Assembly: GCA_009914755.4 (NCBI GenBank)
Contig: CP068257.2
Location: 9,984,001-10,048,000, forward strand
DNA: 64,000 nt
Source of the DNA: the human T2T-CHM13v2.0 reference genome, Homo sapiens
Reading direction: 5' to 3'
Part shown: positions 1-64,000 of the stretch, piece after piece
How the letters are laid out: the number at the start of each line of letters is the position of its first letter
Position numbering within the stretch: position 1 is the first letter of the stretch
Made by a program: the position numbers and the translations under genes
The notes under the pieces: generated by a model
Told to the model about the DNA's origin: nothing
Database searches by the model: none
Seen by the model: only the letters and a program-made list of their open reading frames with translations

Positions 1-1562
1 GCAGATTCTACAAAAAGAGTGTTTCAAAACTGCTTAATCAAAAGAAATGTTCAACTCTGTGAGAGGAATGCACACATCACAAATAAGTTTCTCAGAATGT
101 TTCCTCTAGTTTTTATGTGAAGATATTTCCTTTTCCACCATAGTCCTCAAAGCGCTCCAAATATCCACTGGCCAATTCTCCAAAAAGAGCATTTCAAAAC
201 TGCTCAATCAAAAGAAATTTTCAAATCTGTGAGATGAATGTGCACATCACAAAGAAGTTTCTCAGAATGCTTCTGTGTAGCTTTTATGTGAAGATATTCC
301 ATTTTCCACAATAGGCCTCAAGTGTCTCCAAAAGTCCACTTGCAGATTCTACAAAAAGAGAGTTTCAAAACTGCTCAGTCAAAAGAAAGGTTAAACTCTC
401 TCTGATGAATGCACACATCACAAAGAAGTTTCTCAGAATGCTTCCATCTAGTTTTTATGTGGAGATATTTCCTTTTCCGCCATCGGCCCCTAAGCACTCC
501 AAATATCCACTTATAGATTCTTCAAAAAGCGTGTTTCAAAACTGCTGAATCAAAAGAAAGGTTCAACTCTGTGAGTTGAATGCACATATCAGAGAAAAGT
601 TTCTCAGAATGCTTCTATCTAGTTTATATGTGAAGGTATTTCCTTTTCCATCATACTCATCAAAGCGTTCCAAATATTCACTTGCACATTCTACAAAAAG
701 AGTGTATCAAATCTGCTCAGTGAAAAGAATGGTTCAATTTGGTGAGATAAATGAACACATCATGAGGAAGTTTCGCAGAATGCTTCTGTCTAGTTTTTCT
801 GTGAAAATATTGCCTTTACTACCATAGGACACAATCGCTCCAAATATCTACTTTCAGATTCTACAAAAAGGGTGTTTCAATACTGCTCGATGAAAGGAAA
901 GATTCAACCTGGTGAGATGAACGCACACATCACAAAGAAGTTTCTCAGAAGGCTTCTGTCTAGTTTTTATGTGAAGATATTTCCTTTTACACCATAGGCC
1001 ACAATTCGCTCCAAATATCCACTTGCAGATTCATCAAAAAGACTGTTTCAAAACCCTCAATCAAAAGAAAGTTTCAACACTGTGAGATGAATGCACACAT
1101 CACAAAGAAGTTTCTCAGAGTGCTTCTGTCTAGTTTTTATGTGAAGATATTTCCTTTTCCACCAGAGACCACAAATCGCTCCAAATACCCACTTGCATAT
1201 ACAACAAAAAGAGTGTTTCAAAACTGCTCAATCAAAAGAAAGGTTCAACTCTGTGAGATGAAGGCACTTATCACAGAGAAGTTTCTCAGAATGCTTCTGT
1301 CTAGTTTATATGTGAAGATATTTCCTTTTCCACGATAGACCTCAAACCGCTTCAAATATCCATTTACAGATACTACAAAAAGAGTGTTTCAAAACTGTTC
1401 AATCAAAAGAAAGGTTCAAATCTGTGAGTTGAATGCACAGATCGCCAAAAATTTCTCAGAATGCTTCTGTCTAGTTTTTATGTGAAGATAGTTCCTTTTC
1501 CACAATAGGCCCCAAAACGCTCCAAATATCCCCTTGCAGATACTACAAAAAGATGCTTTAAA

Positions 1563-1574
1563 AACTGCTCAATC
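1563..1574. repeat. Target-site duplication (left copy) of L1 insertion
   Basis: aactgctcaatc immediately 5' of the L1 and again at 1960-1971 right after the (TAA)n tail. The alpha monomer reads through uninterrupted if the L1 and one copy are removed. Confidence 0.8.
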
Positions 1575-1960
1575 TTCTTAATCCAGTCTATATACACCAT
1601 GGAATACTATGAAGCCATAAAAAGTGATGAGTTCATAACCTTTTTAGGGACATGGATGAAATTGGAAGTCATCATTCTCAGTAAACTATCGCAAGAACAA
1701 AAAACCAAACACCGCATATTCTCACTCATAGGTGGGAATTGAACAATGAGATCACATGGACACAGGAAGGGGAACATCACACTCTGGGGACTGTTGTGGG
1801 GTGGGAGGAGGGGGGAGGGATAGCATTGGGATATATACCTAATGCTAGATGACAAGTTAGTGGGTGCAGCACACCAGCATGGCACATGTATACATATGTA
1901 ACTAACCTGCACAATGTGCACATGTACCCTAAAACTTAAAGTATAATAATAATAATAATA
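1575..1960 (+). mobile_element. LINE-1 (L1PA-type) 5'-truncated 3' end: last ~45 codons of ORF2 + 3'UTR + (TAA)n tail; 17-bp inverted L1 piece at the 5' junction
   Basis: 1592-1940 matches the L1 3' end (tacaccatggaatactatgaagccataaaaag...tcactcataggtgggaattgaacaatgag...gggagggatagcattgggatatatacctaatgctagatgacaagttagtgggtgcagcacaccagcatggcacatgtatacatatgtaactaacctgcacaatgtgcacatgtaccctaaaacttaaagtataat). Tail (ataataataataataataa) at 1943-1960. 1575-1591 (ttcttaatccagtctat) is the reverse complement of the L1 segment just upstream (atagactggattaagaa), i.e. a short 5' inversion. It is flanked by a direct repeat aactgctcaatc at 1563-1574 and 1960-1971 (TSD). The 3'UTR motif ctaatgctagatgacaagttagtggg is the older L1PA type, not L1HS/L1PA2 (aatgtaaatgacgagttaatggg). 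Confidence 0.9.
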
Positions 1961-2192
1961 ACTGCTCAATCAAAAGAAATGTTCAACTTTTTGAGATGAA
2001 CACACACATCACAAAGAAGTTTCTCAGCATGCTTCTATTTTTTATGTGAAGATATTTCCTTTTCCAAAATAGGCCAGAAAGGTCTGCAAATATCCACTTG
2101 CAGATTTTACAAAAAGAGAGAATCAAAACTTCTCAATCAAAAGATAGGTTCAGCTGTGTGAGTCTAATGCAGACATCACAAAAAAGTTTCTG

Positions 2193-5100
2193 AGAATGCT
2201 TCTGTGTAGTTTTTATGTGAAGATATTTCCTTTTCCACCATAGGCCTCAAAGCGCTCCAAATATCCACTTGCAGATTCTACAAAAGAGTGTGTCCAAACT
2301 GGTCAATCAAAAGAAAGGATCAACTCTCTGAGATGAATGCACACATCACAAAGAAGTTTCTCAGAATGCTTCTGTCTAGTTTTTATGTGAAGATATTTTC
2401 TTTTCCACAACAGGCCACAAAGCACTCTAAACATCCACTTGCAGATTCTACAAAAAGACGGTTTCAAAACTGCTCAATCAAAAGAAAGGTTCAACTCTGT
2501 GAGATGAATGTACACATTACAAAGACGTTTCTCAGAATGCTTCTTCATAGTTTTTATGTGAGGATATTTCCTTTTCCACCATAGGTCTAAATGTGCTCCA
2601 AATATCCACTTGCAGATTCTACAAAAAGAGTGATTAAAAACTGCTCAATCAAAGGATAGATTCAACTCGGTGAGATGAATGCACACATCCCAAATAAGTT
2701 TCTCAGAATGCTTCTGTGTAGTTTCTATGTGAAGATATTTCCTTTTCCACCAAAGATCTCAAAGCGCTAAAAATATCCCCTTGGAGATTCTACAAAAAGA
2801 ATGTTTCCAAACTGCTCAATAAAAAGAAAGGTTCAACTCTGTGTGATGAATGCACACGTCACAAAGTAGTTTCTCACAATGCTTCTTTGTAGTTTTTATG
2901 TGAAGATATTTCCTTTTCCACAATAGGCCTCAAAGTGCTCGAAACATTGACTTGCACATTCTACAAAACGAGTGTTTCAAAACTGCTCAATCAAAAGAAA
3001 GGTTCAGCTTTGTGAGATGAATGCACACAACACAAAGAAGTTTCTCAGAATTATTTTGTGTGGTTTTTATGTGAAGATATTTCCTTTTTCACACTTGGCC
3101 ACACAACGCACCAAATATCCACTTACAGAATCTGCAAAGACAGAGTTTCAAAACTGCTCTATAAAAAGATAGGCTCAACCCGGTGACTTGAATGCACACA
3201 TCTCAAAGAGGTGTCTCAGAATGCTTCTGCGTACTTTTTGTAAAGATATTTCCTTTTACACCATTCACCACAAAGTGCTCCAAACATCCACCTGCAGATG
3301 TTACAAAAAGAGTGTTTCCAAACTGATCAATGAAAAGAAAGGTTCAACTCTATGAGACGAATTCACACATCATGAAGAAGTTTCTCACAATACTTTTGTG
3401 TAGTTTTTATGTGAAGATATTTCCTTTTCCAAAATAGGCCTTAAAGGACTCCAAATATCCCCTTGCAGATTCTACAAAAAGGGCGTTTCAAAAGTGCTCA
3501 ATCAAAAGAGAGGTTCAACTCTTTGAGGGGAATGCACGCATAGCAAAGAAGTTTCTCAGAATGCTTCTGTGTAGTTTTTATGTGAAGATATTTCCTTTTC
3601 CACAGTAGGCCTCAAAGGGCTACAAATATACACTTGCAGATTCTACAAAAAGAGTGTTTCAAAACTGTTCAATCAAAAGAAAGGTTCAAGTCTGTGAGTT
3701 GAATGCACACATCATAAAGAAGTTTCTCAGAATGCTTATGTGCAGTTTTTATGTGAAGATATTTCCTTTTCCACAATTTGCCTCAAAGCACTCCAAATAT
3801 CCACCTGCAGATTCTGTAAAGATTGTTTCCAAACTGCTCAAAGAAAAGAAAGGTTCAACTTCGTGAGATTAATGCACTCATCACAAAGTAGTTTATCAGA
3901 ATGCTTCTGTGTCATTTTTATGTGAAGATATTTTCTTTTCCACAGTAGGCCTCAAAGTGTTTCAAATATCCACTTGCTTATTCTATTAAAAGAGAGTTTC
4001 CAAACTGTTCAGTCTAAAGAAAGGTTCAACTCTGTGAGATGAATGTGCACATCACAAAGAAGTTTCTCAGAGTTCTTCTGTGTAGTTTTTATGTGAAGGT
4101 ATTTCCTTTTACACAGTAGGCCACAAAGGGCTCCAAATATTCACCTGCAGATTCTCCAAAAAGAGAGTTTCTAAAATCCTCTACCAATAGATAGGTACAA
4201 CTCTGTGAGTTGAATGCACACATCACAAAGAAGTTTCTCAGAATGCTTCTGTGTAGTTTTTATGTGAAGATATTTCAATTTCCACAATAGTCCTCAAAGC
4301 GCTCTAAATATCCACTTTTAGATTCTACTAAAGAGTGTTTTCAAACTGCTCAATCAAAAGAATGGTAAAACACTGTGAGATGAATGCAAAAATCACAAAG
4401 AAGTTTCTCAGAATGCTTCTGTGTAGTTTTCATATGAAGATATTTCCTTTTCCACAATGGGCCTCAAAGCGCTCTGTGAGATGAATGCACACGTCACAAG
4501 ACATTTCCCAGAATGATTCTGTGTACTTTTCCTGTGAAGATACTTCCTTTTCCACAATAGTCCTCAAAGCTTTCCAAATATCCACTTGCAGATTCTACAA
4601 AAAGTGTGTTTCAAAAGTGCTCAATCAAAAGAAATGTTCTACTCTGTGAGATGAATGCAACATCACCAAGAAGTTTCTCAGAATGCTTCCGTGTAGTTTT
4701 TATGTGAAGATATTTCCTTTTACACCATAGACCTCAAATCGCTCCAACTATCCACTTGCAGATTCTACAAAAAGAGTGTTTCCAAACTGCTCATTCAAAA
4801 GAAAACTTCAACTCTGTGGGATGAGTAAACACCTCGCAAAGAAGTTTCACAGAATGATTCTGTGTAGTTTTTATGTGAAGATATTTCCTTTTCCACAATA
4901 GGCCTCAAAGCACCCCTAATATCCACTTGCAGATTCTACAAAAAGAGTGTTTCAAAACTGCTCAATCAAAAAAAGTTTCAATTCTTTGAGTTGAAAGCAT
5001 ACATCACAAAGAACTTTCTAAGAATGCTTCTGTATAGTTTTTATGTGAAGATATTTCATTTTCCACAATAGGCCTCAAAGAGCTCCAAATGTCCACTTCT

Positions 5101-8100
5101 AGTCACTACAAAAAGAGAGTTTCCAAAGTGCTAATGAAAAGAAGGGTTCAATTCTGTGAGATGAATGCATACATCACAAAGAAGTTTCTCAGAATGCTTC
5201 TGATTACTTTTTATGTGAAGATATTTCCTTTTCCACAATAGACCTCAAAGGGCTCCAAATATCCACTTTCAGATTGTACTAGAAGAGTGTTTCAAAAATG
5301 CTCAATCAAAAGAAAGTTTCAACTTTGTGAGGTGAATGCACACATCACAAGAAATTTCTCAGAATGCTTCTGTGTAATTTTTATGTGAACATACTTCCCT
5401 TTCCACAATAGTCAACAAAGCCCTGCAAATATACACTTGCACATTCTAGAAAAAGAGTGTTTCAAAACTGCTCAATCAAAAGAATGTTTCAACCCTGTGA
5501 GGTGAATGCACACATCACAAAGAAGTTTCTCAGAATGCTTCCGAGTAGTTTTTATGTGAAGATATTTCCTTTTCAACCGTAGGCCTAAAAGCACTCCAAC
5601 TATTCACTTGCAGATTCTACAAAAAGAGTGTTTCCAAACTGCTCAATCAAAAGAAAACTTCAACTCCATGAGGTGAGTAAACACAATGCAAATAAGTTTC
5701 ACAGAATGATTCTCCATAGTTTTTATGTGAAGATATTTCCTTTTCCACCACAAGCCGCAAATGTCTTTAAATATCCACTTCCAGGTTCTACAAAAAGAGA
5801 TATTCAAAACTGCTTAATCAAAAGGTAGGTTCGACTCTGTGAGTTGAATGCATACATCACAAAGTAGTTTCTCAGAACGCTTCTGTGTAGTTTTTATGTG
5901 AAGATATTTCCTTTTACACCATAGGCCTCAAAGCGCTCCAAATATCCACCTGGAGATTCCAAGAAAAGAGAAATTCAAAACTGCTTATCAAAAGATAGGT
6001 TCAACTCCGAGAGTTGAATGCACACATCACAAATAAGTTTCTAAGAATGCTTCTGTGTATTTTTTATGTGCAGAAATTACCTTTTCCTCAGTACACCTTA
6101 CAGAGCTGCAAATATCTACCTGCAGATCGCACTAAAAGAGTATTTCAAAACTGCACAATCAAAAGAAAGGTTCACCTCTGTGAAATGAATTCACACATCA
6201 CAAAAAGTATCTCAGACTGTTCCTGTGTAGTTTTTATGTGAAGATACTTCCTTTTACACAATAGCTGTCAAACGCTCCAAATATCCACTAGAAGATTCTA
6301 CAAAAAGAGTATTTCAAAACTGCTTAAACAAAAGAATGCTTCAACTCTGTCAGATGAATGCACACATCACAAAGAAGTTTCTCTGAATGCTTCTGTGTAG
6401 TTTTTATGTGAAGATATTTCCTTTTCCACTGTAGGCTGCAAAAGGCTCCAAATATCCACATGGAGATTCTACAAAAAGAATGTTTCCAAACTGGTCAATG
6501 AAAAGAAAGATACAACTCTGTGAGTTGAATGCACACATCACAAAGAAGTTTCTCAGAATTCTACTGTGTAGTTTCTATGTGTAGATATTTTCTTTTCCAC
6601 AAAAGGCCTCAAAGCGTTCCAATTATCCACTTGCAGATTCTACAAAAAGATTGTTACAAAACTGCTCAATGAAAAGAACGGTTCAACTCAGTGGGTGGAA
6701 TGCACACATCACAAAGAAGTTTCTCAGAATGTTTATGTGTAATTTTTATGTGAAGATAGTTCCTTTTCCGCAATAGGCCTCAAAGCGCTCCAAATATCTA
6801 CTTGCAGATTCTACAAAAAGTGTTTTTCAAAACTGCTCAATCAAAGCAAAAGTTCAACTCTGAGATGAATGCCCACATCACAAAGAAGTTTCTCAGAATG
6901 CTTCTGTGTAGTTTTCATGTGAAGATAATTCGTTTTCCACAATAGGCCTCAAAGCACCCCAAATATCCATTGCATATTCTACTAAAAGCATGTTATAAAA
7001 CTGCTGAATCAAAAGAAAGGTTCAACTCTGTGAGATGAATGCACAAGTCAAAATAAAGTATCTCAGAATGATTCTGTGTAGTTTTTGATGAAGATACTTC
7101 CTTTTCCACAAAAGACCTTAAAGGGCTCCTAATATCCACTTGCAGATTCTACAAAAAGAGAGATTCAAAACTGCTCAATCAAAAGATAGGTTCAACTGTG
7201 TGAGTTGAATGCACACATCACAAAGAAGTTTCTCAGAATGCTTCTGTGCAGTTTTTATGTGAAGATACATGCTTTTCCACAGTAGGCCTCGAAGCGCACC
7301 AAATATCCACTTGTAGATTCTACAAAAAGAGTGTTTCCAAACTGCTCAATCAAAAGCAAGTTTCAACTCTGTGAGATGAATGCACATAACACAAAGTAGT
7401 TTCTCAGAATGCTTCTGTGTATTTTTTGTGTGAAGATATTTCCTTTTCCACAATAGGCCTCAAAGCCCCCCAAATATCCACTTGAAGATTCTACAAAAAG
7501 AGGGTTTTAAAACTGCTCAATCAAAAGAAAGTTTCAACTCTGTGAGATGTATGCACACATCACAAAAAAGTTTCTCAGAATCCTTCTGTGTAGTTTTTCT
7601 GTGAAGATATTTCCTTTTCCAGAATAGCCCTCAAGGCGCTCCAAATATCCACTTGAAGATTCTGCAAAAAGAGTATTTCAAAACTGCTTAATCAAAAGAA
7701 TGCTTCAACTCCGTGTGATGAATGCACATATCACAAAGAAGTTTCTCAGAATGCTACTGTGTAGTTTTTACGTGAAGATATTTCCTTTTCCACCATAGGC
7801 TGCTACGTGGTCCAAATATCCACCTGCAGATTTTACAAAAGGAGAGTTTCAAAACTTCTCAATGAAAAGATAGGTTCAACTATGTGAGTTGAATGCACAC
7901 ATCACAAAGAAGTTTCCCAGAATGCTTCTGTGTAGTTTTTATGTAAAGATATTTCCTTTCTCAAATAGGCCTCAAAGTCCTGTAAATATACACTTCCGGA
8001 TTCTACAAAAGAGTGTTTCAAAGCTGCTCAATCGAAGGAAAATTTCAACTCTTTGTGATGTATGCACTCATCACAAAGTAGTTTCTGTGAATGCTTCTGT

Positions 8101-11100
8101 GTAGTTTTTATGTGAAGATATTTCCTTTTTCACAACTCCAAATATCCACTTCCAGATTCTACAAAAAGAGAGTTTCAAAACTGCTCAATCAAGAGATAGG
8201 TTCAACCCTGTGAGTTGAATGCACACATCAGAAAAAAGTTTCTGAAAATGCTTCTGTGTAGTTTTTATGTGAAGGTATTTCCTTTTCCAACATAGGCCTC
8301 AAAGTGATCAAATTATCCACCTGAAGATTCTACAAAAAGTGTGTTTCCAAACTGTTCAATGAAAAGAAAGGTTCAACCCTGTGAGATGAATGCACACATC
8401 ACAAGGAAGTTTCTCAGAATGGTTCTGTGTAGTTTTTATGTGAAGATGTTTCCCTTTACACGATAGGCCTCAAAGGGCTCCAAATATCCAGTTGAAGATT
8501 ATACAAAAAGAGTGTGTCCAAACTGCTGAATCAAAAGGAAAGTTCAGCTCTGTGAGATAAAAGTACACATCACAAAGAAGTTTCTCAGAATGCTTCTGTG
8601 TAGTTTTTATGTGAAGATGTTTCCTTTTCCACCATAGGCCGCCAAGGTCTCCAAGTATCCACTTTCAGATTCTACAAAAAGAGAGATTCAAAAGTGCTCA
8701 ATCAAAAGATAGATTCAAAACTGTGAGTTAAATGCACACATAACAATGAAGTTTCTCAGAATACTTCTGTGTAGTTTTTATGTGAAGATATTTCCTTTTA
8801 CACAATACGCCTCAAAGCACTAAAAATATCCACTTGCAGATTCTACAAAAATAGTGTTTTAAAACTGCTCAATCAAAAGAAAGTTTCAACTCTGTGAGGT
8901 GAATGCCCACATCACAAAGAAGTTTCTTAGATTGTTTATGTGTAGTTTTTATGTGAAGATATTTACTTTTCCACTGTCGGCCTCAAAGTGCTCCAAATAT
9001 CAACTTATAGACTCGCAAAAACAGTGTTTCAAAACCGCTTAATGAAAAACTAGGTTCATCTCTGTGAGATGAAGGCACACATCACAAAGAAGTTTCTCAG
9101 AATGCTTCTGTGTAGTTTTTATGGGAAGATAATTCCTGTTCCAAAATAGGCCTCAAAGCCCTCCAGATATCCACTTGCAGACTCTACAAAAAGTGTGTTT
9201 CATAACTGTTCAGTCAAAGAAATTTTCAACTCTGTGTGGTGAATGGACTCATCACAAAGTAGTTTCTCAGAATGCTTCTGTGTAGTTTTTTTGGGAAGAT
9301 ATTTCCTTTATCACAAGAGGCCACAAAGGGCTCCTAATATCCACTTGCAGATTCTACAAAAAGAGAGATTCAAAACTGCTCAATCAAAAGATAGGTTCAG
9401 CTCTGTGTGATTAATGCACTCATCACAAAGAAGTTTCTCAGAATGCTTCTGTGCAGTTTTTATGTGAAGATACATGCTTTTCCACAATAGTCCTCAAAGT
9501 GCTCCAAATTTCCACTTGCAGATTTTATAAAAAGATTGTTTCAAAAGTGCTCAATCATAAGATAGGTTCAACTCTGTAAGATGAATGCACACATCAAAAA
9601 GAAGTTTCTCAGAATGCTTCTATGTAGTTTTTACTTGAAGATATTTCCTTTTCCACCTTATGCTGTAAAGGGCTCCAAATATCCACTTGTAGATTCTTCA
9701 AAAAGAGAGATTCAAAACTGCTCAATCAAAAGATAGATTTAACTACGTGAGTTGAATGCACATATCTTAAAGATGTGTCTCAGAATGCTTCTGTCAGAAA
9801 GCTTCTGTGCAGTTTTTATTGGAAGATATTTCCTTTTCCTCTATAGGCTGCGAAGGGCTACATATATCCACTTGCAGATTCTACAAACAGAGAGATTCAA
9901 AACTGCTCAATCAAAAGATAGGTTCAACCTTGTGAGTTGAATGCACACATCACAAAGTAGTTTCTCAGAATGCTTCTGTGTATTTTTTATGTGAAGATAT
10001 TTACTTTTCCACAATAGGCCTCAAAGAGCTCCAAATATCCACTTGTAGATACACAAAAAGAGTGTTTCAAAACTTCTCAATCAAAGGAAAGGTTCAACTC
10101 TTTGAGATGAATGCGCCCATCACAAAGAAGTTTCTCAGAATGCCTCTGTGTAGTTTTTATTTGAAGATATTTGCTTTTCCGCAGTAGGCCTCAAAGCACT
10201 CCAAATATCCAGTTGCAGATTCTACAAAAATAGTGTTTCAAAAGTGCTCAATCAAACAAAAGTTCAACTCTGTGAGATGAATGCACACATCACAAAGAAG
10301 TTTCTGAGAATGCTTCTGTGTAGTTTTTATATGAAGATATTTCCTTTTCCACAATAAACCTCAAAGTGCTCCAAATATCCACTTGCAGATTCTACAAAGA
10401 GAGTGTTTCAAAACTGCTCAATCATAAGATAGGTTCCACACAGTGAGATGAATGCACAAATAACAAAGAAGTTTCTCAGAATGCATCTGTGTTGTTTTTA
10501 TTTTTAGATGTTTCCTTTTACTGCATAGGCTGCAAAGGGCTCAAAATATCCACCTGCAGATTCTACAAAAAGAGAGATTCAAAACTGCTCCATCAAAAGA
10601 AAGGCTCAACTCTGTGAGATGAATGCACACATCACAAAGAAGTTTCTCAGAATGCTTCTGTGTAGTTTTCATGTGAAGATATTGCTTTTCCACAGTAGCC
10701 CTCAAACCGCTCCAAATATCCACTTGCAGATTCTTCAAAAGCAGTGTTTCAAAACAGCTCAATCAAAATAAACGTTCAACTCTGTGAAATGAATGCACTC
10801 ATCACAAAGAAGTTTCTCAGAATTCTTCTGTGCAGTTTTTATGTGAAATTATTTCCTTTTCCACCACAGGCTGCAAAGGGCTCCAAATATCCACTTGCAG
10901 ATTCTACAATAAGAGAGATTGAAAACTGCACAATCAAAAGATAGGTTCAACTCTCCTAGTTGAATGCACACAGCACAAAGAATTTCCTCAGAATGCTTCT
11001 GTGTAGTTTTCTTTGGAAGATATTTCCTTTTCCACCATAGGACCCAAACTCTCTAAATATCCACTAGCAGATTCTACAAAAAGAGTGTTTCCAAACTGCT

Positions 11101-11159
11101 CAGTCAAAAGAAAGGTTCAACTCTGTGAGATGAATGCAAACATCGCCTAGAAGTTTCTC
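2193..11159. repeat. Tandem segmental duplication, copy 1 (8967-bp unit, ~52.4 alpha monomers)
   Basis: Every spot-check of x versus x+8967 is identical (e.g. 2581/11548, 6001/14968, 8101/17068, 10501/19468). All ORFs of the six-frame track recur with exactly +8967 offset and identical translations. Identity starts at 2193 (mismatch at 2192 vs 11159) and ends at 11195 vs 20162 (mismatch at 11196 vs 20163). Confidence 0.9.
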
Positions 11160-14100
11160 AGAATGCTTCTGTGTAGTTTTTATGTGAAGATATTTCCTTT
11201 TCCACCATAGGCCTCAAAGCGCTCCAAATATCCACTTGCAGATTCTACAAAAGAGTGTGTCCAAACTGGTCAATCAAAAGAAAGGATCAACTCTCTGAGA
11301 TGAATGCACACATCACAAAGAAGTTTCTCAGAATGCTTCTGTCTAGTTTTTATGTGAAGATATTTTCTTTTCCACAACAGGCCACAAAGCACTCTAAACA
11401 TCCACTTGCAGATTCTACAAAAAGACGGTTTCAAAACTGCTCAATCAAAAGAAAGGTTCAACTCTGTGAGATGAATGTACACATTACAAAGACGTTTCTC
11501 AGAATGCTTCTTCATAGTTTTTATGTGAGGATATTTCCTTTTCCACCATAGGTCTAAATGTGCTCCAAATATCCACTTGCAGATTCTACAAAAAGAGTGA
11601 TTAAAAACTGCTCAATCAAAGGATAGATTCAACTCGGTGAGATGAATGCACACATCCCAAATAAGTTTCTCAGAATGCTTCTGTGTAGTTTCTATGTGAA
11701 GATATTTCCTTTTCCACCAAAGATCTCAAAGCGCTAAAAATATCCCCTTGGAGATTCTACAAAAAGAATGTTTCCAAACTGCTCAATAAAAAGAAAGGTT
11801 CAACTCTGTGTGATGAATGCACACGTCACAAAGTAGTTTCTCACAATGCTTCTTTGTAGTTTTTATGTGAAGATATTTCCTTTTCCACAATAGGCCTCAA
11901 AGTGCTCGAAACATTGACTTGCACATTCTACAAAACGAGTGTTTCAAAACTGCTCAATCAAAAGAAAGGTTCAGCTTTGTGAGATGAATGCACACAACAC
12001 AAAGAAGTTTCTCAGAATTATTTTGTGTGGTTTTTATGTGAAGATATTTCCTTTTTCACACTTGGCCACACAACGCACCAAATATCCACTTACAGAATCT
12101 GCAAAGACAGAGTTTCAAAACTGCTCTATAAAAAGATAGGCTCAACCCGGTGACTTGAATGCACACATCTCAAAGAGGTGTCTCAGAATGCTTCTGCGTA
12201 CTTTTTGTAAAGATATTTCCTTTTACACCATTCACCACAAAGTGCTCCAAACATCCACCTGCAGATGTTACAAAAAGAGTGTTTCCAAACTGATCAATGA
12301 AAAGAAAGGTTCAACTCTATGAGACGAATTCACACATCATGAAGAAGTTTCTCACAATACTTTTGTGTAGTTTTTATGTGAAGATATTTCCTTTTCCAAA
12401 ATAGGCCTTAAAGGACTCCAAATATCCCCTTGCAGATTCTACAAAAAGGGCGTTTCAAAAGTGCTCAATCAAAAGAGAGGTTCAACTCTTTGAGGGGAAT
12501 GCACGCATAGCAAAGAAGTTTCTCAGAATGCTTCTGTGTAGTTTTTATGTGAAGATATTTCCTTTTCCACAGTAGGCCTCAAAGGGCTACAAATATACAC
12601 TTGCAGATTCTACAAAAAGAGTGTTTCAAAACTGTTCAATCAAAAGAAAGGTTCAAGTCTGTGAGTTGAATGCACACATCATAAAGAAGTTTCTCAGAAT
12701 GCTTATGTGCAGTTTTTATGTGAAGATATTTCCTTTTCCACAATTTGCCTCAAAGCACTCCAAATATCCACCTGCAGATTCTGTAAAGATTGTTTCCAAA
12801 CTGCTCAAAGAAAAGAAAGGTTCAACTTCGTGAGATTAATGCACTCATCACAAAGTAGTTTATCAGAATGCTTCTGTGTCATTTTTATGTGAAGATATTT
12901 TCTTTTCCACAGTAGGCCTCAAAGTGTTTCAAATATCCACTTGCTTATTCTATTAAAAGAGAGTTTCCAAACTGTTCAGTCTAAAGAAAGGTTCAACTCT
13001 GTGAGATGAATGTGCACATCACAAAGAAGTTTCTCAGAGTTCTTCTGTGTAGTTTTTATGTGAAGGTATTTCCTTTTACACAGTAGGCCACAAAGGGCTC
13101 CAAATATTCACCTGCAGATTCTCCAAAAAGAGAGTTTCTAAAATCCTCTACCAATAGATAGGTACAACTCTGTGAGTTGAATGCACACATCACAAAGAAG
13201 TTTCTCAGAATGCTTCTGTGTAGTTTTTATGTGAAGATATTTCAATTTCCACAATAGTCCTCAAAGCGCTCTAAATATCCACTTTTAGATTCTACTAAAG
13301 AGTGTTTTCAAACTGCTCAATCAAAAGAATGGTAAAACACTGTGAGATGAATGCAAAAATCACAAAGAAGTTTCTCAGAATGCTTCTGTGTAGTTTTCAT
13401 ATGAAGATATTTCCTTTTCCACAATGGGCCTCAAAGCGCTCTGTGAGATGAATGCACACGTCACAAGACATTTCCCAGAATGATTCTGTGTACTTTTCCT
13501 GTGAAGATACTTCCTTTTCCACAATAGTCCTCAAAGCTTTCCAAATATCCACTTGCAGATTCTACAAAAAGTGTGTTTCAAAAGTGCTCAATCAAAAGAA
13601 ATGTTCTACTCTGTGAGATGAATGCAACATCACCAAGAAGTTTCTCAGAATGCTTCCGTGTAGTTTTTATGTGAAGATATTTCCTTTTACACCATAGACC
13701 TCAAATCGCTCCAACTATCCACTTGCAGATTCTACAAAAAGAGTGTTTCCAAACTGCTCATTCAAAAGAAAACTTCAACTCTGTGGGATGAGTAAACACC
13801 TCGCAAAGAAGTTTCACAGAATGATTCTGTGTAGTTTTTATGTGAAGATATTTCCTTTTCCACAATAGGCCTCAAAGCACCCCTAATATCCACTTGCAGA
13901 TTCTACAAAAAGAGTGTTTCAAAACTGCTCAATCAAAAAAAGTTTCAATTCTTTGAGTTGAAAGCATACATCACAAAGAACTTTCTAAGAATGCTTCTGT
14001 ATAGTTTTTATGTGAAGATATTTCATTTTCCACAATAGGCCTCAAAGAGCTCCAAATGTCCACTTCTAGTCACTACAAAAAGAGAGTTTCCAAAGTGCTA

Positions 14101-17100
14101 ATGAAAAGAAGGGTTCAATTCTGTGAGATGAATGCATACATCACAAAGAAGTTTCTCAGAATGCTTCTGATTACTTTTTATGTGAAGATATTTCCTTTTC
14201 CACAATAGACCTCAAAGGGCTCCAAATATCCACTTTCAGATTGTACTAGAAGAGTGTTTCAAAAATGCTCAATCAAAAGAAAGTTTCAACTTTGTGAGGT
14301 GAATGCACACATCACAAGAAATTTCTCAGAATGCTTCTGTGTAATTTTTATGTGAACATACTTCCCTTTCCACAATAGTCAACAAAGCCCTGCAAATATA
14401 CACTTGCACATTCTAGAAAAAGAGTGTTTCAAAACTGCTCAATCAAAAGAATGTTTCAACCCTGTGAGGTGAATGCACACATCACAAAGAAGTTTCTCAG
14501 AATGCTTCCGAGTAGTTTTTATGTGAAGATATTTCCTTTTCAACCGTAGGCCTAAAAGCACTCCAACTATTCACTTGCAGATTCTACAAAAAGAGTGTTT
14601 CCAAACTGCTCAATCAAAAGAAAACTTCAACTCCATGAGGTGAGTAAACACAATGCAAATAAGTTTCACAGAATGATTCTCCATAGTTTTTATGTGAAGA
14701 TATTTCCTTTTCCACCACAAGCCGCAAATGTCTTTAAATATCCACTTCCAGGTTCTACAAAAAGAGATATTCAAAACTGCTTAATCAAAAGGTAGGTTCG
14801 ACTCTGTGAGTTGAATGCATACATCACAAAGTAGTTTCTCAGAACGCTTCTGTGTAGTTTTTATGTGAAGATATTTCCTTTTACACCATAGGCCTCAAAG
14901 CGCTCCAAATATCCACCTGGAGATTCCAAGAAAAGAGAAATTCAAAACTGCTTATCAAAAGATAGGTTCAACTCCGAGAGTTGAATGCACACATCACAAA
15001 TAAGTTTCTAAGAATGCTTCTGTGTATTTTTTATGTGCAGAAATTACCTTTTCCTCAGTACACCTTACAGAGCTGCAAATATCTACCTGCAGATCGCACT
15101 AAAAGAGTATTTCAAAACTGCACAATCAAAAGAAAGGTTCACCTCTGTGAAATGAATTCACACATCACAAAAAGTATCTCAGACTGTTCCTGTGTAGTTT
15201 TTATGTGAAGATACTTCCTTTTACACAATAGCTGTCAAACGCTCCAAATATCCACTAGAAGATTCTACAAAAAGAGTATTTCAAAACTGCTTAAACAAAA
15301 GAATGCTTCAACTCTGTCAGATGAATGCACACATCACAAAGAAGTTTCTCTGAATGCTTCTGTGTAGTTTTTATGTGAAGATATTTCCTTTTCCACTGTA
15401 GGCTGCAAAAGGCTCCAAATATCCACATGGAGATTCTACAAAAAGAATGTTTCCAAACTGGTCAATGAAAAGAAAGATACAACTCTGTGAGTTGAATGCA
15501 CACATCACAAAGAAGTTTCTCAGAATTCTACTGTGTAGTTTCTATGTGTAGATATTTTCTTTTCCACAAAAGGCCTCAAAGCGTTCCAATTATCCACTTG
15601 CAGATTCTACAAAAAGATTGTTACAAAACTGCTCAATGAAAAGAACGGTTCAACTCAGTGGGTGGAATGCACACATCACAAAGAAGTTTCTCAGAATGTT
15701 TATGTGTAATTTTTATGTGAAGATAGTTCCTTTTCCGCAATAGGCCTCAAAGCGCTCCAAATATCTACTTGCAGATTCTACAAAAAGTGTTTTTCAAAAC
15801 TGCTCAATCAAAGCAAAAGTTCAACTCTGAGATGAATGCCCACATCACAAAGAAGTTTCTCAGAATGCTTCTGTGTAGTTTTCATGTGAAGATAATTCGT
15901 TTTCCACAATAGGCCTCAAAGCACCCCAAATATCCATTGCATATTCTACTAAAAGCATGTTATAAAACTGCTGAATCAAAAGAAAGGTTCAACTCTGTGA
16001 GATGAATGCACAAGTCAAAATAAAGTATCTCAGAATGATTCTGTGTAGTTTTTGATGAAGATACTTCCTTTTCCACAAAAGACCTTAAAGGGCTCCTAAT
16101 ATCCACTTGCAGATTCTACAAAAAGAGAGATTCAAAACTGCTCAATCAAAAGATAGGTTCAACTGTGTGAGTTGAATGCACACATCACAAAGAAGTTTCT
16201 CAGAATGCTTCTGTGCAGTTTTTATGTGAAGATACATGCTTTTCCACAGTAGGCCTCGAAGCGCACCAAATATCCACTTGTAGATTCTACAAAAAGAGTG
16301 TTTCCAAACTGCTCAATCAAAAGCAAGTTTCAACTCTGTGAGATGAATGCACATAACACAAAGTAGTTTCTCAGAATGCTTCTGTGTATTTTTTGTGTGA
16401 AGATATTTCCTTTTCCACAATAGGCCTCAAAGCCCCCCAAATATCCACTTGAAGATTCTACAAAAAGAGGGTTTTAAAACTGCTCAATCAAAAGAAAGTT
16501 TCAACTCTGTGAGATGTATGCACACATCACAAAAAAGTTTCTCAGAATCCTTCTGTGTAGTTTTTCTGTGAAGATATTTCCTTTTCCAGAATAGCCCTCA
16601 AGGCGCTCCAAATATCCACTTGAAGATTCTGCAAAAAGAGTATTTCAAAACTGCTTAATCAAAAGAATGCTTCAACTCCGTGTGATGAATGCACATATCA
16701 CAAAGAAGTTTCTCAGAATGCTACTGTGTAGTTTTTACGTGAAGATATTTCCTTTTCCACCATAGGCTGCTACGTGGTCCAAATATCCACCTGCAGATTT
16801 TACAAAAGGAGAGTTTCAAAACTTCTCAATGAAAAGATAGGTTCAACTATGTGAGTTGAATGCACACATCACAAAGAAGTTTCCCAGAATGCTTCTGTGT
16901 AGTTTTTATGTAAAGATATTTCCTTTCTCAAATAGGCCTCAAAGTCCTGTAAATATACACTTCCGGATTCTACAAAAGAGTGTTTCAAAGCTGCTCAATC
17001 GAAGGAAAATTTCAACTCTTTGTGATGTATGCACTCATCACAAAGTAGTTTCTGTGAATGCTTCTGTGTAGTTTTTATGTGAAGATATTTCCTTTTTCAC

Positions 17101-20100
17101 AACTCCAAATATCCACTTCCAGATTCTACAAAAAGAGAGTTTCAAAACTGCTCAATCAAGAGATAGGTTCAACCCTGTGAGTTGAATGCACACATCAGAA
17201 AAAAGTTTCTGAAAATGCTTCTGTGTAGTTTTTATGTGAAGGTATTTCCTTTTCCAACATAGGCCTCAAAGTGATCAAATTATCCACCTGAAGATTCTAC
17301 AAAAAGTGTGTTTCCAAACTGTTCAATGAAAAGAAAGGTTCAACCCTGTGAGATGAATGCACACATCACAAGGAAGTTTCTCAGAATGGTTCTGTGTAGT
17401 TTTTATGTGAAGATGTTTCCCTTTACACGATAGGCCTCAAAGGGCTCCAAATATCCAGTTGAAGATTATACAAAAAGAGTGTGTCCAAACTGCTGAATCA
17501 AAAGGAAAGTTCAGCTCTGTGAGATAAAAGTACACATCACAAAGAAGTTTCTCAGAATGCTTCTGTGTAGTTTTTATGTGAAGATGTTTCCTTTTCCACC
17601 ATAGGCCGCCAAGGTCTCCAAGTATCCACTTTCAGATTCTACAAAAAGAGAGATTCAAAAGTGCTCAATCAAAAGATAGATTCAAAACTGTGAGTTAAAT
17701 GCACACATAACAATGAAGTTTCTCAGAATACTTCTGTGTAGTTTTTATGTGAAGATATTTCCTTTTACACAATACGCCTCAAAGCACTAAAAATATCCAC
17801 TTGCAGATTCTACAAAAATAGTGTTTTAAAACTGCTCAATCAAAAGAAAGTTTCAACTCTGTGAGGTGAATGCCCACATCACAAAGAAGTTTCTTAGATT
17901 GTTTATGTGTAGTTTTTATGTGAAGATATTTACTTTTCCACTGTCGGCCTCAAAGTGCTCCAAATATCAACTTATAGACTCGCAAAAACAGTGTTTCAAA
18001 ACCGCTTAATGAAAAACTAGGTTCATCTCTGTGAGATGAAGGCACACATCACAAAGAAGTTTCTCAGAATGCTTCTGTGTAGTTTTTATGGGAAGATAAT
18101 TCCTGTTCCAAAATAGGCCTCAAAGCCCTCCAGATATCCACTTGCAGACTCTACAAAAAGTGTGTTTCATAACTGTTCAGTCAAAGAAATTTTCAACTCT
18201 GTGTGGTGAATGGACTCATCACAAAGTAGTTTCTCAGAATGCTTCTGTGTAGTTTTTTTGGGAAGATATTTCCTTTATCACAAGAGGCCACAAAGGGCTC
18301 CTAATATCCACTTGCAGATTCTACAAAAAGAGAGATTCAAAACTGCTCAATCAAAAGATAGGTTCAGCTCTGTGTGATTAATGCACTCATCACAAAGAAG
18401 TTTCTCAGAATGCTTCTGTGCAGTTTTTATGTGAAGATACATGCTTTTCCACAATAGTCCTCAAAGTGCTCCAAATTTCCACTTGCAGATTTTATAAAAA
18501 GATTGTTTCAAAAGTGCTCAATCATAAGATAGGTTCAACTCTGTAAGATGAATGCACACATCAAAAAGAAGTTTCTCAGAATGCTTCTATGTAGTTTTTA
18601 CTTGAAGATATTTCCTTTTCCACCTTATGCTGTAAAGGGCTCCAAATATCCACTTGTAGATTCTTCAAAAAGAGAGATTCAAAACTGCTCAATCAAAAGA
18701 TAGATTTAACTACGTGAGTTGAATGCACATATCTTAAAGATGTGTCTCAGAATGCTTCTGTCAGAAAGCTTCTGTGCAGTTTTTATTGGAAGATATTTCC
18801 TTTTCCTCTATAGGCTGCGAAGGGCTACATATATCCACTTGCAGATTCTACAAACAGAGAGATTCAAAACTGCTCAATCAAAAGATAGGTTCAACCTTGT
18901 GAGTTGAATGCACACATCACAAAGTAGTTTCTCAGAATGCTTCTGTGTATTTTTTATGTGAAGATATTTACTTTTCCACAATAGGCCTCAAAGAGCTCCA
19001 AATATCCACTTGTAGATACACAAAAAGAGTGTTTCAAAACTTCTCAATCAAAGGAAAGGTTCAACTCTTTGAGATGAATGCGCCCATCACAAAGAAGTTT
19101 CTCAGAATGCCTCTGTGTAGTTTTTATTTGAAGATATTTGCTTTTCCGCAGTAGGCCTCAAAGCACTCCAAATATCCAGTTGCAGATTCTACAAAAATAG
19201 TGTTTCAAAAGTGCTCAATCAAACAAAAGTTCAACTCTGTGAGATGAATGCACACATCACAAAGAAGTTTCTGAGAATGCTTCTGTGTAGTTTTTATATG
19301 AAGATATTTCCTTTTCCACAATAAACCTCAAAGTGCTCCAAATATCCACTTGCAGATTCTACAAAGAGAGTGTTTCAAAACTGCTCAATCATAAGATAGG
19401 TTCCACACAGTGAGATGAATGCACAAATAACAAAGAAGTTTCTCAGAATGCATCTGTGTTGTTTTTATTTTTAGATGTTTCCTTTTACTGCATAGGCTGC
19501 AAAGGGCTCAAAATATCCACCTGCAGATTCTACAAAAAGAGAGATTCAAAACTGCTCCATCAAAAGAAAGGCTCAACTCTGTGAGATGAATGCACACATC
19601 ACAAAGAAGTTTCTCAGAATGCTTCTGTGTAGTTTTCATGTGAAGATATTGCTTTTCCACAGTAGCCCTCAAACCGCTCCAAATATCCACTTGCAGATTC
19701 TTCAAAAGCAGTGTTTCAAAACAGCTCAATCAAAATAAACGTTCAACTCTGTGAAATGAATGCACTCATCACAAAGAAGTTTCTCAGAATTCTTCTGTGC
19801 AGTTTTTATGTGAAATTATTTCCTTTTCCACCACAGGCTGCAAAGGGCTCCAAATATCCACTTGCAGATTCTACAATAAGAGAGATTGAAAACTGCACAA
19901 TCAAAAGATAGGTTCAACTCTCCTAGTTGAATGCACACAGCACAAAGAATTTCCTCAGAATGCTTCTGTGTAGTTTTCTTTGGAAGATATTTCCTTTTCC
20001 ACCATAGGACCCAAACTCTCTAAATATCCACTAGCAGATTCTACAAAAAGAGTGTTTCCAAACTGCTCAGTCAAAAGAAAGGTTCAACTCTGTGAGATGA

Positions 20101-20162
20101 ATGCAAACATCGCCTAGAAGTTTCTCAGAATGCTTCTGTGTAGTTTTTATGTGAAGATATTT
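11160..20162. repeat. Tandem segmental duplication, copy 2 (identical to 2193-11195)
   Basis: Same as copy 1. The identical span is 9003 bp = period 8967 + 36 bp. The extra 36 bp (agaatgcttctgtgtagtttttatgtgaagatattt) is a conserved monomer block present at both edges (2193-2228 and 20127-20162), consistent with unequal exchange within that block. Confidence 0.9.
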
Positions 20163-23100
20163 TCTTTTCCTAAATAGTCCTCAAAGCACCGCAAATATCC
20201 ACTTGCAGATTCTACAAAAAGAATGTTCCAAAGCTGCTCAATCAAAAGAAAGGTTCAATTCTGTGAGATGAATTCACACATCACAAAGCAGTTTCTCAGA
20301 ATGCTTCTGTGTAGTTTTTATATGAAGATACTTGTTTTTCCACAGTAGACCTCCAAGCGCTCAAAATATCCACTTGCAGATTCTACAAAAACAGTGTTTC
20401 ATAACTGCTAAATTGAAAGAAATGTTCAACTATTTGAGATGAATGTACACATCACAAAGGAGTTTCTCAGAATGCTTCTGTGTAATTTTTATGTGAAGAT
20501 ATTTCCTTTTCCACAATAGGCCACAAAGCGCTCAAAATATCCATGTGCTGATTCTACAAAAACAGAGTTTCAAAACTGCTCAATCATAAGATAGGTTCAA
20601 CTCTGTGAGATGAATGCTGACATAACAAAGATGTTTCTCAGAATGTTTCTGTGTAGTTTTTATTTGAAGATATTTCCTTTTCCAAAATAGGCAGCAAAGG
20701 GCTCCAAATATCCACTTGCAGATTCTGCAAAAAGAGAAATTCAAAACTCCTCAATCAAAAAACAGGTTCAACTCTGTGAGTTGAATGCACACATCACAAA
20801 TACGTTTCTCAGAATGCTTCTGTGTAGTTCTTATGTGAAGATATTTCCTTTTACACAGGAGACCTCAAAGGCCTCCACATATCCACTTGCAGATTCTACA
20901 AAAAGTGTGTTGCAAAACTGCTCAATCAAAAGAAAGGTTCAACTCTGTGAGATGAATGCACACATCGAAAAGAAGATTCTCAGAATGCTTCTTTGTAGTT
21001 TTTATGTGAAGATATTTGCTTTTCCACAGTAGGCCTCAAAATACTCCAAATATCCAATTGCAGATTCTACAAAGAGAGTGTTTCCAAACTGCTAAATCAT
21101 AAGATAGGTTCAACTCTGTGAGATGAATGCACACATCACAAAGAAGTTTCTCAGAATGCTTCTGTGTAGTTTTTATGTGAAGATATTTCCCTTTACACAA
21201 TGGGCTTCAAAGTGCTCCAAATATCCACTTGCAGATTCAACAAAAAGAGTGTTTCAAAACTGCTCGGTCATAAGATAGGATAAATTCTATGAAATGAATG
21301 CATACATCACAAACAAGTTTCTCAGAATGCTTCTGTGTAGTTTTTATTTGAAGATATTTCCTTTTCCACGCTAGGCTGCAAAGGGCTCCAGATATCCACT
21401 TGCAGATTCTAGAAACAGAGAGATTCAAAACTGCTCAATCAAAGGATAGGTTCAACTCCATAAGATGAATGCACACATCACAAAGAACTTTCTCAGAATG
21501 CTTTTGCATAGTTTTTATGTGAAGATATTTCCTTTTCCACAATGGCATCAAAGCGCTCCATATATCCACTTGCAGATTCTACAAAAAGAGTTTTTCAAAA
21601 CTGCACTGTCAAAAGAAAAGTTCAACTCTGTGAGATGAATGCCCACATCACTAAGAAGTTTCTCAGAAGGCTTCTGTGTATTTTTTATGTGAAGATATTT
21701 GCTTTTCCAAAGTAGACCCCAAAGTGCTCCAAATATGCACTTGCAGATTCTTCAACAAGACTGTTTCGAAACTGCTCAATCAAAAGAAGTGTTCAACTCT
21801 GTTTGATGAATGCACTCATCACAAAGATGTTTCTCAGAATGCTTCTGTGAAGTTTTTATGTGAAGATATTTCCTTTTCCACCATAGGCCACAAAGGGCTC
21901 AAAATATCCACTTGCAGATTTTACAGAAAGAGAGATTCAAAACTGCTCAATCAGAAGGTATGTTGAAATCTGTGAGACGAATGCACTCATCACAAAGAAG
22001 TTTCTCAGTATGCTTCTGTGTAGTTTTTATGTGAAGATATATCCTTTTCCACAAAAAGCCTCAAAACGCTCCAAATACCCACTTGCAGATTCTACAAAGA
22101 GAGTGTTTCAAAACAGCTAAATCATAAGATAGGTTCAATTCTGTGAGATGAATGCACACATCCCAAAGAAGTTTCTCAGAATGCTTCTGTGTAGTTTTTA
22201 TGTTAAGATATTTCCTTTTCCACAATAGGCTTGAAAGTGCTCCAATTATCCACTTTCAGATTCTACAAAAAGAATGTTTCAGAACTGATCAATCATAAGA
22301 TAGGTTCAACTCTGCGAGATGAATGCACACATCACAAAGATATTTATCAGAAGGATTCTGTGTAGTTTTTATCCGAAGATACTTGCTTTTCCACAGATGG
22401 CCTCAAAGCACTCCAAATATCCACTTGCAGATTCAATAAAAACAGTGTTTCAAAACTGCTGAATCAAAAGAAAGGTTCAACTCTGTGAGATGAATGCACG
22501 CATCACAAAGAAGTTTCTCAGAATGCTTCTGTGTAGTTTTTAATTGAAGGTATTTCCTTTTCCTCCATGGGCTGCAAAGGGCTCCAAATATCCACTTGCA
22601 GCTTCTACAAAAAGAGAGATTCAAAACTGCTCAATCAAAAGATAAGTTCACCTCTGTGAGTCTAATGCACACATCACAAAGTAGTTTCTCAGAATGCTTC
22701 TGTGTAGTTTTTATGTGTAGATATTTCGTTTTCCACAATAGACCTCAAAGCTTTCCAAATATCCACTTGCAGATTCTACAAAAAGAGGGTTGCAAAACTG
22801 CTCATTCAACGGAAATTTCAACTCTTTTAGATGAATGCACACATCACAAAGAAATTACTCAGAATGCTTCTGTGTAGTTTTTATGTGAAGATATTTGCTT
22901 TTCCATAGTAGGCCTCAAAGTGCTCCAATATCCACTTGTAGGTTTTACGAAAACAGTGTTTCAAAACTGTCCAATCAAAGGAAAGTATCAACTCTGTGAG
23001 ATGAATGCACACATCATGAAGAAGTTTCTCAGAATACTTCCATATAATTTTAATGTGAAGACATTTGCCTTTCCACCGGAGGCCTCAAAGCACTCCAAAT

Positions 23101-26100
23101 ATCCACTTGCAGATTCTACAAAGCGAATGTTTCAAATCTGCTCAATCATAAGATAGGTTCAACTCTGTGATATGAAGGCACACATCACGAAGAAGTTTCT
23201 CAGTATGCGTCTCTGTAGTGTTTACTAGAAGATATTTCCTTATCGTCCATAGGCCACAAAGTGCTCCAAATATCCACTTGCAGATTCTAGAAAAACAGAG
23301 ATTCAAAGCTGCTCAATCAAAAGATAGGTTCAAGTCTGCGAGTTGAATGCACACATCACAAAGAAGTTTCTCAGAATGCTTCTGTGTAGTTTTTATGTGA
23401 AGATATTTCATTTTCCACAATAGGCCTCAAAGCACTCCAAATATCCACTTGCAGATTCTACAAAAAGAGTTTTCAAAACTTCTCAATCAAAACGAAAGTT
23501 CAACTCTGTGAGATGAATGCACACTTCACACAGAAGTTTCTCAAAATGCTTCTGCGTAGTTTCTATTTGGAGATATTTCCTTTTCCAATGTAGGCCACAA
23601 AGGGCTCCAAATATCCACTTGCAGATTCTACAAAAAAAGTGTTTCAAAAGTGCACAATCAAAAGAAAGGTGCAACTCTGTGAGATGAATGCACACATCAC
23701 AAAGAAGTTTCACAGAATTCTTCTGTGTAGTTTTTATGTGAAGATATTTCCTTTTCCAAAACAGGCCTGAAAGCCCTCCAATTATCAACTTTCAGATTCT
23801 ACAAAGAGAGTGTTTCAAAACTGCTCAATCATAAGATAGGTTCAAATCTATGAGATGAATGCACACATCACAGAGAAGTTTCTTAGAATTCTTCTGTGTA
23901 GTATTTATTTGAAGATATTTCCTTTTCCTCTGTAGGCCGCAAAGAGCTTCAAATATCCACTTGCAGATTATACAAAAAGAGAAATTCAAAACTGCTCAAT
24001 CAAAAGATAGGTTCAACTCAGTGATTTGAATGCACACATCACAAACGAGTTTCTTTGAATGCTTCTGTGTAGTTTTTATGTAAAGATATGTCCTTTTCCA
24101 TAATAGGTCTAAAAGGGCTCCAAATATCCAGTTGCAGACTCTACAAAAAGAGAGATTCAAAACTGCTCAATCAAAACAAACTTTCAACTCTGTGGGATGA
24201 ATGCACACATCACAAAGAAGTTTCTCAGAATGCGTCTATGTAGTTTTTACATGAAGATATTTGCTTTTCCACAGTTGACCTCAAAGCGGCCTATACAGAT
24301 TCTATACAAACAGTGTTTCAAAACTGCTCAATCAAAAGGAAGGTTCAACTCTGCTCAATGAATACCCACATCACAAAGTAGTTTCTCAGAATGCTTCTAG
24401 TAGTTTTTATGTGAAGATATTTCCTTTTACACAATAAGTCACAACGCGCTCAAAATATCCACCTGAAGTTTCTGCAAAGAGAGTGTTTCAAAACTGCTCA
24501 ATAATAAGATAGATTCATCTGTGTGAGATGAATGCACACATCACAAATAAGTTTCTCAGAATGCTTCTGTGTAGTTTTTATTTGAAGATATTTCCTTTAC
24601 CTCCATAGGCCACAAAGGGCTCCAAATATCCACTTCCAGATTCTACAAGAAGAGAGATTAAAAACTTCACAATCAAAAGATAGGTTCAACTCTGTGAGTT
24701 GAATGCACACATCACAAAGTAGTTTCTCAGGAAGCTTCTGTGTATTTTTTTTGTTAAGATATTTCCTTTTCAACAATAGGACTCAAAACACTGCAAATAT
24801 CTACTTTCATATTATACAAAAAGAGTGTTTCAAAACTGCTCAATCAAAATAAAGTTTCAACTCTGTGAGATGAATGCAGACATCACAAAGAAGTATCTCA
24901 GAATGCTTCTGTGTAGTTTTTATGTAAAGATATTTGCTTTTCCACAGTAGGACTCAAAGCGCTCCAAATTTCCATTGCAGATACTACAAAAACAGGGTTT
25001 CAAAAGTGCTCAATCAAAAGAAAGTTTCAACTCTCTGAGATGAATGCACACATCACAAAGAAGTTTCTGTGAATGCTTCTGTGTAATTTCTATGTGAAGA
25101 CATTTCTTTGCCACAATAGGCCTCCAAGCTCTCCAAGTATACACTTGCAGATTTTACAAAGAGAGTTTTTCAAAACTGCTCAATCATAAGATAGGTTCAA
25201 CTCTGTGAGATGAATGCATACAGCACAACGAAGTTTCTCAGAATGATTCTGTATAGTTTTTATGTGAAGATATTTGATTTTCCACAGTAGGCCTCAAAGC
25301 GCTCCAAATATCCCCTTGCAGATTCTACAAAAACAGTGTTTTAGAACTGCTGAAATATACGTTAGGTTCAACTCTGTGAGATGAATGCACGCATCACAAA
25401 GAAGTTTCTCAGAATGCTTCTGTGTAGTTTTCATGTGAAGATATTTCCTTTTCCTCCATAGGATGCAAAGGGCTCCAAATATCCAATTGCTGATTCTACA
25501 AAAAGAGAGATTCAAAACTGCTCAATCAAAAGATTAGTTCAACAATGTGAGTTGAATGCACACATCACAAAGATGTTTCTCAGAATCCTTCTGTGTAGTT
25601 TTTATGTGAAGATGTTTCCTTTTCCACTATAGGCCTCAAAGCGCTCAAGTATCCACGTGTAGATTCTACAAAAAGAGTGTTTCAAAACTGTTCAATCAAA
25701 AGAAAGGTTCAATTCTGTGAGATGAATGCATACATCACAAAGAATTTTCTCAGAATGATTCTGCGTAGTTTATATTTGAAGATATTTCCTTTTCCAACGT
25801 AGGTCTTAAAGAGCTCCAAATATCCACTTGAAGATTCTACAAAAGAGAGATTCAAAACTGCTCAATAAAAAGATATGTTCAACTCTATGAGTTGAATGCA
25901 CTCATCACAAAGAAGTTTATCAGAATACTTCTGAGTAGTTGTTATGTGAAGATATTTCCTTTTCTACCATATGCCGCAAAGGGCTCCAAATATCCACTTG
26001 CACATTCTACAAAAAGTGAGATTCAAAACTGCTCAATCAGAAGACGGGTTCAACTCTGTGTGTTGAATGCACACATCGCAAAGAAGTTTCTCAGAATGCT

Positions 26101-29100
26101 TCTGTGTAGTTTTTATTGGAAGATATTTCCTTTACCATAATAGGTCTCAAAGCGCTCCAAATATCTACTTGCAATTTCTAAAAAAAGAGTGTTTAAAAAC
26201 TGCTCAATCAAAAGAAAGGTTCAACTCTCTGAGATGAATGTACACGTCACACAGAAGTTTCTGAGAATGCTTCTGTGTAGTTTTTATTGGAAGATATTTC
26301 CTTTTCCTCCATATGTCAGAAAGGGCTCCAAATGTCCACTTGCAGATTCTACAAAAAGACAGATTCAAAACTGCTCAATGAAAAGAGAGGTTCAACACTC
26401 TGAGTTGAATACACACATCAATAATAAGTTTCTCAGAATGCTTCTGTATAGTATTTATGTGAAGATATTTCCTTTTCCACAATAAGCCTCAAAGCACTCC
26501 AAATATCCACTTGCAGATACTAGAAAGAGAGTGTTTCAAAACTGCTCAATCATAAGATAGGTTCAACCCTGTGAGATGAATGCACACATCACAAAGAAGT
26601 TTTTCAGAATGCTTCTGTGTAGTTTTTATGTGAAGATACTTGCTTTTCCGCAGTGAGCCTCAAAACCCTGCAAATACTGACTTGCAGATTCTACAAGAAC
26701 AGTGTTTGAAAACTGCTGAATCAAAAGAAAGTTGGAATTTCGTGTGATGAATGCATACATCACAAAGAAGTTTCTCAGAATGCTTCTGTGTAGTTTTTAT
26801 GTGAAGCTATTTCTTTGCCATAGTAGGCCTCAAAGCACTCCAAGTATCCACTTGCAGATTCTACAAAGAGAGTGTTTCAAAACTGCTTAATCATAAGATA
26901 GGTTCAACTCTGTGAGACGAAAACAAACATCACAAAGAAGTTTCTCAGAATACCTCTGTGTAGTTCTTATTTGAAGGTATTTCCTTTTCCTTCGTAGGTG
27001 GCATAGGGCTCCAATTATCCACTTGCAGATTCTACAAAAAAAGAGATGCAAAACTGCTTAATCAAAAGATAGGTTCAACTCTGTGAGTTGAATGCAAACA
27101 TCACAAAGATGTGTCTCAGAATGCTTCTCTGTAGTTTTTATGTGAACATATTTCCTTTTCCACAATAGGCCTCAAAGTGCTCCAAATATCCACTTGCAGA
27201 TACTACAAAAAGAGTGTTTCAAAACTGCTCAATGAAAAGAAAGGTTCAACTCTGTGAGATGAATGCACACATCACAAAGAAATTTCTCAATATGCTTCTG
27301 TGCAGTTTTTATGTGAACATATATGCTTTTCCACCGTAGGCCTCCAAGGGCTCCATATATCCACTTGCAGATTCTACAAAAACAGTGTTTCAAAACTGCT
27401 CAATCAAAATAAATGTTGAACACTGTGAGATTAATCCACACATCACAAAGAAGTTTCTCAGAATGTTTCTGTGTAGTTTTTATGTGAAGATATTTCCTTT
27501 CCCACAGTAGGCCTCAAAGCACTCCAAATATCCACTTGCAGATTCTAGAAAGAGAGTGTTTCAACACTGCTCAGTCATAAGATAGGTTCAACCCTGTGAG
27601 CTGAATGCACGCATCACAAAGAAGTGTCTCAGAATTCTTCTGACTAGTTTTTATATGAAGATATTTCCTTTTCCACCATAGGCCTTAAAGCGCTACAAAT
27701 GTACACTTGCATATCCTACAAAAAGTGTATTTCCTAACTGGTCCATCAAAAGAATGGTTCAAATCTGGGAGATGAATGCACACATAACAAAGAAGTCTTT
27801 CAGATTGCTTCTGTCTAGATTTTATGTGATGATATTTCCTTTTCTACCATAGGCCACAAAGCATTCCAAATGTCCACTTGCAGATACTACAAAAAGAGTG
27901 TTTCCAAACTGCTTCATCAAAAGAAATGTTCAACTCTGTGAGATGAACACAATCATCACAAAGAAGTTTGTCAGAATTCTTCTGTCTAGTTTTTATATGA
28001 AGATACTTCCTTTTCCACCTTAGGCCTAAAGGTGCTCACAATGTCCACTTGCAGATTCTACAAAAAGAGTATTTCAAAACTGTTCCACCAAAAGAAAGAT
28101 TCAACTCTGAGAGATGAATGCACACATCACAAAGAAGTTTCTCAGAATGTTTCTGCGTAGTTTTTATGTGAAGATATTTCCTTTTGCACTACAGGCCTCA
28201 AAGCACTCTAAATGTCCACTTGCAGATTCTACAAAAGAGAGTTTCAAAACTACTCAATGAAAATAAAGGTTTAACTCTTTGAGATGAATGCACACATCAC
28301 AAAGAATTTTCTGAGATTGCTTTTGTCTAGATTTTAAGTGAAGATACTTCCTTTTCTACAATAGGCCACAAAGCGATCCAAATGTCCATTTGTAGATTCT
28401 ACAAAAAGAGTGTTTCCAAACTGCTGATTCAAATGAAAGGTTCATCTTTGTGAGAAAGGCATAACACATCAAAAAAAGTTTCTTAGAATTATTCTGTCTA
28501 GTTTTTATGTGAAGATATGTCCTTTTCCACCAAAGGCCTCAAAAAGCTCCAAATGTCCACTTGCAGATTCTACAAAAAGAGAGTTTCAAAACTGCACAAT
28601 CAAAAGAAAGTGTTAACTCTGAGATGAACGCACACATCACAAAGAAGTTTCTCAGATTGCTTCTGTCTGGATTTTATGTGAAGGTATTTCCTTTTCTACA
28701 ATAGGCTGCAAAGCGCTCCAAATATCCACTTGCAGATTCTACAAAAAGAGTGTTTCCAAACTGCTCAATCAAAAGAAAATTTCAATTCTGTGAGATGAAC
28801 ACACACAACACAAAGAAGTTTCTCAGAATTCCTCTGTCTAGTTTTTATGTGAAGATATTTCCTTTTCCACCATAGGAGTCAAAACTCTGCAAATGTCCAC
28901 ATGCAGATTCTACAAAAAGAATGTTTCCAACCTGCTCAATCGAAAGAAAGTTCAACTCTGTGAGATGAACGCACACATCACAGAGTAATTTGTCAGAATT
29001 CTTCTGTGTAGTTTCTATTTGAAGATATTACCTTTTCCACCATAGGCCTCAAAGTGCTCCAAATATCCACTTTCAGATTCTGCAAAAAGAGAGTTTCAGA

Positions 29101-32100
29101 ACTGCTCTATCAAAAGAAAAGTTCAACTCTGTGAGATGGATGCACACATCCCAAAGAAATTTCTCAGATTGCTTTTGTCTAGATTTCATGTGAAGATATT
29201 TCCTTTTATACCATAGGCCAGAAAGCACTCCAAATGTCCATTTGCAGATTCTACAAAAAGACAGTTTCCAAAGTGTTCAATCAAAAGAAAAGTTCAACTC
29301 TGTAAGATGAACGCACACATCACAAAGAAGTTTCTCAGATCGCTTCTGTATAGATTTTATGTGAAGATATTTCCTTTTTTACCATAGGCCACAAGGTGCT
29401 ACAAATGTCCACTTGCAGATACTACAAAAAGAGCGTTTAAAAATTGCTCAATCAAAAGAAAGGTTCAACTCTGTGAGAATAACGCACACATCACAAAGAA
29501 GTTTCTCATAATTCTTCTGTCTAGTTTTTATGTGAAGATATTTCCTTTTCCACAATAGGCGTTAAAGAGCTCCAAATGTCCACTTGCAGATTCTACAAAA
29601 AGAGACTTTAAAAACTGCTCAACCAAAACAAAGGTTAAACTCTGTGAATGAATGCACACAACACAAAGAAGTTTCTCAGATTGCTTCTGTCTAGATTTTA
29701 TGTGAAGATATTTTCTTTTCTACCATAAGTTGCAAATCTCTCCAAATTTCTACTTGTAGATTCTACAAAAAGAGTGTGTCCAAACTGCTCAATAAAAAGG
29801 AAGGTTCAACTCTGTGAGATGAATGCACACATCACAAAGAAGTTTCTCAGAATTCTTCTGTCTAGTTTTTATGTGAGGATATTTCCTTTTCCAGCATCAG
29901 CCACAAAGCGCTCCAAATGTCCACTTGCAGATTCTACAAAAAGAGAGTTTCAATACTGCTCAATCAACAGAAAGTTTTAACTCTGTAAGATGAACGCACA
30001 CATCACGAAGAAGTTTCTCAGATTGCTTTTGTCTAGATTTTATGTGAAGATATTACCTTTTCTACCATAGACCGCAAAGTGCTCCAAATGTCCATTTGCA
30101 GATTCTACAAAAACATTGATTCCAAACTGCTCTATCAAAAGAACGGTTCAAATCTGTGAGATGAACGCACACATCAACAAGCAGTTTCTCAGAATTCTTC
30201 TCTCTAGTTTTTATGTGAAGATATTTCCTTTTCCACCATAGGCCTCAAAGCGCTCCAAATGTCCACTTGCAGATTCTACAAAAAGAGAGTTTCAAAACTA
30301 TTCTATCAAAAGAAGGGTTTCAGCCTGTGAGATGAATGCACACATCACAAAGCAGTTTCTCAGATTGCTTCTGTCTAGATTTTATGTGAAGATATTTCCT
30401 TTTCTACCATAGGCCACAAAGCTTTCCAAATATCCACTTGCAGATTCTACAAAAAGAGTGTTTCCAAACTGTTCAATCAAAAGAAAGTTTCAACTCTTTG
30501 AGATGAACGCACACATCACAAAGAAGTTTCTCGGAATTCTTCTGCCTAGTTTCTATGTGAAGACATTTCCTTTACCACCATATTCCTCAAAGAGCTCCAA
30601 ATGTCCACTTGTAGATTTTAAAAAAAGAGTTTCATAAATGCTCAATCAAAAGAAAGTTTTAACTCTGTGAGATGAATGCTGACATCACAAAGAAGTTTCT
30701 CAGATTGCTTCTGTCTAGATTTTATGTTAAGATATTTCCTTTTCTACTGAAGACTGCAAAGCGCACCTAATGCCCACTTGCAGATTCTGCAAAAAGAGTG
30801 TTTCCAAACTGCTCAATGAAAAGAAAGGTTCAGCTCTGTGAGAAGAACGTACACATCACAATGTAGATTCTCAGAATTCTTTTGTCTAGTTTTTATATGA
30901 ACATATCTCGGTTTCTACCATAGGCTTCAAAGTGTTCCAAATGTCCACTTGCAGAATCTACAAAAAGAGAGATTCAAAACTGCTTAAGCAAACATACGAT
31001 TAATTTTGTGAGATGCATGCACACATCACAAAGAAGTTTCTCAGATTGCTTATGTCTACATTTAAGGTGAAGATATTTTCTTTTCTACCAGAGGAAGCAA
31101 AGCGCTTCAAATGTCCACTTGCAGATTCTACAAAAAGAGTGTTTCAAAACTGCTCAATGAAAAGAAAGGTTCAATCCTGTGAGATGAATGCACACATCAC
31201 AAAGAAGTTTCTCAGAATTCTTCTGTCTGGCTTTTATGTGAAGATATTTCCTTTTCCACCATAGGCCTCAAAACGCTCCAAATGTCCACTTGAAGATTCT
31301 ACAAAAAGAGATTTCAAAACTGCTCAAACAAAACTTTAACTCTGTGAGATGAATGCACACATCACAAAGTAGTTTCTCAGATTGTTTCTGTCTAGATTTT
31401 ATGTGAAGATATTTCCTTTTCTACCATAGTCTGCAAAGCACTCCAAATATCCACTTCCAGATTCTACAAAAAGAGTGTTTCCAAACTGCTGAGTCAAAAT
31501 AAAGGTTCAACTCTGTGGGATGTAAGCACAAATCACGAAGAAGTTTCTCAGAATTATTCTGCCTCGTTTTTGTGTGAAGATATTTCCTTTTCCACCATAG
31601 GCCTCAAAGTGCTCCAAATGTCCACTTGCAGATTGTACAAAAAGAGAGTTTCAAAACTGCTCAATCAAAAGACAGCTTTAACTCTGTGAGATGAATGCAC
31701 ACATCACAAAGAAGTTTCTCAGATTGCTTCTGCCTAGATTTTATGTGAAGATATTTCCTTTTCTACTATAGGCCATAAAGCATTCCGAAAGTCCACTTGC
31801 GGATTCTACAAAAAGAGTGTTTCCAAACTACTCAATCAAAAGAACGTTTCAACTCTGTGAGATGAAGGCACACATCACAAAGAAGTTTCTCGGAATTCTT
31901 CTGTCTAATTTTTATGTGAAGACATTTCATTCTCCACCATAGGCCTCATGGCTGTCGAAATGTCCACTTGCAGATTCTACAAAAAGAGTATTTCAAAACT
32001 GGTCCATCAAAAGAAAGTTTCAACTCTGTGAGATGAATGCACCCATCACGAAGAAGTTTCTCAGAATGTTTCCATCTAGGTTTATGTGAAGATATTTCCT

Positions 32101-33447
32101 TTTCCACCACAGGTCTCAAAGCGCTCCAAATGTCCACATGAAGATTCTACAAAAAGAGAGTTTCAAAACTGCTCAGTCAAACAAAGGGTTAACTCTGTGA
32201 GATGAATGCACACATCACAAAGAAGTTTCTCAGATTGCTTCTGTCTAGATTTTATGTGAAGGTATTTCCTTTTCTACCATAGGCCACCAAGTGCTCCAAA
32301 TGCTCACCTGCAGATTCTACAAAAACAGTGTTTCCAAACTGCTCAATCCAAAGAAAGTTTCAACTCTGTGAGATGAACATACACATCACAAAGAAGTTTC
32401 TCAGAATGCTTCTGTATAGTTTTTTATGTGAAGATATTTCCTTTTCTACCATAGGCCACAAAGCGCTCCAAATGTCCACTTGCAGATTCTACAAAAAGAG
32501 TGTTTCCAAACTGCTCAATGAAAAGAAAGGTTCAATCCTGTGAGATTAACGCACACATCACAAAGAAGTTTCTTGGAATTCTACTGTCTAGTTTTTCTGT
32601 TAAGATATTTCCTTTTCCACCATAGGCCTCAAATCGCTCCAAATGTCCACTTGCAGATTCTAGAAAAATAGACTTTCAAAACTTCTCAATGAAAAGAAAA
32701 GTTTATCTCTGTGGGATGAATGCACACATCACAAAGTAGTTTTTCAGATTGCCTCTGTCTAGATTTTGTGTGAAGATATTTGCTTTTCCACCATAGACCT
32801 CAAAGCGTTCCAAATGTCCTCTTGCAGGTGGTACAAAAATAGAGTTTCAAAACTGCTTCATCAAAACAACGGTTTAATTCTGTCAGATGAATGTACACAT
32901 CACAAAGAAGTTTCTCAGATTGCTTCTGTCTAGATTTTATGTGAAGATATTTCATTTTCTGTCATAGGCCGTAAAGCGCTCCAAATGTCCAGTTGCAGAT
33001 TCTACAAAAAGAGTCTTTCCAAACTGCTGACTCAAAAGAAAGTTTCAACTCTGTGAGATGAACGCATACATCACAAAGAAGTTTCTCAGAATTATTCTGT
33101 CTAGTTTTTATGGGAAGATATTTCCATTTCAACCATTGGCCTCAATGCGCTCCAAATGTCCACTTGCAGATTCTACAAAAAGAGAGTTTGAAAACTGCTA
33201 AATCAAAAGAAATATTGAAGTCTGTGAGATGACTGTGCATATCACAAAGAAATTTCTCAGATTACTTCTGTCTAGATTTTATGTGAATATATTCCCTTTT
33301 TTACCAAAGGCCGCAAAGCGCTCGAAATGACAATTTGCAGATTCTACAAAAAGTGTGTTTGCAAACTGCTAAATCAAAAGGAATGTTCAACTCTGTGAGA
33401 TGAACACACACATCACAAAGTTGTTTCTCAGAATATTTCTGCCTAGT

Positions 33448-34335
33448 TTATTTTTATTTATTTTTATTTTTTATTATTATACTTTAAGTTTTAGGGTACA
33501 TGTGCACATCGTTCAGGTTAGTTACATATATATACATGTGCCATGCTGGTGCGCTGCACCCACTAACTCGTCATCTAGTATTAGGTGTATCTCCCAATGC
33601 TATCCCTCCCCCCTCCCCCCACCCCACAACAGTCCCCAGAGTGTGATGTTCCCCTTCCTGTGTCCATGTGTTCTCATTGTTCAATTCCCACTTATGAGTG
33701 AGAATATGCGGTGTTTGGTTTTTTGTTCTTGTGATAGTTTACTGAGAATGATGATTTTCAATTTCATCCATGTCCCTACAAAGGACATGAACTCATCATT
33801 TTTTATGGCTGCATAGTATTCCATGGTGTATACGTGCCACATTTTCTTAATCCAGTCTATCATTGTTGGACATTTGGCTTGGTTCCAAGTCTTTGCTATT
33901 GTGAATAATGCCGCAATAAACATACGTGTGCATGTGTCTTTATAGCAGCATGATTTGTAGTCCTTTGGGCATATACCCAGTAAGGGGATGGCTGGGTCAA
34001 ATGGTATTTCCAGTTCTAGATCCCTGAGGAATTGCCACACTGACTTCCACAATGGTTGAACTAGTTTACAGTCCCACCAACAGTGTAAAAGTGTTCCTAT
34101 TTCTCCACATCCTCTCCAGCACCTGTTGTTTCCTGATTTTTTAATGATTGCCATTGTAACTGGTGTGGGATGATATCTCATTGTGGTTTTGATTTGCATT
34201 TCTCTGATGGCCAGTGATGATGAGCATTTTTTCATGTGTCTTTTGGCGCATAAATGTCTTCTTTTGAGAAGTGTCTGTTCATGTCCTTCGCCCACTTTTT
34301 GATGGGGTTGTTTGTTGTTTTCTTGTAAATTTGTT
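33448..34335 (-). mobile_element. LINE-1 (L1PA-type) 5'-truncated 3' end (~890 bp: ORF2 C-terminus + 3'UTR + A-rich tail), minus orientation
   Basis: 33483-34335 is the reverse complement of the L1 3' region (ctttaagttttagggtacatgtgcac...ccacattttcttaatccagtctatcattgttggacatttggcttggttccaag...gatggggttgtttgttgttttcttgtaaatttgtt). The T-rich stretch 33448-33482 is the reverse complement of an A-rich tail. Alpha monomer sequence resumes at 34336. About 95% identical to the L1 at 1575-1960 over the shared region (same L1PA-type 3'UTR). Confidence 0.9.
33681..34295 (-). pseudogene. L1 ORF2 C-terminal fragment (204 codons, reading frame open to native stop)
   Basis: Translation ...[185 protein letters not shown] matches the recalled C-terminus of human L1 ORF2p. 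Truncated element, not a functional gene. Confidence 0.85.
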
Positions 34336-37300
34336 ATTTGAATATATTTCCTTTTCCACCATAGACCTCAAAGCGTTACAAATGTCCACTTGCAGATCGT
34401 ACAAAGATAGTTTCAAAACTACTTCATCAAAAGAAAGGTTTAACTCTGTCAGATGAATTCTCACATCAGAAAGAATTTTCTCAGATTGCTTCTGTCTAGA
34501 TTTTATGTGAAGATATTTCCTTTTCTGCCACAGGCCACAAAGTGCTCCAAATGTCCACTTGCAGATTCAACAAAAAGAGTGTTTCCAAATGACCCAAACA
34601 AAAGAAAGTTTCAACTCTGTGAGAGGAATGCACACATCACAAAGTAGTTTCTCAGAATTTGTCTTTCTAGTTTTTATGAGAAGATAATTCCTTTTTCACC
34701 ATAGGTCTCAAAGCCTTCCAAATGTACAAATGCAGATTCGACAAAAAGAGAGTTTGAAAACTGCTCAATCAAAAGAAAGGGTTAACTCTGTGAGATGAAT
34801 ACACAAATCACAAAGAAGTTTCACAGATTGCTTCTGTCTAGATTTTATGTGAAGATATTTCCTTTTCTACCATAGACTGTAAAGTGCTCCAAATGTTCAC
34901 CTGCAGATTCTACAAAAAGAGTGTTTCCAAAATGCTCAATCCAAAGAAAGGTTCAACTCTGTGAGATGAACATACACATCACACAGAAGTTTCCCAGAAT
35001 GCTTCTATATAGTTTTTATGTGAAGATATTTCCTTTTCTACCATAGGCCACTCCGTGAGATGAATGCACACATCACAAAGAAGTGTGTCAGAATGCTTCT
35101 GTCTAGTTATTACGTAAAGATACTTCCTTTTCCACCAGACACCAAAAAGCGCTCCAAATGTCCACTTGCAGATTCTACAAAAAGAGTGTTTCAAAGCTGC
35201 TCAATCAAAAGAAAGTTCAACTCTGTGAGATGAATGCACACATCAAAAAGAAGTTTGTCAGAATGCTTCTGTCTGGTTTTTATGTGAAGATATTACCCTT
35301 TCCACCATGGGCCTCAAGGCGCTCCAAATGTCCACATCCAGATTCTACAAAAAGAGCTTTTGAAAGCTGGTCAATCAAAAGAAAGTTTCAACTCTGTGAG
35401 ATGAATGCACACATCACAAAGAAGTTTGTCACAATGCTTCTGTCTAGTTTTTATGTGAAGATTTTTCCTTTTCCACCATTGGTCTCACAGCACTCCAAAT
35501 GTCCACTTGCAGATTCTACAATAACAGTGTTTCAAAGCTGCTCAATGAAAAGTAAGGTTCAACTTTGTGAGATGAATGCACACATGATGAAGACATTTGT
35601 CAAGATGTTTCTGTCTAGTTCTCATGTGAAGATATTTCCTTTTCCACCATAGGCTTCAAATCACTCCAAACGTCCACTTGCAAATAGTACAAAAAGCGTC
35701 TTTCAAAACTCCTCAATCAAAAGTAAGATTCAATTCTGTGAGATGAATGCACACATCACAAAGAAGTTTGGTAGAATGCTTCTGTCTAGTTTTTATGTGA
35801 AGATATTTCCTTTTCCACCATAGGCCTCAAAGTGTTCCAAATGACCACTTGCAGATCCTACAAAAAGAGTGTTTCAAAGCTGCTCAATCTAAAGAAAGGT
35901 TCAACTCTGTGGGATGAATGCACACATCACAAAGAAATTTCTCACCATGCTTGTGTCTAGTTATTAAAGGAAGATATTTCGTTATCCACCATAGGAATCA
36001 AGTTGCTCCAAATGTCTACTTGCAGATTCTACAAAAAGAGTGTTTCAAAACTGCTCAATGAAAAGTAAGTTTCAACCCTGTGACATGAATGCACACATCA
36101 GAAATAAGCTTGTCGGAATGCTTCTGAGTAGTTTTTATGTGAAGATATTTCCTTTTCCACCATATGCCTCAAAGCGCCCCAAATGACCACATGAAGATTC
36201 TGCAAAAAGGGTTTCAAAACTGCTCAACGTAAAGTAAGGTTCAACTCTGTGAGATGAATGCACAAATCACAAAGAAGTTTGTCAGAATTCTTCTGTCTAG
36301 TTTTTACGTTATTTCCTTTTCCACCATAGGCCTCAACGTGCGCAAAATGTCCACTCAGATTCTACAAAAATGGTGTTTCAAAGTTGCTCAATCAAAAGAA
36401 ATGTTCAACTCTGTGAGATGAATGTACCCGTCACAAAGGAGTTTGACAGAATGCTTCTGCATAGTTTTTATGTGAAGGTATTCCTTTTCCACCATTGGCC
36501 TCAAAGCACTCCACATGTCCGCTTGCAGTTTCTACAAAAAGAGTGTTTCAAAACTGCTCAATCAAAAGAAAGGTCCAATTCTGTGAGATGAATGCACACA
36601 TCACAAAATTTTTTCAGAATGCTTCTGTCTAGTTTTTATGTGAAGATATTTCATTTTCCACCATAGGCCTCAAAGCGCTCCAAATGTCTACGTGCAGATC
36701 CTACAAAAAGAGTGTTTCAAATTGGTCATTCAAAACTAATTTTCAACTCCATAAGATGAATGCACCCATTATGACGAAGTTTGTCAGAATCTTTCTCTAT
36801 AGTTTTTATGTGAAGATATTTCCTTTTCCGCCATAGGTCTCAAAGCACTCCAAAAGTTTACTTGCAGATTCTACAAAAACAGTGTTTTTAAGCTGCTCAA
36901 ACAAAAGAAAAGTTCAACTCCGTGAGATGAATGCACACATCACAAAGAAGTTTTTCATTATGCTTATGTCTAGTTTTTATGTGAAGATATTTCCTTTTCC
37001 ATCATAGTCCTCAAAGTGCTCCAAATGTCCAGTTGCAGATTTTACAAAAAGAGTGTTTCAAAACTGCTCAATCAAAAGAAAATTTCAACTCTGTGACATG
37101 AATGCACACATCACAAAGAAATCTCTCAGAATGCTTCTGTCTAATTTTTAATTGAAGATATTTATTTTTCCACCATAGGCCTCAAAGCACTCAAATGTCC
37201 ACTTGCTGATTCTACAAAAAGAGGGTTTCCAAACTACTCAATCAAAAGAAAGGTTCAACTCTGTGAGATAAATGCACACATCACAAAGTAATTTGTCAGA

Positions 37301-37910
37301 ATGCTTCTGTCTAGTTTTTATGTGAAGATATTTCCTTCTCCACCATAGGCCTCAAAGCACTCCAAATATCCACTTCCAGATAGTACAAAAAGGGTGTTTC
37401 AAAACTGCTCAATCAAAAGCAATGTTCAACTCTCTGAGATGAATGCACACATCACAAAGAAGTACCTCAGAAAGCTTCTGTCTAGTTTTAATGTGAAGAT
37501 ATTTCCTTTTCCAACATAGGCCTCTTAGGGGCCAAATGTCCACGTGGAAATTCTACAAAGAGTGTTTCAAAACTGCTCAATCAAAAGAAAGATTCAACTC
37601 TGTGAGATGAATGATCACATCACAAAGAATTTTCTAAGAATGATCCTGTCTAGATTTTTTGTGAAGTTTTTACCTTTTCGACAATAGGCCTCAAAGCGCT
37701 CCAAGTGTACACTTGCAGATTCTACAAAAAGAGTTTTTCAAAACTGTTCAATGCAAAGGAAGTTTCAACTCCATGAGATGAATGCACACATCACAAAGGA
37801 GTTTGTCAGAATGTTTCAGAATAGTTTTTATGTGAAGATATTTCCTTTTGCACCATCGGTTGCAAAGCCCTCCAAATGTCCATTTGCAGATTCTACAGAG
37901 AGTGTTTCAA

Positions 37911-37924
37911 AACTGGTCAATCAA
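37911..37924. repeat. Target-site duplication (left copy) of AluYb insertion
   Basis: aactggtcaatcaa directly 5' of the Alu head and repeated directly 3' of the poly-A (38237-38250). The alpha monomer is seamless if the Alu and one copy are removed. Confidence 0.85.
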
Positions 37925-38238
37925 GGCCGGGCACGGTGGCTCACGCCTGTAATCCCAGCACTTTGGGAGGCCGAGGCGGGTGGATCATGAGGTCAGGAGA
38001 TCGAGACCATCCTGGCTAAAACGGTGAAACCCCGTCTCTACTAAAAATACAAAAAATTAGCCGGGCGCGGTGGCGGGTGCCTGTAGTCCCAGCTACTCGG
38101 GAGGCTGAGGCAGGAGAATGGCGTGAACCTGGGAAGCGGAGCTTGCGGTGAGCCGAGATTGCGCCACTGCAGTCCGCAGTCTGACCTGGGCGACAGAGCG
38201 AGACTCCGTCTCAAAAAAAAAAAAAAAAAAAAAAAAAC
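37925..38238 (+). mobile_element. Full-length Alu, AluYb8-like (young, human-lineage subfamily), with 26-nt poly-A tail and 14-bp TSD
   Basis: ggccgggcacggtggctcacgcctgtaatcccagcactttgggaggccgaggcgggtggatcatgaggtcaggagatcgagaccatcc...gggaagcggagcttgcggtgagccgagattgcgccactgcagtccgcagtctgacctgggcgacagagcgagactccgtctc followed by (A)26 at 38213-38238. It carries the Yb-diagnostic 7-bp duplication gcagtccgcagtc and Yb-type substitutions (gggtggatcatgagg, gggaagcggag, gcggtgagccgagattgcg). Flanking direct repeat aactggtcaatcaa at 37911-37924 and 38237-38250. Confidence 0.9.
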
Positions 38239-38574
38239 TGGTCAATCAAAAGAATGGTTCAACTCTGAGATGAATGCACACATCACAAAGAAGTTTGTCA
38301 GAATGTTTCTGTCTAGTTCCTAAGTGAAGATACTTCCTTTTCGACCATAGGCCTCATAGCGCTCCAAATATCCACTTGCAGATTCTACAGAGAGTTACCA
38401 AATTACTCAATCAAAAGAAATGTTCAACTCTGTGAAATGAGTGCACACATCTCAAAGAAATTTGTTAGAATGCTTCTGTCTAGTTTTTATGTGAAGATAT
38501 TTCCTTATCCACCATAGGCCTCAAAGCACTCCAAAAGTCCACTTGCAGATAGCACAAAAATTGTGTTTCAGAAC

Positions 38575-38576
38575 TG
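38575..38576. other. Orientation-switch junction (head-to-head) in alpha satellite
   Basis: The left side ends mid-monomer at ...gtgtttcagaactg (expected continuation ctcaatcaaaag). The right side begins ggacagaaacactctgacaaacttctttgtgatgtgtgccttcatctcacggagttgaac, the reverse-complement orientation of a different monomer position. No filler or other sequence at the junction. Confidence 0.85.
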
Positions 38577-40390
38577 GACAGAAACACTCTGACAAACTTC
38601 TTTGTGATGTGTGCCTTCATCTCACGGAGTTGAACATTTCTGTTGATTGAGCAGTTTTAAAACACTATTTTTGTAGATTCTATAAGTGTACAATTGGAGC
38701 GCTTTGAGGACTATGGTGGAAAAGGAAATATCTTCACATAAAAATTAGACAGAAGCATTCTGACAAACTGCCTTGTGATGTGTGCATTCATCTCACAGAG
38801 TTGAACATTTCTTTTGATTGAACAGCTTTGAAACACTCTTTTTGTACAATCTGCAAGTGGACATTTGGAGCACTTTGAGACCCATGGTGGAGAAGGAAAT
38901 ATCTTCACATAAAAACGAGAAAAAAGAATTCTGAGAAACTCCTTTGTGTTGAGTGTGTTAATCTCACACAGTTGAGCCTTTCTTTTTATTGAGCAGTTTG
39001 GAAACACTCTTTTGGTAGAACCTGCAAGTGGACATTTGGAACAATTTCAGGCATATGGTGAAAAAGGAAATATATTCACATAAAAACTAGACAGAAGCGT
39101 TCTGACAAACTTCTATGTGATATGTGCATTCATCTCACCGTGGTGAAACTTTGTTTTGATTGAGCAGCTTTGAAACACTCTTTTTGTAGTATATGCAAGT
39201 GGACATTTGGAGCGCTTTGAGGCCTATAGTGGATAACCAAATATATTCATATAATAACTAGACAGAAGCATTTTGAGAAACTTCTTTGTGATGTGTGAAT
39301 TCATCTCACACTGATTTGAACCTTTCTTTTGATTGATCATCTTTGAAACACTCTTTTTGTAGAATCAGCAAGTGGATATTTGGAGCGCTTTGAGGCCTAT
39401 GGTGGAAAAGGAAATATCTACACATAAAAACCAGACAGAAGCATTCTGACAAACTTCTTTGTGATGTGTGCATTCATCTCACAGAATTGAACCTTACTTT
39501 TCATTGAGCAGTTTTGAAACACTCTTTCTGTAGAATCTGCTAGTGAGCAATTGGAGGACTTTGAGTCCTATTGAGGAAAAGGAAATGTCTTCATATAAAA
39601 ACTAGAAAGAAGCCTGCTGAGAAACTTCTTTGTGATGTGCGCATTCATCTCACAGGGTTAAACCTTGCTTTTCATTGAGAAGCTTTGAAACACTCTTTTT
39701 GTAGAATCTACAAGTGGACATTTGGAGCACTATGAGGCCTATGGTGGAAAAGGAAATATCTTCACATAAAAACTAGACAGACTATTCTCACAAACTTCTT
39801 TGTGTTGTGTGCATTCATCTCACAGAGTTGAACCTTACTTTTCATTGAGAAGTTTTGAAACACTCTTTTTGTAGTATCTGCAAGTGGACATTTGGAGCGC
39901 TTTGAGGCCTATGGTGGAAAAGTAAATATCTTCAGGTAAAAAGTAGACAGATGCATTCTGAGAAACTACTTTGTGATGTGTGCATTCATCTCACAGAGTT
40001 GAACCTTTCTTTTGATTGAACAACTTTGAAACACTCTTTTTGTAGAATCTGCAAGTGGACATTTGGAGAGCTTTGAGGCCTATGGTGGAAAAGGAAAAAT
40101 CTTCACATAAAAACTAGACAGAAGCATTCTGACAAACTTCTTTGTGATGTGTGCACTCATCTCACAGAGTTGAACCTTATTTTTCATTGAGCAGTTTTGA
40201 AATACTCTCTTTGTAGAATCTGCAAGTGGACATTTCGTGCGCTTTGAGGCCTATGGTGGAAAAGGAATTATCTTCACATAAAAACTAGACAGAAGCATTC
40301 TGACAACCTTCTTTGTGATATGTGCATTCATCTCACAGAGTTGAACCTTACTTTCGATTGAGCAGTTTTGAAACACTCTCTTTGTAGAAT

Positions 40391-41760
40391 CTGCAAGTGG
40401 ACATTTGCTGCACTTTGAGGCCTATGGTGGATAACAAAATATCTTCATATAATAACTAGATGGAAGCATTATGAAAAACTCCTTTATGATGTGTGCTTGC
40501 ATCTTACAGAGTGGAACCTTTCTTTTGATTGAGCAGCTCTGAAACACTCTTTTTGTAGCATCTGCAATTGGACATTTGGAGTGCGTTGAGGCCTTTGGTG
40601 GAAAAGGAAATATCTGCACATAAAAACCAGAAAGAAGCTTTCTGACAAACTCCTTTGTGATGTGTGAATTCATCTCACAGAATTGAACCTTACTTTTGAT
40701 TGAGCAGTTTTGAAACACCCGTTTTGTAGTATCTACAAGTGGACATTTGGAGTGCTTTGAGGCCTATGGTGGAAAAGGAAATATTTTCACATAAGAATTA
40801 GGCAGAAGGATTCTGAGAAATTCCTTTTTGATGTGTGCATTCATCTCACAGAGTTGAACCTTACTTTCGATTAAGCAGTTTTGAAACACTCTTTTTTGTA
40901 GAATCTGCAAGTGGACATTTGCTGCACTTTGAGGCCTATGGTGGTTAATGAAATATCTTCATATAATAACTAGACAGAAGCATTATGCCAAACTTCTTTA
41001 TGATGTGTGCATTCGTCTCACAGAGTGGAACCTTTCTTTTGATTGAGAAGCTCAGACACACTCTTTTTGTAGCATCTGCAATTGGACATTTGGAGCGCTT
41101 TGAGGCCTTTGGTGGAAAAAGGAAATATCTTCACATAAAAACCAGAAAGAAGCTTTCTGACAAACTTCTTTGTGATGTGTGCCTTCAGCTCACAGAGTTG
41201 AACCTTTCTTTTGATTGAGCAATTTGGAAACCCTCTTTTTGTAGAATCTGCAAGTGGACATTTGGAGTGCTTTGAGGCCTATGGTGGAAAAGGAAATATC
41301 TTCACATAAGAACTAGGCAGAAAGATTCTGAGAAATTCCTTTGTGATGTGTGCATTCATCTCACAGAGTTGAACCTTACTTTCGATTGAGCAGTTTTGAA
41401 ACACTCTTTTTTGTAGAATCTGCAAGTGGACATTTGCTGCACTTTGAGGCCTATGGTGGTTAATGAAATATCTTCATATAACAACTAGACAGAAGCATTA
41501 TGACAAACTTCTTTGTGATGTGTGCATTCGTCTCACAGAGTGGAAACTTTCTTTTGATTGAGCAGCTCTGAAACACTCTTTTTGTATAATCTGCAATTGG
41601 ATATTTGGAGTGCTTTGAGGCCTTTGGTGGAAAAGGAAATATCATCACATAAAAACCAGACAGAAGCATTCTGACAAACTCCTTTGTGATGCGTGCATTC
41701 ATCTCATGGAATTGAACCTTACTTTTCATTGAGCAGTTTTGAAGCACTCTTTTTGTAGAA
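40391..41760 (+). repeat. Local 3-monomer higher-order repeat (~515-bp unit), ~2.6 copies
   Basis: ctgcaagtggacatttgctgcactttgaggcctatggtgg(a/t)taa... recurs at 40391, 40905 and 41420. Full units align at roughly 92-94% identity by eye, well above the neighbour-monomer identity elsewhere. Confidence 0.7.
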
Positions 41761-43736
41761 TCTACAAGTGGACATTTGGAGCACTTGAGAGCTATGGTTG
41801 AAAAGGAGATATCTTCACATAAAAACTAGACAGAAGCATTCTGACAAACTTCTTTGTAATGTGTGCATTCACATCACAGAGTTGAACCTTACCTTCAATT
41901 GAGCTGTTTCAAAACACTCTTTTTGTAGAATCTGCAAGTGGACATTTGAAGCACTTGAGGCCTATGTTGGAAAAGGAAATATCTCCACATAAAAATTAGA
42001 CAAAAGCATTCTGACAAACTTCTTTGTGATGTGTACATTCATGTCACAGAGTTGAACCTTACTTTTGATTGAGCAGTTTTGAAGCACCCTTTTGGTAATA
42101 TCCACAAGTGGACATTTGGAGTGCTTTGAGACCTTTGGTGCAAAAAGAAATATCTTCACATAAGAACTAAACAGAAGCATTCTGACAAATTTCTCTGCGA
42201 TGGGTGCATTCATCTCACAGATTTGAACTTTATTTTGATTAAGCAGCTTTGAAACACTGTTTTTGTAAAATCTGCAAGTGGACATTAGGAGCGCTTTGAG
42301 GCCTATGTTGGATAACGAAATATCTTGACGTAAAAACTAGATAGACGCATTCTGACATACATCTTTGTGATGTGTGCATTAATCTCTCAGAGTTGAAACT
42401 TAATTTTCATTCAGAAGTTTTGAAATACTCTTTTTGTACTATCTGCAAGTGGACATTTGGAGCGCTTTGAGGCCTATGGTGGAAAAGTAAATATCTTCAC
42501 ATAAAAACTAGACAGAAGCATTCTGACAAACTTCTTTGTGATGTGTGCATTTATCTCACAGAGTTGAACCTTACCTTTCATTCAGCAGTTCTGAAACACT
42601 CTTTTTGTTGAATCTGCATTTGGACATTTGGAGAACTTTGAGGCCAATGGTGGAAAAGGAAATATCTTCACATAAAAACTAGACAGAAGCATTGTGACAA
42701 CCTTCTTTGTGACATGCGCATTCATCTCACAGAGTTGAACCTTACTTTTGATTGAGCAGTTTTGAAACACCCTTTTTGTAATGTCTGCAACTGGACATTT
42801 GGAGTGCTTTGAGGCCTATGGTGGAAAAGGAAATATCTTCACATAAAAACCAGACAGAAGCATTCTCACAAACTTCTTTGTGATGTGTGCATTTATCTCG
42901 CAGAGCTGGACCATTCTTTTGATTGAGCAGCTTTGAAACACTCTTTTTGTAGAATCTGCAATTGGACATTTGGATCACTTTGAGGCCTATGGTGGAAAAG
43001 GAAATATCTTCAGATAAAAACTAGACAGAAGCATTTTGAAAAACTTCTTTGTGACGTTTGCATTCATCTCACTGACTTGAACCTTTCTTTTGATTGAGCA
43101 GTTTTGAAAAAGTATTTTATAGAATCTGCATGTGGACATTTGGAGCGCTTTGAGGCCTATGGTAGAAAAGAAAATATCTTCACATGAAAACTACACAGAA
43201 GAATTCTGACAAACTTCTTTGTGATGTGTGCATTCATCTCACAGAGTTGAACCTTTCTTTTGATTGAGCAGCTTTGAAACACCCTATTTGTAAAATCTGC
43301 AAGTGAACATTTGGTGCGCTTTGAGGTCTCTGGTGGAAAAGAAAATATCTTCACATACAAACTAGACAGAAGCATTCTGACAAACTACTTTGTGATTTGT
43401 GCATTCATCTCACAGAGTTGAACCTTTCTTTTGATTCAGCGGGTTTGAAACACCCTTTTTGTAGAATCTGCAAGTGAACATTTGGAGCACTTTGAGGCTG
43501 ATGGTGGAAAAGGAAATATCTTCACATAAAAACTAAACAGACGTATTCTGACAACCTTCTTTGTGATGTGTACATTCATCTCACAGAGTTGAAACTTACT
43601 TTTGATTGAGCAGTTTTGAAACATCCTTTTTGTGCTATCTGCAAGTGGACATTTGGAGTGCTTTGAGTCCTATGGTGGAAAAGGAAATATCTTCACATAA
43701 GAACTAGACAGAAGCATTCTGAGAAATTTCTTTGTG

Positions 43737-44850
43737 ATGTGTGCAATCATCTCACACAGTTGAACCTTACTTTTGATTGTCCAGTTTTGAAAAACTCTTT
43801 TTGTAGAATCTGAAAGTGGACATTTGGAGAGCTTTGAGGCCTATGATGGATAACGAAATATCTTCATATAATAAATAGAGAGAAGCATTATGTTAAACTT
43901 TTTGTGATGTCTGCATACATCTCACAAAGAATTGAAACTTTCTTTTGATTGAGCAGCTTTGCAACATTCTTTTTGTGGAATCTGCAAGTGGACATTTGGA
44001 GTGCTTTGAGACCTATGGTGGATAACGAAATATGTTCACATAAAAATTGGACAGAAGCATTCTGAGAAACTTCTTTGTGATGTGTGCATTCATCTCACAG
44101 AGTTGAACCTCCCTTTTGATTGAGCACTTTGGAAGCACTCTTTCTGTAAAATCTGCAAGTGGACAATTGGAGTGCTTTGAGGCCTATGGTGGAAAAGGAA
44201 ATATCTTCACATAAGAACTAGACAGAAACATTCTGAGAAATTTCTTTGTGATGTGTGCAATCATCTCACAGAGTTGAACCTTACTTTTGATTGTCTAGTT
44301 TTGAAAAACTCTTTTTGTAGAATCTGAAAGTGGACATTTGGAGCGCTTTGAGTCCTATGATGGATAACGAAATATCTTCATATAATAAATAGAGAGAAGC
44401 ATTATGATAAACTTTTTGTGATGTCTGCATACATCTCACAAGGAGTTGAAACTTTCTTTTGATTGAGAAGCTTTGCAACATTCTTTTTGTAGAATCTGCA
44501 AGTGGACATTTGGAGTGCTTTGAGGCCTATGGTGGATAACGAAATATGTTCACATAAAAATTGGACAGAAGCATTCTGAGAAACTTCTTTGTGATGTGCG
44601 CATTCATCTCACAGAGTTGAACCTCCCTTTTGATTGAGCACTTTGGAAGCACTCTTTCTGTAAAATCTGCAAGTGGACAATTGGAGTGCTTTGAGGTCTA
44701 TGGTGGAAAACGAAATATCTTCACATAAAAATTGGACAGAAGCATTCTGAGAAACTTCTTTGTGACGTGTGCATTCATCTCACAGAGTTGAACCTCCCTT
44801 TTGATTGAGCACTTTCGAAGCACTCTTTCTGTAAAATCTGCAAGTGGACA
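43737..44850 (+). repeat. Local 3-monomer higher-order repeat (513-bp unit), ~2.2 copies
   Basis: The unit starting tgtgcaatcatctcaca.agttgaaccttacttttgattgtc.agttttgaaaaactc...ggataacgaaatatcttcatataataaatagagagaagcattatg... at 43737 recurs at 44250 with only scattered substitutions. An extra copy of the third monomer follows (~44680-44850). Confidence 0.7.
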
Positions 44851-46561
44851 ATTGGAGTGCTTTGAGGCCTATGGTGGAAAAGGAAATATCTTCACTTAAA
44901 AACTAGACAGAAGCATTCTGACAAACTTCTCTGTGATGTGTGCATTCATCTCACAAAGAATTGAAACTTTCTTTGATTCAGGAGCTTTGAAACACTCTTT
45001 TTGTAGAATCTGCAAGTGTACATTTGGAGCGCTTTGAGGCCTATGGTGGAAAAGGGGACATCTTCACATATAGAACAGACAGAAGCATTCTGACAAACTT
45101 CTTTTCGATGTGTGCGTTCAACTCACAGATTTGAACCTTACTTTTCATTGAGCAGATATGAAACACTCCTTTTGTAGAATCTGCAAGTGGACAATTGGAC
45201 CGCTTTGTGGCCTATGGTGGAAAAGGATATATCGTCACATAAAAACTAGACAGAAATCTTCTGACAAACTTCTTTGTTATGTGTGCATTCATCTTTCAGA
45301 GTTGAACCTTTCTTTTGATTGAGCAACTTTGAAACACTGTTTTTGTAGAATCTGCAAGTAGTCATTTGGAGCGCTTTGGGGCCTATGGCAAAAAAGGAAA
45401 TATCTTCACATAAAAACTAGACAGAAGCATTCTGACAAACTTCTTTGCGATGTGTGTATTCATCTCACAGAGTTGAACCTTACTTTTCATTGAGCAATTT
45501 TGAAACACTCTTTTTGGAGAATCTGTAAGTGGACATTTTGAGGGCTTTGACGCACATGGTGGAAAAGGAAATACCTTCACATAAAAATTGGACAGAAGCA
45601 TTCTGACAAACTACTTTGTAATGTGTGCATTCATCTCTCAGAGCTGGACCTTTCTTTTGATTGAACAGCTTTGAAACACTCTTTTTGTAGAATCTGCAAG
45701 TGGACATTTGGAGCGCTTTGAGGCCTATGGTGGAAAAGGAAATATCTTCACAGAAAAACTAGACAGAAGCATTCTGACAAACTTCTTTGTTATGTGTGCA
45801 TTCATCTCACAAAGAATTGAAACTTTCTTTGATTCAGGAGCTTTGAAACACTCTTTTTGTAGAATCTGCAAGTGTACATTTGGAGCGCTTTGAGGCCTAT
45901 GGTGGAAAAGGGAACATCTTCACATATAGAACAGACAGAAGCATTCTGACAAACTTCTTTTCGATGTGTGCGTTCAACTCACAGATTTGAACCTTACTTT
46001 TCATTGAGCAGATATGAAACACTCTTTTTGTAGAATCTGCAAGTGGACAATTGGACCGCTTTGTGGCCTATGGTGGAAAAGGATATATCGTCACATAAAA
46101 ACTAGACAGAAATCTTCTGACAAACTTCTTTGTTATGTGTGCATTCATCTTTCAGAGTTGAACCTTTCTTTTGATTGAGCAACTTTGAAACACTGTTTTT
46201 GTAGAATCTGCAAGTAGTCATTTGGAGCGCTTTGGGGCCTATGGCAAAAAAGGAAATATCTTCACATAAAAACTAGACAGAAGCATTCTGACAAACTTCT
46301 TTGCGATGTGTGCATTCATCTCACAGAGTTGAACCTTACTTTTCATTGAGCAATTTTGAAACACTCTTTTTGGAGAATCTGTAAGTGGACATTTTGAGGG
46401 CTTTGACGCACATGGTGGAAAAGGAAATACCTTCACATAAAAACGAGACAGAAGCATTCTGACAAACTACTTTGTAAAGTGTGCATTCATCTCTCAGAGC
46501 TGGACCTTTCTTTTGATTGAACAGCTTTGAAACACTCTTTTTGTAGAATCTGCAAGTGGAC
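44850..46561 (+). repeat. Local 5-monomer higher-order repeat (856-bp unit), 2 copies at roughly 98% identity
   Basis: 44943-45080 (cacaaagaattgaaactttctttgattcaggagctttgaaacac...aaaagg(g)gacatcttcacatatagaacagacagaag) recurs at 45799-45936. ORFs 45383..45601 / 46239..46457 and 45480..45707 / 46336..46563 are near-identical at +856 offset. The copies diverge outside ~44850 and ~46620. Confidence 0.75.
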
Positions 46562-47150
46562 ATTTGGAGCGCTTTGAGGCCTATGGTGGAAAAGGAAATA
46601 TCTTCACAGAAAAACTAGACAGAAGTATTTTGAAAAACTTCATTGTGACGTTTGCATTCATCTCACTGATGTGAACCTTTCTTTTGATTGAGCAGTTTTG
46701 AAAAACTCTTTTTGTAGGATCTGCATGTGGACATTTGGATCGCTTTGAGGCCTATGGAGGAAAAGAAAATATCTTCACCTAAAAACCATACAGAAGTATT
46801 CTGAGAAACTTCTTTGTGATGTGTGCATTCATCTCACAGAGTTGAACCTTACTTTTCATTGAGCAATTTTGAAACACTCTTTTTGGAGAATCTGCAAGTG
46901 GACATTTGGAGGGCTTTGACGCACGTGGTGGAAAAGGAAATATCTTCACATAAAAACTAGACAGAAGCATTCTGACAACCTTCATTGTGATATGTGCATC
47001 CATCTAAGAGAGTTGAACCTTACTTTTGATTCAGCAGTTTTGAAACTCTCTTTTTGTAGAATCTGCAAGTGGACATTTGGAGCACTTTTAGACCTATGGT
47101 GGAAAAGGAAATATCTTCACATAAAAACTAGACAGAACAATTCTGAGAAA

Positions 47151-50100
47151 CTTCTTTGGGATGTGTGCATTCATCTCACAGAGTAAAACATTCTTTTGAT
47201 CCAGCAGTTTTGTAAGTATCTTTTTGTAGAATCTGCAAGTGGACATTTTGAGCCCTTTCAGGCCTATGGTGGAAACGGAAATATCTACAAATTGAAACTC
47301 GGCAGAAGAATTCTGAGAAACTCCTTTGTGATGCTTGCATTCATGTAACAGAGTTGAACCTTTCTTTATGATTGATCAGTTTGGAAACCCTCTTTTTTAG
47401 AATCTGCCAGCGGATATTTGGAGCGTTTTGCAGCCTATGGTGGAAAAGGAAATATCTTCACATGAAAACTAAATAGATGTATTCTGAGAAACTTCTATGT
47501 GATGTGTGCGTTCATCTCACAGAGTTGAACCTTTCTTTTGATTGAGCAGTTTGGAAACACTCTTTTTGTAGAATCTGCAAGTGGACGTATGGAATGCTTT
47601 GAAGCCTATGGTAGAACAGGAAATATCTTCACATAAAATCTGAACAGAGGAATTCTGAGAGACTCCTTTGTGATGTTTGTATTCATCTTACAGAATTAAA
47701 GCTTCCTTTTGAATGAGCAGATTTGAAACTGTCTTTTTGTAGAATCTGCAAGTGGACATTTTGAGCGCCTGGAGGCCTATGGTGGAAAAGAAAATGGCTT
47801 CACATGAAAACTAGACAGAAGAATTCTGAGAAACTTCTTTCTTATGTGTGCGTTAATCTCACACAGTTGAACCTTTCTTTTGATTGAGCAGTTTCAAACA
47901 CTCTTTTTGTAGAATCTGCAAGTGGACTTTTGGAGCACTTTGTGGCCTACGGTAGAAAAGGAAATATCATCACATAAAATCTAGACAGAAGCAATCTGAG
48001 ACTTCTTTGTGATGTGTGCATTCACCACACATTGTGTAACCTTTCCCTTGATTGAGCAGTTTTGAAACTCTTTTTGTAGAATCTACAAGTCTACATTTGG
48101 AGTGCTTTGAGACCTATGGTAGAAAAGGAAATATCTTCACATAAAAACTAGTCAAAAGAATTCTGAGAAACTTCTTGTTGATGTGTGTGTTCACCTCACA
48201 GAGTTGAACCGTTGTTTTGATTGAGCAGTTTGGAAACCCTCTTTTTGTAGAATCTGCATGTGGACATTTGGAGCGCTTTGAGGCCTATGGTGGAAAAGGA
48301 AGTATCTTCACATAAAAACTAGACAGAAGAATTCTGAGAAACTTCTTTGTGATGTCTGCATTTATCTCACAGACTTGAACCTTTCTTTTGATTGAGCAGT
48401 TTGGAAACACTCTTTTTGTAGAATCTGCAAGGGGACATTTGGAGCGGTTTACACCCTATGATAGAAAAGGAAATATCTTCACATAGAATATAGACAGAAG
48501 CAATCTGAGAAACTTATTTCTGATGTGTGAATTCATCTCACAGAGTTAAACATTTCTTTTGATTGAGCAGTTTGGAAACAATCTTTTTGAAGAATCTGCA
48601 AGTGAACATTTGGAGAGCTTTGTGGCATATGATAGTAAAGGAAATATCTTCAAATAAAATTTAGAGGAAGAAATCTGAGAAATTGCTTTTGATGTGTGCA
48701 TTCATGTCACAGAATTAAAGCTTTCTTTTGATTAAGCAGTTTTGAAACTCTCTTTTTGTAGAATCTGCAAGTGGACATTTGGAAATCTTTGAGGCCTGTG
48801 TTAGAAAAAGGAAATATCATCACATAAAAACTAGATAGAAGCAATCTGAGAAACTTTGGTGTGACATGTGAATTCATCTCCCAGAGTTGAAACATTCTTT
48901 TGATGGAACAGTGTTGATATACTCTTTTGGTAGAATCTGCAAGTGGACATTTCAAATTCATTGAGTCTTATGGTGGAAAAGGAAATATCTTTACATAAAA
49001 ACTAGACAGAAAAATCCTGGGAAACTTCTTTGTGATGTGTGCATTCATCTCACAGAGTTGAACCTTTCTTTTGAATGAGCAGTTTGGAAACTCTCTTTTT
49101 GCAGAATCTTCAAGTGGACATTTGGAGCGCTTTGAAGCCTATGGTAGAAAAGGAAATATCTTCACATAAAATCTACACAGAAGCAATCTGAGAAACTTCT
49201 TTGTGATGTGTGCATTCATCACACCGTGTTAAACCTTTCTCTTGACTGAGGAGTTTTGAAACTTACTTTTTGTAGTATCTGCAAGTGGTCATTTGGAGCG
49301 CTTTGAGGACTATGGTGGAAAAGGAAATATCTTCACATAAAAACCAGACAGAATAATTCTGAGAAACTTCTTTGTGATGAGTGAGTTCATCTCACAGAGT
49401 TGAACCTTTCTTTGATTGAGCAGTTTGGAAGCACTCTTTTTGTACAATCTGCAGGTGGATATTTGGAGCGCTATGCTGCCTATGGTAGAAAACGAAATAT
49501 CTTCACATAAAATCAGGACAGAAGCAATCTGAGAAACATCCGTTTGATGTGTGCGTTAATCTCACAGAGTTAAATCTTTCTTTTGATTGAGCAGTTTTGA
49601 AACTCTCTTTTTGTAGAATCTGCAAGTGGACATTTGGAGCGCTTTTAGAACTATGGTGGAAAAGGAAATATCTTCACAAAAATCTGGACAGAAGACTTCT
49701 GAGAAACTTCTTTGTGATGTGTGTATTCATCTCACGGAGTTGAACCTTTCTTTTGATTGAACAGTTTTGAAATGCTCTTTTTGTAGAATCTTCAAGTCAG
49801 CATTTGGAGTGCTTTGAGGACCATAGTGGAAAAGGAACTATCTTCACATAGAAACTAGACAGAAGAATGCTGACAGACATCTTTTTGACGTTCGTTAATC
49901 TCACAAGGTTGAGCCTTTCTTTTGATTGAACAATTTGGAAAATCTCTTTTTGTTGAATCTGCATGTGGACATTTGGAGCGCTTTGAGGCCTATGGTGGAA
50001 AAGGAAGTATCTTCACATAAAACTAGACAGAAGAATTCTGAGAAACTTCTTTGTGATGTGTGCGTTTATCTCACAGACTTGAACCTTTCTTTTGATTGAG

Positions 50101-50317
50101 CAGTTTGGAAACACTCTTTTTGTAGAATCTGCAAGGGGACGTTTGGAGCGGTTTGCGCCCTATGATAGAAAAGGAAATATCCTCACATAAAATATAGACA
50201 GAAGCAATCTGAGAAACTTGTTTCTCATGTTTGCATTCATCCACAGAGTTAAACGTTTCTTTTGATAGAGTAGTTTTGAAACACTCTTTTTGTAGAATCT
50301 GCAAGTGGACATTTTTA
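47151..50317 (+). repeat. Alpha satellite subtype IIa in inverted orientation
   Basis: Alternating monomers carry cacataaaatctagacagaagcaatctgagaaac and cacataaaaactagacagaagaattctgagaaac. These are the reverse complements of the IIa dimer members (cagattgcttctgtctagattttatgtg / cagaattcttctgtctagtttttatgtg). Confidence 0.65.
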
Positions 50318-50318
50318 A
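50317..50318. other. Orientation-switch junction (tail-to-tail) in alpha satellite
   Basis: ...gaatctgcaagtggacattt | ttaatgcagacatcacaaagtagtttctcagattgcttctgtctag. The left side is in consensus orientation (expected continuation ggagcgctttgagg). The right side is in the opposite orientation, starting mid-monomer (expected gagatgaatgcacacatcac). Confidence 0.85.
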
Positions 50319-53300
50319 TGCAGACATCACAAAGTAGTTTCTCAGATTGCTTCTGTCTAGATTGTATGTGAAGATATTTCTTTTTCTACCATAGACTCCA
50401 AAGCGATCCAAATGTCCACTTGCAGATTCTACAAAAAGAGTGTTTCCAAACTGTTCAACCAAAAGAAAGTTCAACTCTGTGAGATGAATGCACGCATCAC
50501 AAAAAAGTTTCTCAGAGTTCTTCTGTCTAGTTTTTATGTGAAGATAATTTATTTTCCAATATAGGCCTCAAGGTGCTCGAAATGTCCACTTGCAGGTTCT
50601 ACAAAAGAATATTTCAAAACTGGTCCATCAAAAGAAAGGTTTAACTCTGTGAGATGAATGCAAACATCACAAAGAAGTTTCTCAGATTGCTTCAGTCTAG
50701 ATGTCATGTGAAGATATTTCCTTTTCTACCATAGCCTGCAAAACGCTCCAAATGTCCACTTTCAGATTCTACAAAAAGAGAGTTTCAAAACTGCTCCATC
50801 AAAATAAAGGTCCAACTCTGTCAGATGAATGCACACATCACAAAGAAGTTTCTCTTCTTGCTTCTGTCTAGATTGTATGTGAAGATATTTCTTTTTCCAC
50901 CATACACCTCAAAGCACTCCAAATGTCCACTTGAAGATTCTATAAAAAGAGAGTTTCAAAGCTCTTCAATCAGAAGAAAGGTTCAACTCTGTGAGATGAA
51001 TGCACACTTCACAAAGAAGTTTCTCAGATTTCTTCTGTATAGATTTTATGTTATGATATTTCTTTTTCTACCATAGGCCTCAAAGCGCTCCAAATGTCCA
51101 CTTGCAGATTCTACAAAAAGAGAGTTTCAAAACTTCTGAATTAAAAGAAAGGTTTAACTCTGTGAGATGAATGAACACATCACTAGGATGTTGCTCAGAT
51201 TGCTTCTGTCTAGATATTATGTGAAGATATTTCCTTTTCTATCATAGGCCGCAAAGCGCTCCAAATGTCCACTTGCAGATTCTACAAAAAGAATGTTTCC
51301 AAGCTCCTCATTCAAAAGAAAGATTGAACTCTGTCAGATGAACGCACACATCACAAAGAAGTTTCTCAGAATTCTTTTGTCTAGTTTTTATGTGAAGATA
51401 TTTCCTTTCCCACCATAGTCCTCAAAGTGCTCCAAATGTCCACTTGCAGATTCTACAGAGAGTTTCAAAGCTCCTTCATCAAAAAAAAAAATGTTAACCT
51501 CTTTCTGATGAATGCACACATCACAAAGAAGTTTCTCAAATTGCTTCTGTCTAGATTTTGTCTGAAGATATTTCCTTTTCTGCCACAGACTGCAAAGCAC
51601 TCCAAATATCCATTTTCAGATTCTACAAAAAGACTCTTTCCAAACTCTTCAATCAAAAGAAAGGTTCAACTCTGTAAGATGAACGCAGACATCACAAAGA
51701 TGTTTCCCAGAATTCTTCTGTCTAGTTTTTATGTGAAGATATTTCATTTTCCACCAGAGGCCTCAAGGTGCTCAAATTGTCCACTTGCAGATTCTACAAA
51801 AAGAGAGTTTCAAAACTGCTCAATCAAAAGAAAGCTTTAACTCTGTGAGATGAATGCACACATCACAAAGAAGTTTCTCAGATTGCTTCTGTCTACAATT
51901 TATGTGAAGATATTTCCTTTTATGCTATAGGCCCCAAAGCGCTCCAAATGTCCACTTGCAGATTCTACAAAAAGAGAGTTTCCAAACTGCTCAATCTAAA
52001 GGAAGGTTCAACTCTGTGAGAACAATGCACGCATCACAAAGAAGTTTCTCAGAATTCTTCTGTCTAGTTTTTATGTGAAGATACGTTATTTTCCACCATA
52101 GGCCACAAAGCACTCTACATATCCACTTGAAGATTCTACAAAAAGAGAGTTTCAAATCTGCTCCATCAAAGGAAAACTTCAACCCTCTGAGATGAATGCA
52201 CCAATCACAAAGAAGTTTATCAGATTACTTCTGTTTATATTTTATATGAAGATATTTCCTTTTCCAATATAGGCCTCAAAGTGCTCCAAATATCCACTTG
52301 TAGGTTTTACAAAAAGAGAGTTTCAAAACTGTTAAATCAAAACAAAGCTTTAACTCTGTGAGATGAATGCACACATCACAAAGAAGTTTCTCAGATTGCT
52401 TCTGTCCAGATTTTATGTGAAGATATTTCCTTTTCTACCATAGGCCGCAAAACGCTCTAAATGTCCACTTGCAGATTCTACAAAAAGAGTGTTTCCAAAC
52501 TGCTCAATCAAAAGAAAGATTCAACTCTGTTAGATGAATGCACACATCGCCAAGTCGTTTCTCAGAATTCTTCTGCCTAGTTTTTATTTGAAGATATTTG
52601 CTTTCCAACCATAGTCCTCAAAGCGCTCCAAATGTGCACTTGCAGATTCTACAAACAGAGAGTTTCAAAACTCGTGCATCAAAAAAAGTTTACCTCTTTC
52701 AGATGAATGAACACATCACAAAGAAGTTTCTCAGATTGCTTTTGTCTAGATTTTGTCTGAAGATATTTCCTTTTCTGCCATAGGCCACAAAGCGCTCCAA
52801 ATATCCACTTGCAGATCCTACAAAAAGAGTGTTTCTGAACTCCTCAATCAAAAGAAAGTTTCAACTCTGTGAGATGAATGCACACATCACAAGGAAGTTT
52901 CTCAGAGTTCTTCTGATTTGTTTTTATATGAAGATATTTCCTTTTCTGTCATAGGCCTTTAAGCGTTCCAAATATCCACTTGAAGATTCTACAGAAAGAG
53001 AGTTTCCAAAGGGCTCAATCAAAAGAAAGTTTTAACTCTGTGAGATGAATGCACACATCACAAAGAAGTTAATCAGATTGCTTCTGTCTAGATTTTATGT
53101 GAGGATATTTCTTTTTCCAGCCTAGGCCGCACAGCACTCCAAATGTCCTCCTGAAGATTCTACTACAAAAGTTTTTCCAAACTGCTCAATAAAAAGAAAG
53201 GTTCAACTCTGTGAGATGAATGCACACATCACAAAGTAGTTTCTCAGAATGCTTCTGTCTAGTTTTTATGCGAAGATATTTCCTTTTCCACCGTAGGCCT

Positions 53301-54665
53301 CAAAACGCCCCAAATGTCCACGTGCAGGTTCTACAAAAAGAGAGCTTCAAAACTGCTCAATCAAAGAAGTTTTAACTCTGTGAGATGAATGCACACATCA
53401 CAAAGAAGTTTCTCATATTGCTTCTGTCTACAATTTATGTGAAGATATTTCCTTTTATACCATAGGCCCCAAAGCGCTCCAAATGTCCACTTGCAGATTC
53501 TACAAAAGGAGTGTTTCCAAACTTCTCAATCAAAAGAAGGTTCAAATCTGTGAGAAGAACACAGGCATCATAAAGAAGTTTCTCAGAATTCTTCTGTCTA
53601 GTTTTTATGTGAAGATACATTATTTTCCACCATAGGCCACAAAGCACTCTAAATGTCCACTTGCAGATTCTACAAAAAGAGAGTTTCAAATCTGGTCCAT
53701 CAAAAGAAAACTTCAACCCTGTGAGATGAACGCACATATCACAAAGAAGTTTATCAGGTTGCTTCTGTCTAGATTTTATGTGAAGATATTTCCTTTTATA
53801 CCATAGATTGCAAAGCACTCCAAATGTCCACTTGAAGATTCTACAAAAAGAATGTTTCCAAACTGCTCAATCAAAAGAAATGTTCAGCTCTATGAGATGA
53901 ACACAGACATCACAAAGAAGTTTCTCAGAATTCTTCTATCTAGTTTTTATGTGAAGATATTTCCTTTTCCCCATAGGTCTAAAATCTCTCCAAATATCCA
54001 CTTGCAGATTCTACAAAAAGAGAGTTTCAAAACTACTGAATCAAAAGAAAGGTTTAACTGTGTGGGATGAATGCACACATCACAAAGAACTTTCTCAGAT
54101 TGCCTCTATCTAGATTTTAATGTGAATATCTTTCCTTTTCTACCATAGGCCTCAAAGCGCTCCAAAAGTCCACTTGCAGATTCTACAAAAAGAGTGTTTC
54201 CAAACAGCTCAATCAAAAGAAATTTTTGACTCTGTGAGATGAACGCACTCATCACAAAGATGTTTCTCAGAATTCTTCTGTCTAGTTTTTATATGAAGAT
54301 ACTTCCTTTTCCACGATGGGCCTCAATATGATCCAAATATCCACTTGCAGATTCTACAAAAGGAGTGTTTCAAAACTCCTCAATCAAAAGAAAGATTTAA
54401 CTCTGTGAGATGAATGCAACATCACAAAGAAGTTTCTCAGATTGCTTCTGTCTGGATTTTATGTGAAGATATTTCCTTTTCCACCATAGGCCTTTAAGAG
54501 CTCCAAATGTCCACTTCCAGATTCTACGTAAAGAGAGTAGCAAAATTGCTCAATCAAGAGAAAGTTTTAACTCTGTGAGATAAATGCACACATCATAAAA
54601 AAATTTCTCAGTTTGCTTCTGTCTATATTTTATGTGAGGGTATTCCGTTTTCTACCATAGGCTGC
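50318..54665 (-). repeat. Alpha satellite subtype IIa (dimeric alternation), same orientation as 1-38575
   Basis: cagattgcttctgtctagatt.tatgtgaag / cagaattcttctgtctagtttttatgtgaag alternation. Multi-monomer paralogy inside: 51390-51600 vs 52585-52800 (offset ~1195 = 7 monomers) and 51840-52260 vs 53380-53800 (offset 1540 = 9 monomers, roughly 92% identity). Confidence 0.7.
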
Positions 54666-57600
54666 AAAGCTCCCCAAATATCCACTTACAGATTCTACCA
54701 AAAGAGAGTTTCAAAACTACTCTGTCAAAAGATAGGTTCAAATCCGTGAGTTGAATGCACACATAACAAGGAAGTTTCCCAGAATGCTTCTGTGTAGTTT
54801 TTATCCGAAGATATTTCCTTTTCCAAAATAGACCACAAAGCCCTTCACATATTCACTTCCAGATTCTACAAAAAAAGTGTTTCAAAACTACTCAGTCAAT
54901 AGAAAGGTTCAACTCTGTGTGGTGAATGCATTTTTCTCAAAGAAGTTTCCCAGAATGCTTCTGTGTAGTTTTTATTTGAAGATATTTCATTTTCCATCAT
55001 AGGGCACAAAATGCTCCAAGTATCCACTTGCAGATTCTACAGAAAGAGAGATTTAAAAATGCTGAATCAAAAGATAGGGTCAACACTGTGAGTTGAATGC
55101 ACACATAACAAGAAGTTTCACAGAATGCTTCTGTGCAGTATTTATGTGAAGATATTTCCTTTTTCAAAATAGGCCTCAAATCGCTCCAAATATCCACTTG
55201 CAGATTCTACAAAAAGAGTGTTTCCAAACAGCTCAATCAAAAGAATGGTTAAATTCTGTGAGACAAATGCACACATCACAAGGATGTTTCTCAGAATGCT
55301 TCTGTGTAGTTTCAGTTTGAAGATATTTCCTTTTCCATTATAGGCCACAAAGGGCTCCAAATATCGACTTGCAGATTCTACAAAAGAGAGATTCAAATCT
55401 GCCCAGTCCAAAGATAGATTCAACTCTCTGAGTTGAATGCACATATCACAAAGAAGTTTCTCAGAATGCTTCTGTGTAGTTTTCATGTGAAGATATTTCG
55501 TTTTCCACAATGGGCCTCAAAGCTCTCCAAATATCAACTTGCAGATACTGCAAAAAGAGTGTTTCAAAACTGTTCAATCAAAGGAAGGTTTCAACTCTGT
55601 GTGATGAATGCACTCATCACAAAGAAGTTTCTCTGAATGCTTCTGTGTAGTATTTATTTGAAGATATATCCTTTTCCACCAAAGAGCACAAAGGGCTCCA
55701 AATATCCACTTGCAGATTCTACAAAAAGAGAGATTCAAAACGGCTCAATCAAAAGATAGGTTCAACTCTCTGAGTTGAATGCACACATCACAAAGAAGTT
55801 TCTCAGAATGCTTCTGTGTAGTTTTTATTTGAAGATATTTCCTTTTCCACAATAGGCCTGAAATCACTCCAAATATCCACTTGCAGATTCTACAAAAAGA
55901 GTGTTTCAAAACTACTCAATCAAAAGAAAGGTTCAACTCTGTGAGGTGAACGCACACATCACAAAGAAGTTTCTCAGAATGTTTTTGTGTAGTTTTTAGG
56001 TTAAGATATGTGCTTTTCCAAAGTAGGCCTCAAAGCGCTCATAATATCCACTTGCCGATTATACAGAAAGAGTGTTTCAAAACTGCTCTATCATAAGATA
56101 GGTTGAACCCTCTGAGATGAATGCACAGATCACAAAGACTTTTTTCAGAATTCTTCTGTGTAGTTTTTATTTGAAGATATTTCCCTTTCCACCATAGGAC
56201 GCAAATGGTTCCAAATATCCACTTGCAGATTCTACAAAAAGAGAAATAGAAATCTGTTCAATTATAAGATAGGTTCAACCTTGTGAGATGAATGCACACA
56301 TCACAAAGATGTTTCTCAGAATGCTTCTGTGTAATTTTTATGTGAAGATACTTCCTTTTCCACAATAGAGTGTTTCAAAACTTCCCAATCAAAAGAAAGG
56401 TTCAACCCTGTCAGATGAATGCTCACATCACAATCAAGTTTCTCAGAATGCTTCTGTGTAGTTTTTATTTGAAGATATTTTCTTTTCCACCATAGGCCAC
56501 AAAGGGCTCCAAATATCCACTTGCAGATTGTACAAAAAGAGAGATTCAAAACTGCCCAATCAAAAGATAGGTTCAACTCTGTTAGTTGAATGCACGCATC
56601 ACAGAAAAGTTTCCCAAAATGCTTCTGTGAAATTTTTATGTGAAAATATTTCTTTTTCCACAATGGGCCTCAAAGCTCTCCAAATATCAACTTGCAGATA
56701 CTGCAAAAAGTGTGTTTCAAAACTGCTCAATCAGAGGAGGATTTCAACTCTGTGTGATGAATGCACTCATCACAAAGAAGTTTCTCTGAATGCTTCTGTG
56801 TAATTTTTATTTGAAGATATTTCTTTTTCCACCATAGAGCGCAAAGGGCTCCAAATATCCACTTGCAGATTCTACAAAAAGATAGTTTAAAAACGGGTCA
56901 ATCAAAAGATAGGTTCAACTCTGTGAGTTGAAGACACCCATCAAAAAGAAGTTTCTCAGAATGCTTCTGTGTAGGTTTTATGTGAAGATATCTCCTTTTC
57001 TACAGTAGGCCTCAAATCGATCCAAATATCCACTTGTAGATTCTACAAAAACAGTTTCAAAACTGCTCAATCAAAAGATAGGTTCAATTCTGTGAGCTGA
57101 ATGCACTCACCACAGACATGTTTCTCAGAATGCTTCTGTGTAGTTTTTATGTGAAGATATTTCCTTTTCCACAATAGGCTTCAAAGCTCTCCAAATATCC
57201 ACTTGCCGATTCTGCAAAAAGAGAGATTCAAAACTGCTCAATCAAGACATAGGTTCAACTCTGTGAGTTGAATGCACATCTCCAAAGAAGTTTCTCAGAA
57301 TTCTTCTGTGTAGTTTTTATTTGAAGATATTTGCTTTTCCACAGTAGGCCTCAAAGCGCTACAAATATCCACTTGAAGTTTCTGCAAAAAGAGAGATTCA
57401 AAACTGCTCAATCAAAAGATAGATTCAACTCTGTGTGTTGAATTCACACATAACAAAGGAGTTTCTCAGAATGCTTCTGTGTAGTTTTTATGTTAAGATA
57501 TACCCTTTTCCAAAATAGGCCTCAAAGCCCTCCAAATATCCACTTCCAGATTCTACAAAAAGAGTGTTTCAAATTTGCTCAATGAAAAGAAACATTCAAC

Positions 57601-60600
57601 ACTGTGTGATGAATGCACTCCTCACAAAGAAGTTTCTCTGAATGCTTCTGTGTAGTTTTTATTTGAAGATATTTCCTTTTCAACTTTAGGGCACAAAGAG
57701 CTCCCAATATCCACTTGCAGATTCTACAAAAAGAGAGATTGGAAACTGCTCAATCAGAAGATACGTTCAACCCTGTGAGATGAATGCACACATCACAGAG
57801 AAGTTTCCCAGAATGCTTCTGTGTATGTAGTTTTTATTTGAAGATATTTCCTTTTCCACCATATGCTGCAAAGGGCTCTAAATATTCAATAACAAAGTCT
57901 ACAAAAGAGAGATTCCAAACTGCTCAATCAAAAGATCTGTTCAACTCTTTAAGTTTAATGCATATATAACAAAGAAGTTTCTCAGAATGTTTCTGTTCAG
58001 TTTTTATGTGAAGATATTTCTTTTTCCACCATAGGCCTCAAAGCCCTCCAAATATCCAATTCCAGATTCTACAAAAAGAGTGTTGCAAAATTGATCAATC
58101 AAAGGAAGGGTTCAACTCTCTGAGATGAATGCACTCATCACAAAGAAGTTTCTCAGAATGCTACTGTGCTCTTTTTATTTAAAGATATTTCCTTTTCCAC
58201 CATAGGGTGCAAAGGGCTCCAAATATCTACTTACGGATTCTACAAAAAGAGAGATTGAAAACTTCTCAATCAAAAAATAAGTTCAAATCTGTGAGTTGAA
58301 TGAACACATAACAAAGAAGTTTGTCAGAATGCTTCTGTGTAGTTTTTATGTGAAGATATTTCCTTTTCCAAAATAGGCCTCAAAGCTCTTGAAATATACA
58401 CTTCCAGATTCCACAAAAAGAGTGTTTCAAAATTGCTCAATCAAAGGAAAGGTTCAACTCTGTGTGATGAATGCACTCATCACAAAGAAGTTTCTCTGAA
58501 TACTTCTGTGTAGTTTTTATTTGAAGATATTTCATTTTCCACAATAGGGCGCAAAGGGCTCCAAATATGGACTTGAAGATTCTACAAAAAGAGAGATTCA
58601 AAGTTGCTCAATCAAAAGAAAGGTTCAACTCTGTGAGTTGAATGCACACATCACAAAGAAGTTTCTCAGAATGCTTCTGCGTAGTTTTTAAGTGAAGATA
58701 CTTCCTTTTCCACAATAGGCCTCAAACCGCTCCAGGTATCCCTTTGCAGATACTACAAAAAGAGTGTTTCAAAACTGCTCAATCAAAAGAAAGTTTCAAC
58801 TTTGTGAGATGAATGAACACATCACAAAGAGGTTTCTCAGCATGCTTCTGTGTAGTTTTTATGTGAACATATTTGCTTTTCCACAATAGGCCTCAAAGCT
58901 CTCCAAATATCCACTTGCAGATTCTGCAAAAAGAGAGATTCAAAAGTGCTCAATAAGGCGGTAGTTTCGACTCTGTGAGTTGAATGCACATCTCCAAAAA
59001 AGTTTCTCAGAATTCTTCTGTGTAGTTTTTATTTGAAGTATTTGCTTTTCCACCATAGGCCCCAAATCGCTACAAATATCCACTTGAAGATTCTGCAAAA
59101 AGAGAGAATCAAAACTGCTCAATCAAAAGATAGGTTCAACTCTGGATGTTGAATGCACACATAACAAAGGAGTTTCTCAGAATGCTTCTGTGTAGTTTTT
59201 ATGTTAAGATATACTCTTTTCCAAAATAGGCCTCATAGCCCTCCAAATATCCACTTCCAGATTCTACAAAGAGTGTTTCAAAACTGCTCAATGAAAAGTA
59301 ACGTTCAACACTGTGTGATGAATGCACTCCTCTCAAAGAAGTTTCTCTGAATGCTTCTGTGTAGTTTTTACTTGAAGATATTTCCTTTTCAACAATAGGG
59401 CACAAAGGGCTGCAAATATCCACTTGCAGATTCTACAAAAAGAGAGATTGGAAACTGCTCAATCATAAGAGGCGTTCAATTCTGTGAGATGAATGCACAC
59501 ATCACAGAGAAGTTTCCCAGAATGCTTCTGTGTAGTTTTTAAGTGAAGATACTTCCTTTTCCACAATAGGCCTCAAATCGCTCCAAATATCCACTTGCAG
59601 ATTCTACAAAAAGTGTGTTTCAAAACTCCTCAATCAAAAGAAAGTTTCAACTCTTTGAGATGAATGAACACATCACAAAGAAGTTTCTCAGAATGCTTCT
59701 GTTTTGTTCTTATTTGAAGATATTTCCTTTTCAGCAATAGGCCTCAAAACTCTCCACATATCCACTTGCAGATTCTGCAAAAAGGGAGATTCAGAGCTGC
59801 TCATTCAAAAGGTAGGTTCAACTCTGTGTTTTGAATACACACCTCACAACGAAGTTTCTCAGAATGCTTCTGTGTAGTTTCTATGTGAAGATATTTCCTT
59901 TTCTACAATAGGCCTCAAAGCTCTCCAAATAGCAACTTTCAGATTCTGCAAAAAGAGAGATTCAAAACTGCCCAATTAGCAGATAGGTTCAACTCTGTGA
60001 GTTGAATACACACATCACAAAGAAGTTTCTCAGAATGCTTCTGTGTAGTTTTTATTTGAAGTTATTTCCTTTTCCACCATAGGCCACAAAGGGATCAAAA
60101 CATCCAAATGCAGATTCTAAAAAAAGGAGATTCAAAACTGCTCAATCAAAAGAAACGTTCAACTCTGTGACATGAATGTACACACCACAAAAAAGTTTCT
60201 CAGAATATTTCTGTGTAGTTTTTATGTGAAGATATTTGCTTTTCCACGGTAGGCCTCAAAGCGCTCCAAATATGTACTTGCAGATTCTATAAAAGGAGTG
60301 TTTCAAAACTGCTGAATAAAAAGAAAGGATCAACTCTGTGAAATGAATGGACACATCACAAAGAAGTTTCTCAGAATGCTTCTGTGTAGCTTTTATTTGA
60401 AGGTATTTCCTTTTCCACCATAGGCCGCAAAGGGATCGAAATATCCAATTGCAGATTCTAAAAAAAGGAGATTCAAAACTGCCCATTTCTGTGTAGTCTT
60501 TATGTGAAGATATTTGCTTTTCCATGTTAGGCCTCAAAGCGATCCAAATATCTACTTGCAGATCCTGTAAAGTGAGTGTTTCAAAACTGCTGAATAAAAA

Positions 60601-63054
60601 GAAAGGATCAACTCTGTGAAATGAATGGACACATCACAAAGAAGTTTCTCAGAATGCTTCTGTGTAGTTTTTATTTGAAGGTATTTCCTTTTCCACCATA
60701 GGCCACAAAGGGATTGAAATATCCAATTGCAGATTCTAAAAAAAGGAGATTCAAAACTGCTCAATCAAAATAAACGTTCAACTCTGTGACATGAATGTGC
60801 ACACCACCAAAAAGTTTCTCAGAATGTTTCTGTGTAGTTTTTATGTGAAGATATTTGCTTTTCCACGGTAGGCCTCAAAGTGCTCCAATTATGTACTTGC
60901 AGATTCTATAAAAGGATTGTTTCAAAACTGCTGAATAAAAAGAAAGGATCAATTCTGTGAAATGAATGGACACATCACAAAGAAGTTTCTCAGAATGCTT
61001 CTGTGTAGTTTTTATTTGAAGGTATTTCCTTTTCCACCATAGGCCGCAAAGGGCTCCAAATATCCAATTGCAGATTCCAAAAAAAAGGAGATTCAATACT
61101 GCTCAATCAAAAGAAAGGTTCAACTCTGTGAATTGAATGCACACATCACAAAGAAGTTTATCAGAATGCTTCTGTGTAGCTTTTATGTTAAGATATTTCC
61201 TTTTCCACAATAGGGCTGATATCGCTCCAAATATCCACTTGCAGACTCTACAAAAACAGTGTTTCATAACTGCTCCATCAAAATAAAGAATCAACTCTGT
61301 GAGGTGAATGCACACATCACAAAGAAGTTTCTCTGAATGCTTCTGTGTAGTGTTTATGTGAACATATTTGCTTTTCCACAATAGGCCCCAAAGTGCTCCA
61401 AATATCCACATGCTGATTTCTACAAAAAGAGTGTTTCAAAACTGCTCAATCATAAGGTAGGTTCGTCCTGTGAGATGAATGCACACATCAAAACGAAGTT
61501 TCTCAGAATGCTTCTGTGTAGTTTTTATTTGAACATATTTCCTTTTCCACCATAGGCCACAAAGGGCTCCAAATATCCACTCACAGATTCTACAAAAAAA
61601 GAGATTCAAAACTGTTTAATCAAAAGCTAGGTTCAACTCTGTCAGTTGAATGCACACATCACAAAGAAGTTTCTCAGAATGCTTCTGTGTAGTTTTTACA
61701 TGAAGATATTTCCTTTTCCCCAATAGGCCTCAAAGCTCTCCAAATATCCACTTGCAGATTCTGCAAAAAGAGATTCAAAACTGCTCCATCAAAAGAGAGG
61801 TTCGACTGTCAGTGGAATGCACACATCACAAAGTAGTTTCTCAGAACGCTTCTGTGTAGTTTGTATGTGAAGATATTTCCTTTTCAACCATAAAGCACAA
61901 AGGGCTCCAAATATCAAGTTGCAGATTGTACCAAAAGAGAGTTTAAAAACGGCTCAATCAAAACATAGGTTCAACTCTGTGAGTTGAATGCACACGTCAC
62001 AAATAGTTTCTCAGAATGATTTTGTGTAGTTTTTAGGTGAAGATATTTGCGATTCCACAGTAGGCCTCAAAGCGCTCCAAATATCCATTTGCTCATTAAA
62101 CAAAAAGAGTGTATCAAAACTGCTCAATCATAAGATAGGTTCAACCCTGTGAGATGAATGCACACATCACAAATAACTTTCTCAGAATGCTTCTGTGTAG
62201 TTTTTATGTGAAGATATTTCCTTTTCCACCGTAGGCCACAAAGGGCTCCAAATATCAACTTGAAGATTCTACAAAAAGAGAGATTCAAAACTGCTCCATC
62301 AAGAGATAAGTTCAACTCTGTGAGTTGAATGGACACATCGCAAAGAATTTTCTCATAATGCTTCTGTGTAGTTTTTATTTGAAGATACTTCCTTTTCCAC
62401 AATAGGCCTCAAAGCTCTCCAACTATCCCCTTGCAGATTCTACAAAAAGAGAGATTCAAAACTGCTCAATCAATAGAGTGGTTTGACTCTGTGCGTTGAA
62501 TGCACACCTCACAGAGAAGTTTCTCAGAATGCTTCTGTGTAGTTTGTATTTGAAGATATTTGCTTTTCCACAGTAGGCCTGAAAGCTCTCCAAATATCCA
62601 CTTGCAGATTCTGCCAAAAGAGAGATTCAAAACTGCTCAATCCAAAGATAGGTTCAACTCTTTGAGTTGAATGCACACATCACAAAGAAGTTTTTCAGAA
62701 TGCTTCTGTGTAGTTATTATCTGAAGATATTTCCTTTTCCACAGAAGACCTCAGAGGTCTTTAATATCTACTTGCAGATTCTGCAAAAAGAGTGATTCAA
62801 AACAGCTCAATCAAAAGATATTTTCGACTCTGTGAGTTGAATGCACACCTAACAAAAAAGATTCTCACAATGCTTCTGTGTAATTTTTAGGTGTAGATGT
62901 TTGCTTTCCCTCATTAGGCCTCAAAAAGTTCCAAATATCCACTTGCAGATTCTGCAAAAAGAGAGATTCAAAACTGCTCATTCAAGAGATAGGTTCAAAT
63001 CTGTGAGTTGACTGCACACCTCACAAAGAAGTTTCTCAGAATGCTTCTGGGTAG
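54666..63054 (-). repeat. Alpha satellite subtype I (ctgtgtag / aaatatccac), same family as 1-27630
   Basis: From ~54665 monomers revert to gcttctgtgtagtttttat(g/t)tgaagatatttccttttccac...ctccaaatatccacttgcagattct. Gagattcaaaactgctcaatcaaaagataggttcaactctgtgagttgaatgcac and gtgtttcaaaactgctcaatcaaaagaaaggttcaactctgtgagatgaatgcac alternate as in 1-27630. Confidence 0.75.
60085..61100 (-). repeat. Local dimeric higher-order repeat (~340-bp unit, ~3 copies); one copy has an ~85-bp internal deletion at ~60490
   Basis: The unit [ccacaaagggat.aaa.atccaa.tgcagattctaaaaaaaggagattcaaaactgctcaatcaaaa.aaacgttcaactctgtgacatgaatgt.cacaccac.aaaaagtttctcagaat.tttctgtgtagtttttatgtgaagatatttgcttttccacggtagg + cctcaaagcgctccaaatatgtacttgcagattctataaaaggagtgtttcaaaactgctgaataaaaagaaaggatcaactctgtgaaatgaatggacacatcacaaag...] repeats from 60085. 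At 60481 gattcaaaactgcccat|ttctgtgtagtctttatgtg skips ~85 bp. ORFs 60256..60537, 60552..60764 and 60875..61096 give near-identical translations. Confidence 0.75.
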
Positions 63055-64000
63055 TGGAGTGGAGAAAAGTGGAGTGGATTGGAGTGGTAAGGATTGGAAT
63101 GCAATGGAGTGGAGTGGAATGGAATGGAATGGAACAGAATGGAATGGAATGGAGTGGAACAGAGTGGAGTAGAGGGGAGTGGAATGGAGTTGAGTGGAGT
63201 GTATCAGAGTGCAGTGGAATGGAAAGGAATGGAATGGATTGGAATGGATTGGAGTGGAGTGGAGTGGAATGGAGTGAAATAGAGTGGAGTGGAATGAAGT
63301 GGAATGGAATGGAATGGAGTTGAATGTAACGGAATGGAGCAGAAAGGAATGGAACGGAACTTAAAGGAATCTAGTGGAGTGGAGTGGAGTGGAGTTGATC
63401 AGAGTGCAGTGGAATTGAATGGAATGGACTGGAATGGAATAGAGTGGAGTGGAGGGGAGTGGTAAGAAGTTGAATAGAGTGGAATGAAATAGAGTGGAGT
63501 GGAATGGTATGGAATGGAATGGAATGGAATGGAATGGAATGGAATGGAAAGGAATGGAAAGGAAGAGAATGGAATGGAATTGAAAGGAGCAGAGTGGAGT
63601 GGAATGGAGTTGATTGGAGGGGATCGGAGTGGAGGGGAATGGAATGGAATGAAGTGGAGTGGAGTGGAGTTGAATGGAATGGAGTGGAGTGAAACGGAAT
63701 GGAATGGAATGGAATGGAACAGAATGGAGTGGAGTGGAGTGGAGTGCAGTGGAGTTGAGTGGAGTGGTTCGGAGTGCAGGGGAATGGAAATGAATGGAAT
63801 GGAATGGAATGAAACAGGATGGAATGCAACGAAGAAATGAAATGTGAGCTAAGATTGTGTCACTGCACTCCAGTCTGGGTGACAGAGGTAGACCAGTCGA
63901 AATAAAGGAATGGAATGGAATGGAGTAGAATGGAATGGAATGGAGTGGAGTGGAATGGATGGAATGGAGTGGAGTGGATTGGAGTGGAGTGGAATGGAGA
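63055..64000 (+). repeat. HSat3-like pentameric satellite (GGAAT)n / (GGAGT)n, classical satellite III type
   Basis: The sequence from 63055 is tggagtggagaaaagtggagtggattggagtggtaaggattggaatgcaatggagtggagtggaatggaatggaatggaacagaatggaatgg..., with runs of pure ggaat (e.g. 63511-63545) and ggagt/ggaac variants. It directly abuts alpha satellite at 63054/63055 (...gtttctcagaatgcttctgggtag|tggagtggag). Confidence 0.85.
63845..63907 (+). mobile_element. Alu 3'-end fragment (~55 bp of right arm + A-rich remnant) embedded in HSat3
   Basis: tgagctaagattgtgtcactgcactccagtctgggtgacagaggtagaccagtcgaaataaagg resembles the Alu terminus (gagccgagatcgcgccactgcactccagcctgggcgacagagcgagactccgtctcaaaa). It is diverged (older S/J-like) and flanked on both sides by ggaatggaatgg. 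Confidence 0.7.

What the first reader, a model, noticed from the sequence alone, without database searches (positions are those of the whole stretch)
2193..20162. Base-perfect 8967-bp tandem duplication inside otherwise diverged monomeric alpha satellite
Two adjacent copies of an ~9-kb segment (~52.4 monomers, including a ~70-bp deleted monomer at 4455/13422 and a 13-bp micro-duplication at 9775/18742) are identical at every position I checked. Neighbouring monomers elsewhere in the same array are visibly diverged. The identity extends exactly 36 bp beyond one period on each side, and those 36 bp (agaatgcttctgtgtagtttttatgtgaagatattt) are a conserved monomer block. This is the signature expected from unequal sister-chromatid or homologous exchange between misaligned monomers. 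Zero divergence implies a very recent event, or an assembly artefact.
Basis: seen in the sequence. Interest (0 to 1): 0.7.

Follow-up and report, generated by a model that had tools for sequence, protein, structure and literature searches.

The report
Perfect 9-kb duplication in old alpha satellite
A 53-repeat (8,967-bp) block of old, decayed primate centromere-flanking satellite DNA is present twice in a row without a single difference. The join has the form left by a misaligned exchange between two repeats. It is a clean but ordinary example of how satellite arrays gain copies.

Summary
Window base i equals base i+8967 for 9003 consecutive positions (2193-11195 against 11160-20162) with 0 mismatches. 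The next-longest exact self-match at any offset is 287 bp.

The unit is exactly 53 alpha-satellite monomer slots, in register. It lies in a monomeric array with no higher-order repeat (HOR), no CENP-B box, and a mean monomer identity of 83.4% (maximum 94.1%).

The junction monomer (11067-11236) is a clean chimera. Its left 93 bp match the distal parental monomer and its right 41 bp match the proximal one. The single switch lies inside a 36-bp block that both parents share. Flanks at the 53-monomer offset sit at background identity, so no older duplication underlies this one.

Best reading: one recent tandem duplication by short-homology-guided unequal exchange or template switch, probably between sister chromatids.
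- The 95% upper age bound is about 0.1-0.4 Myr.
- 36 bp of identity in an 84% context is far below what I recall as the requirement for canonical homologous recombination. The junction resembles Alu/Alu-mediated rearrangements more than textbook non-allelic homologous recombination (NAHR).

Assembly error, especially a wrong copy number, cannot be excluded without reads, but a blind mis-join is unlikely. The kind of event is known and the interest is low to moderate.

The parts
2193..11159 (+). Copy 1 of the 8967-bp unit (53 monomer slots, all alpha satellite, no transposable element inside)
   Evidence: identical to 11160-20126 at every base, and nhmmer coverage of this stretch is continuous.
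11160..20126 (+). Copy 2 of the 8967-bp unit
   Evidence: 0 mismatches to copy 1.
2193..2228 (+). 36-bp shared block, first occurrence (inside parental monomer A). It marks the left limit of the identity.
   Evidence: base 2192 is G, against C at 11159.
11160..11195 (+). 36-bp shared block, second occurrence. The exchange point lies somewhere within it.
20127..20162 (+). 36-bp shared block, third occurrence (inside parental monomer B). It marks the right limit of the identity.
   Evidence: base 20163 is T, against C at 11196 and 2229.
2100..2269 (+). Parental monomer A (proximal). Its right part, after the 36-mer, is reused in the junction monomer.
11067..11236 (+). Junction monomer J, a chimera of B-left (93 bp, 19 informative sites), the 36-mer and A-right (41 bp, 8 informative sites).
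20034..20203 (+). Parental monomer B (distal), 84.1% identical to A. Its left part is reused in the junction monomer.
4320..4586 (+). Internal marker: a 70-bp deletion spanning a monomer boundary (junction at about 4472). It is repeated at 13287-13553.
9782..9809 (+). Internal marker: an imperfect 14-bp micro-duplication (AGAATGCTTCTGTC / AGAAAGCTTCTGTG). It is repeated at 18749-18776.
7997..8150 (+). Internal marker: a monomer with a 14-bp deletion (at about 8135). It is repeated at 16964-17117.

Best explanation
This is a single, evolutionarily recent, direct tandem duplication of 53 monomers (8967 bp) inside an old, non-HOR, A-type monomeric alpha-satellite layer of a primate (probably human) pericentromere.

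Shown by the sequence:
- There are two base-identical copies.
- Both breakpoints lie at the same monomer position.
- One chimeric junction monomer has a single switch inside a 36-bp block shared by the two parental monomers.
- No bases are inserted at the junction.
- The flanks are at background similarity.

Inferred: a broken or stalled 3' end in the distal monomer B paired with the identical 36-bp block of monomer A, 53 monomers upstream, most likely on the sister chromatid. Synthesis or resolution from there re-copied the intervening 8967 bp. The event was guided by short homology in a homeologous (84% identical) context. It therefore works like an Alu/Alu-mediated rearrangement or template switch, or like an unequal sister-chromatid exchange with a very short identity tract. 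It does not look like classic long-homology NAHR.

The duplication has no function of its own. It is a copy-number variant and a small-scale instance of the process that expands satellite arrays.
For: - Exact 9003-bp identity at offset 8967. The next-best exact run is 287 bp.
- The unit is 53 monomer slots with breakpoints at model positions 94-129 in all three monomers.
- J equals B on the left at 19/19 informative sites and equals A on the right at 8/8, with no difference inside the 36-mer.
- Flank monomer pairs at offset 53 are 0.76-0.88 identical, which is the background level (mean 0.834), so there is no older underlying duplication.
- A 36-bp shared exact block is in the top 3.8% of monomer pairs (median 20 bp).
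- In the reconstructed ancestral array, at the 53-monomer register, the A/B block is the longest shared block from 10 monomers before to 11 after the breakpoint, and one of only three at or above 36 bp among 89 pairs (maximum 40).
- The same window holds older, smaller tandem duplications at 92-97% identity, so such events recur in this array.
- Zero differences in 8967 bp give a 95% upper age of 388 kyr at 1.25e-8 per bp per generation, and 97 kyr at 4x that rate. The 1.1-4.1x range for centromere flanks is from PMC11062924.
- Allelic identity of monomeric alpha satellite is 99.8% (PMC11062924). An inter-homologue exchange would therefore be expected to leave about 18 differences, which favours a sister-chromatid or replicative event.
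- Chimeric repeats with junction microhomology between roughly 80-90%-identical elements are the hallmark of Alu/Alu-mediated rearrangements, attributed to MMBIR, SSA or MMEJ (PMC6071635).
Against: - No reads or second assembly could be examined. Neither the existence of two copies in the organism nor the exact copy number is independently verified.
- Scans for the junction in public contigs found no copy of this locus.
- The pathway (crossover, template switch or annealing) leaves the same product and cannot be resolved from one haplotype.
- The enrichment for a long identity block is modest (about the top 4%).
- 36 bp is longer than most Alu/Alu junction microhomologies, the majority of which are under 25 bp (PMC6071635).
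- Consensus polishing could have erased a few true differences between the copies, which would make the event look younger than it is.
Confidence: 0.78

Rival explanations
1. Assembly artefact. The organism has one copy and the assembler duplicated it, or it has three or more perfect copies that were collapsed to two.
For: - Perfect identity over 9 kb is what a false duplication would also show.
- False duplications are documented in long-read assemblies (PMC10172123).
- With identical 9-kb units, reads shorter than about 18-20 kb cannot count copies.
- No independent sequence of the locus was found.
Against: - An end-to-end join of overlapping contigs gives a duplicate of arbitrary length. 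Here the period is exactly in monomer register (about a 1/171 chance), and the identity extends 36 bp further through a block that only about 4% of monomer pairs share.
- There are no Ns or gaps.
- The chimeric monomer J (B-left plus A-right) cannot arise from single-copy reads. Long-read assemblers do not join on 36-bp overlaps in 84%-identical sequence (inference).
- The one-copy version is therefore unlikely. A wrong copy number (three or more) remains possible.
Confidence: 0.12
2. An old 53-monomer duplication whose two copies were later made identical by gene conversion or concerted evolution.
For: Gene conversion is one of the processes invoked for alpha-satellite homogenisation (PMC2729386). 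Older small duplications exist in the window.
Against: - Conversion tracts would have to cover all 8967 bp and stop exactly at the duplication boundaries.
- Identity drops from 100% to background (0.81-0.88) in the very next monomer on both sides.
- No mosaic of converted and unconverted segments is seen.
- The other duplications in the array have simply decayed to 92-97%.
Confidence: 0.03
3. Classical meiotic NAHR between homologous chromosomes (unequal crossing-over between alleles).
For: It gives the same end product: a direct tandem duplication with a hybrid repeat at the junction. It is the textbook model for satellite copy-number change.
Against: - The identity tract is only 36 bp within 84%-identical monomers. 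This is far below the roughly 200-300 bp of uninterrupted identity usually quoted for efficient mammalian homologous recombination (from my own knowledge; PMC6071635 cites that literature).
- The two copies would derive from different homologues, with about 18 differences expected at 99.8% allelic identity (PMC11062924), yet none is seen.
- Meiotic crossing-over is generally suppressed near centromeres (established knowledge).
Confidence: 0.07

Closest known systems
Unequal (sister-chromatid) exchange in tandem repeats, the classical model of satellite expansion and of alpha-satellite homogenisation
   Same: The product is a direct, head-to-tail, in-register duplication of a whole number of monomers, with a hybrid monomer at the join.
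   Different: It occurs in a 'dead' monomeric layer where homogenisation is described as having stopped (PMC2729386). It used only 36 bp of identity in 84%-identical sequence, and it produced two copies, not an array.
Alu/Alu-mediated rearrangements (AAMR) and transposable-element-mediated rearrangements (PMC6071635, PMC9675761)
   Same: The substrates are homeologous, same-orientation repeats. The join is a single chimeric repeat with a stretch of perfect microhomology and no inserted bases, and the product is a kilobase-scale copy-number variant.
   Different: The substrates are tandem satellite monomers rather than dispersed SINEs. The product is a duplication, whereas the 219-event training catalogue in PMC6071635 consists of deletions. 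The 36-bp microhomology is at the long end of the range, since the majority are under 25 bp.
Alpha-satellite higher-order repeats (HORs) and 'zones of recent duplication' in active arrays (10.1101/2021.07.12.452052)
   Same: A multi-monomer unit is repeated at near-100% identity while monomers within the unit are about 16% diverged.
   Different: There are only 2 copies. The unit has 53 monomers, longer than the canonical human HORs I recall (from memory, not tested). There are no CENP-B boxes. The setting carries L1/Alu insertions and an inversion, which is typical of inactive layers.
False duplications in long-read assemblies (Flagger class 'falsely duplicated', PMC10172123)
   Same: Two adjacent, perfectly identical copies.
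   Different: The boundaries are homology-defined and in repeat register, with a biologically sensible chimeric monomer. There is no gap or contig end.

Membership tests
Monomeric (non-HOR) alpha satellite, A-type old layer | Tandem monomers of about 171 bp | tested here: met
   TRF period 171 across 1-63055. nhmmer finds 365 monomers.
Monomeric (non-HOR) alpha satellite, A-type old layer | No higher-order periodicity; monomers roughly 70-85% identical | tested here: met
   Mean identity is 0.83-0.84 at every offset from 1 to 60 once copy 2 is removed, with a maximum of 0.941. This compares with the M1 layer at 0.845 and the V1 layer at 0.818 in PMC2729386 Table 3.
Monomeric (non-HOR) alpha satellite, A-type old layer | pJalpha-type box present, CENP-B box absent | tested here: met
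   There are 0 matches to TTCGNNNNANNCGGG and 145 matches to TTCCTTTTYCACCRTAG at up to 1 mismatch. The motif definitions are from my own knowledge.
Monomeric (non-HOR) alpha satellite, A-type old layer | Interrupted by transposable elements and strand inversions, as described for divergent alpha satellite | tested here: met
   L1 3' fragments lie at 1573-1958 and 33451-34328, an Alu at 37925-38234, and an inverted block at 38568-50316. These features are described in 10.1101/2021.07.12.452052.
Monomeric (non-HOR) alpha satellite, A-type old layer | Assignment to a named suprachromosomal family (SF4/M1, SF6/V1 and so on) | not testable with these tools
   No reference monomer HMMs or consensus set were available. 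Only the identity level is suggestive.
NAHR-type tandem duplication (unequal homologous exchange) | Direct-orientation paralogous substrates, with breakpoints at equivalent positions | tested here: met
   All three monomers are on the + strand and break at model positions 94-129.
NAHR-type tandem duplication (unequal homologous exchange) | Hybrid repeat at the junction with a single switch and no added bases | tested here: met
NAHR-type tandem duplication (unequal homologous exchange) | Long tract of uninterrupted identity (of order 200 bp or more) and high overall identity between the substrates | tested here: not met
   The longest shared block is 36 bp and A versus B is 84.1% identical. The threshold is from my own knowledge of the literature.
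NAHR-type tandem duplication (unequal homologous exchange) | Reciprocal deletion allele in the population | not testable with these tools
   A degenerate pattern that would also match the A-left/B-right deletion junction found no such sequence. However, the locus itself is absent from those collections.
Short-homology / homeology-mediated rearrangement (AAMR-like; MMBIR, SSA, MMEJ) | Chimeric repeat formed from diverged same-orientation repeats, with a perfect microhomology tract at the join | tested here: met
   Definition as in PMC6071635.
Short-homology / homeology-mediated rearrangement (AAMR-like; MMBIR, SSA, MMEJ) | Direct evidence of the replicative pathway (templated insertions, complex joins, de novo occurrence) | tested here: not met
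   The junction is simple, with no insertion or inversion. This neither excludes nor demonstrates a template switch.
Higher-order repeat array | Many tandem copies of a multi-monomer unit at about 95-100% identity | tested here: not met
   There are only 2 copies, and the third-period flanks are at background identity.
Assembly false duplication | Half-normal read depth, with no read spanning both copies | not testable with these tools
   No reads are available.
Assembly false duplication | Arbitrary boundaries, or a gap or contig end at the join | tested here: not met
   There are no Ns. The join is in exact monomer register, within a shared 36-mer.

The most novel reading that the evidence does not exclude
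The duplication is real and is the first step of renewed amplification in a supposedly 'dead' monomeric layer. It would be a nascent 53-monomer higher-order unit, longer than the canonical human HORs I recall. It would show that multi-kilobase homogenisation still operates outside active centromeres, using only a few tens of bp of identity. It would then be polymorphic (1, 2, 3 or more copies) in the population.
Probability: 0.1. Interest if true: 0.45.

Novelty: new member of a known kind. Interest (0 to 1): 0.27.

Why it matters
If real, this is an unusually clean, base-resolved product of an unequal exchange in satellite DNA. Both parental monomers, the hybrid monomer and the exact 36-bp exchange window are all visible, because the surrounding array is diverged enough to be informative.

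It shows that kilobase-scale duplication can still occur in old monomeric layers that are described as no longer homogenised. It also shows that about 36 bp of identity in 84%-identical sequence can suffice.

In practice it is a likely copy-number polymorphism and a place where assemblies and read mapping can go wrong. It does not change the current understanding of satellite evolution.

Tried and rejected
1. I looked for an independent copy of the locus or junction. A degenerate 73-nt pattern matching A, J, B and the reciprocal deletion junction was scanned.
   - Metagenome contigs gave 11 hits. All are other alpha-satellite loci with consensus-like flanks, and almost all of their alignments to the window are only 85-90% identical. 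The pattern was too permissive at the degenerate positions.
   - Genome contigs gave 0 hits.
   - The exact J pattern in viral contigs gave 0 hits.
2. I tried to use exact-protein look-up of an ORF across the junction to reach other public assemblies. No ORF of 30 aa or more spans the junction, so this was not possible.
3. I checked for an older, larger duplication underlying the perfect one. This is rejected, because the flanks at the 53-monomer offset are at background identity.
4. I checked for HOR or dimeric structure. TRF's period-342 rows suggested dimers, but identity by offset differs by less than 0.01 between odd and even offsets, so this is rejected.
5. Rfam at gathering thresholds gave no hits.
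6. Suprachromosomal-family assignment was not possible. The supplements of PMC2729386 that are held as text list no file of consensus monomers (only the list of files was read).
7. The first self-BLAST listing missed the smaller 92-97% duplications. They were recovered later from the monomer identity matrix.
Full report
**Observation**

Comparing the window with itself at an offset of 8967 bp gives one uninterrupted identity run of 9003 bp (2193-11195 = 11160-20162), with no mismatch and no Ns. It was the only self-BLAST hit kept at >=93% identity and >=400 bp, although that listing missed smaller 92-97% duplications described below. Across all offsets from 100 to 30000 the next-longest exact run is 287 bp. 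At the array's background identity the chance probability is about 10^-710.

**What the sequence is**

TRF finds a 171-bp period over 1-63055, and an nhmmer search with a monomer seed places 365 alpha-satellite monomers.
- The + strand of 1-38560 and of 50316-63055 is antisense to the usual alpha-satellite consensus orientation. Block 38568-50316 is inverted.
- The array is interrupted by an L1 3' fragment at 1573-1958 with a target-site duplication, a second L1 3' fragment in the opposite orientation at 33451-34328, and a full Alu with a 15-bp target-site duplication at 37925-38234.
- It ends at 63055 against a (TGGAA)n-type human-satellite-like repeat.
- There is no CENP-B box core anywhere, while 145 monomers keep a pJalpha-type motif within one mismatch.
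- All-against-all monomer identities average 0.834 (sd 0.03, max 0.941). With copy 2 removed they show no periodicity at any offset from 1 to 60.

This is a monomeric, A-type, 'old' alpha-satellite layer. Its identity level lies between the values reported for the M1 (0.845) and V1 (0.818) layers (PMC2729386). Inversions and L1 insertions are the described hallmarks of such divergent layers (10.1101/2021.07.12.452052). The Alu carries the GCAGTCC duplication that I recall as diagnostic of the largely human-specific AluYb lineage. That points to human, but it rests on memory and not on a test.

**Anatomy of the duplication**

The unit is exactly 53 monomer slots: monomer index 10 maps to 63 and then to 116. 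All three boundary monomers break at model positions 94-129.

The length is 8967 bp rather than 53 x 171 = 9063 bp, largely because of three internal features, each present in both copies:
- a 70-bp deletion across a monomer boundary (about 4472/13439);
- a 14-bp deletion (about 8135/17102);
- a 14-bp imperfect micro-duplication (9782-9809/18749-18776).

Aligning the three boundary monomers gives the following picture.
- A (2100-2269) and B (20034-20203) are 84.1% identical. They differ at 19 sites left of the 36-mer and 8 sites right of it, and at none within it.
- The middle monomer J (11067-11236) equals B at all 19 left sites and A at all 8 right sites.
- The ancestral arrangement was therefore L-A-U-B-R and the present one is L-A-U-J-U-B-R. 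There was one switch inside the 36-mer and no inserted bases.
- Monomer pairs just outside the duplication, at the same 53-monomer offset, are 0.76-0.88 identical, which is background. No older, larger duplication guided the event, and there is no partial third copy.

**Was the exchange site special?**

Among 2500 random monomer pairs from this array the longest shared exact block has a median of 20 bp, and only 3.8% of pairs reach 36 bp. I then reconstructed the ancestral array and compared monomers at the 53-monomer register. The A/B pair has the longest shared block from 10 monomers before to 11 after the breakpoint. It is one of only three pairs at or above 36 bp among 89 (maximum 40). The exchange therefore used an unusually long stretch of perfect identity for this sequence. 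The enrichment is modest.

**Mechanism**

Two points refine this.

First, 36 bp of identity embedded in 84%-identical DNA is far below the uninterrupted identity usually quoted for efficient mammalian homologous recombination (my own knowledge). The junction has the form described for Alu/Alu-mediated rearrangements: a chimeric repeat with a short perfect microhomology between diverged repeats. Those are attributed to template switching (MMBIR), single-strand annealing or microhomology-mediated joining (PMC6071635). The majority of those microhomologies are under 25 bp, so 36 bp is at the long end.

Second, the two copies are identical, whereas two human haplotypes differ by about 0.2% in monomeric alpha satellite (PMC11062924). 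An exchange between ordinary homologues would have left about 18 differences. That favours a sister-chromatid or replicative event.

The pathway itself is inferred. Crossover, break-induced replication or template switching, and excision followed by reintegration all give the same product.

**Age**

With no difference in 8967 bp, a Poisson bound gives a median of about 90 kyr and a 95% upper limit of about 388 kyr at 1.25e-8 per bp per generation. At a four-fold higher rate the figures are 22 and 97 kyr. The 1.1-4.1-fold range for centromere flanks comes from PMC11062924. About 108 differences would be expected at human-chimpanzee divergence. The event is therefore lineage-specific and recent, and it could also be somatic or cell-line specific. 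It need not be only a few generations old. Consensus polishing could have hidden a handful of true differences.

**Context within the window**

The array holds other, smaller tandem duplications that have since decayed:
- a 5-monomer unit of about 2.2 copies at 44843-46724 (97.2%);
- a 3-monomer unit at 43644-44841 (95.0%);
- an out-of-register 278-bp unit at 60207-60760 (95.6%);
- two at about 92% (40225-41764, and 57037-57888 against 58746-59595).

Local duplication has therefore recurred since the array stopped being homogeneous. The 53-monomer event is the largest and the youngest.

**Artefact?**

No reads were available. Scans of public contig collections for the A, J, B or reciprocal junction returned only unrelated alpha-satellite loci or nothing. 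No ORF of usable length crosses the junction for an exact-protein look-up.

Sequence logic argues against a blind mis-join.
- Such a duplicate would have an arbitrary length. This one is in exact monomer register (about a 1/171 chance) and ends in a block shared by only about 4% of monomer pairs.
- There is no gap.
- The chimeric monomer could not be assembled from single-copy reads, because nothing else in the region is more than 94% identical.
- A wrong copy number (three or more perfect units collapsed to two) cannot be excluded.

**Verdict**

In kind it is a known process: copy-number change in tandem repeats by misaligned exchange. It is seen here in an old monomeric layer that is generally described as no longer homogenised (PMC2729386). 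That makes it a neat, informative example, but not a surprise.

Noticed in passing
window 38568-50316: An 11.7-kb block of 69 alpha-satellite monomers is inverted relative to the rest of the array. Both breakpoints truncate monomers: model positions 3-116 at 38568, and position 66 onward at 50316. An Alu insertion lies about 330 bp upstream of the left breakpoint.
   Followed up: partly
window 37925-38234: A full-length Alu on the + strand has an A tail of about 26 bases and a 15-bp target-site duplication (aaactggtcaatcaa). It carries the GCAGTCC tandem duplication that I recall as diagnostic of the mostly human-specific AluYb lineage. This suggests a human source and a young insertion. The subfamily call is from memory and was not tested.
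   Followed up: no
window 1573-1958 and 33451-34328: Two 5'-truncated L1 3'-end fragments interrupt the array. One is on the + strand with a (TAA)n tail and a target-site duplication (aactgctcaatc), 235 bp upstream of the duplication's left edge. The other, 878 bp long, is on the - strand. Neither lies inside the duplicated unit. Subfamilies were not determined.
   Followed up: partly
window 63056-64000: The alpha satellite ends abruptly at 63055 and a degenerate (TGGAA)n human-satellite-2/3-like repeat begins. A roughly 60-bp Alu-like fragment lies at about 63840-63900 within it.
   Followed up: no
window 44843-46724: An older 5-monomer (856-bp) tandem unit is present in about 2.2 copies at 97.2% identity. 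It holds the second-longest exact self-match in the window (287 bp). A 3-monomer duplication at 95% identity lies next to it at 43644-44841.
   Followed up: partly
window 60207-60760: A 278-bp tandem duplication (2.0 copies, about 95.6% identity) is not a multiple of the monomer length. It breaks the monomer phase at about 60448-60465. This is an out-of-register event, in contrast to the in-register 53-monomer one.
   Followed up: partly
window 35050 and 56368: There are further monomer phase breaks. One is a deletion of about 76 bp, where model position 148 jumps to 54 at 35050. The other is a junction of about 40 bp at 56365-56368. They resemble the 70-bp deletion inside the duplicated unit.
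   Followed up: no
L001-L011 (metagenome contigs, e.g. VNIW01002092.1, ERZ1034300 NODE-308): Eleven contigs deposited as metagenome assemblies consist at least partly of primate alpha satellite; for most of them only a small fraction aligned to this window, at roughly 85-90% identity. They are presumably host (human) contamination of those metagenomes.
   Followed up: partly

What the first reader, a model, noticed from the sequence alone, without database searches (positions are those of the whole stretch)
27631..54665. Mirror-image domain architecture around 38575: I | IIa | IIb followed by inverted IIb and inverted IIa, then IIa | I
Monomer subtypes are arranged symmetrically. IIa(+) 27631-35050 and IIb(+) 35051-38575 are followed by IIb(-) 38576-47150 and IIa(-) 47151-50317, then IIa(+) 50318-54665. 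Type I arrays in the same orientation lie outside on both sides. This looks like an inverted duplication or palindrome-like arrangement with unequal arms (10.9 vs 11.7 kb), or an inversion of a IIa-IIb segment within a IIa/IIb alternating ancestor. Large inverted structures in alpha satellite are rare compared with head-to-tail arrays. They are prone to hairpin and cruciform formation and breakage. The L1 and AluYb on the left arm have no mirror counterparts, so the arms are not recent exact copies.
Basis: partly seen in the sequence, partly recalled or inferred. Interest (0 to 1): 0.65.

Follow-up and report, generated by a model that had tools for sequence, protein, structure and literature searches.

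The report
Inverted block in layered alpha satellite
An 11.7-kb stretch of old, non-functional human-type centromeric repeat (alpha satellite) lies on the opposite strand inside a nested set of repeat subtypes, which is real but is the ordinary, already described decay pattern of ancient centromere remnants and not a recent palindrome.

Summary
Profile-HMM tiling gives 349 full 171-bp monomers and three strand runs: + to 38576, − 38572-50314, + from 50318.

The arms are not copies of each other. No monomer pair across arms exceeds 93% identity. No antidiagonal stands out in identity, shared rare variants or subtype order. In contrast, local duplications inside IIb− (94-100%) and an exact 9-kb tandem duplication are detected easily. 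A recent inverted duplication or palindrome is therefore excluded.

A clean single inversion is also not met. The junction phases are not reciprocal, and it would need both breaks to fall exactly on subtype boundaries.

Best reading: this is a nested relic of layered alpha-satellite expansion (I–IIa–IIb–IIa–I) that an ancient rearrangement disturbed, leaving three out-of-phase junctions (35049/50, 38572-76, 50314-18). It was either a balanced three-break or nested inversion, or a very old fold-back. A later L1 and AluYb inserted into it.

Symmetric layers and strand switches in monomeric alpha satellite are well documented. Interest is low.

The parts
2003..27604 (+). Type I alpha-satellite array, left flank. 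Two A-type monomer classes (x/y) alternate irregularly, about 3:1 in the non-duplicated right part.
   Evidence: PCA PC1>0. G@40 0.90, A@97 0.95. Class consensus sequences.
27605..35049 (+). IIa(+) left: imperfect p/q dimeric array, with an antisense L1 3' fragment inside (33450-34323). The boundary with type I is in phase.
   Evidence: PC3 alternation. Diagnostic columns 30/32/44/70/81/124/130/156. Contiguous monomer tiling across 27605.
33450..34323 (-). L1 3'-end fragment inserted in a IIa monomer. The flanking monomer halves overlap by about 10 bp (HMM positions 37-46), consistent with a target-site duplication. No counterpart in the minus block.
   Evidence: It is 94% identical in inverted orientation to the L1 at 1591-1961.
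35040..35063 (+). Junction J3 (35049|35050). Consensus position 80 is joined to position 158 on the same strand. This 77-bp (mod 171) phase jump sits exactly at the IIa(+)|IIb(+) boundary.
   Evidence: TRF 94-bp pseudo-repeat at 34956-35137.
35050..38576 (+). IIb(+): 17 full monomers plus 2 partial ones, carrying an AluYb insertion.
   Evidence: G@24 0.65. Consensus identical to IIb(−). Subtypes alpha/beta/gamma/delta are shared with IIb(−).
37925..38235 (+). AluYb-type element with a long pure poly-A tail and an approximately 15-bp target-site duplication (aaactggtcaatcaa). It is a young insertion that postdates the rearrangement.
   Evidence: Direct reading: the GCAGTCCGCAGTC duplication typical of Yb8/9 (own knowledge). 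Monomer halves at 37782-37924 and 38235-38269.
38572..38576 (.). Junction J1, head-to-head strand switch. Plus strand ends at consensus position 136 and minus strand starts at position 45. The two share a 4-5 bp microhomology, AACT(G). No filler.
38572..47000 (-). IIb(−): 49 full monomers plus a 45-bp partial one at J1, with later local 3-mer and 5-mer duplications (94-100% identity).
47001..50314 (-). IIa(−): 19 full p/q monomers plus a partial one (50242-50316 by HMM), with many hybrid monomers. The boundary with IIb(−) at 47000/47001 is in phase.
50315..50317 (.). Junction J2, tail-to-tail strand switch. Minus strand ends at consensus position 93, followed by 2-3 nt (tt/a) of ambiguous origin, then plus strand starts at position 1. 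No clear microhomology.
50318..54754 (+). IIa(+) right: 26 p/q monomers. The boundary with type I at 54754/54755 is in phase.
54755..63055 (+). Type I array, right flank. Same x/y classes as the left flank but about 1:1. It abuts a (GGAAT)n-type satellite.

Best explanation
The region is a decayed remnant of layered alpha-satellite expansion. An older type I array was split by a dimeric IIa array, and IIa was split in turn by a IIb array. This gave a nest, I | IIa | IIb | IIa | I, all on one strand.

An ancient rearrangement then moved existing array segments without any duplication that can now be detected, and put 11.7 kb (most of IIb plus about 3.3 kb of IIa) on the other strand. The version I favour is a balanced three-break event, or equivalently two nested inversions sharing a breakpoint. 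In it, segment X (right end of left IIa plus left part of IIb) and segment Y (right part of IIb) were re-joined as Y, then inverted X. This creates exactly the three out-of-phase junctions seen: J3 at 35049/50, J1 at 38572-76 (microhomology-mediated) and J2 at 50314-18. It leaves the original IIa|IIb boundary intact and in phase at 47000/47001.

Afterwards the monomers diverged independently. IIb(−) gained local 3-mer and 5-mer duplications, and an L1 fragment and a young AluYb inserted.

Shown: the subtypes, strands, junctions, and the absence of arm paralogy.
Inferred: the nested ancestor and the order of events.

Probabilities: about 0.6 for the general statement (an old, non-duplicative inversion-type rearrangement of a nested layer relic); about 0.35 for the specific three-break path.
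For: The subtypes and strands are well defined, and each subtype is one population on both strands:
- identical IIb consensus sequences;
- no differentiation between IIb+ and IIb− (p=0.26-0.56), and none between the IIa blocks apart from one marginal p-type contrast (IIa+L vs IIa−, p=0.01; the other five contrasts p=0.08-0.94);
- the same IIb subtypes and the same delta-alpha-gamma trimer order on both strands.

No arm-to-arm paralogy is detectable, while the positive controls are obvious: an exact 9-kb duplication and 94-100% local twins.

Exactly three junctions are out of monomer phase, J3, J1 and J2. The other three subtype boundaries (27604/5, 47000/1, 54754/5) are seamless. This is what the three-break model predicts.

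Under that model every breakpoint shows only loss, of 12, 35 and 112 bp modulo 171 (derived). The reconstructed ancestor is a regular nest: IIa about 9.9 kb, IIb about 11.6 kb, IIa about 4.4 kb.

J1 has a 4-5 bp microhomology.

The literature documents symmetric layers and post-mortem inversions, deletions and transposable-element insertions in dead monomeric layers (PMC2729386 main text and Text S1; PMC4496801; 10.1101/2021.07.12.452052; PMC9549924).
Against: The three-break model needs one break to fall within about a monomer of the original IIb|IIa boundary. That is a coincidence of roughly a few per cent.

The phase losses can be read modulo 171 in any model, so they discriminate only weakly.

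The type I flanks differ in class ratio (y about 27% on the left, 54% on the right), so the nest is only partly symmetric.

All layers show similar divergence from their consensus (7-9%), so there is no independent evidence that the inner layers are younger.

No outgroup or second haplotype could be examined.
Confidence: 0.6

Rival explanations
1. Ancient fold-back inverted duplication. This could arise by replication template switching or by sister-chromatid fusion. Synthesis ran through IIa and IIb, switched strand at J1 using the AACT microhomology, copied IIb and IIa backwards, then switched again at J2 into the right-hand IIa. All mirror signal was erased later by divergence, array turnover and a deletion at J3.
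For: It produces the observed order a+ b+ | b− a− | a+ directly, and no breakpoint has to coincide with a subtype boundary. J1 has microhomology. J3 could be the scar of a deletion that shortened the left arm. IIb(−) shows later local amplification, which could explain the unequal arms.
Against: The 17 full and 2 partial IIb(+) monomers next to the axis should mirror the first IIb(−) monomers, but they do not:
- identity, p=0.48;
- shared rare variants, p=0.61;
- subtype order shows no mirror pattern.
IIa subtype order is not mirrored either (P=0.74).
The two IIa|IIb boundaries differ in structure, one out of phase and one in phase.
The event would have to predate essentially all of the 8-9% private divergence.
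Confidence: 0.25
2. Single simple inversion of a IIa-IIb unit within an ancestor that alternated IIa-IIb-IIa-IIb-IIa.
For: Only one inversion is needed once the alternating ancestor exists. Repeated layer segments without evidence of duplication have been described on Xq (Text S1 of PMC2729386).
Against: The junction phases are not reciprocal. J1 is +136|−45, which predicts −137|+46 at J2, but J2 is −93|+1. Both breakpoints would have to lie exactly on subtype boundaries, because no IIa residue lies left of J1 and no IIb residue lies right of J2. The model does not account for J3. It also needs a prior duplication whose two IIa|IIb boundaries now look different.
Confidence: 0.08
3. Recent palindrome or inverted duplication whose arms are paralogous copies and which is structurally unstable.
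For: Head-to-head arrays fold into long hairpins as single strands (−145 and −151 kcal/mol, z about −21 and −22, against −43 for a control).
Against: Arm identity is about 82% at all registers. The highest monomer identity across arms is 0.93, with no pairs above 0.94, against 34 such matrix cells (17 pairs) within the minus block. The only inverted match of at least 93% identity and 250 bp in the window is between the two L1 fragments. The nearest in-register arms are 84-87% complementary with 75-79 nt spacers.
Confidence: 0.01
4. Assembly artefact: mis-joined contigs or reads in a satellite region created false strand switches.
For: The window also contains an exact 9-kb tandem duplication. 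That could be either a very recent event or a collapse or expansion error.
Against: The junctions are clean, one has microhomology, and each lies within a single subtype (IIb|IIb and IIa|IIa). The monomers here are divergent (about 15% pairwise), so reads are easy to place. The subtype domains are coherent across the junctions.
Confidence: 0.04

Closest known systems
Layered ('tree-ring') dead alpha-satellite layers flanking primate centromeres (Schueler et al.; Shepelev et al. 2009, PMC2729386; Altemose et al., 10.1101/2021.07.12.452052)
   Same: Discrete arrays of distinct monomer types with no homogeneous higher-order repeats. The same types lie on both sides of an inner array and mix well with each other. 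Pure A-type dimeric layers alternate imperfectly. Transposable-element insertions, deletions and inversions have accumulated.
   Different: Here the nest is only about 27 kb and sits inside a flank, not around a live centromere. Its relation to any active array is unknown, because the chromosome and the suprachromosomal families (SFs) could not be determined with these tools.
Strand switches and inversions in divergent or monomeric alpha satellite (for example the inverted 'bright green' sublayer on Xq, Text S1 of PMC2729386; genome-wide counts in 10.1101/2021.07.12.452052 and 10.64898/2026.07.22.740206)
   Same: An inverted block inside a dead monomeric layer, with breakpoints inside monomers and no evidence of duplication.
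   Different: The inverted block spans a subtype boundary and keeps the nest's subtype order. That requires more than a single clean inversion: three out-of-phase junctions.
Fold-back or DUP-TRP/INV-DUP type replicative rearrangements (FoSTeS/MMBIR), known from genomic-disorder loci (own knowledge)
   Same: A mirror order of segments around a head-to-head junction with microhomology, followed by a second switch back to the original strand.
   Different: The defining feature, duplicated or triplicated sequence with paralogous arms, was tested and not found. If the mechanism applies here, it acted before nearly all monomer divergence.

Membership tests
Primate alpha satellite | Tandem monomers of about 171 bp, AT-rich, matching the alpha consensus | tested here: met
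   TRF period 171/342 across 1-63055. 371 nhmmer monomer hits, 349 of them full length. GC 0.36-0.39. The consensus is recognisably alpha satellite from my own knowledge; no reference database was available.
Monomeric/divergent ('dead') alpha-satellite layer, as opposed to a homogeneous higher-order-repeat (HOR) array | No homogeneous HOR; monomers about 70-90% identical with star-like divergence from a class consensus; transposable elements present | tested here: met
   Within-domain pairwise identity 0.83-0.86. Divergence from class consensus 7-9%. Best matches are consensus-like hub monomers. L1 and Alu insertions are present.
Monomeric/divergent ('dead') alpha-satellite layer | A-type monomers only, with no CENP-B box | tested here: met
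   All class consensus sequences carry TTCCTTTTC(C/T)AC(C/A)ATAGGCC in the A/B-box region and none has a CENP-B box (motif from own knowledge and PMC4496801 Table 1).
Layered-expansion nest | The same monomer type on both sides of an inner, different type, with the flanking copies mixing well | tested here: met
   I_L vs I_R identity 0.829, against 0.832 and 0.835 within each. The IIa blocks are indistinguishable apart from one marginal p-type contrast. PCA.
Layered-expansion nest | Inner layers are younger (less diverged, younger transposable elements) than outer ones | tested here: inconclusive
   Divergence from consensus is similar in I, IIa and IIb at 7-9%. The L1 subfamilies could not be typed with these tools.
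Suprachromosomal family (SF) assignment (HumAS-HMMER / Alexandrov classes) | Match to SF class HMMs or consensus monomers | not testable with these tools
   No SF consensus sequences or HMMs were available. The supplements of PMC2729386 hold none as text. The only statement possible is that type I and IIa are two-class A-type arrays, like the H1H2 (OaNa) kind of layer.
Palindrome / inverted duplication | Arms are paralogous: elevated identity or shared derived variants along one antidiagonal | tested here: not met
   The positive control, a direct 9-kb duplication, gave a +16% identity excess.
Simple two-break inversion | Reciprocal junction phases: +p1|−p2 at one end and −(p1+1)|+(p2+1) at the other | tested here: not met
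   J1 is +136|−45 and J2 is −93|+1. Each side is off by 44-45 bp.

The most novel reading that the evidence does not exclude
The head-to-head junction at 38572-38576 may be the fossil of a fold-back inverted duplication that happened inside a then-young, possibly active, ancestral primate centromere core (IIb) and its first flank (IIa). In that case a centromere core once carried a large inverted-repeat architecture, whose mirror signal has since been erased by divergence and array turnover.
Probability: 0.2. Interest if true: 0.35.

Novelty: already known. Interest (0 to 1): 0.15.

Why it matters
It is a clear small-scale example of two established features of pericentromeric alpha satellite: nested, symmetric layers of monomer types, and post-mortem inversions. 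Its practical use is as a worked case. Mirror order of subtypes alone does not indicate a palindrome, and the three out-of-phase junctions could serve as markers for tracing this rearrangement across human haplotypes and apes. It does not open a new question.

Tried and rejected
1. Long-range blastn of the inverted block against the plus arrays gave about 82% identity at every register, with no privileged antidiagonal.

2. The overall left-arm × inverted-block antidiagonal scan looked significant. The cause was block structure and dimer register. Within subtype blocks the signal was absent or about +1.3%, and it was equally present in a direct control.

3. A 12-14-monomer run of matching p/q order between the IIa(+) tail and IIa(−), seen with crude PC3 typing, looked like ancient mirror paralogy. 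It disappeared with half-monomer typing and a Markov null (P=0.74). Shared rare variants did not support it either (p=0.71).

4. A 54-nt inverted match of 94% next to J1 (38266-38319 vs 38571-38624) lies in the most conserved part of the monomer. It is not significant after allowing for about 17 candidate partners.

5. Near-reciprocity of J3 (+80) with J2 (−93) is only weak support, roughly 15% by chance.

6. Both sides of J2 being off by an equal 44-45 bp is an unexplained coincidence of about 2% post hoc. The inverted 44-45-bp duplication it would imply at the breakpoints is not visible: by eye, the two candidate copies are about 82% identical, which is background.

7. Exact-match searches for the J1 and J2 junction strings in the metagenome and prokaryotic genome contig collections found nothing. 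This was expected and is uninformative.

8. SF classification could not be done because no reference consensus sequences were available.
Full report
**What the window is.** TRF finds 171- and 342-bp tandem arrays from 1 to 63055, followed by a (TGGAA)n-type satellite. GC is 0.36-0.39, and GC skew is negative everywhere except 38-50 kb, where it is positive. A profile HMM built from the window's own monomers tiles it with 371 hits, 349 of them full length. The strand runs are + 1-38579, − 38570-50316 and + 50318-63055. The tiling is interrupted only by an L1 3' end at 1575-1959, an antisense L1 3' fragment at 33450-34323, and an Alu at about 37925-38235. This is human-type monomeric, divergent alpha satellite. 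Pairwise identity within domains is 0.83-0.86, all class consensus sequences are A-type, and there is no homogeneous higher-order repeat.

**Checking the observation.** I ran a PCA on the aligned monomers without positional information.
- PC1 separates type I (2003-27604 and 54755-63055) from type II (27605-54754).
- PC3 alternates strongly, showing a dimeric p/q structure, in 27605-35049, 47001-50314 and 50318-54754 (IIa).
- PC3 is flat in 35050-47000 (IIb).
- Type I itself consists of two irregularly alternating classes (PC2).

G at consensus position 24 is 0.65 in both IIb+ and IIb−, and at most 0.05 elsewhere. G at position 40 is 0.90-0.96 in type I and at most 0.06 in type II. A at position 97 is 0.95-1.0 in type I and 0.04-0.31 in type II. 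The consensus sequences of IIb+ and IIb− are identical over 170 positions.

**Are the arms copies of each other?** No.
- The inverted block aligns to the plus-strand arrays at about 82% identity at every monomer register, and to itself at 84-85.7%.
- Across arms, each monomer's best matches are always the same few consensus-like hub monomers, not positional partners.
- The highest inter-arm monomer identity is 0.93, with no pair above 0.94. Inside the minus block, 34 matrix cells (17 monomer pairs) exceed 0.94.
- Antidiagonal scans within subtype blocks are null for IIb (p=0.48). For IIa they give a +1.3% excess, which also appears in a direct-orientation comparison of the two plus-strand IIa blocks. 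This is therefore a dimer-register effect.
- The positive control, the 8967-bp direct duplication in type I, gives a +16% excess.
- Counting only shared rare variants gives no antidiagonal signal: p=0.71 for IIa and p=0.61 for IIb.
- A tempting 12-14-monomer match in p/q order disappears with finer typing and a Markov null (P=0.74).
- The only inverted match in the whole window of at least 93% identity and 250 bp is between the two L1 fragments.

At the same time the arms are statistically the same populations. Permutation tests show no differentiation between IIb+ and IIb− (p=0.26-0.56). Among the three IIa blocks only one of six contrasts is marginal (p-type, IIa+L vs IIa−, p=0.01), and the others are p=0.08-0.94. 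Both IIb arms contain the same old subtypes and the same delta-alpha-gamma trimer order. Monomers in all domains differ from their class consensus by 7-9%. Any duplication of one arm from the other would therefore have to predate essentially all of that private divergence.

**The junctions** (consensus coordinates).
- J1, at 38572-38576, joins + position 136 to − position 45. The two sides share AACT(G), a 4-5-bp microhomology, and there is no filler.
- J2, at 50314|50318, joins − position 93 to + position 1, with 2-3 ambiguous bases (tt/a) between.
It joins + position 80 to + position 158, exactly at the IIa(+)|IIb(+) boundary.
- The other three subtype boundaries (27604/5, 47000/1, 54754/5) are seamless and in monomer phase.

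A clean two-break inversion predicts −137|+46 at J2, and this is not met. Each side is off by 44-45 bp. That equality is an unexplained coincidence of about 2%, judged post hoc.

**Which history fits?** This part is inference.

- *Single inversion.* Undoing a single inversion of 38576-50317 gives an alternating ancestor, IIa-IIb-IIa-IIb-IIa. That model needs both breaks to fall exactly on subtype boundaries, because no IIa residue lies left of J1 and no IIb residue lies right of J2. It leaves J3 unexplained and fails the phase test. I rate it about 0.08.

- *Three-break or nested inversions.* Start from a symmetric nest, I | IIa | IIb | IIa | I, which is the pattern expected from layered expansion (PMC2729386; 10.1101/2021.07.12.452052). 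It can be converted to the observed arrangement by a balanced three-break rearrangement, or by two nested inversions sharing a breakpoint. Segment X (the last 3.3 kb of left IIa plus the first 8.4 kb of IIb) and segment Y (the last 3.2 kb of IIb) are re-joined as Y, then inverted X. This predicts exactly three novel junctions (J3, J1, J2) and one preserved, in-phase IIa|IIb boundary (47000/1), as observed. Only sequence loss is needed at each break: 12, 35 and 112 bp modulo 171. Its cost is that one break must coincide with the old IIb|IIa boundary.

- *Fold-back duplication.* A strand switch at J1, copying backwards through IIb and into IIa, then a second switch at J2 gives the observed order with no boundary coincidence. 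It also uses the J1 microhomology. However, it predicts mirror paralogy between the 17 full and 2 partial IIb(+) monomers and the axis-proximal IIb(−) monomers. None is seen in identity, rare variants or subtype order. It would have to be as old as the arrays themselves and be followed by turnover and a deletion at J3.

I rate a non-duplicative, ancient inversion-type rearrangement of a nested relic at about 0.6, with about 0.35 for the specific three-break path. I rate an ancient fold-back at about 0.25. A recent palindrome is excluded. An assembly artefact is unlikely (about 0.04), because the monomers are divergent and each junction lies within a single subtype.

**Structural consequences.** As single strands, 500-nt windows centred on J1 and J2 fold into long imperfect hairpins: −145 and −151 kcal/mol, with z-scores of −21 and −22. 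A control window inside IIb(−) gives −43 kcal/mol and z=+1.6. The closest in-register arms are 84-87% complementary and separated by 75-79 nt. Hairpins on a single-stranded template are plausible. Cruciform extrusion from duplex DNA is not, which I infer from the general requirement for near-perfect arms and short spacers.

**Later events.**
- The AluYb has a pure poly-A tail and an approximately 15-bp target-site duplication in IIb(+).
- The L1 fragment in IIa(+) has an approximately 10-bp overlap of the flanking monomer halves.
- IIb(−) has local duplications: a 5-monomer unit, 44947-45802 vs 45803-46658, at 96-100% per monomer, and 3-monomer units around 40329-41698 and 43748-44774.

**Comparison with what is known.** Symmetric, discrete layers of dead monomeric or dimeric A-type alpha satellite are established, as is their accumulation of deletions, inversions and transposable elements (PMC2729386; PMC4496801 section 2.1; PMC9549924). 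Text S1 of PMC2729386 already describes an inverted sublayer on Xq. It also describes a layer pair that is repeated without evidence of duplication and is attributed to inversion or insertion. Altemose et al. state that diverged alpha satellites are known to contain many inversions, and they quantify strand switches genome-wide. A 2026 preprint reports that about 89.6% of alpha-satellite strand switches lie in monomeric regions. The present structure is an instance of this known decay pattern. Its only slightly unusual feature is that subtype order is preserved across the inverted block, which requires a three-junction history. SF names could not be assigned because no reference models were available.

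**Verdict.** The phenomenon is already known. Interest is 0.15.

Noticed in passing
window 2182-11204 and 11149-20171: A tandem duplication within type I with a period of 8967 bp. The sequences are identical with no mismatches over about 9.0 kb (2193-11195 vs 11160-20162). This is either a very recent duplication or an assembly artefact. It also explains the repeated truncated monomers at 4384-4474 and 13351-13441.
   Followed up: partly
window 1575-1959: A sense-strand L1 3' end with an (AAT)n-like tail and an approximately 12-bp target-site duplication (aactgctcaatc). It sits at the transition between a distinct left-most monomer type (T0, 1-1574; C@40, A@97, T@86) and type I. It is 94% identical, in inverted orientation, to the L1 fragment at 33464-33832.
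   Followed up: partly
window 63056-64000: Alpha satellite ends in mid-monomer at 63055 and abuts a degenerate (GGAAT/GGAGT)n HSat2/3-like satellite. That satellite contains a short Alu-like fragment at about 63840-63900.
   Followed up: no
window 60207-60760: A 276-bp out-of-phase direct repeat of 95.7% identity (60207-60482 vs 60485-60760) within right-hand type I. There are further phase jumps at about 56292-56417, and at 9756-9939 with its duplicate at 18723-18906.
   Followed up: no
window 40329-41698, 43748-44774, 44947-46658: Local 3-monomer and 5-monomer duplications inside IIb(−), 92-100% identical. IIb as a whole shows old subtypes (alpha, beta, gamma, delta) with a delta-alpha-gamma trimer on both strands. 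This suggests an ancient short higher-order repeat.
   Followed up: partly
window 20101-27604 vs 54755-63055: The two type I flanks use the same two monomer classes, but the ratios differ: y class about 27% on the left and about 54% on the right, where alternation is nearly regular. The outer layer is therefore only partly symmetric.
   Followed up: partly
window 38572-38576 and 50314-50318: At both strand switches the plus and minus arrays are offset by nearly the same phase, 91-92 bp or about half a monomer. Equivalently, both sides of J2 depart from the clean-inversion expectation by 44-45 bp. This is unexplained and may be chance (about 2% post hoc).
   Followed up: partly
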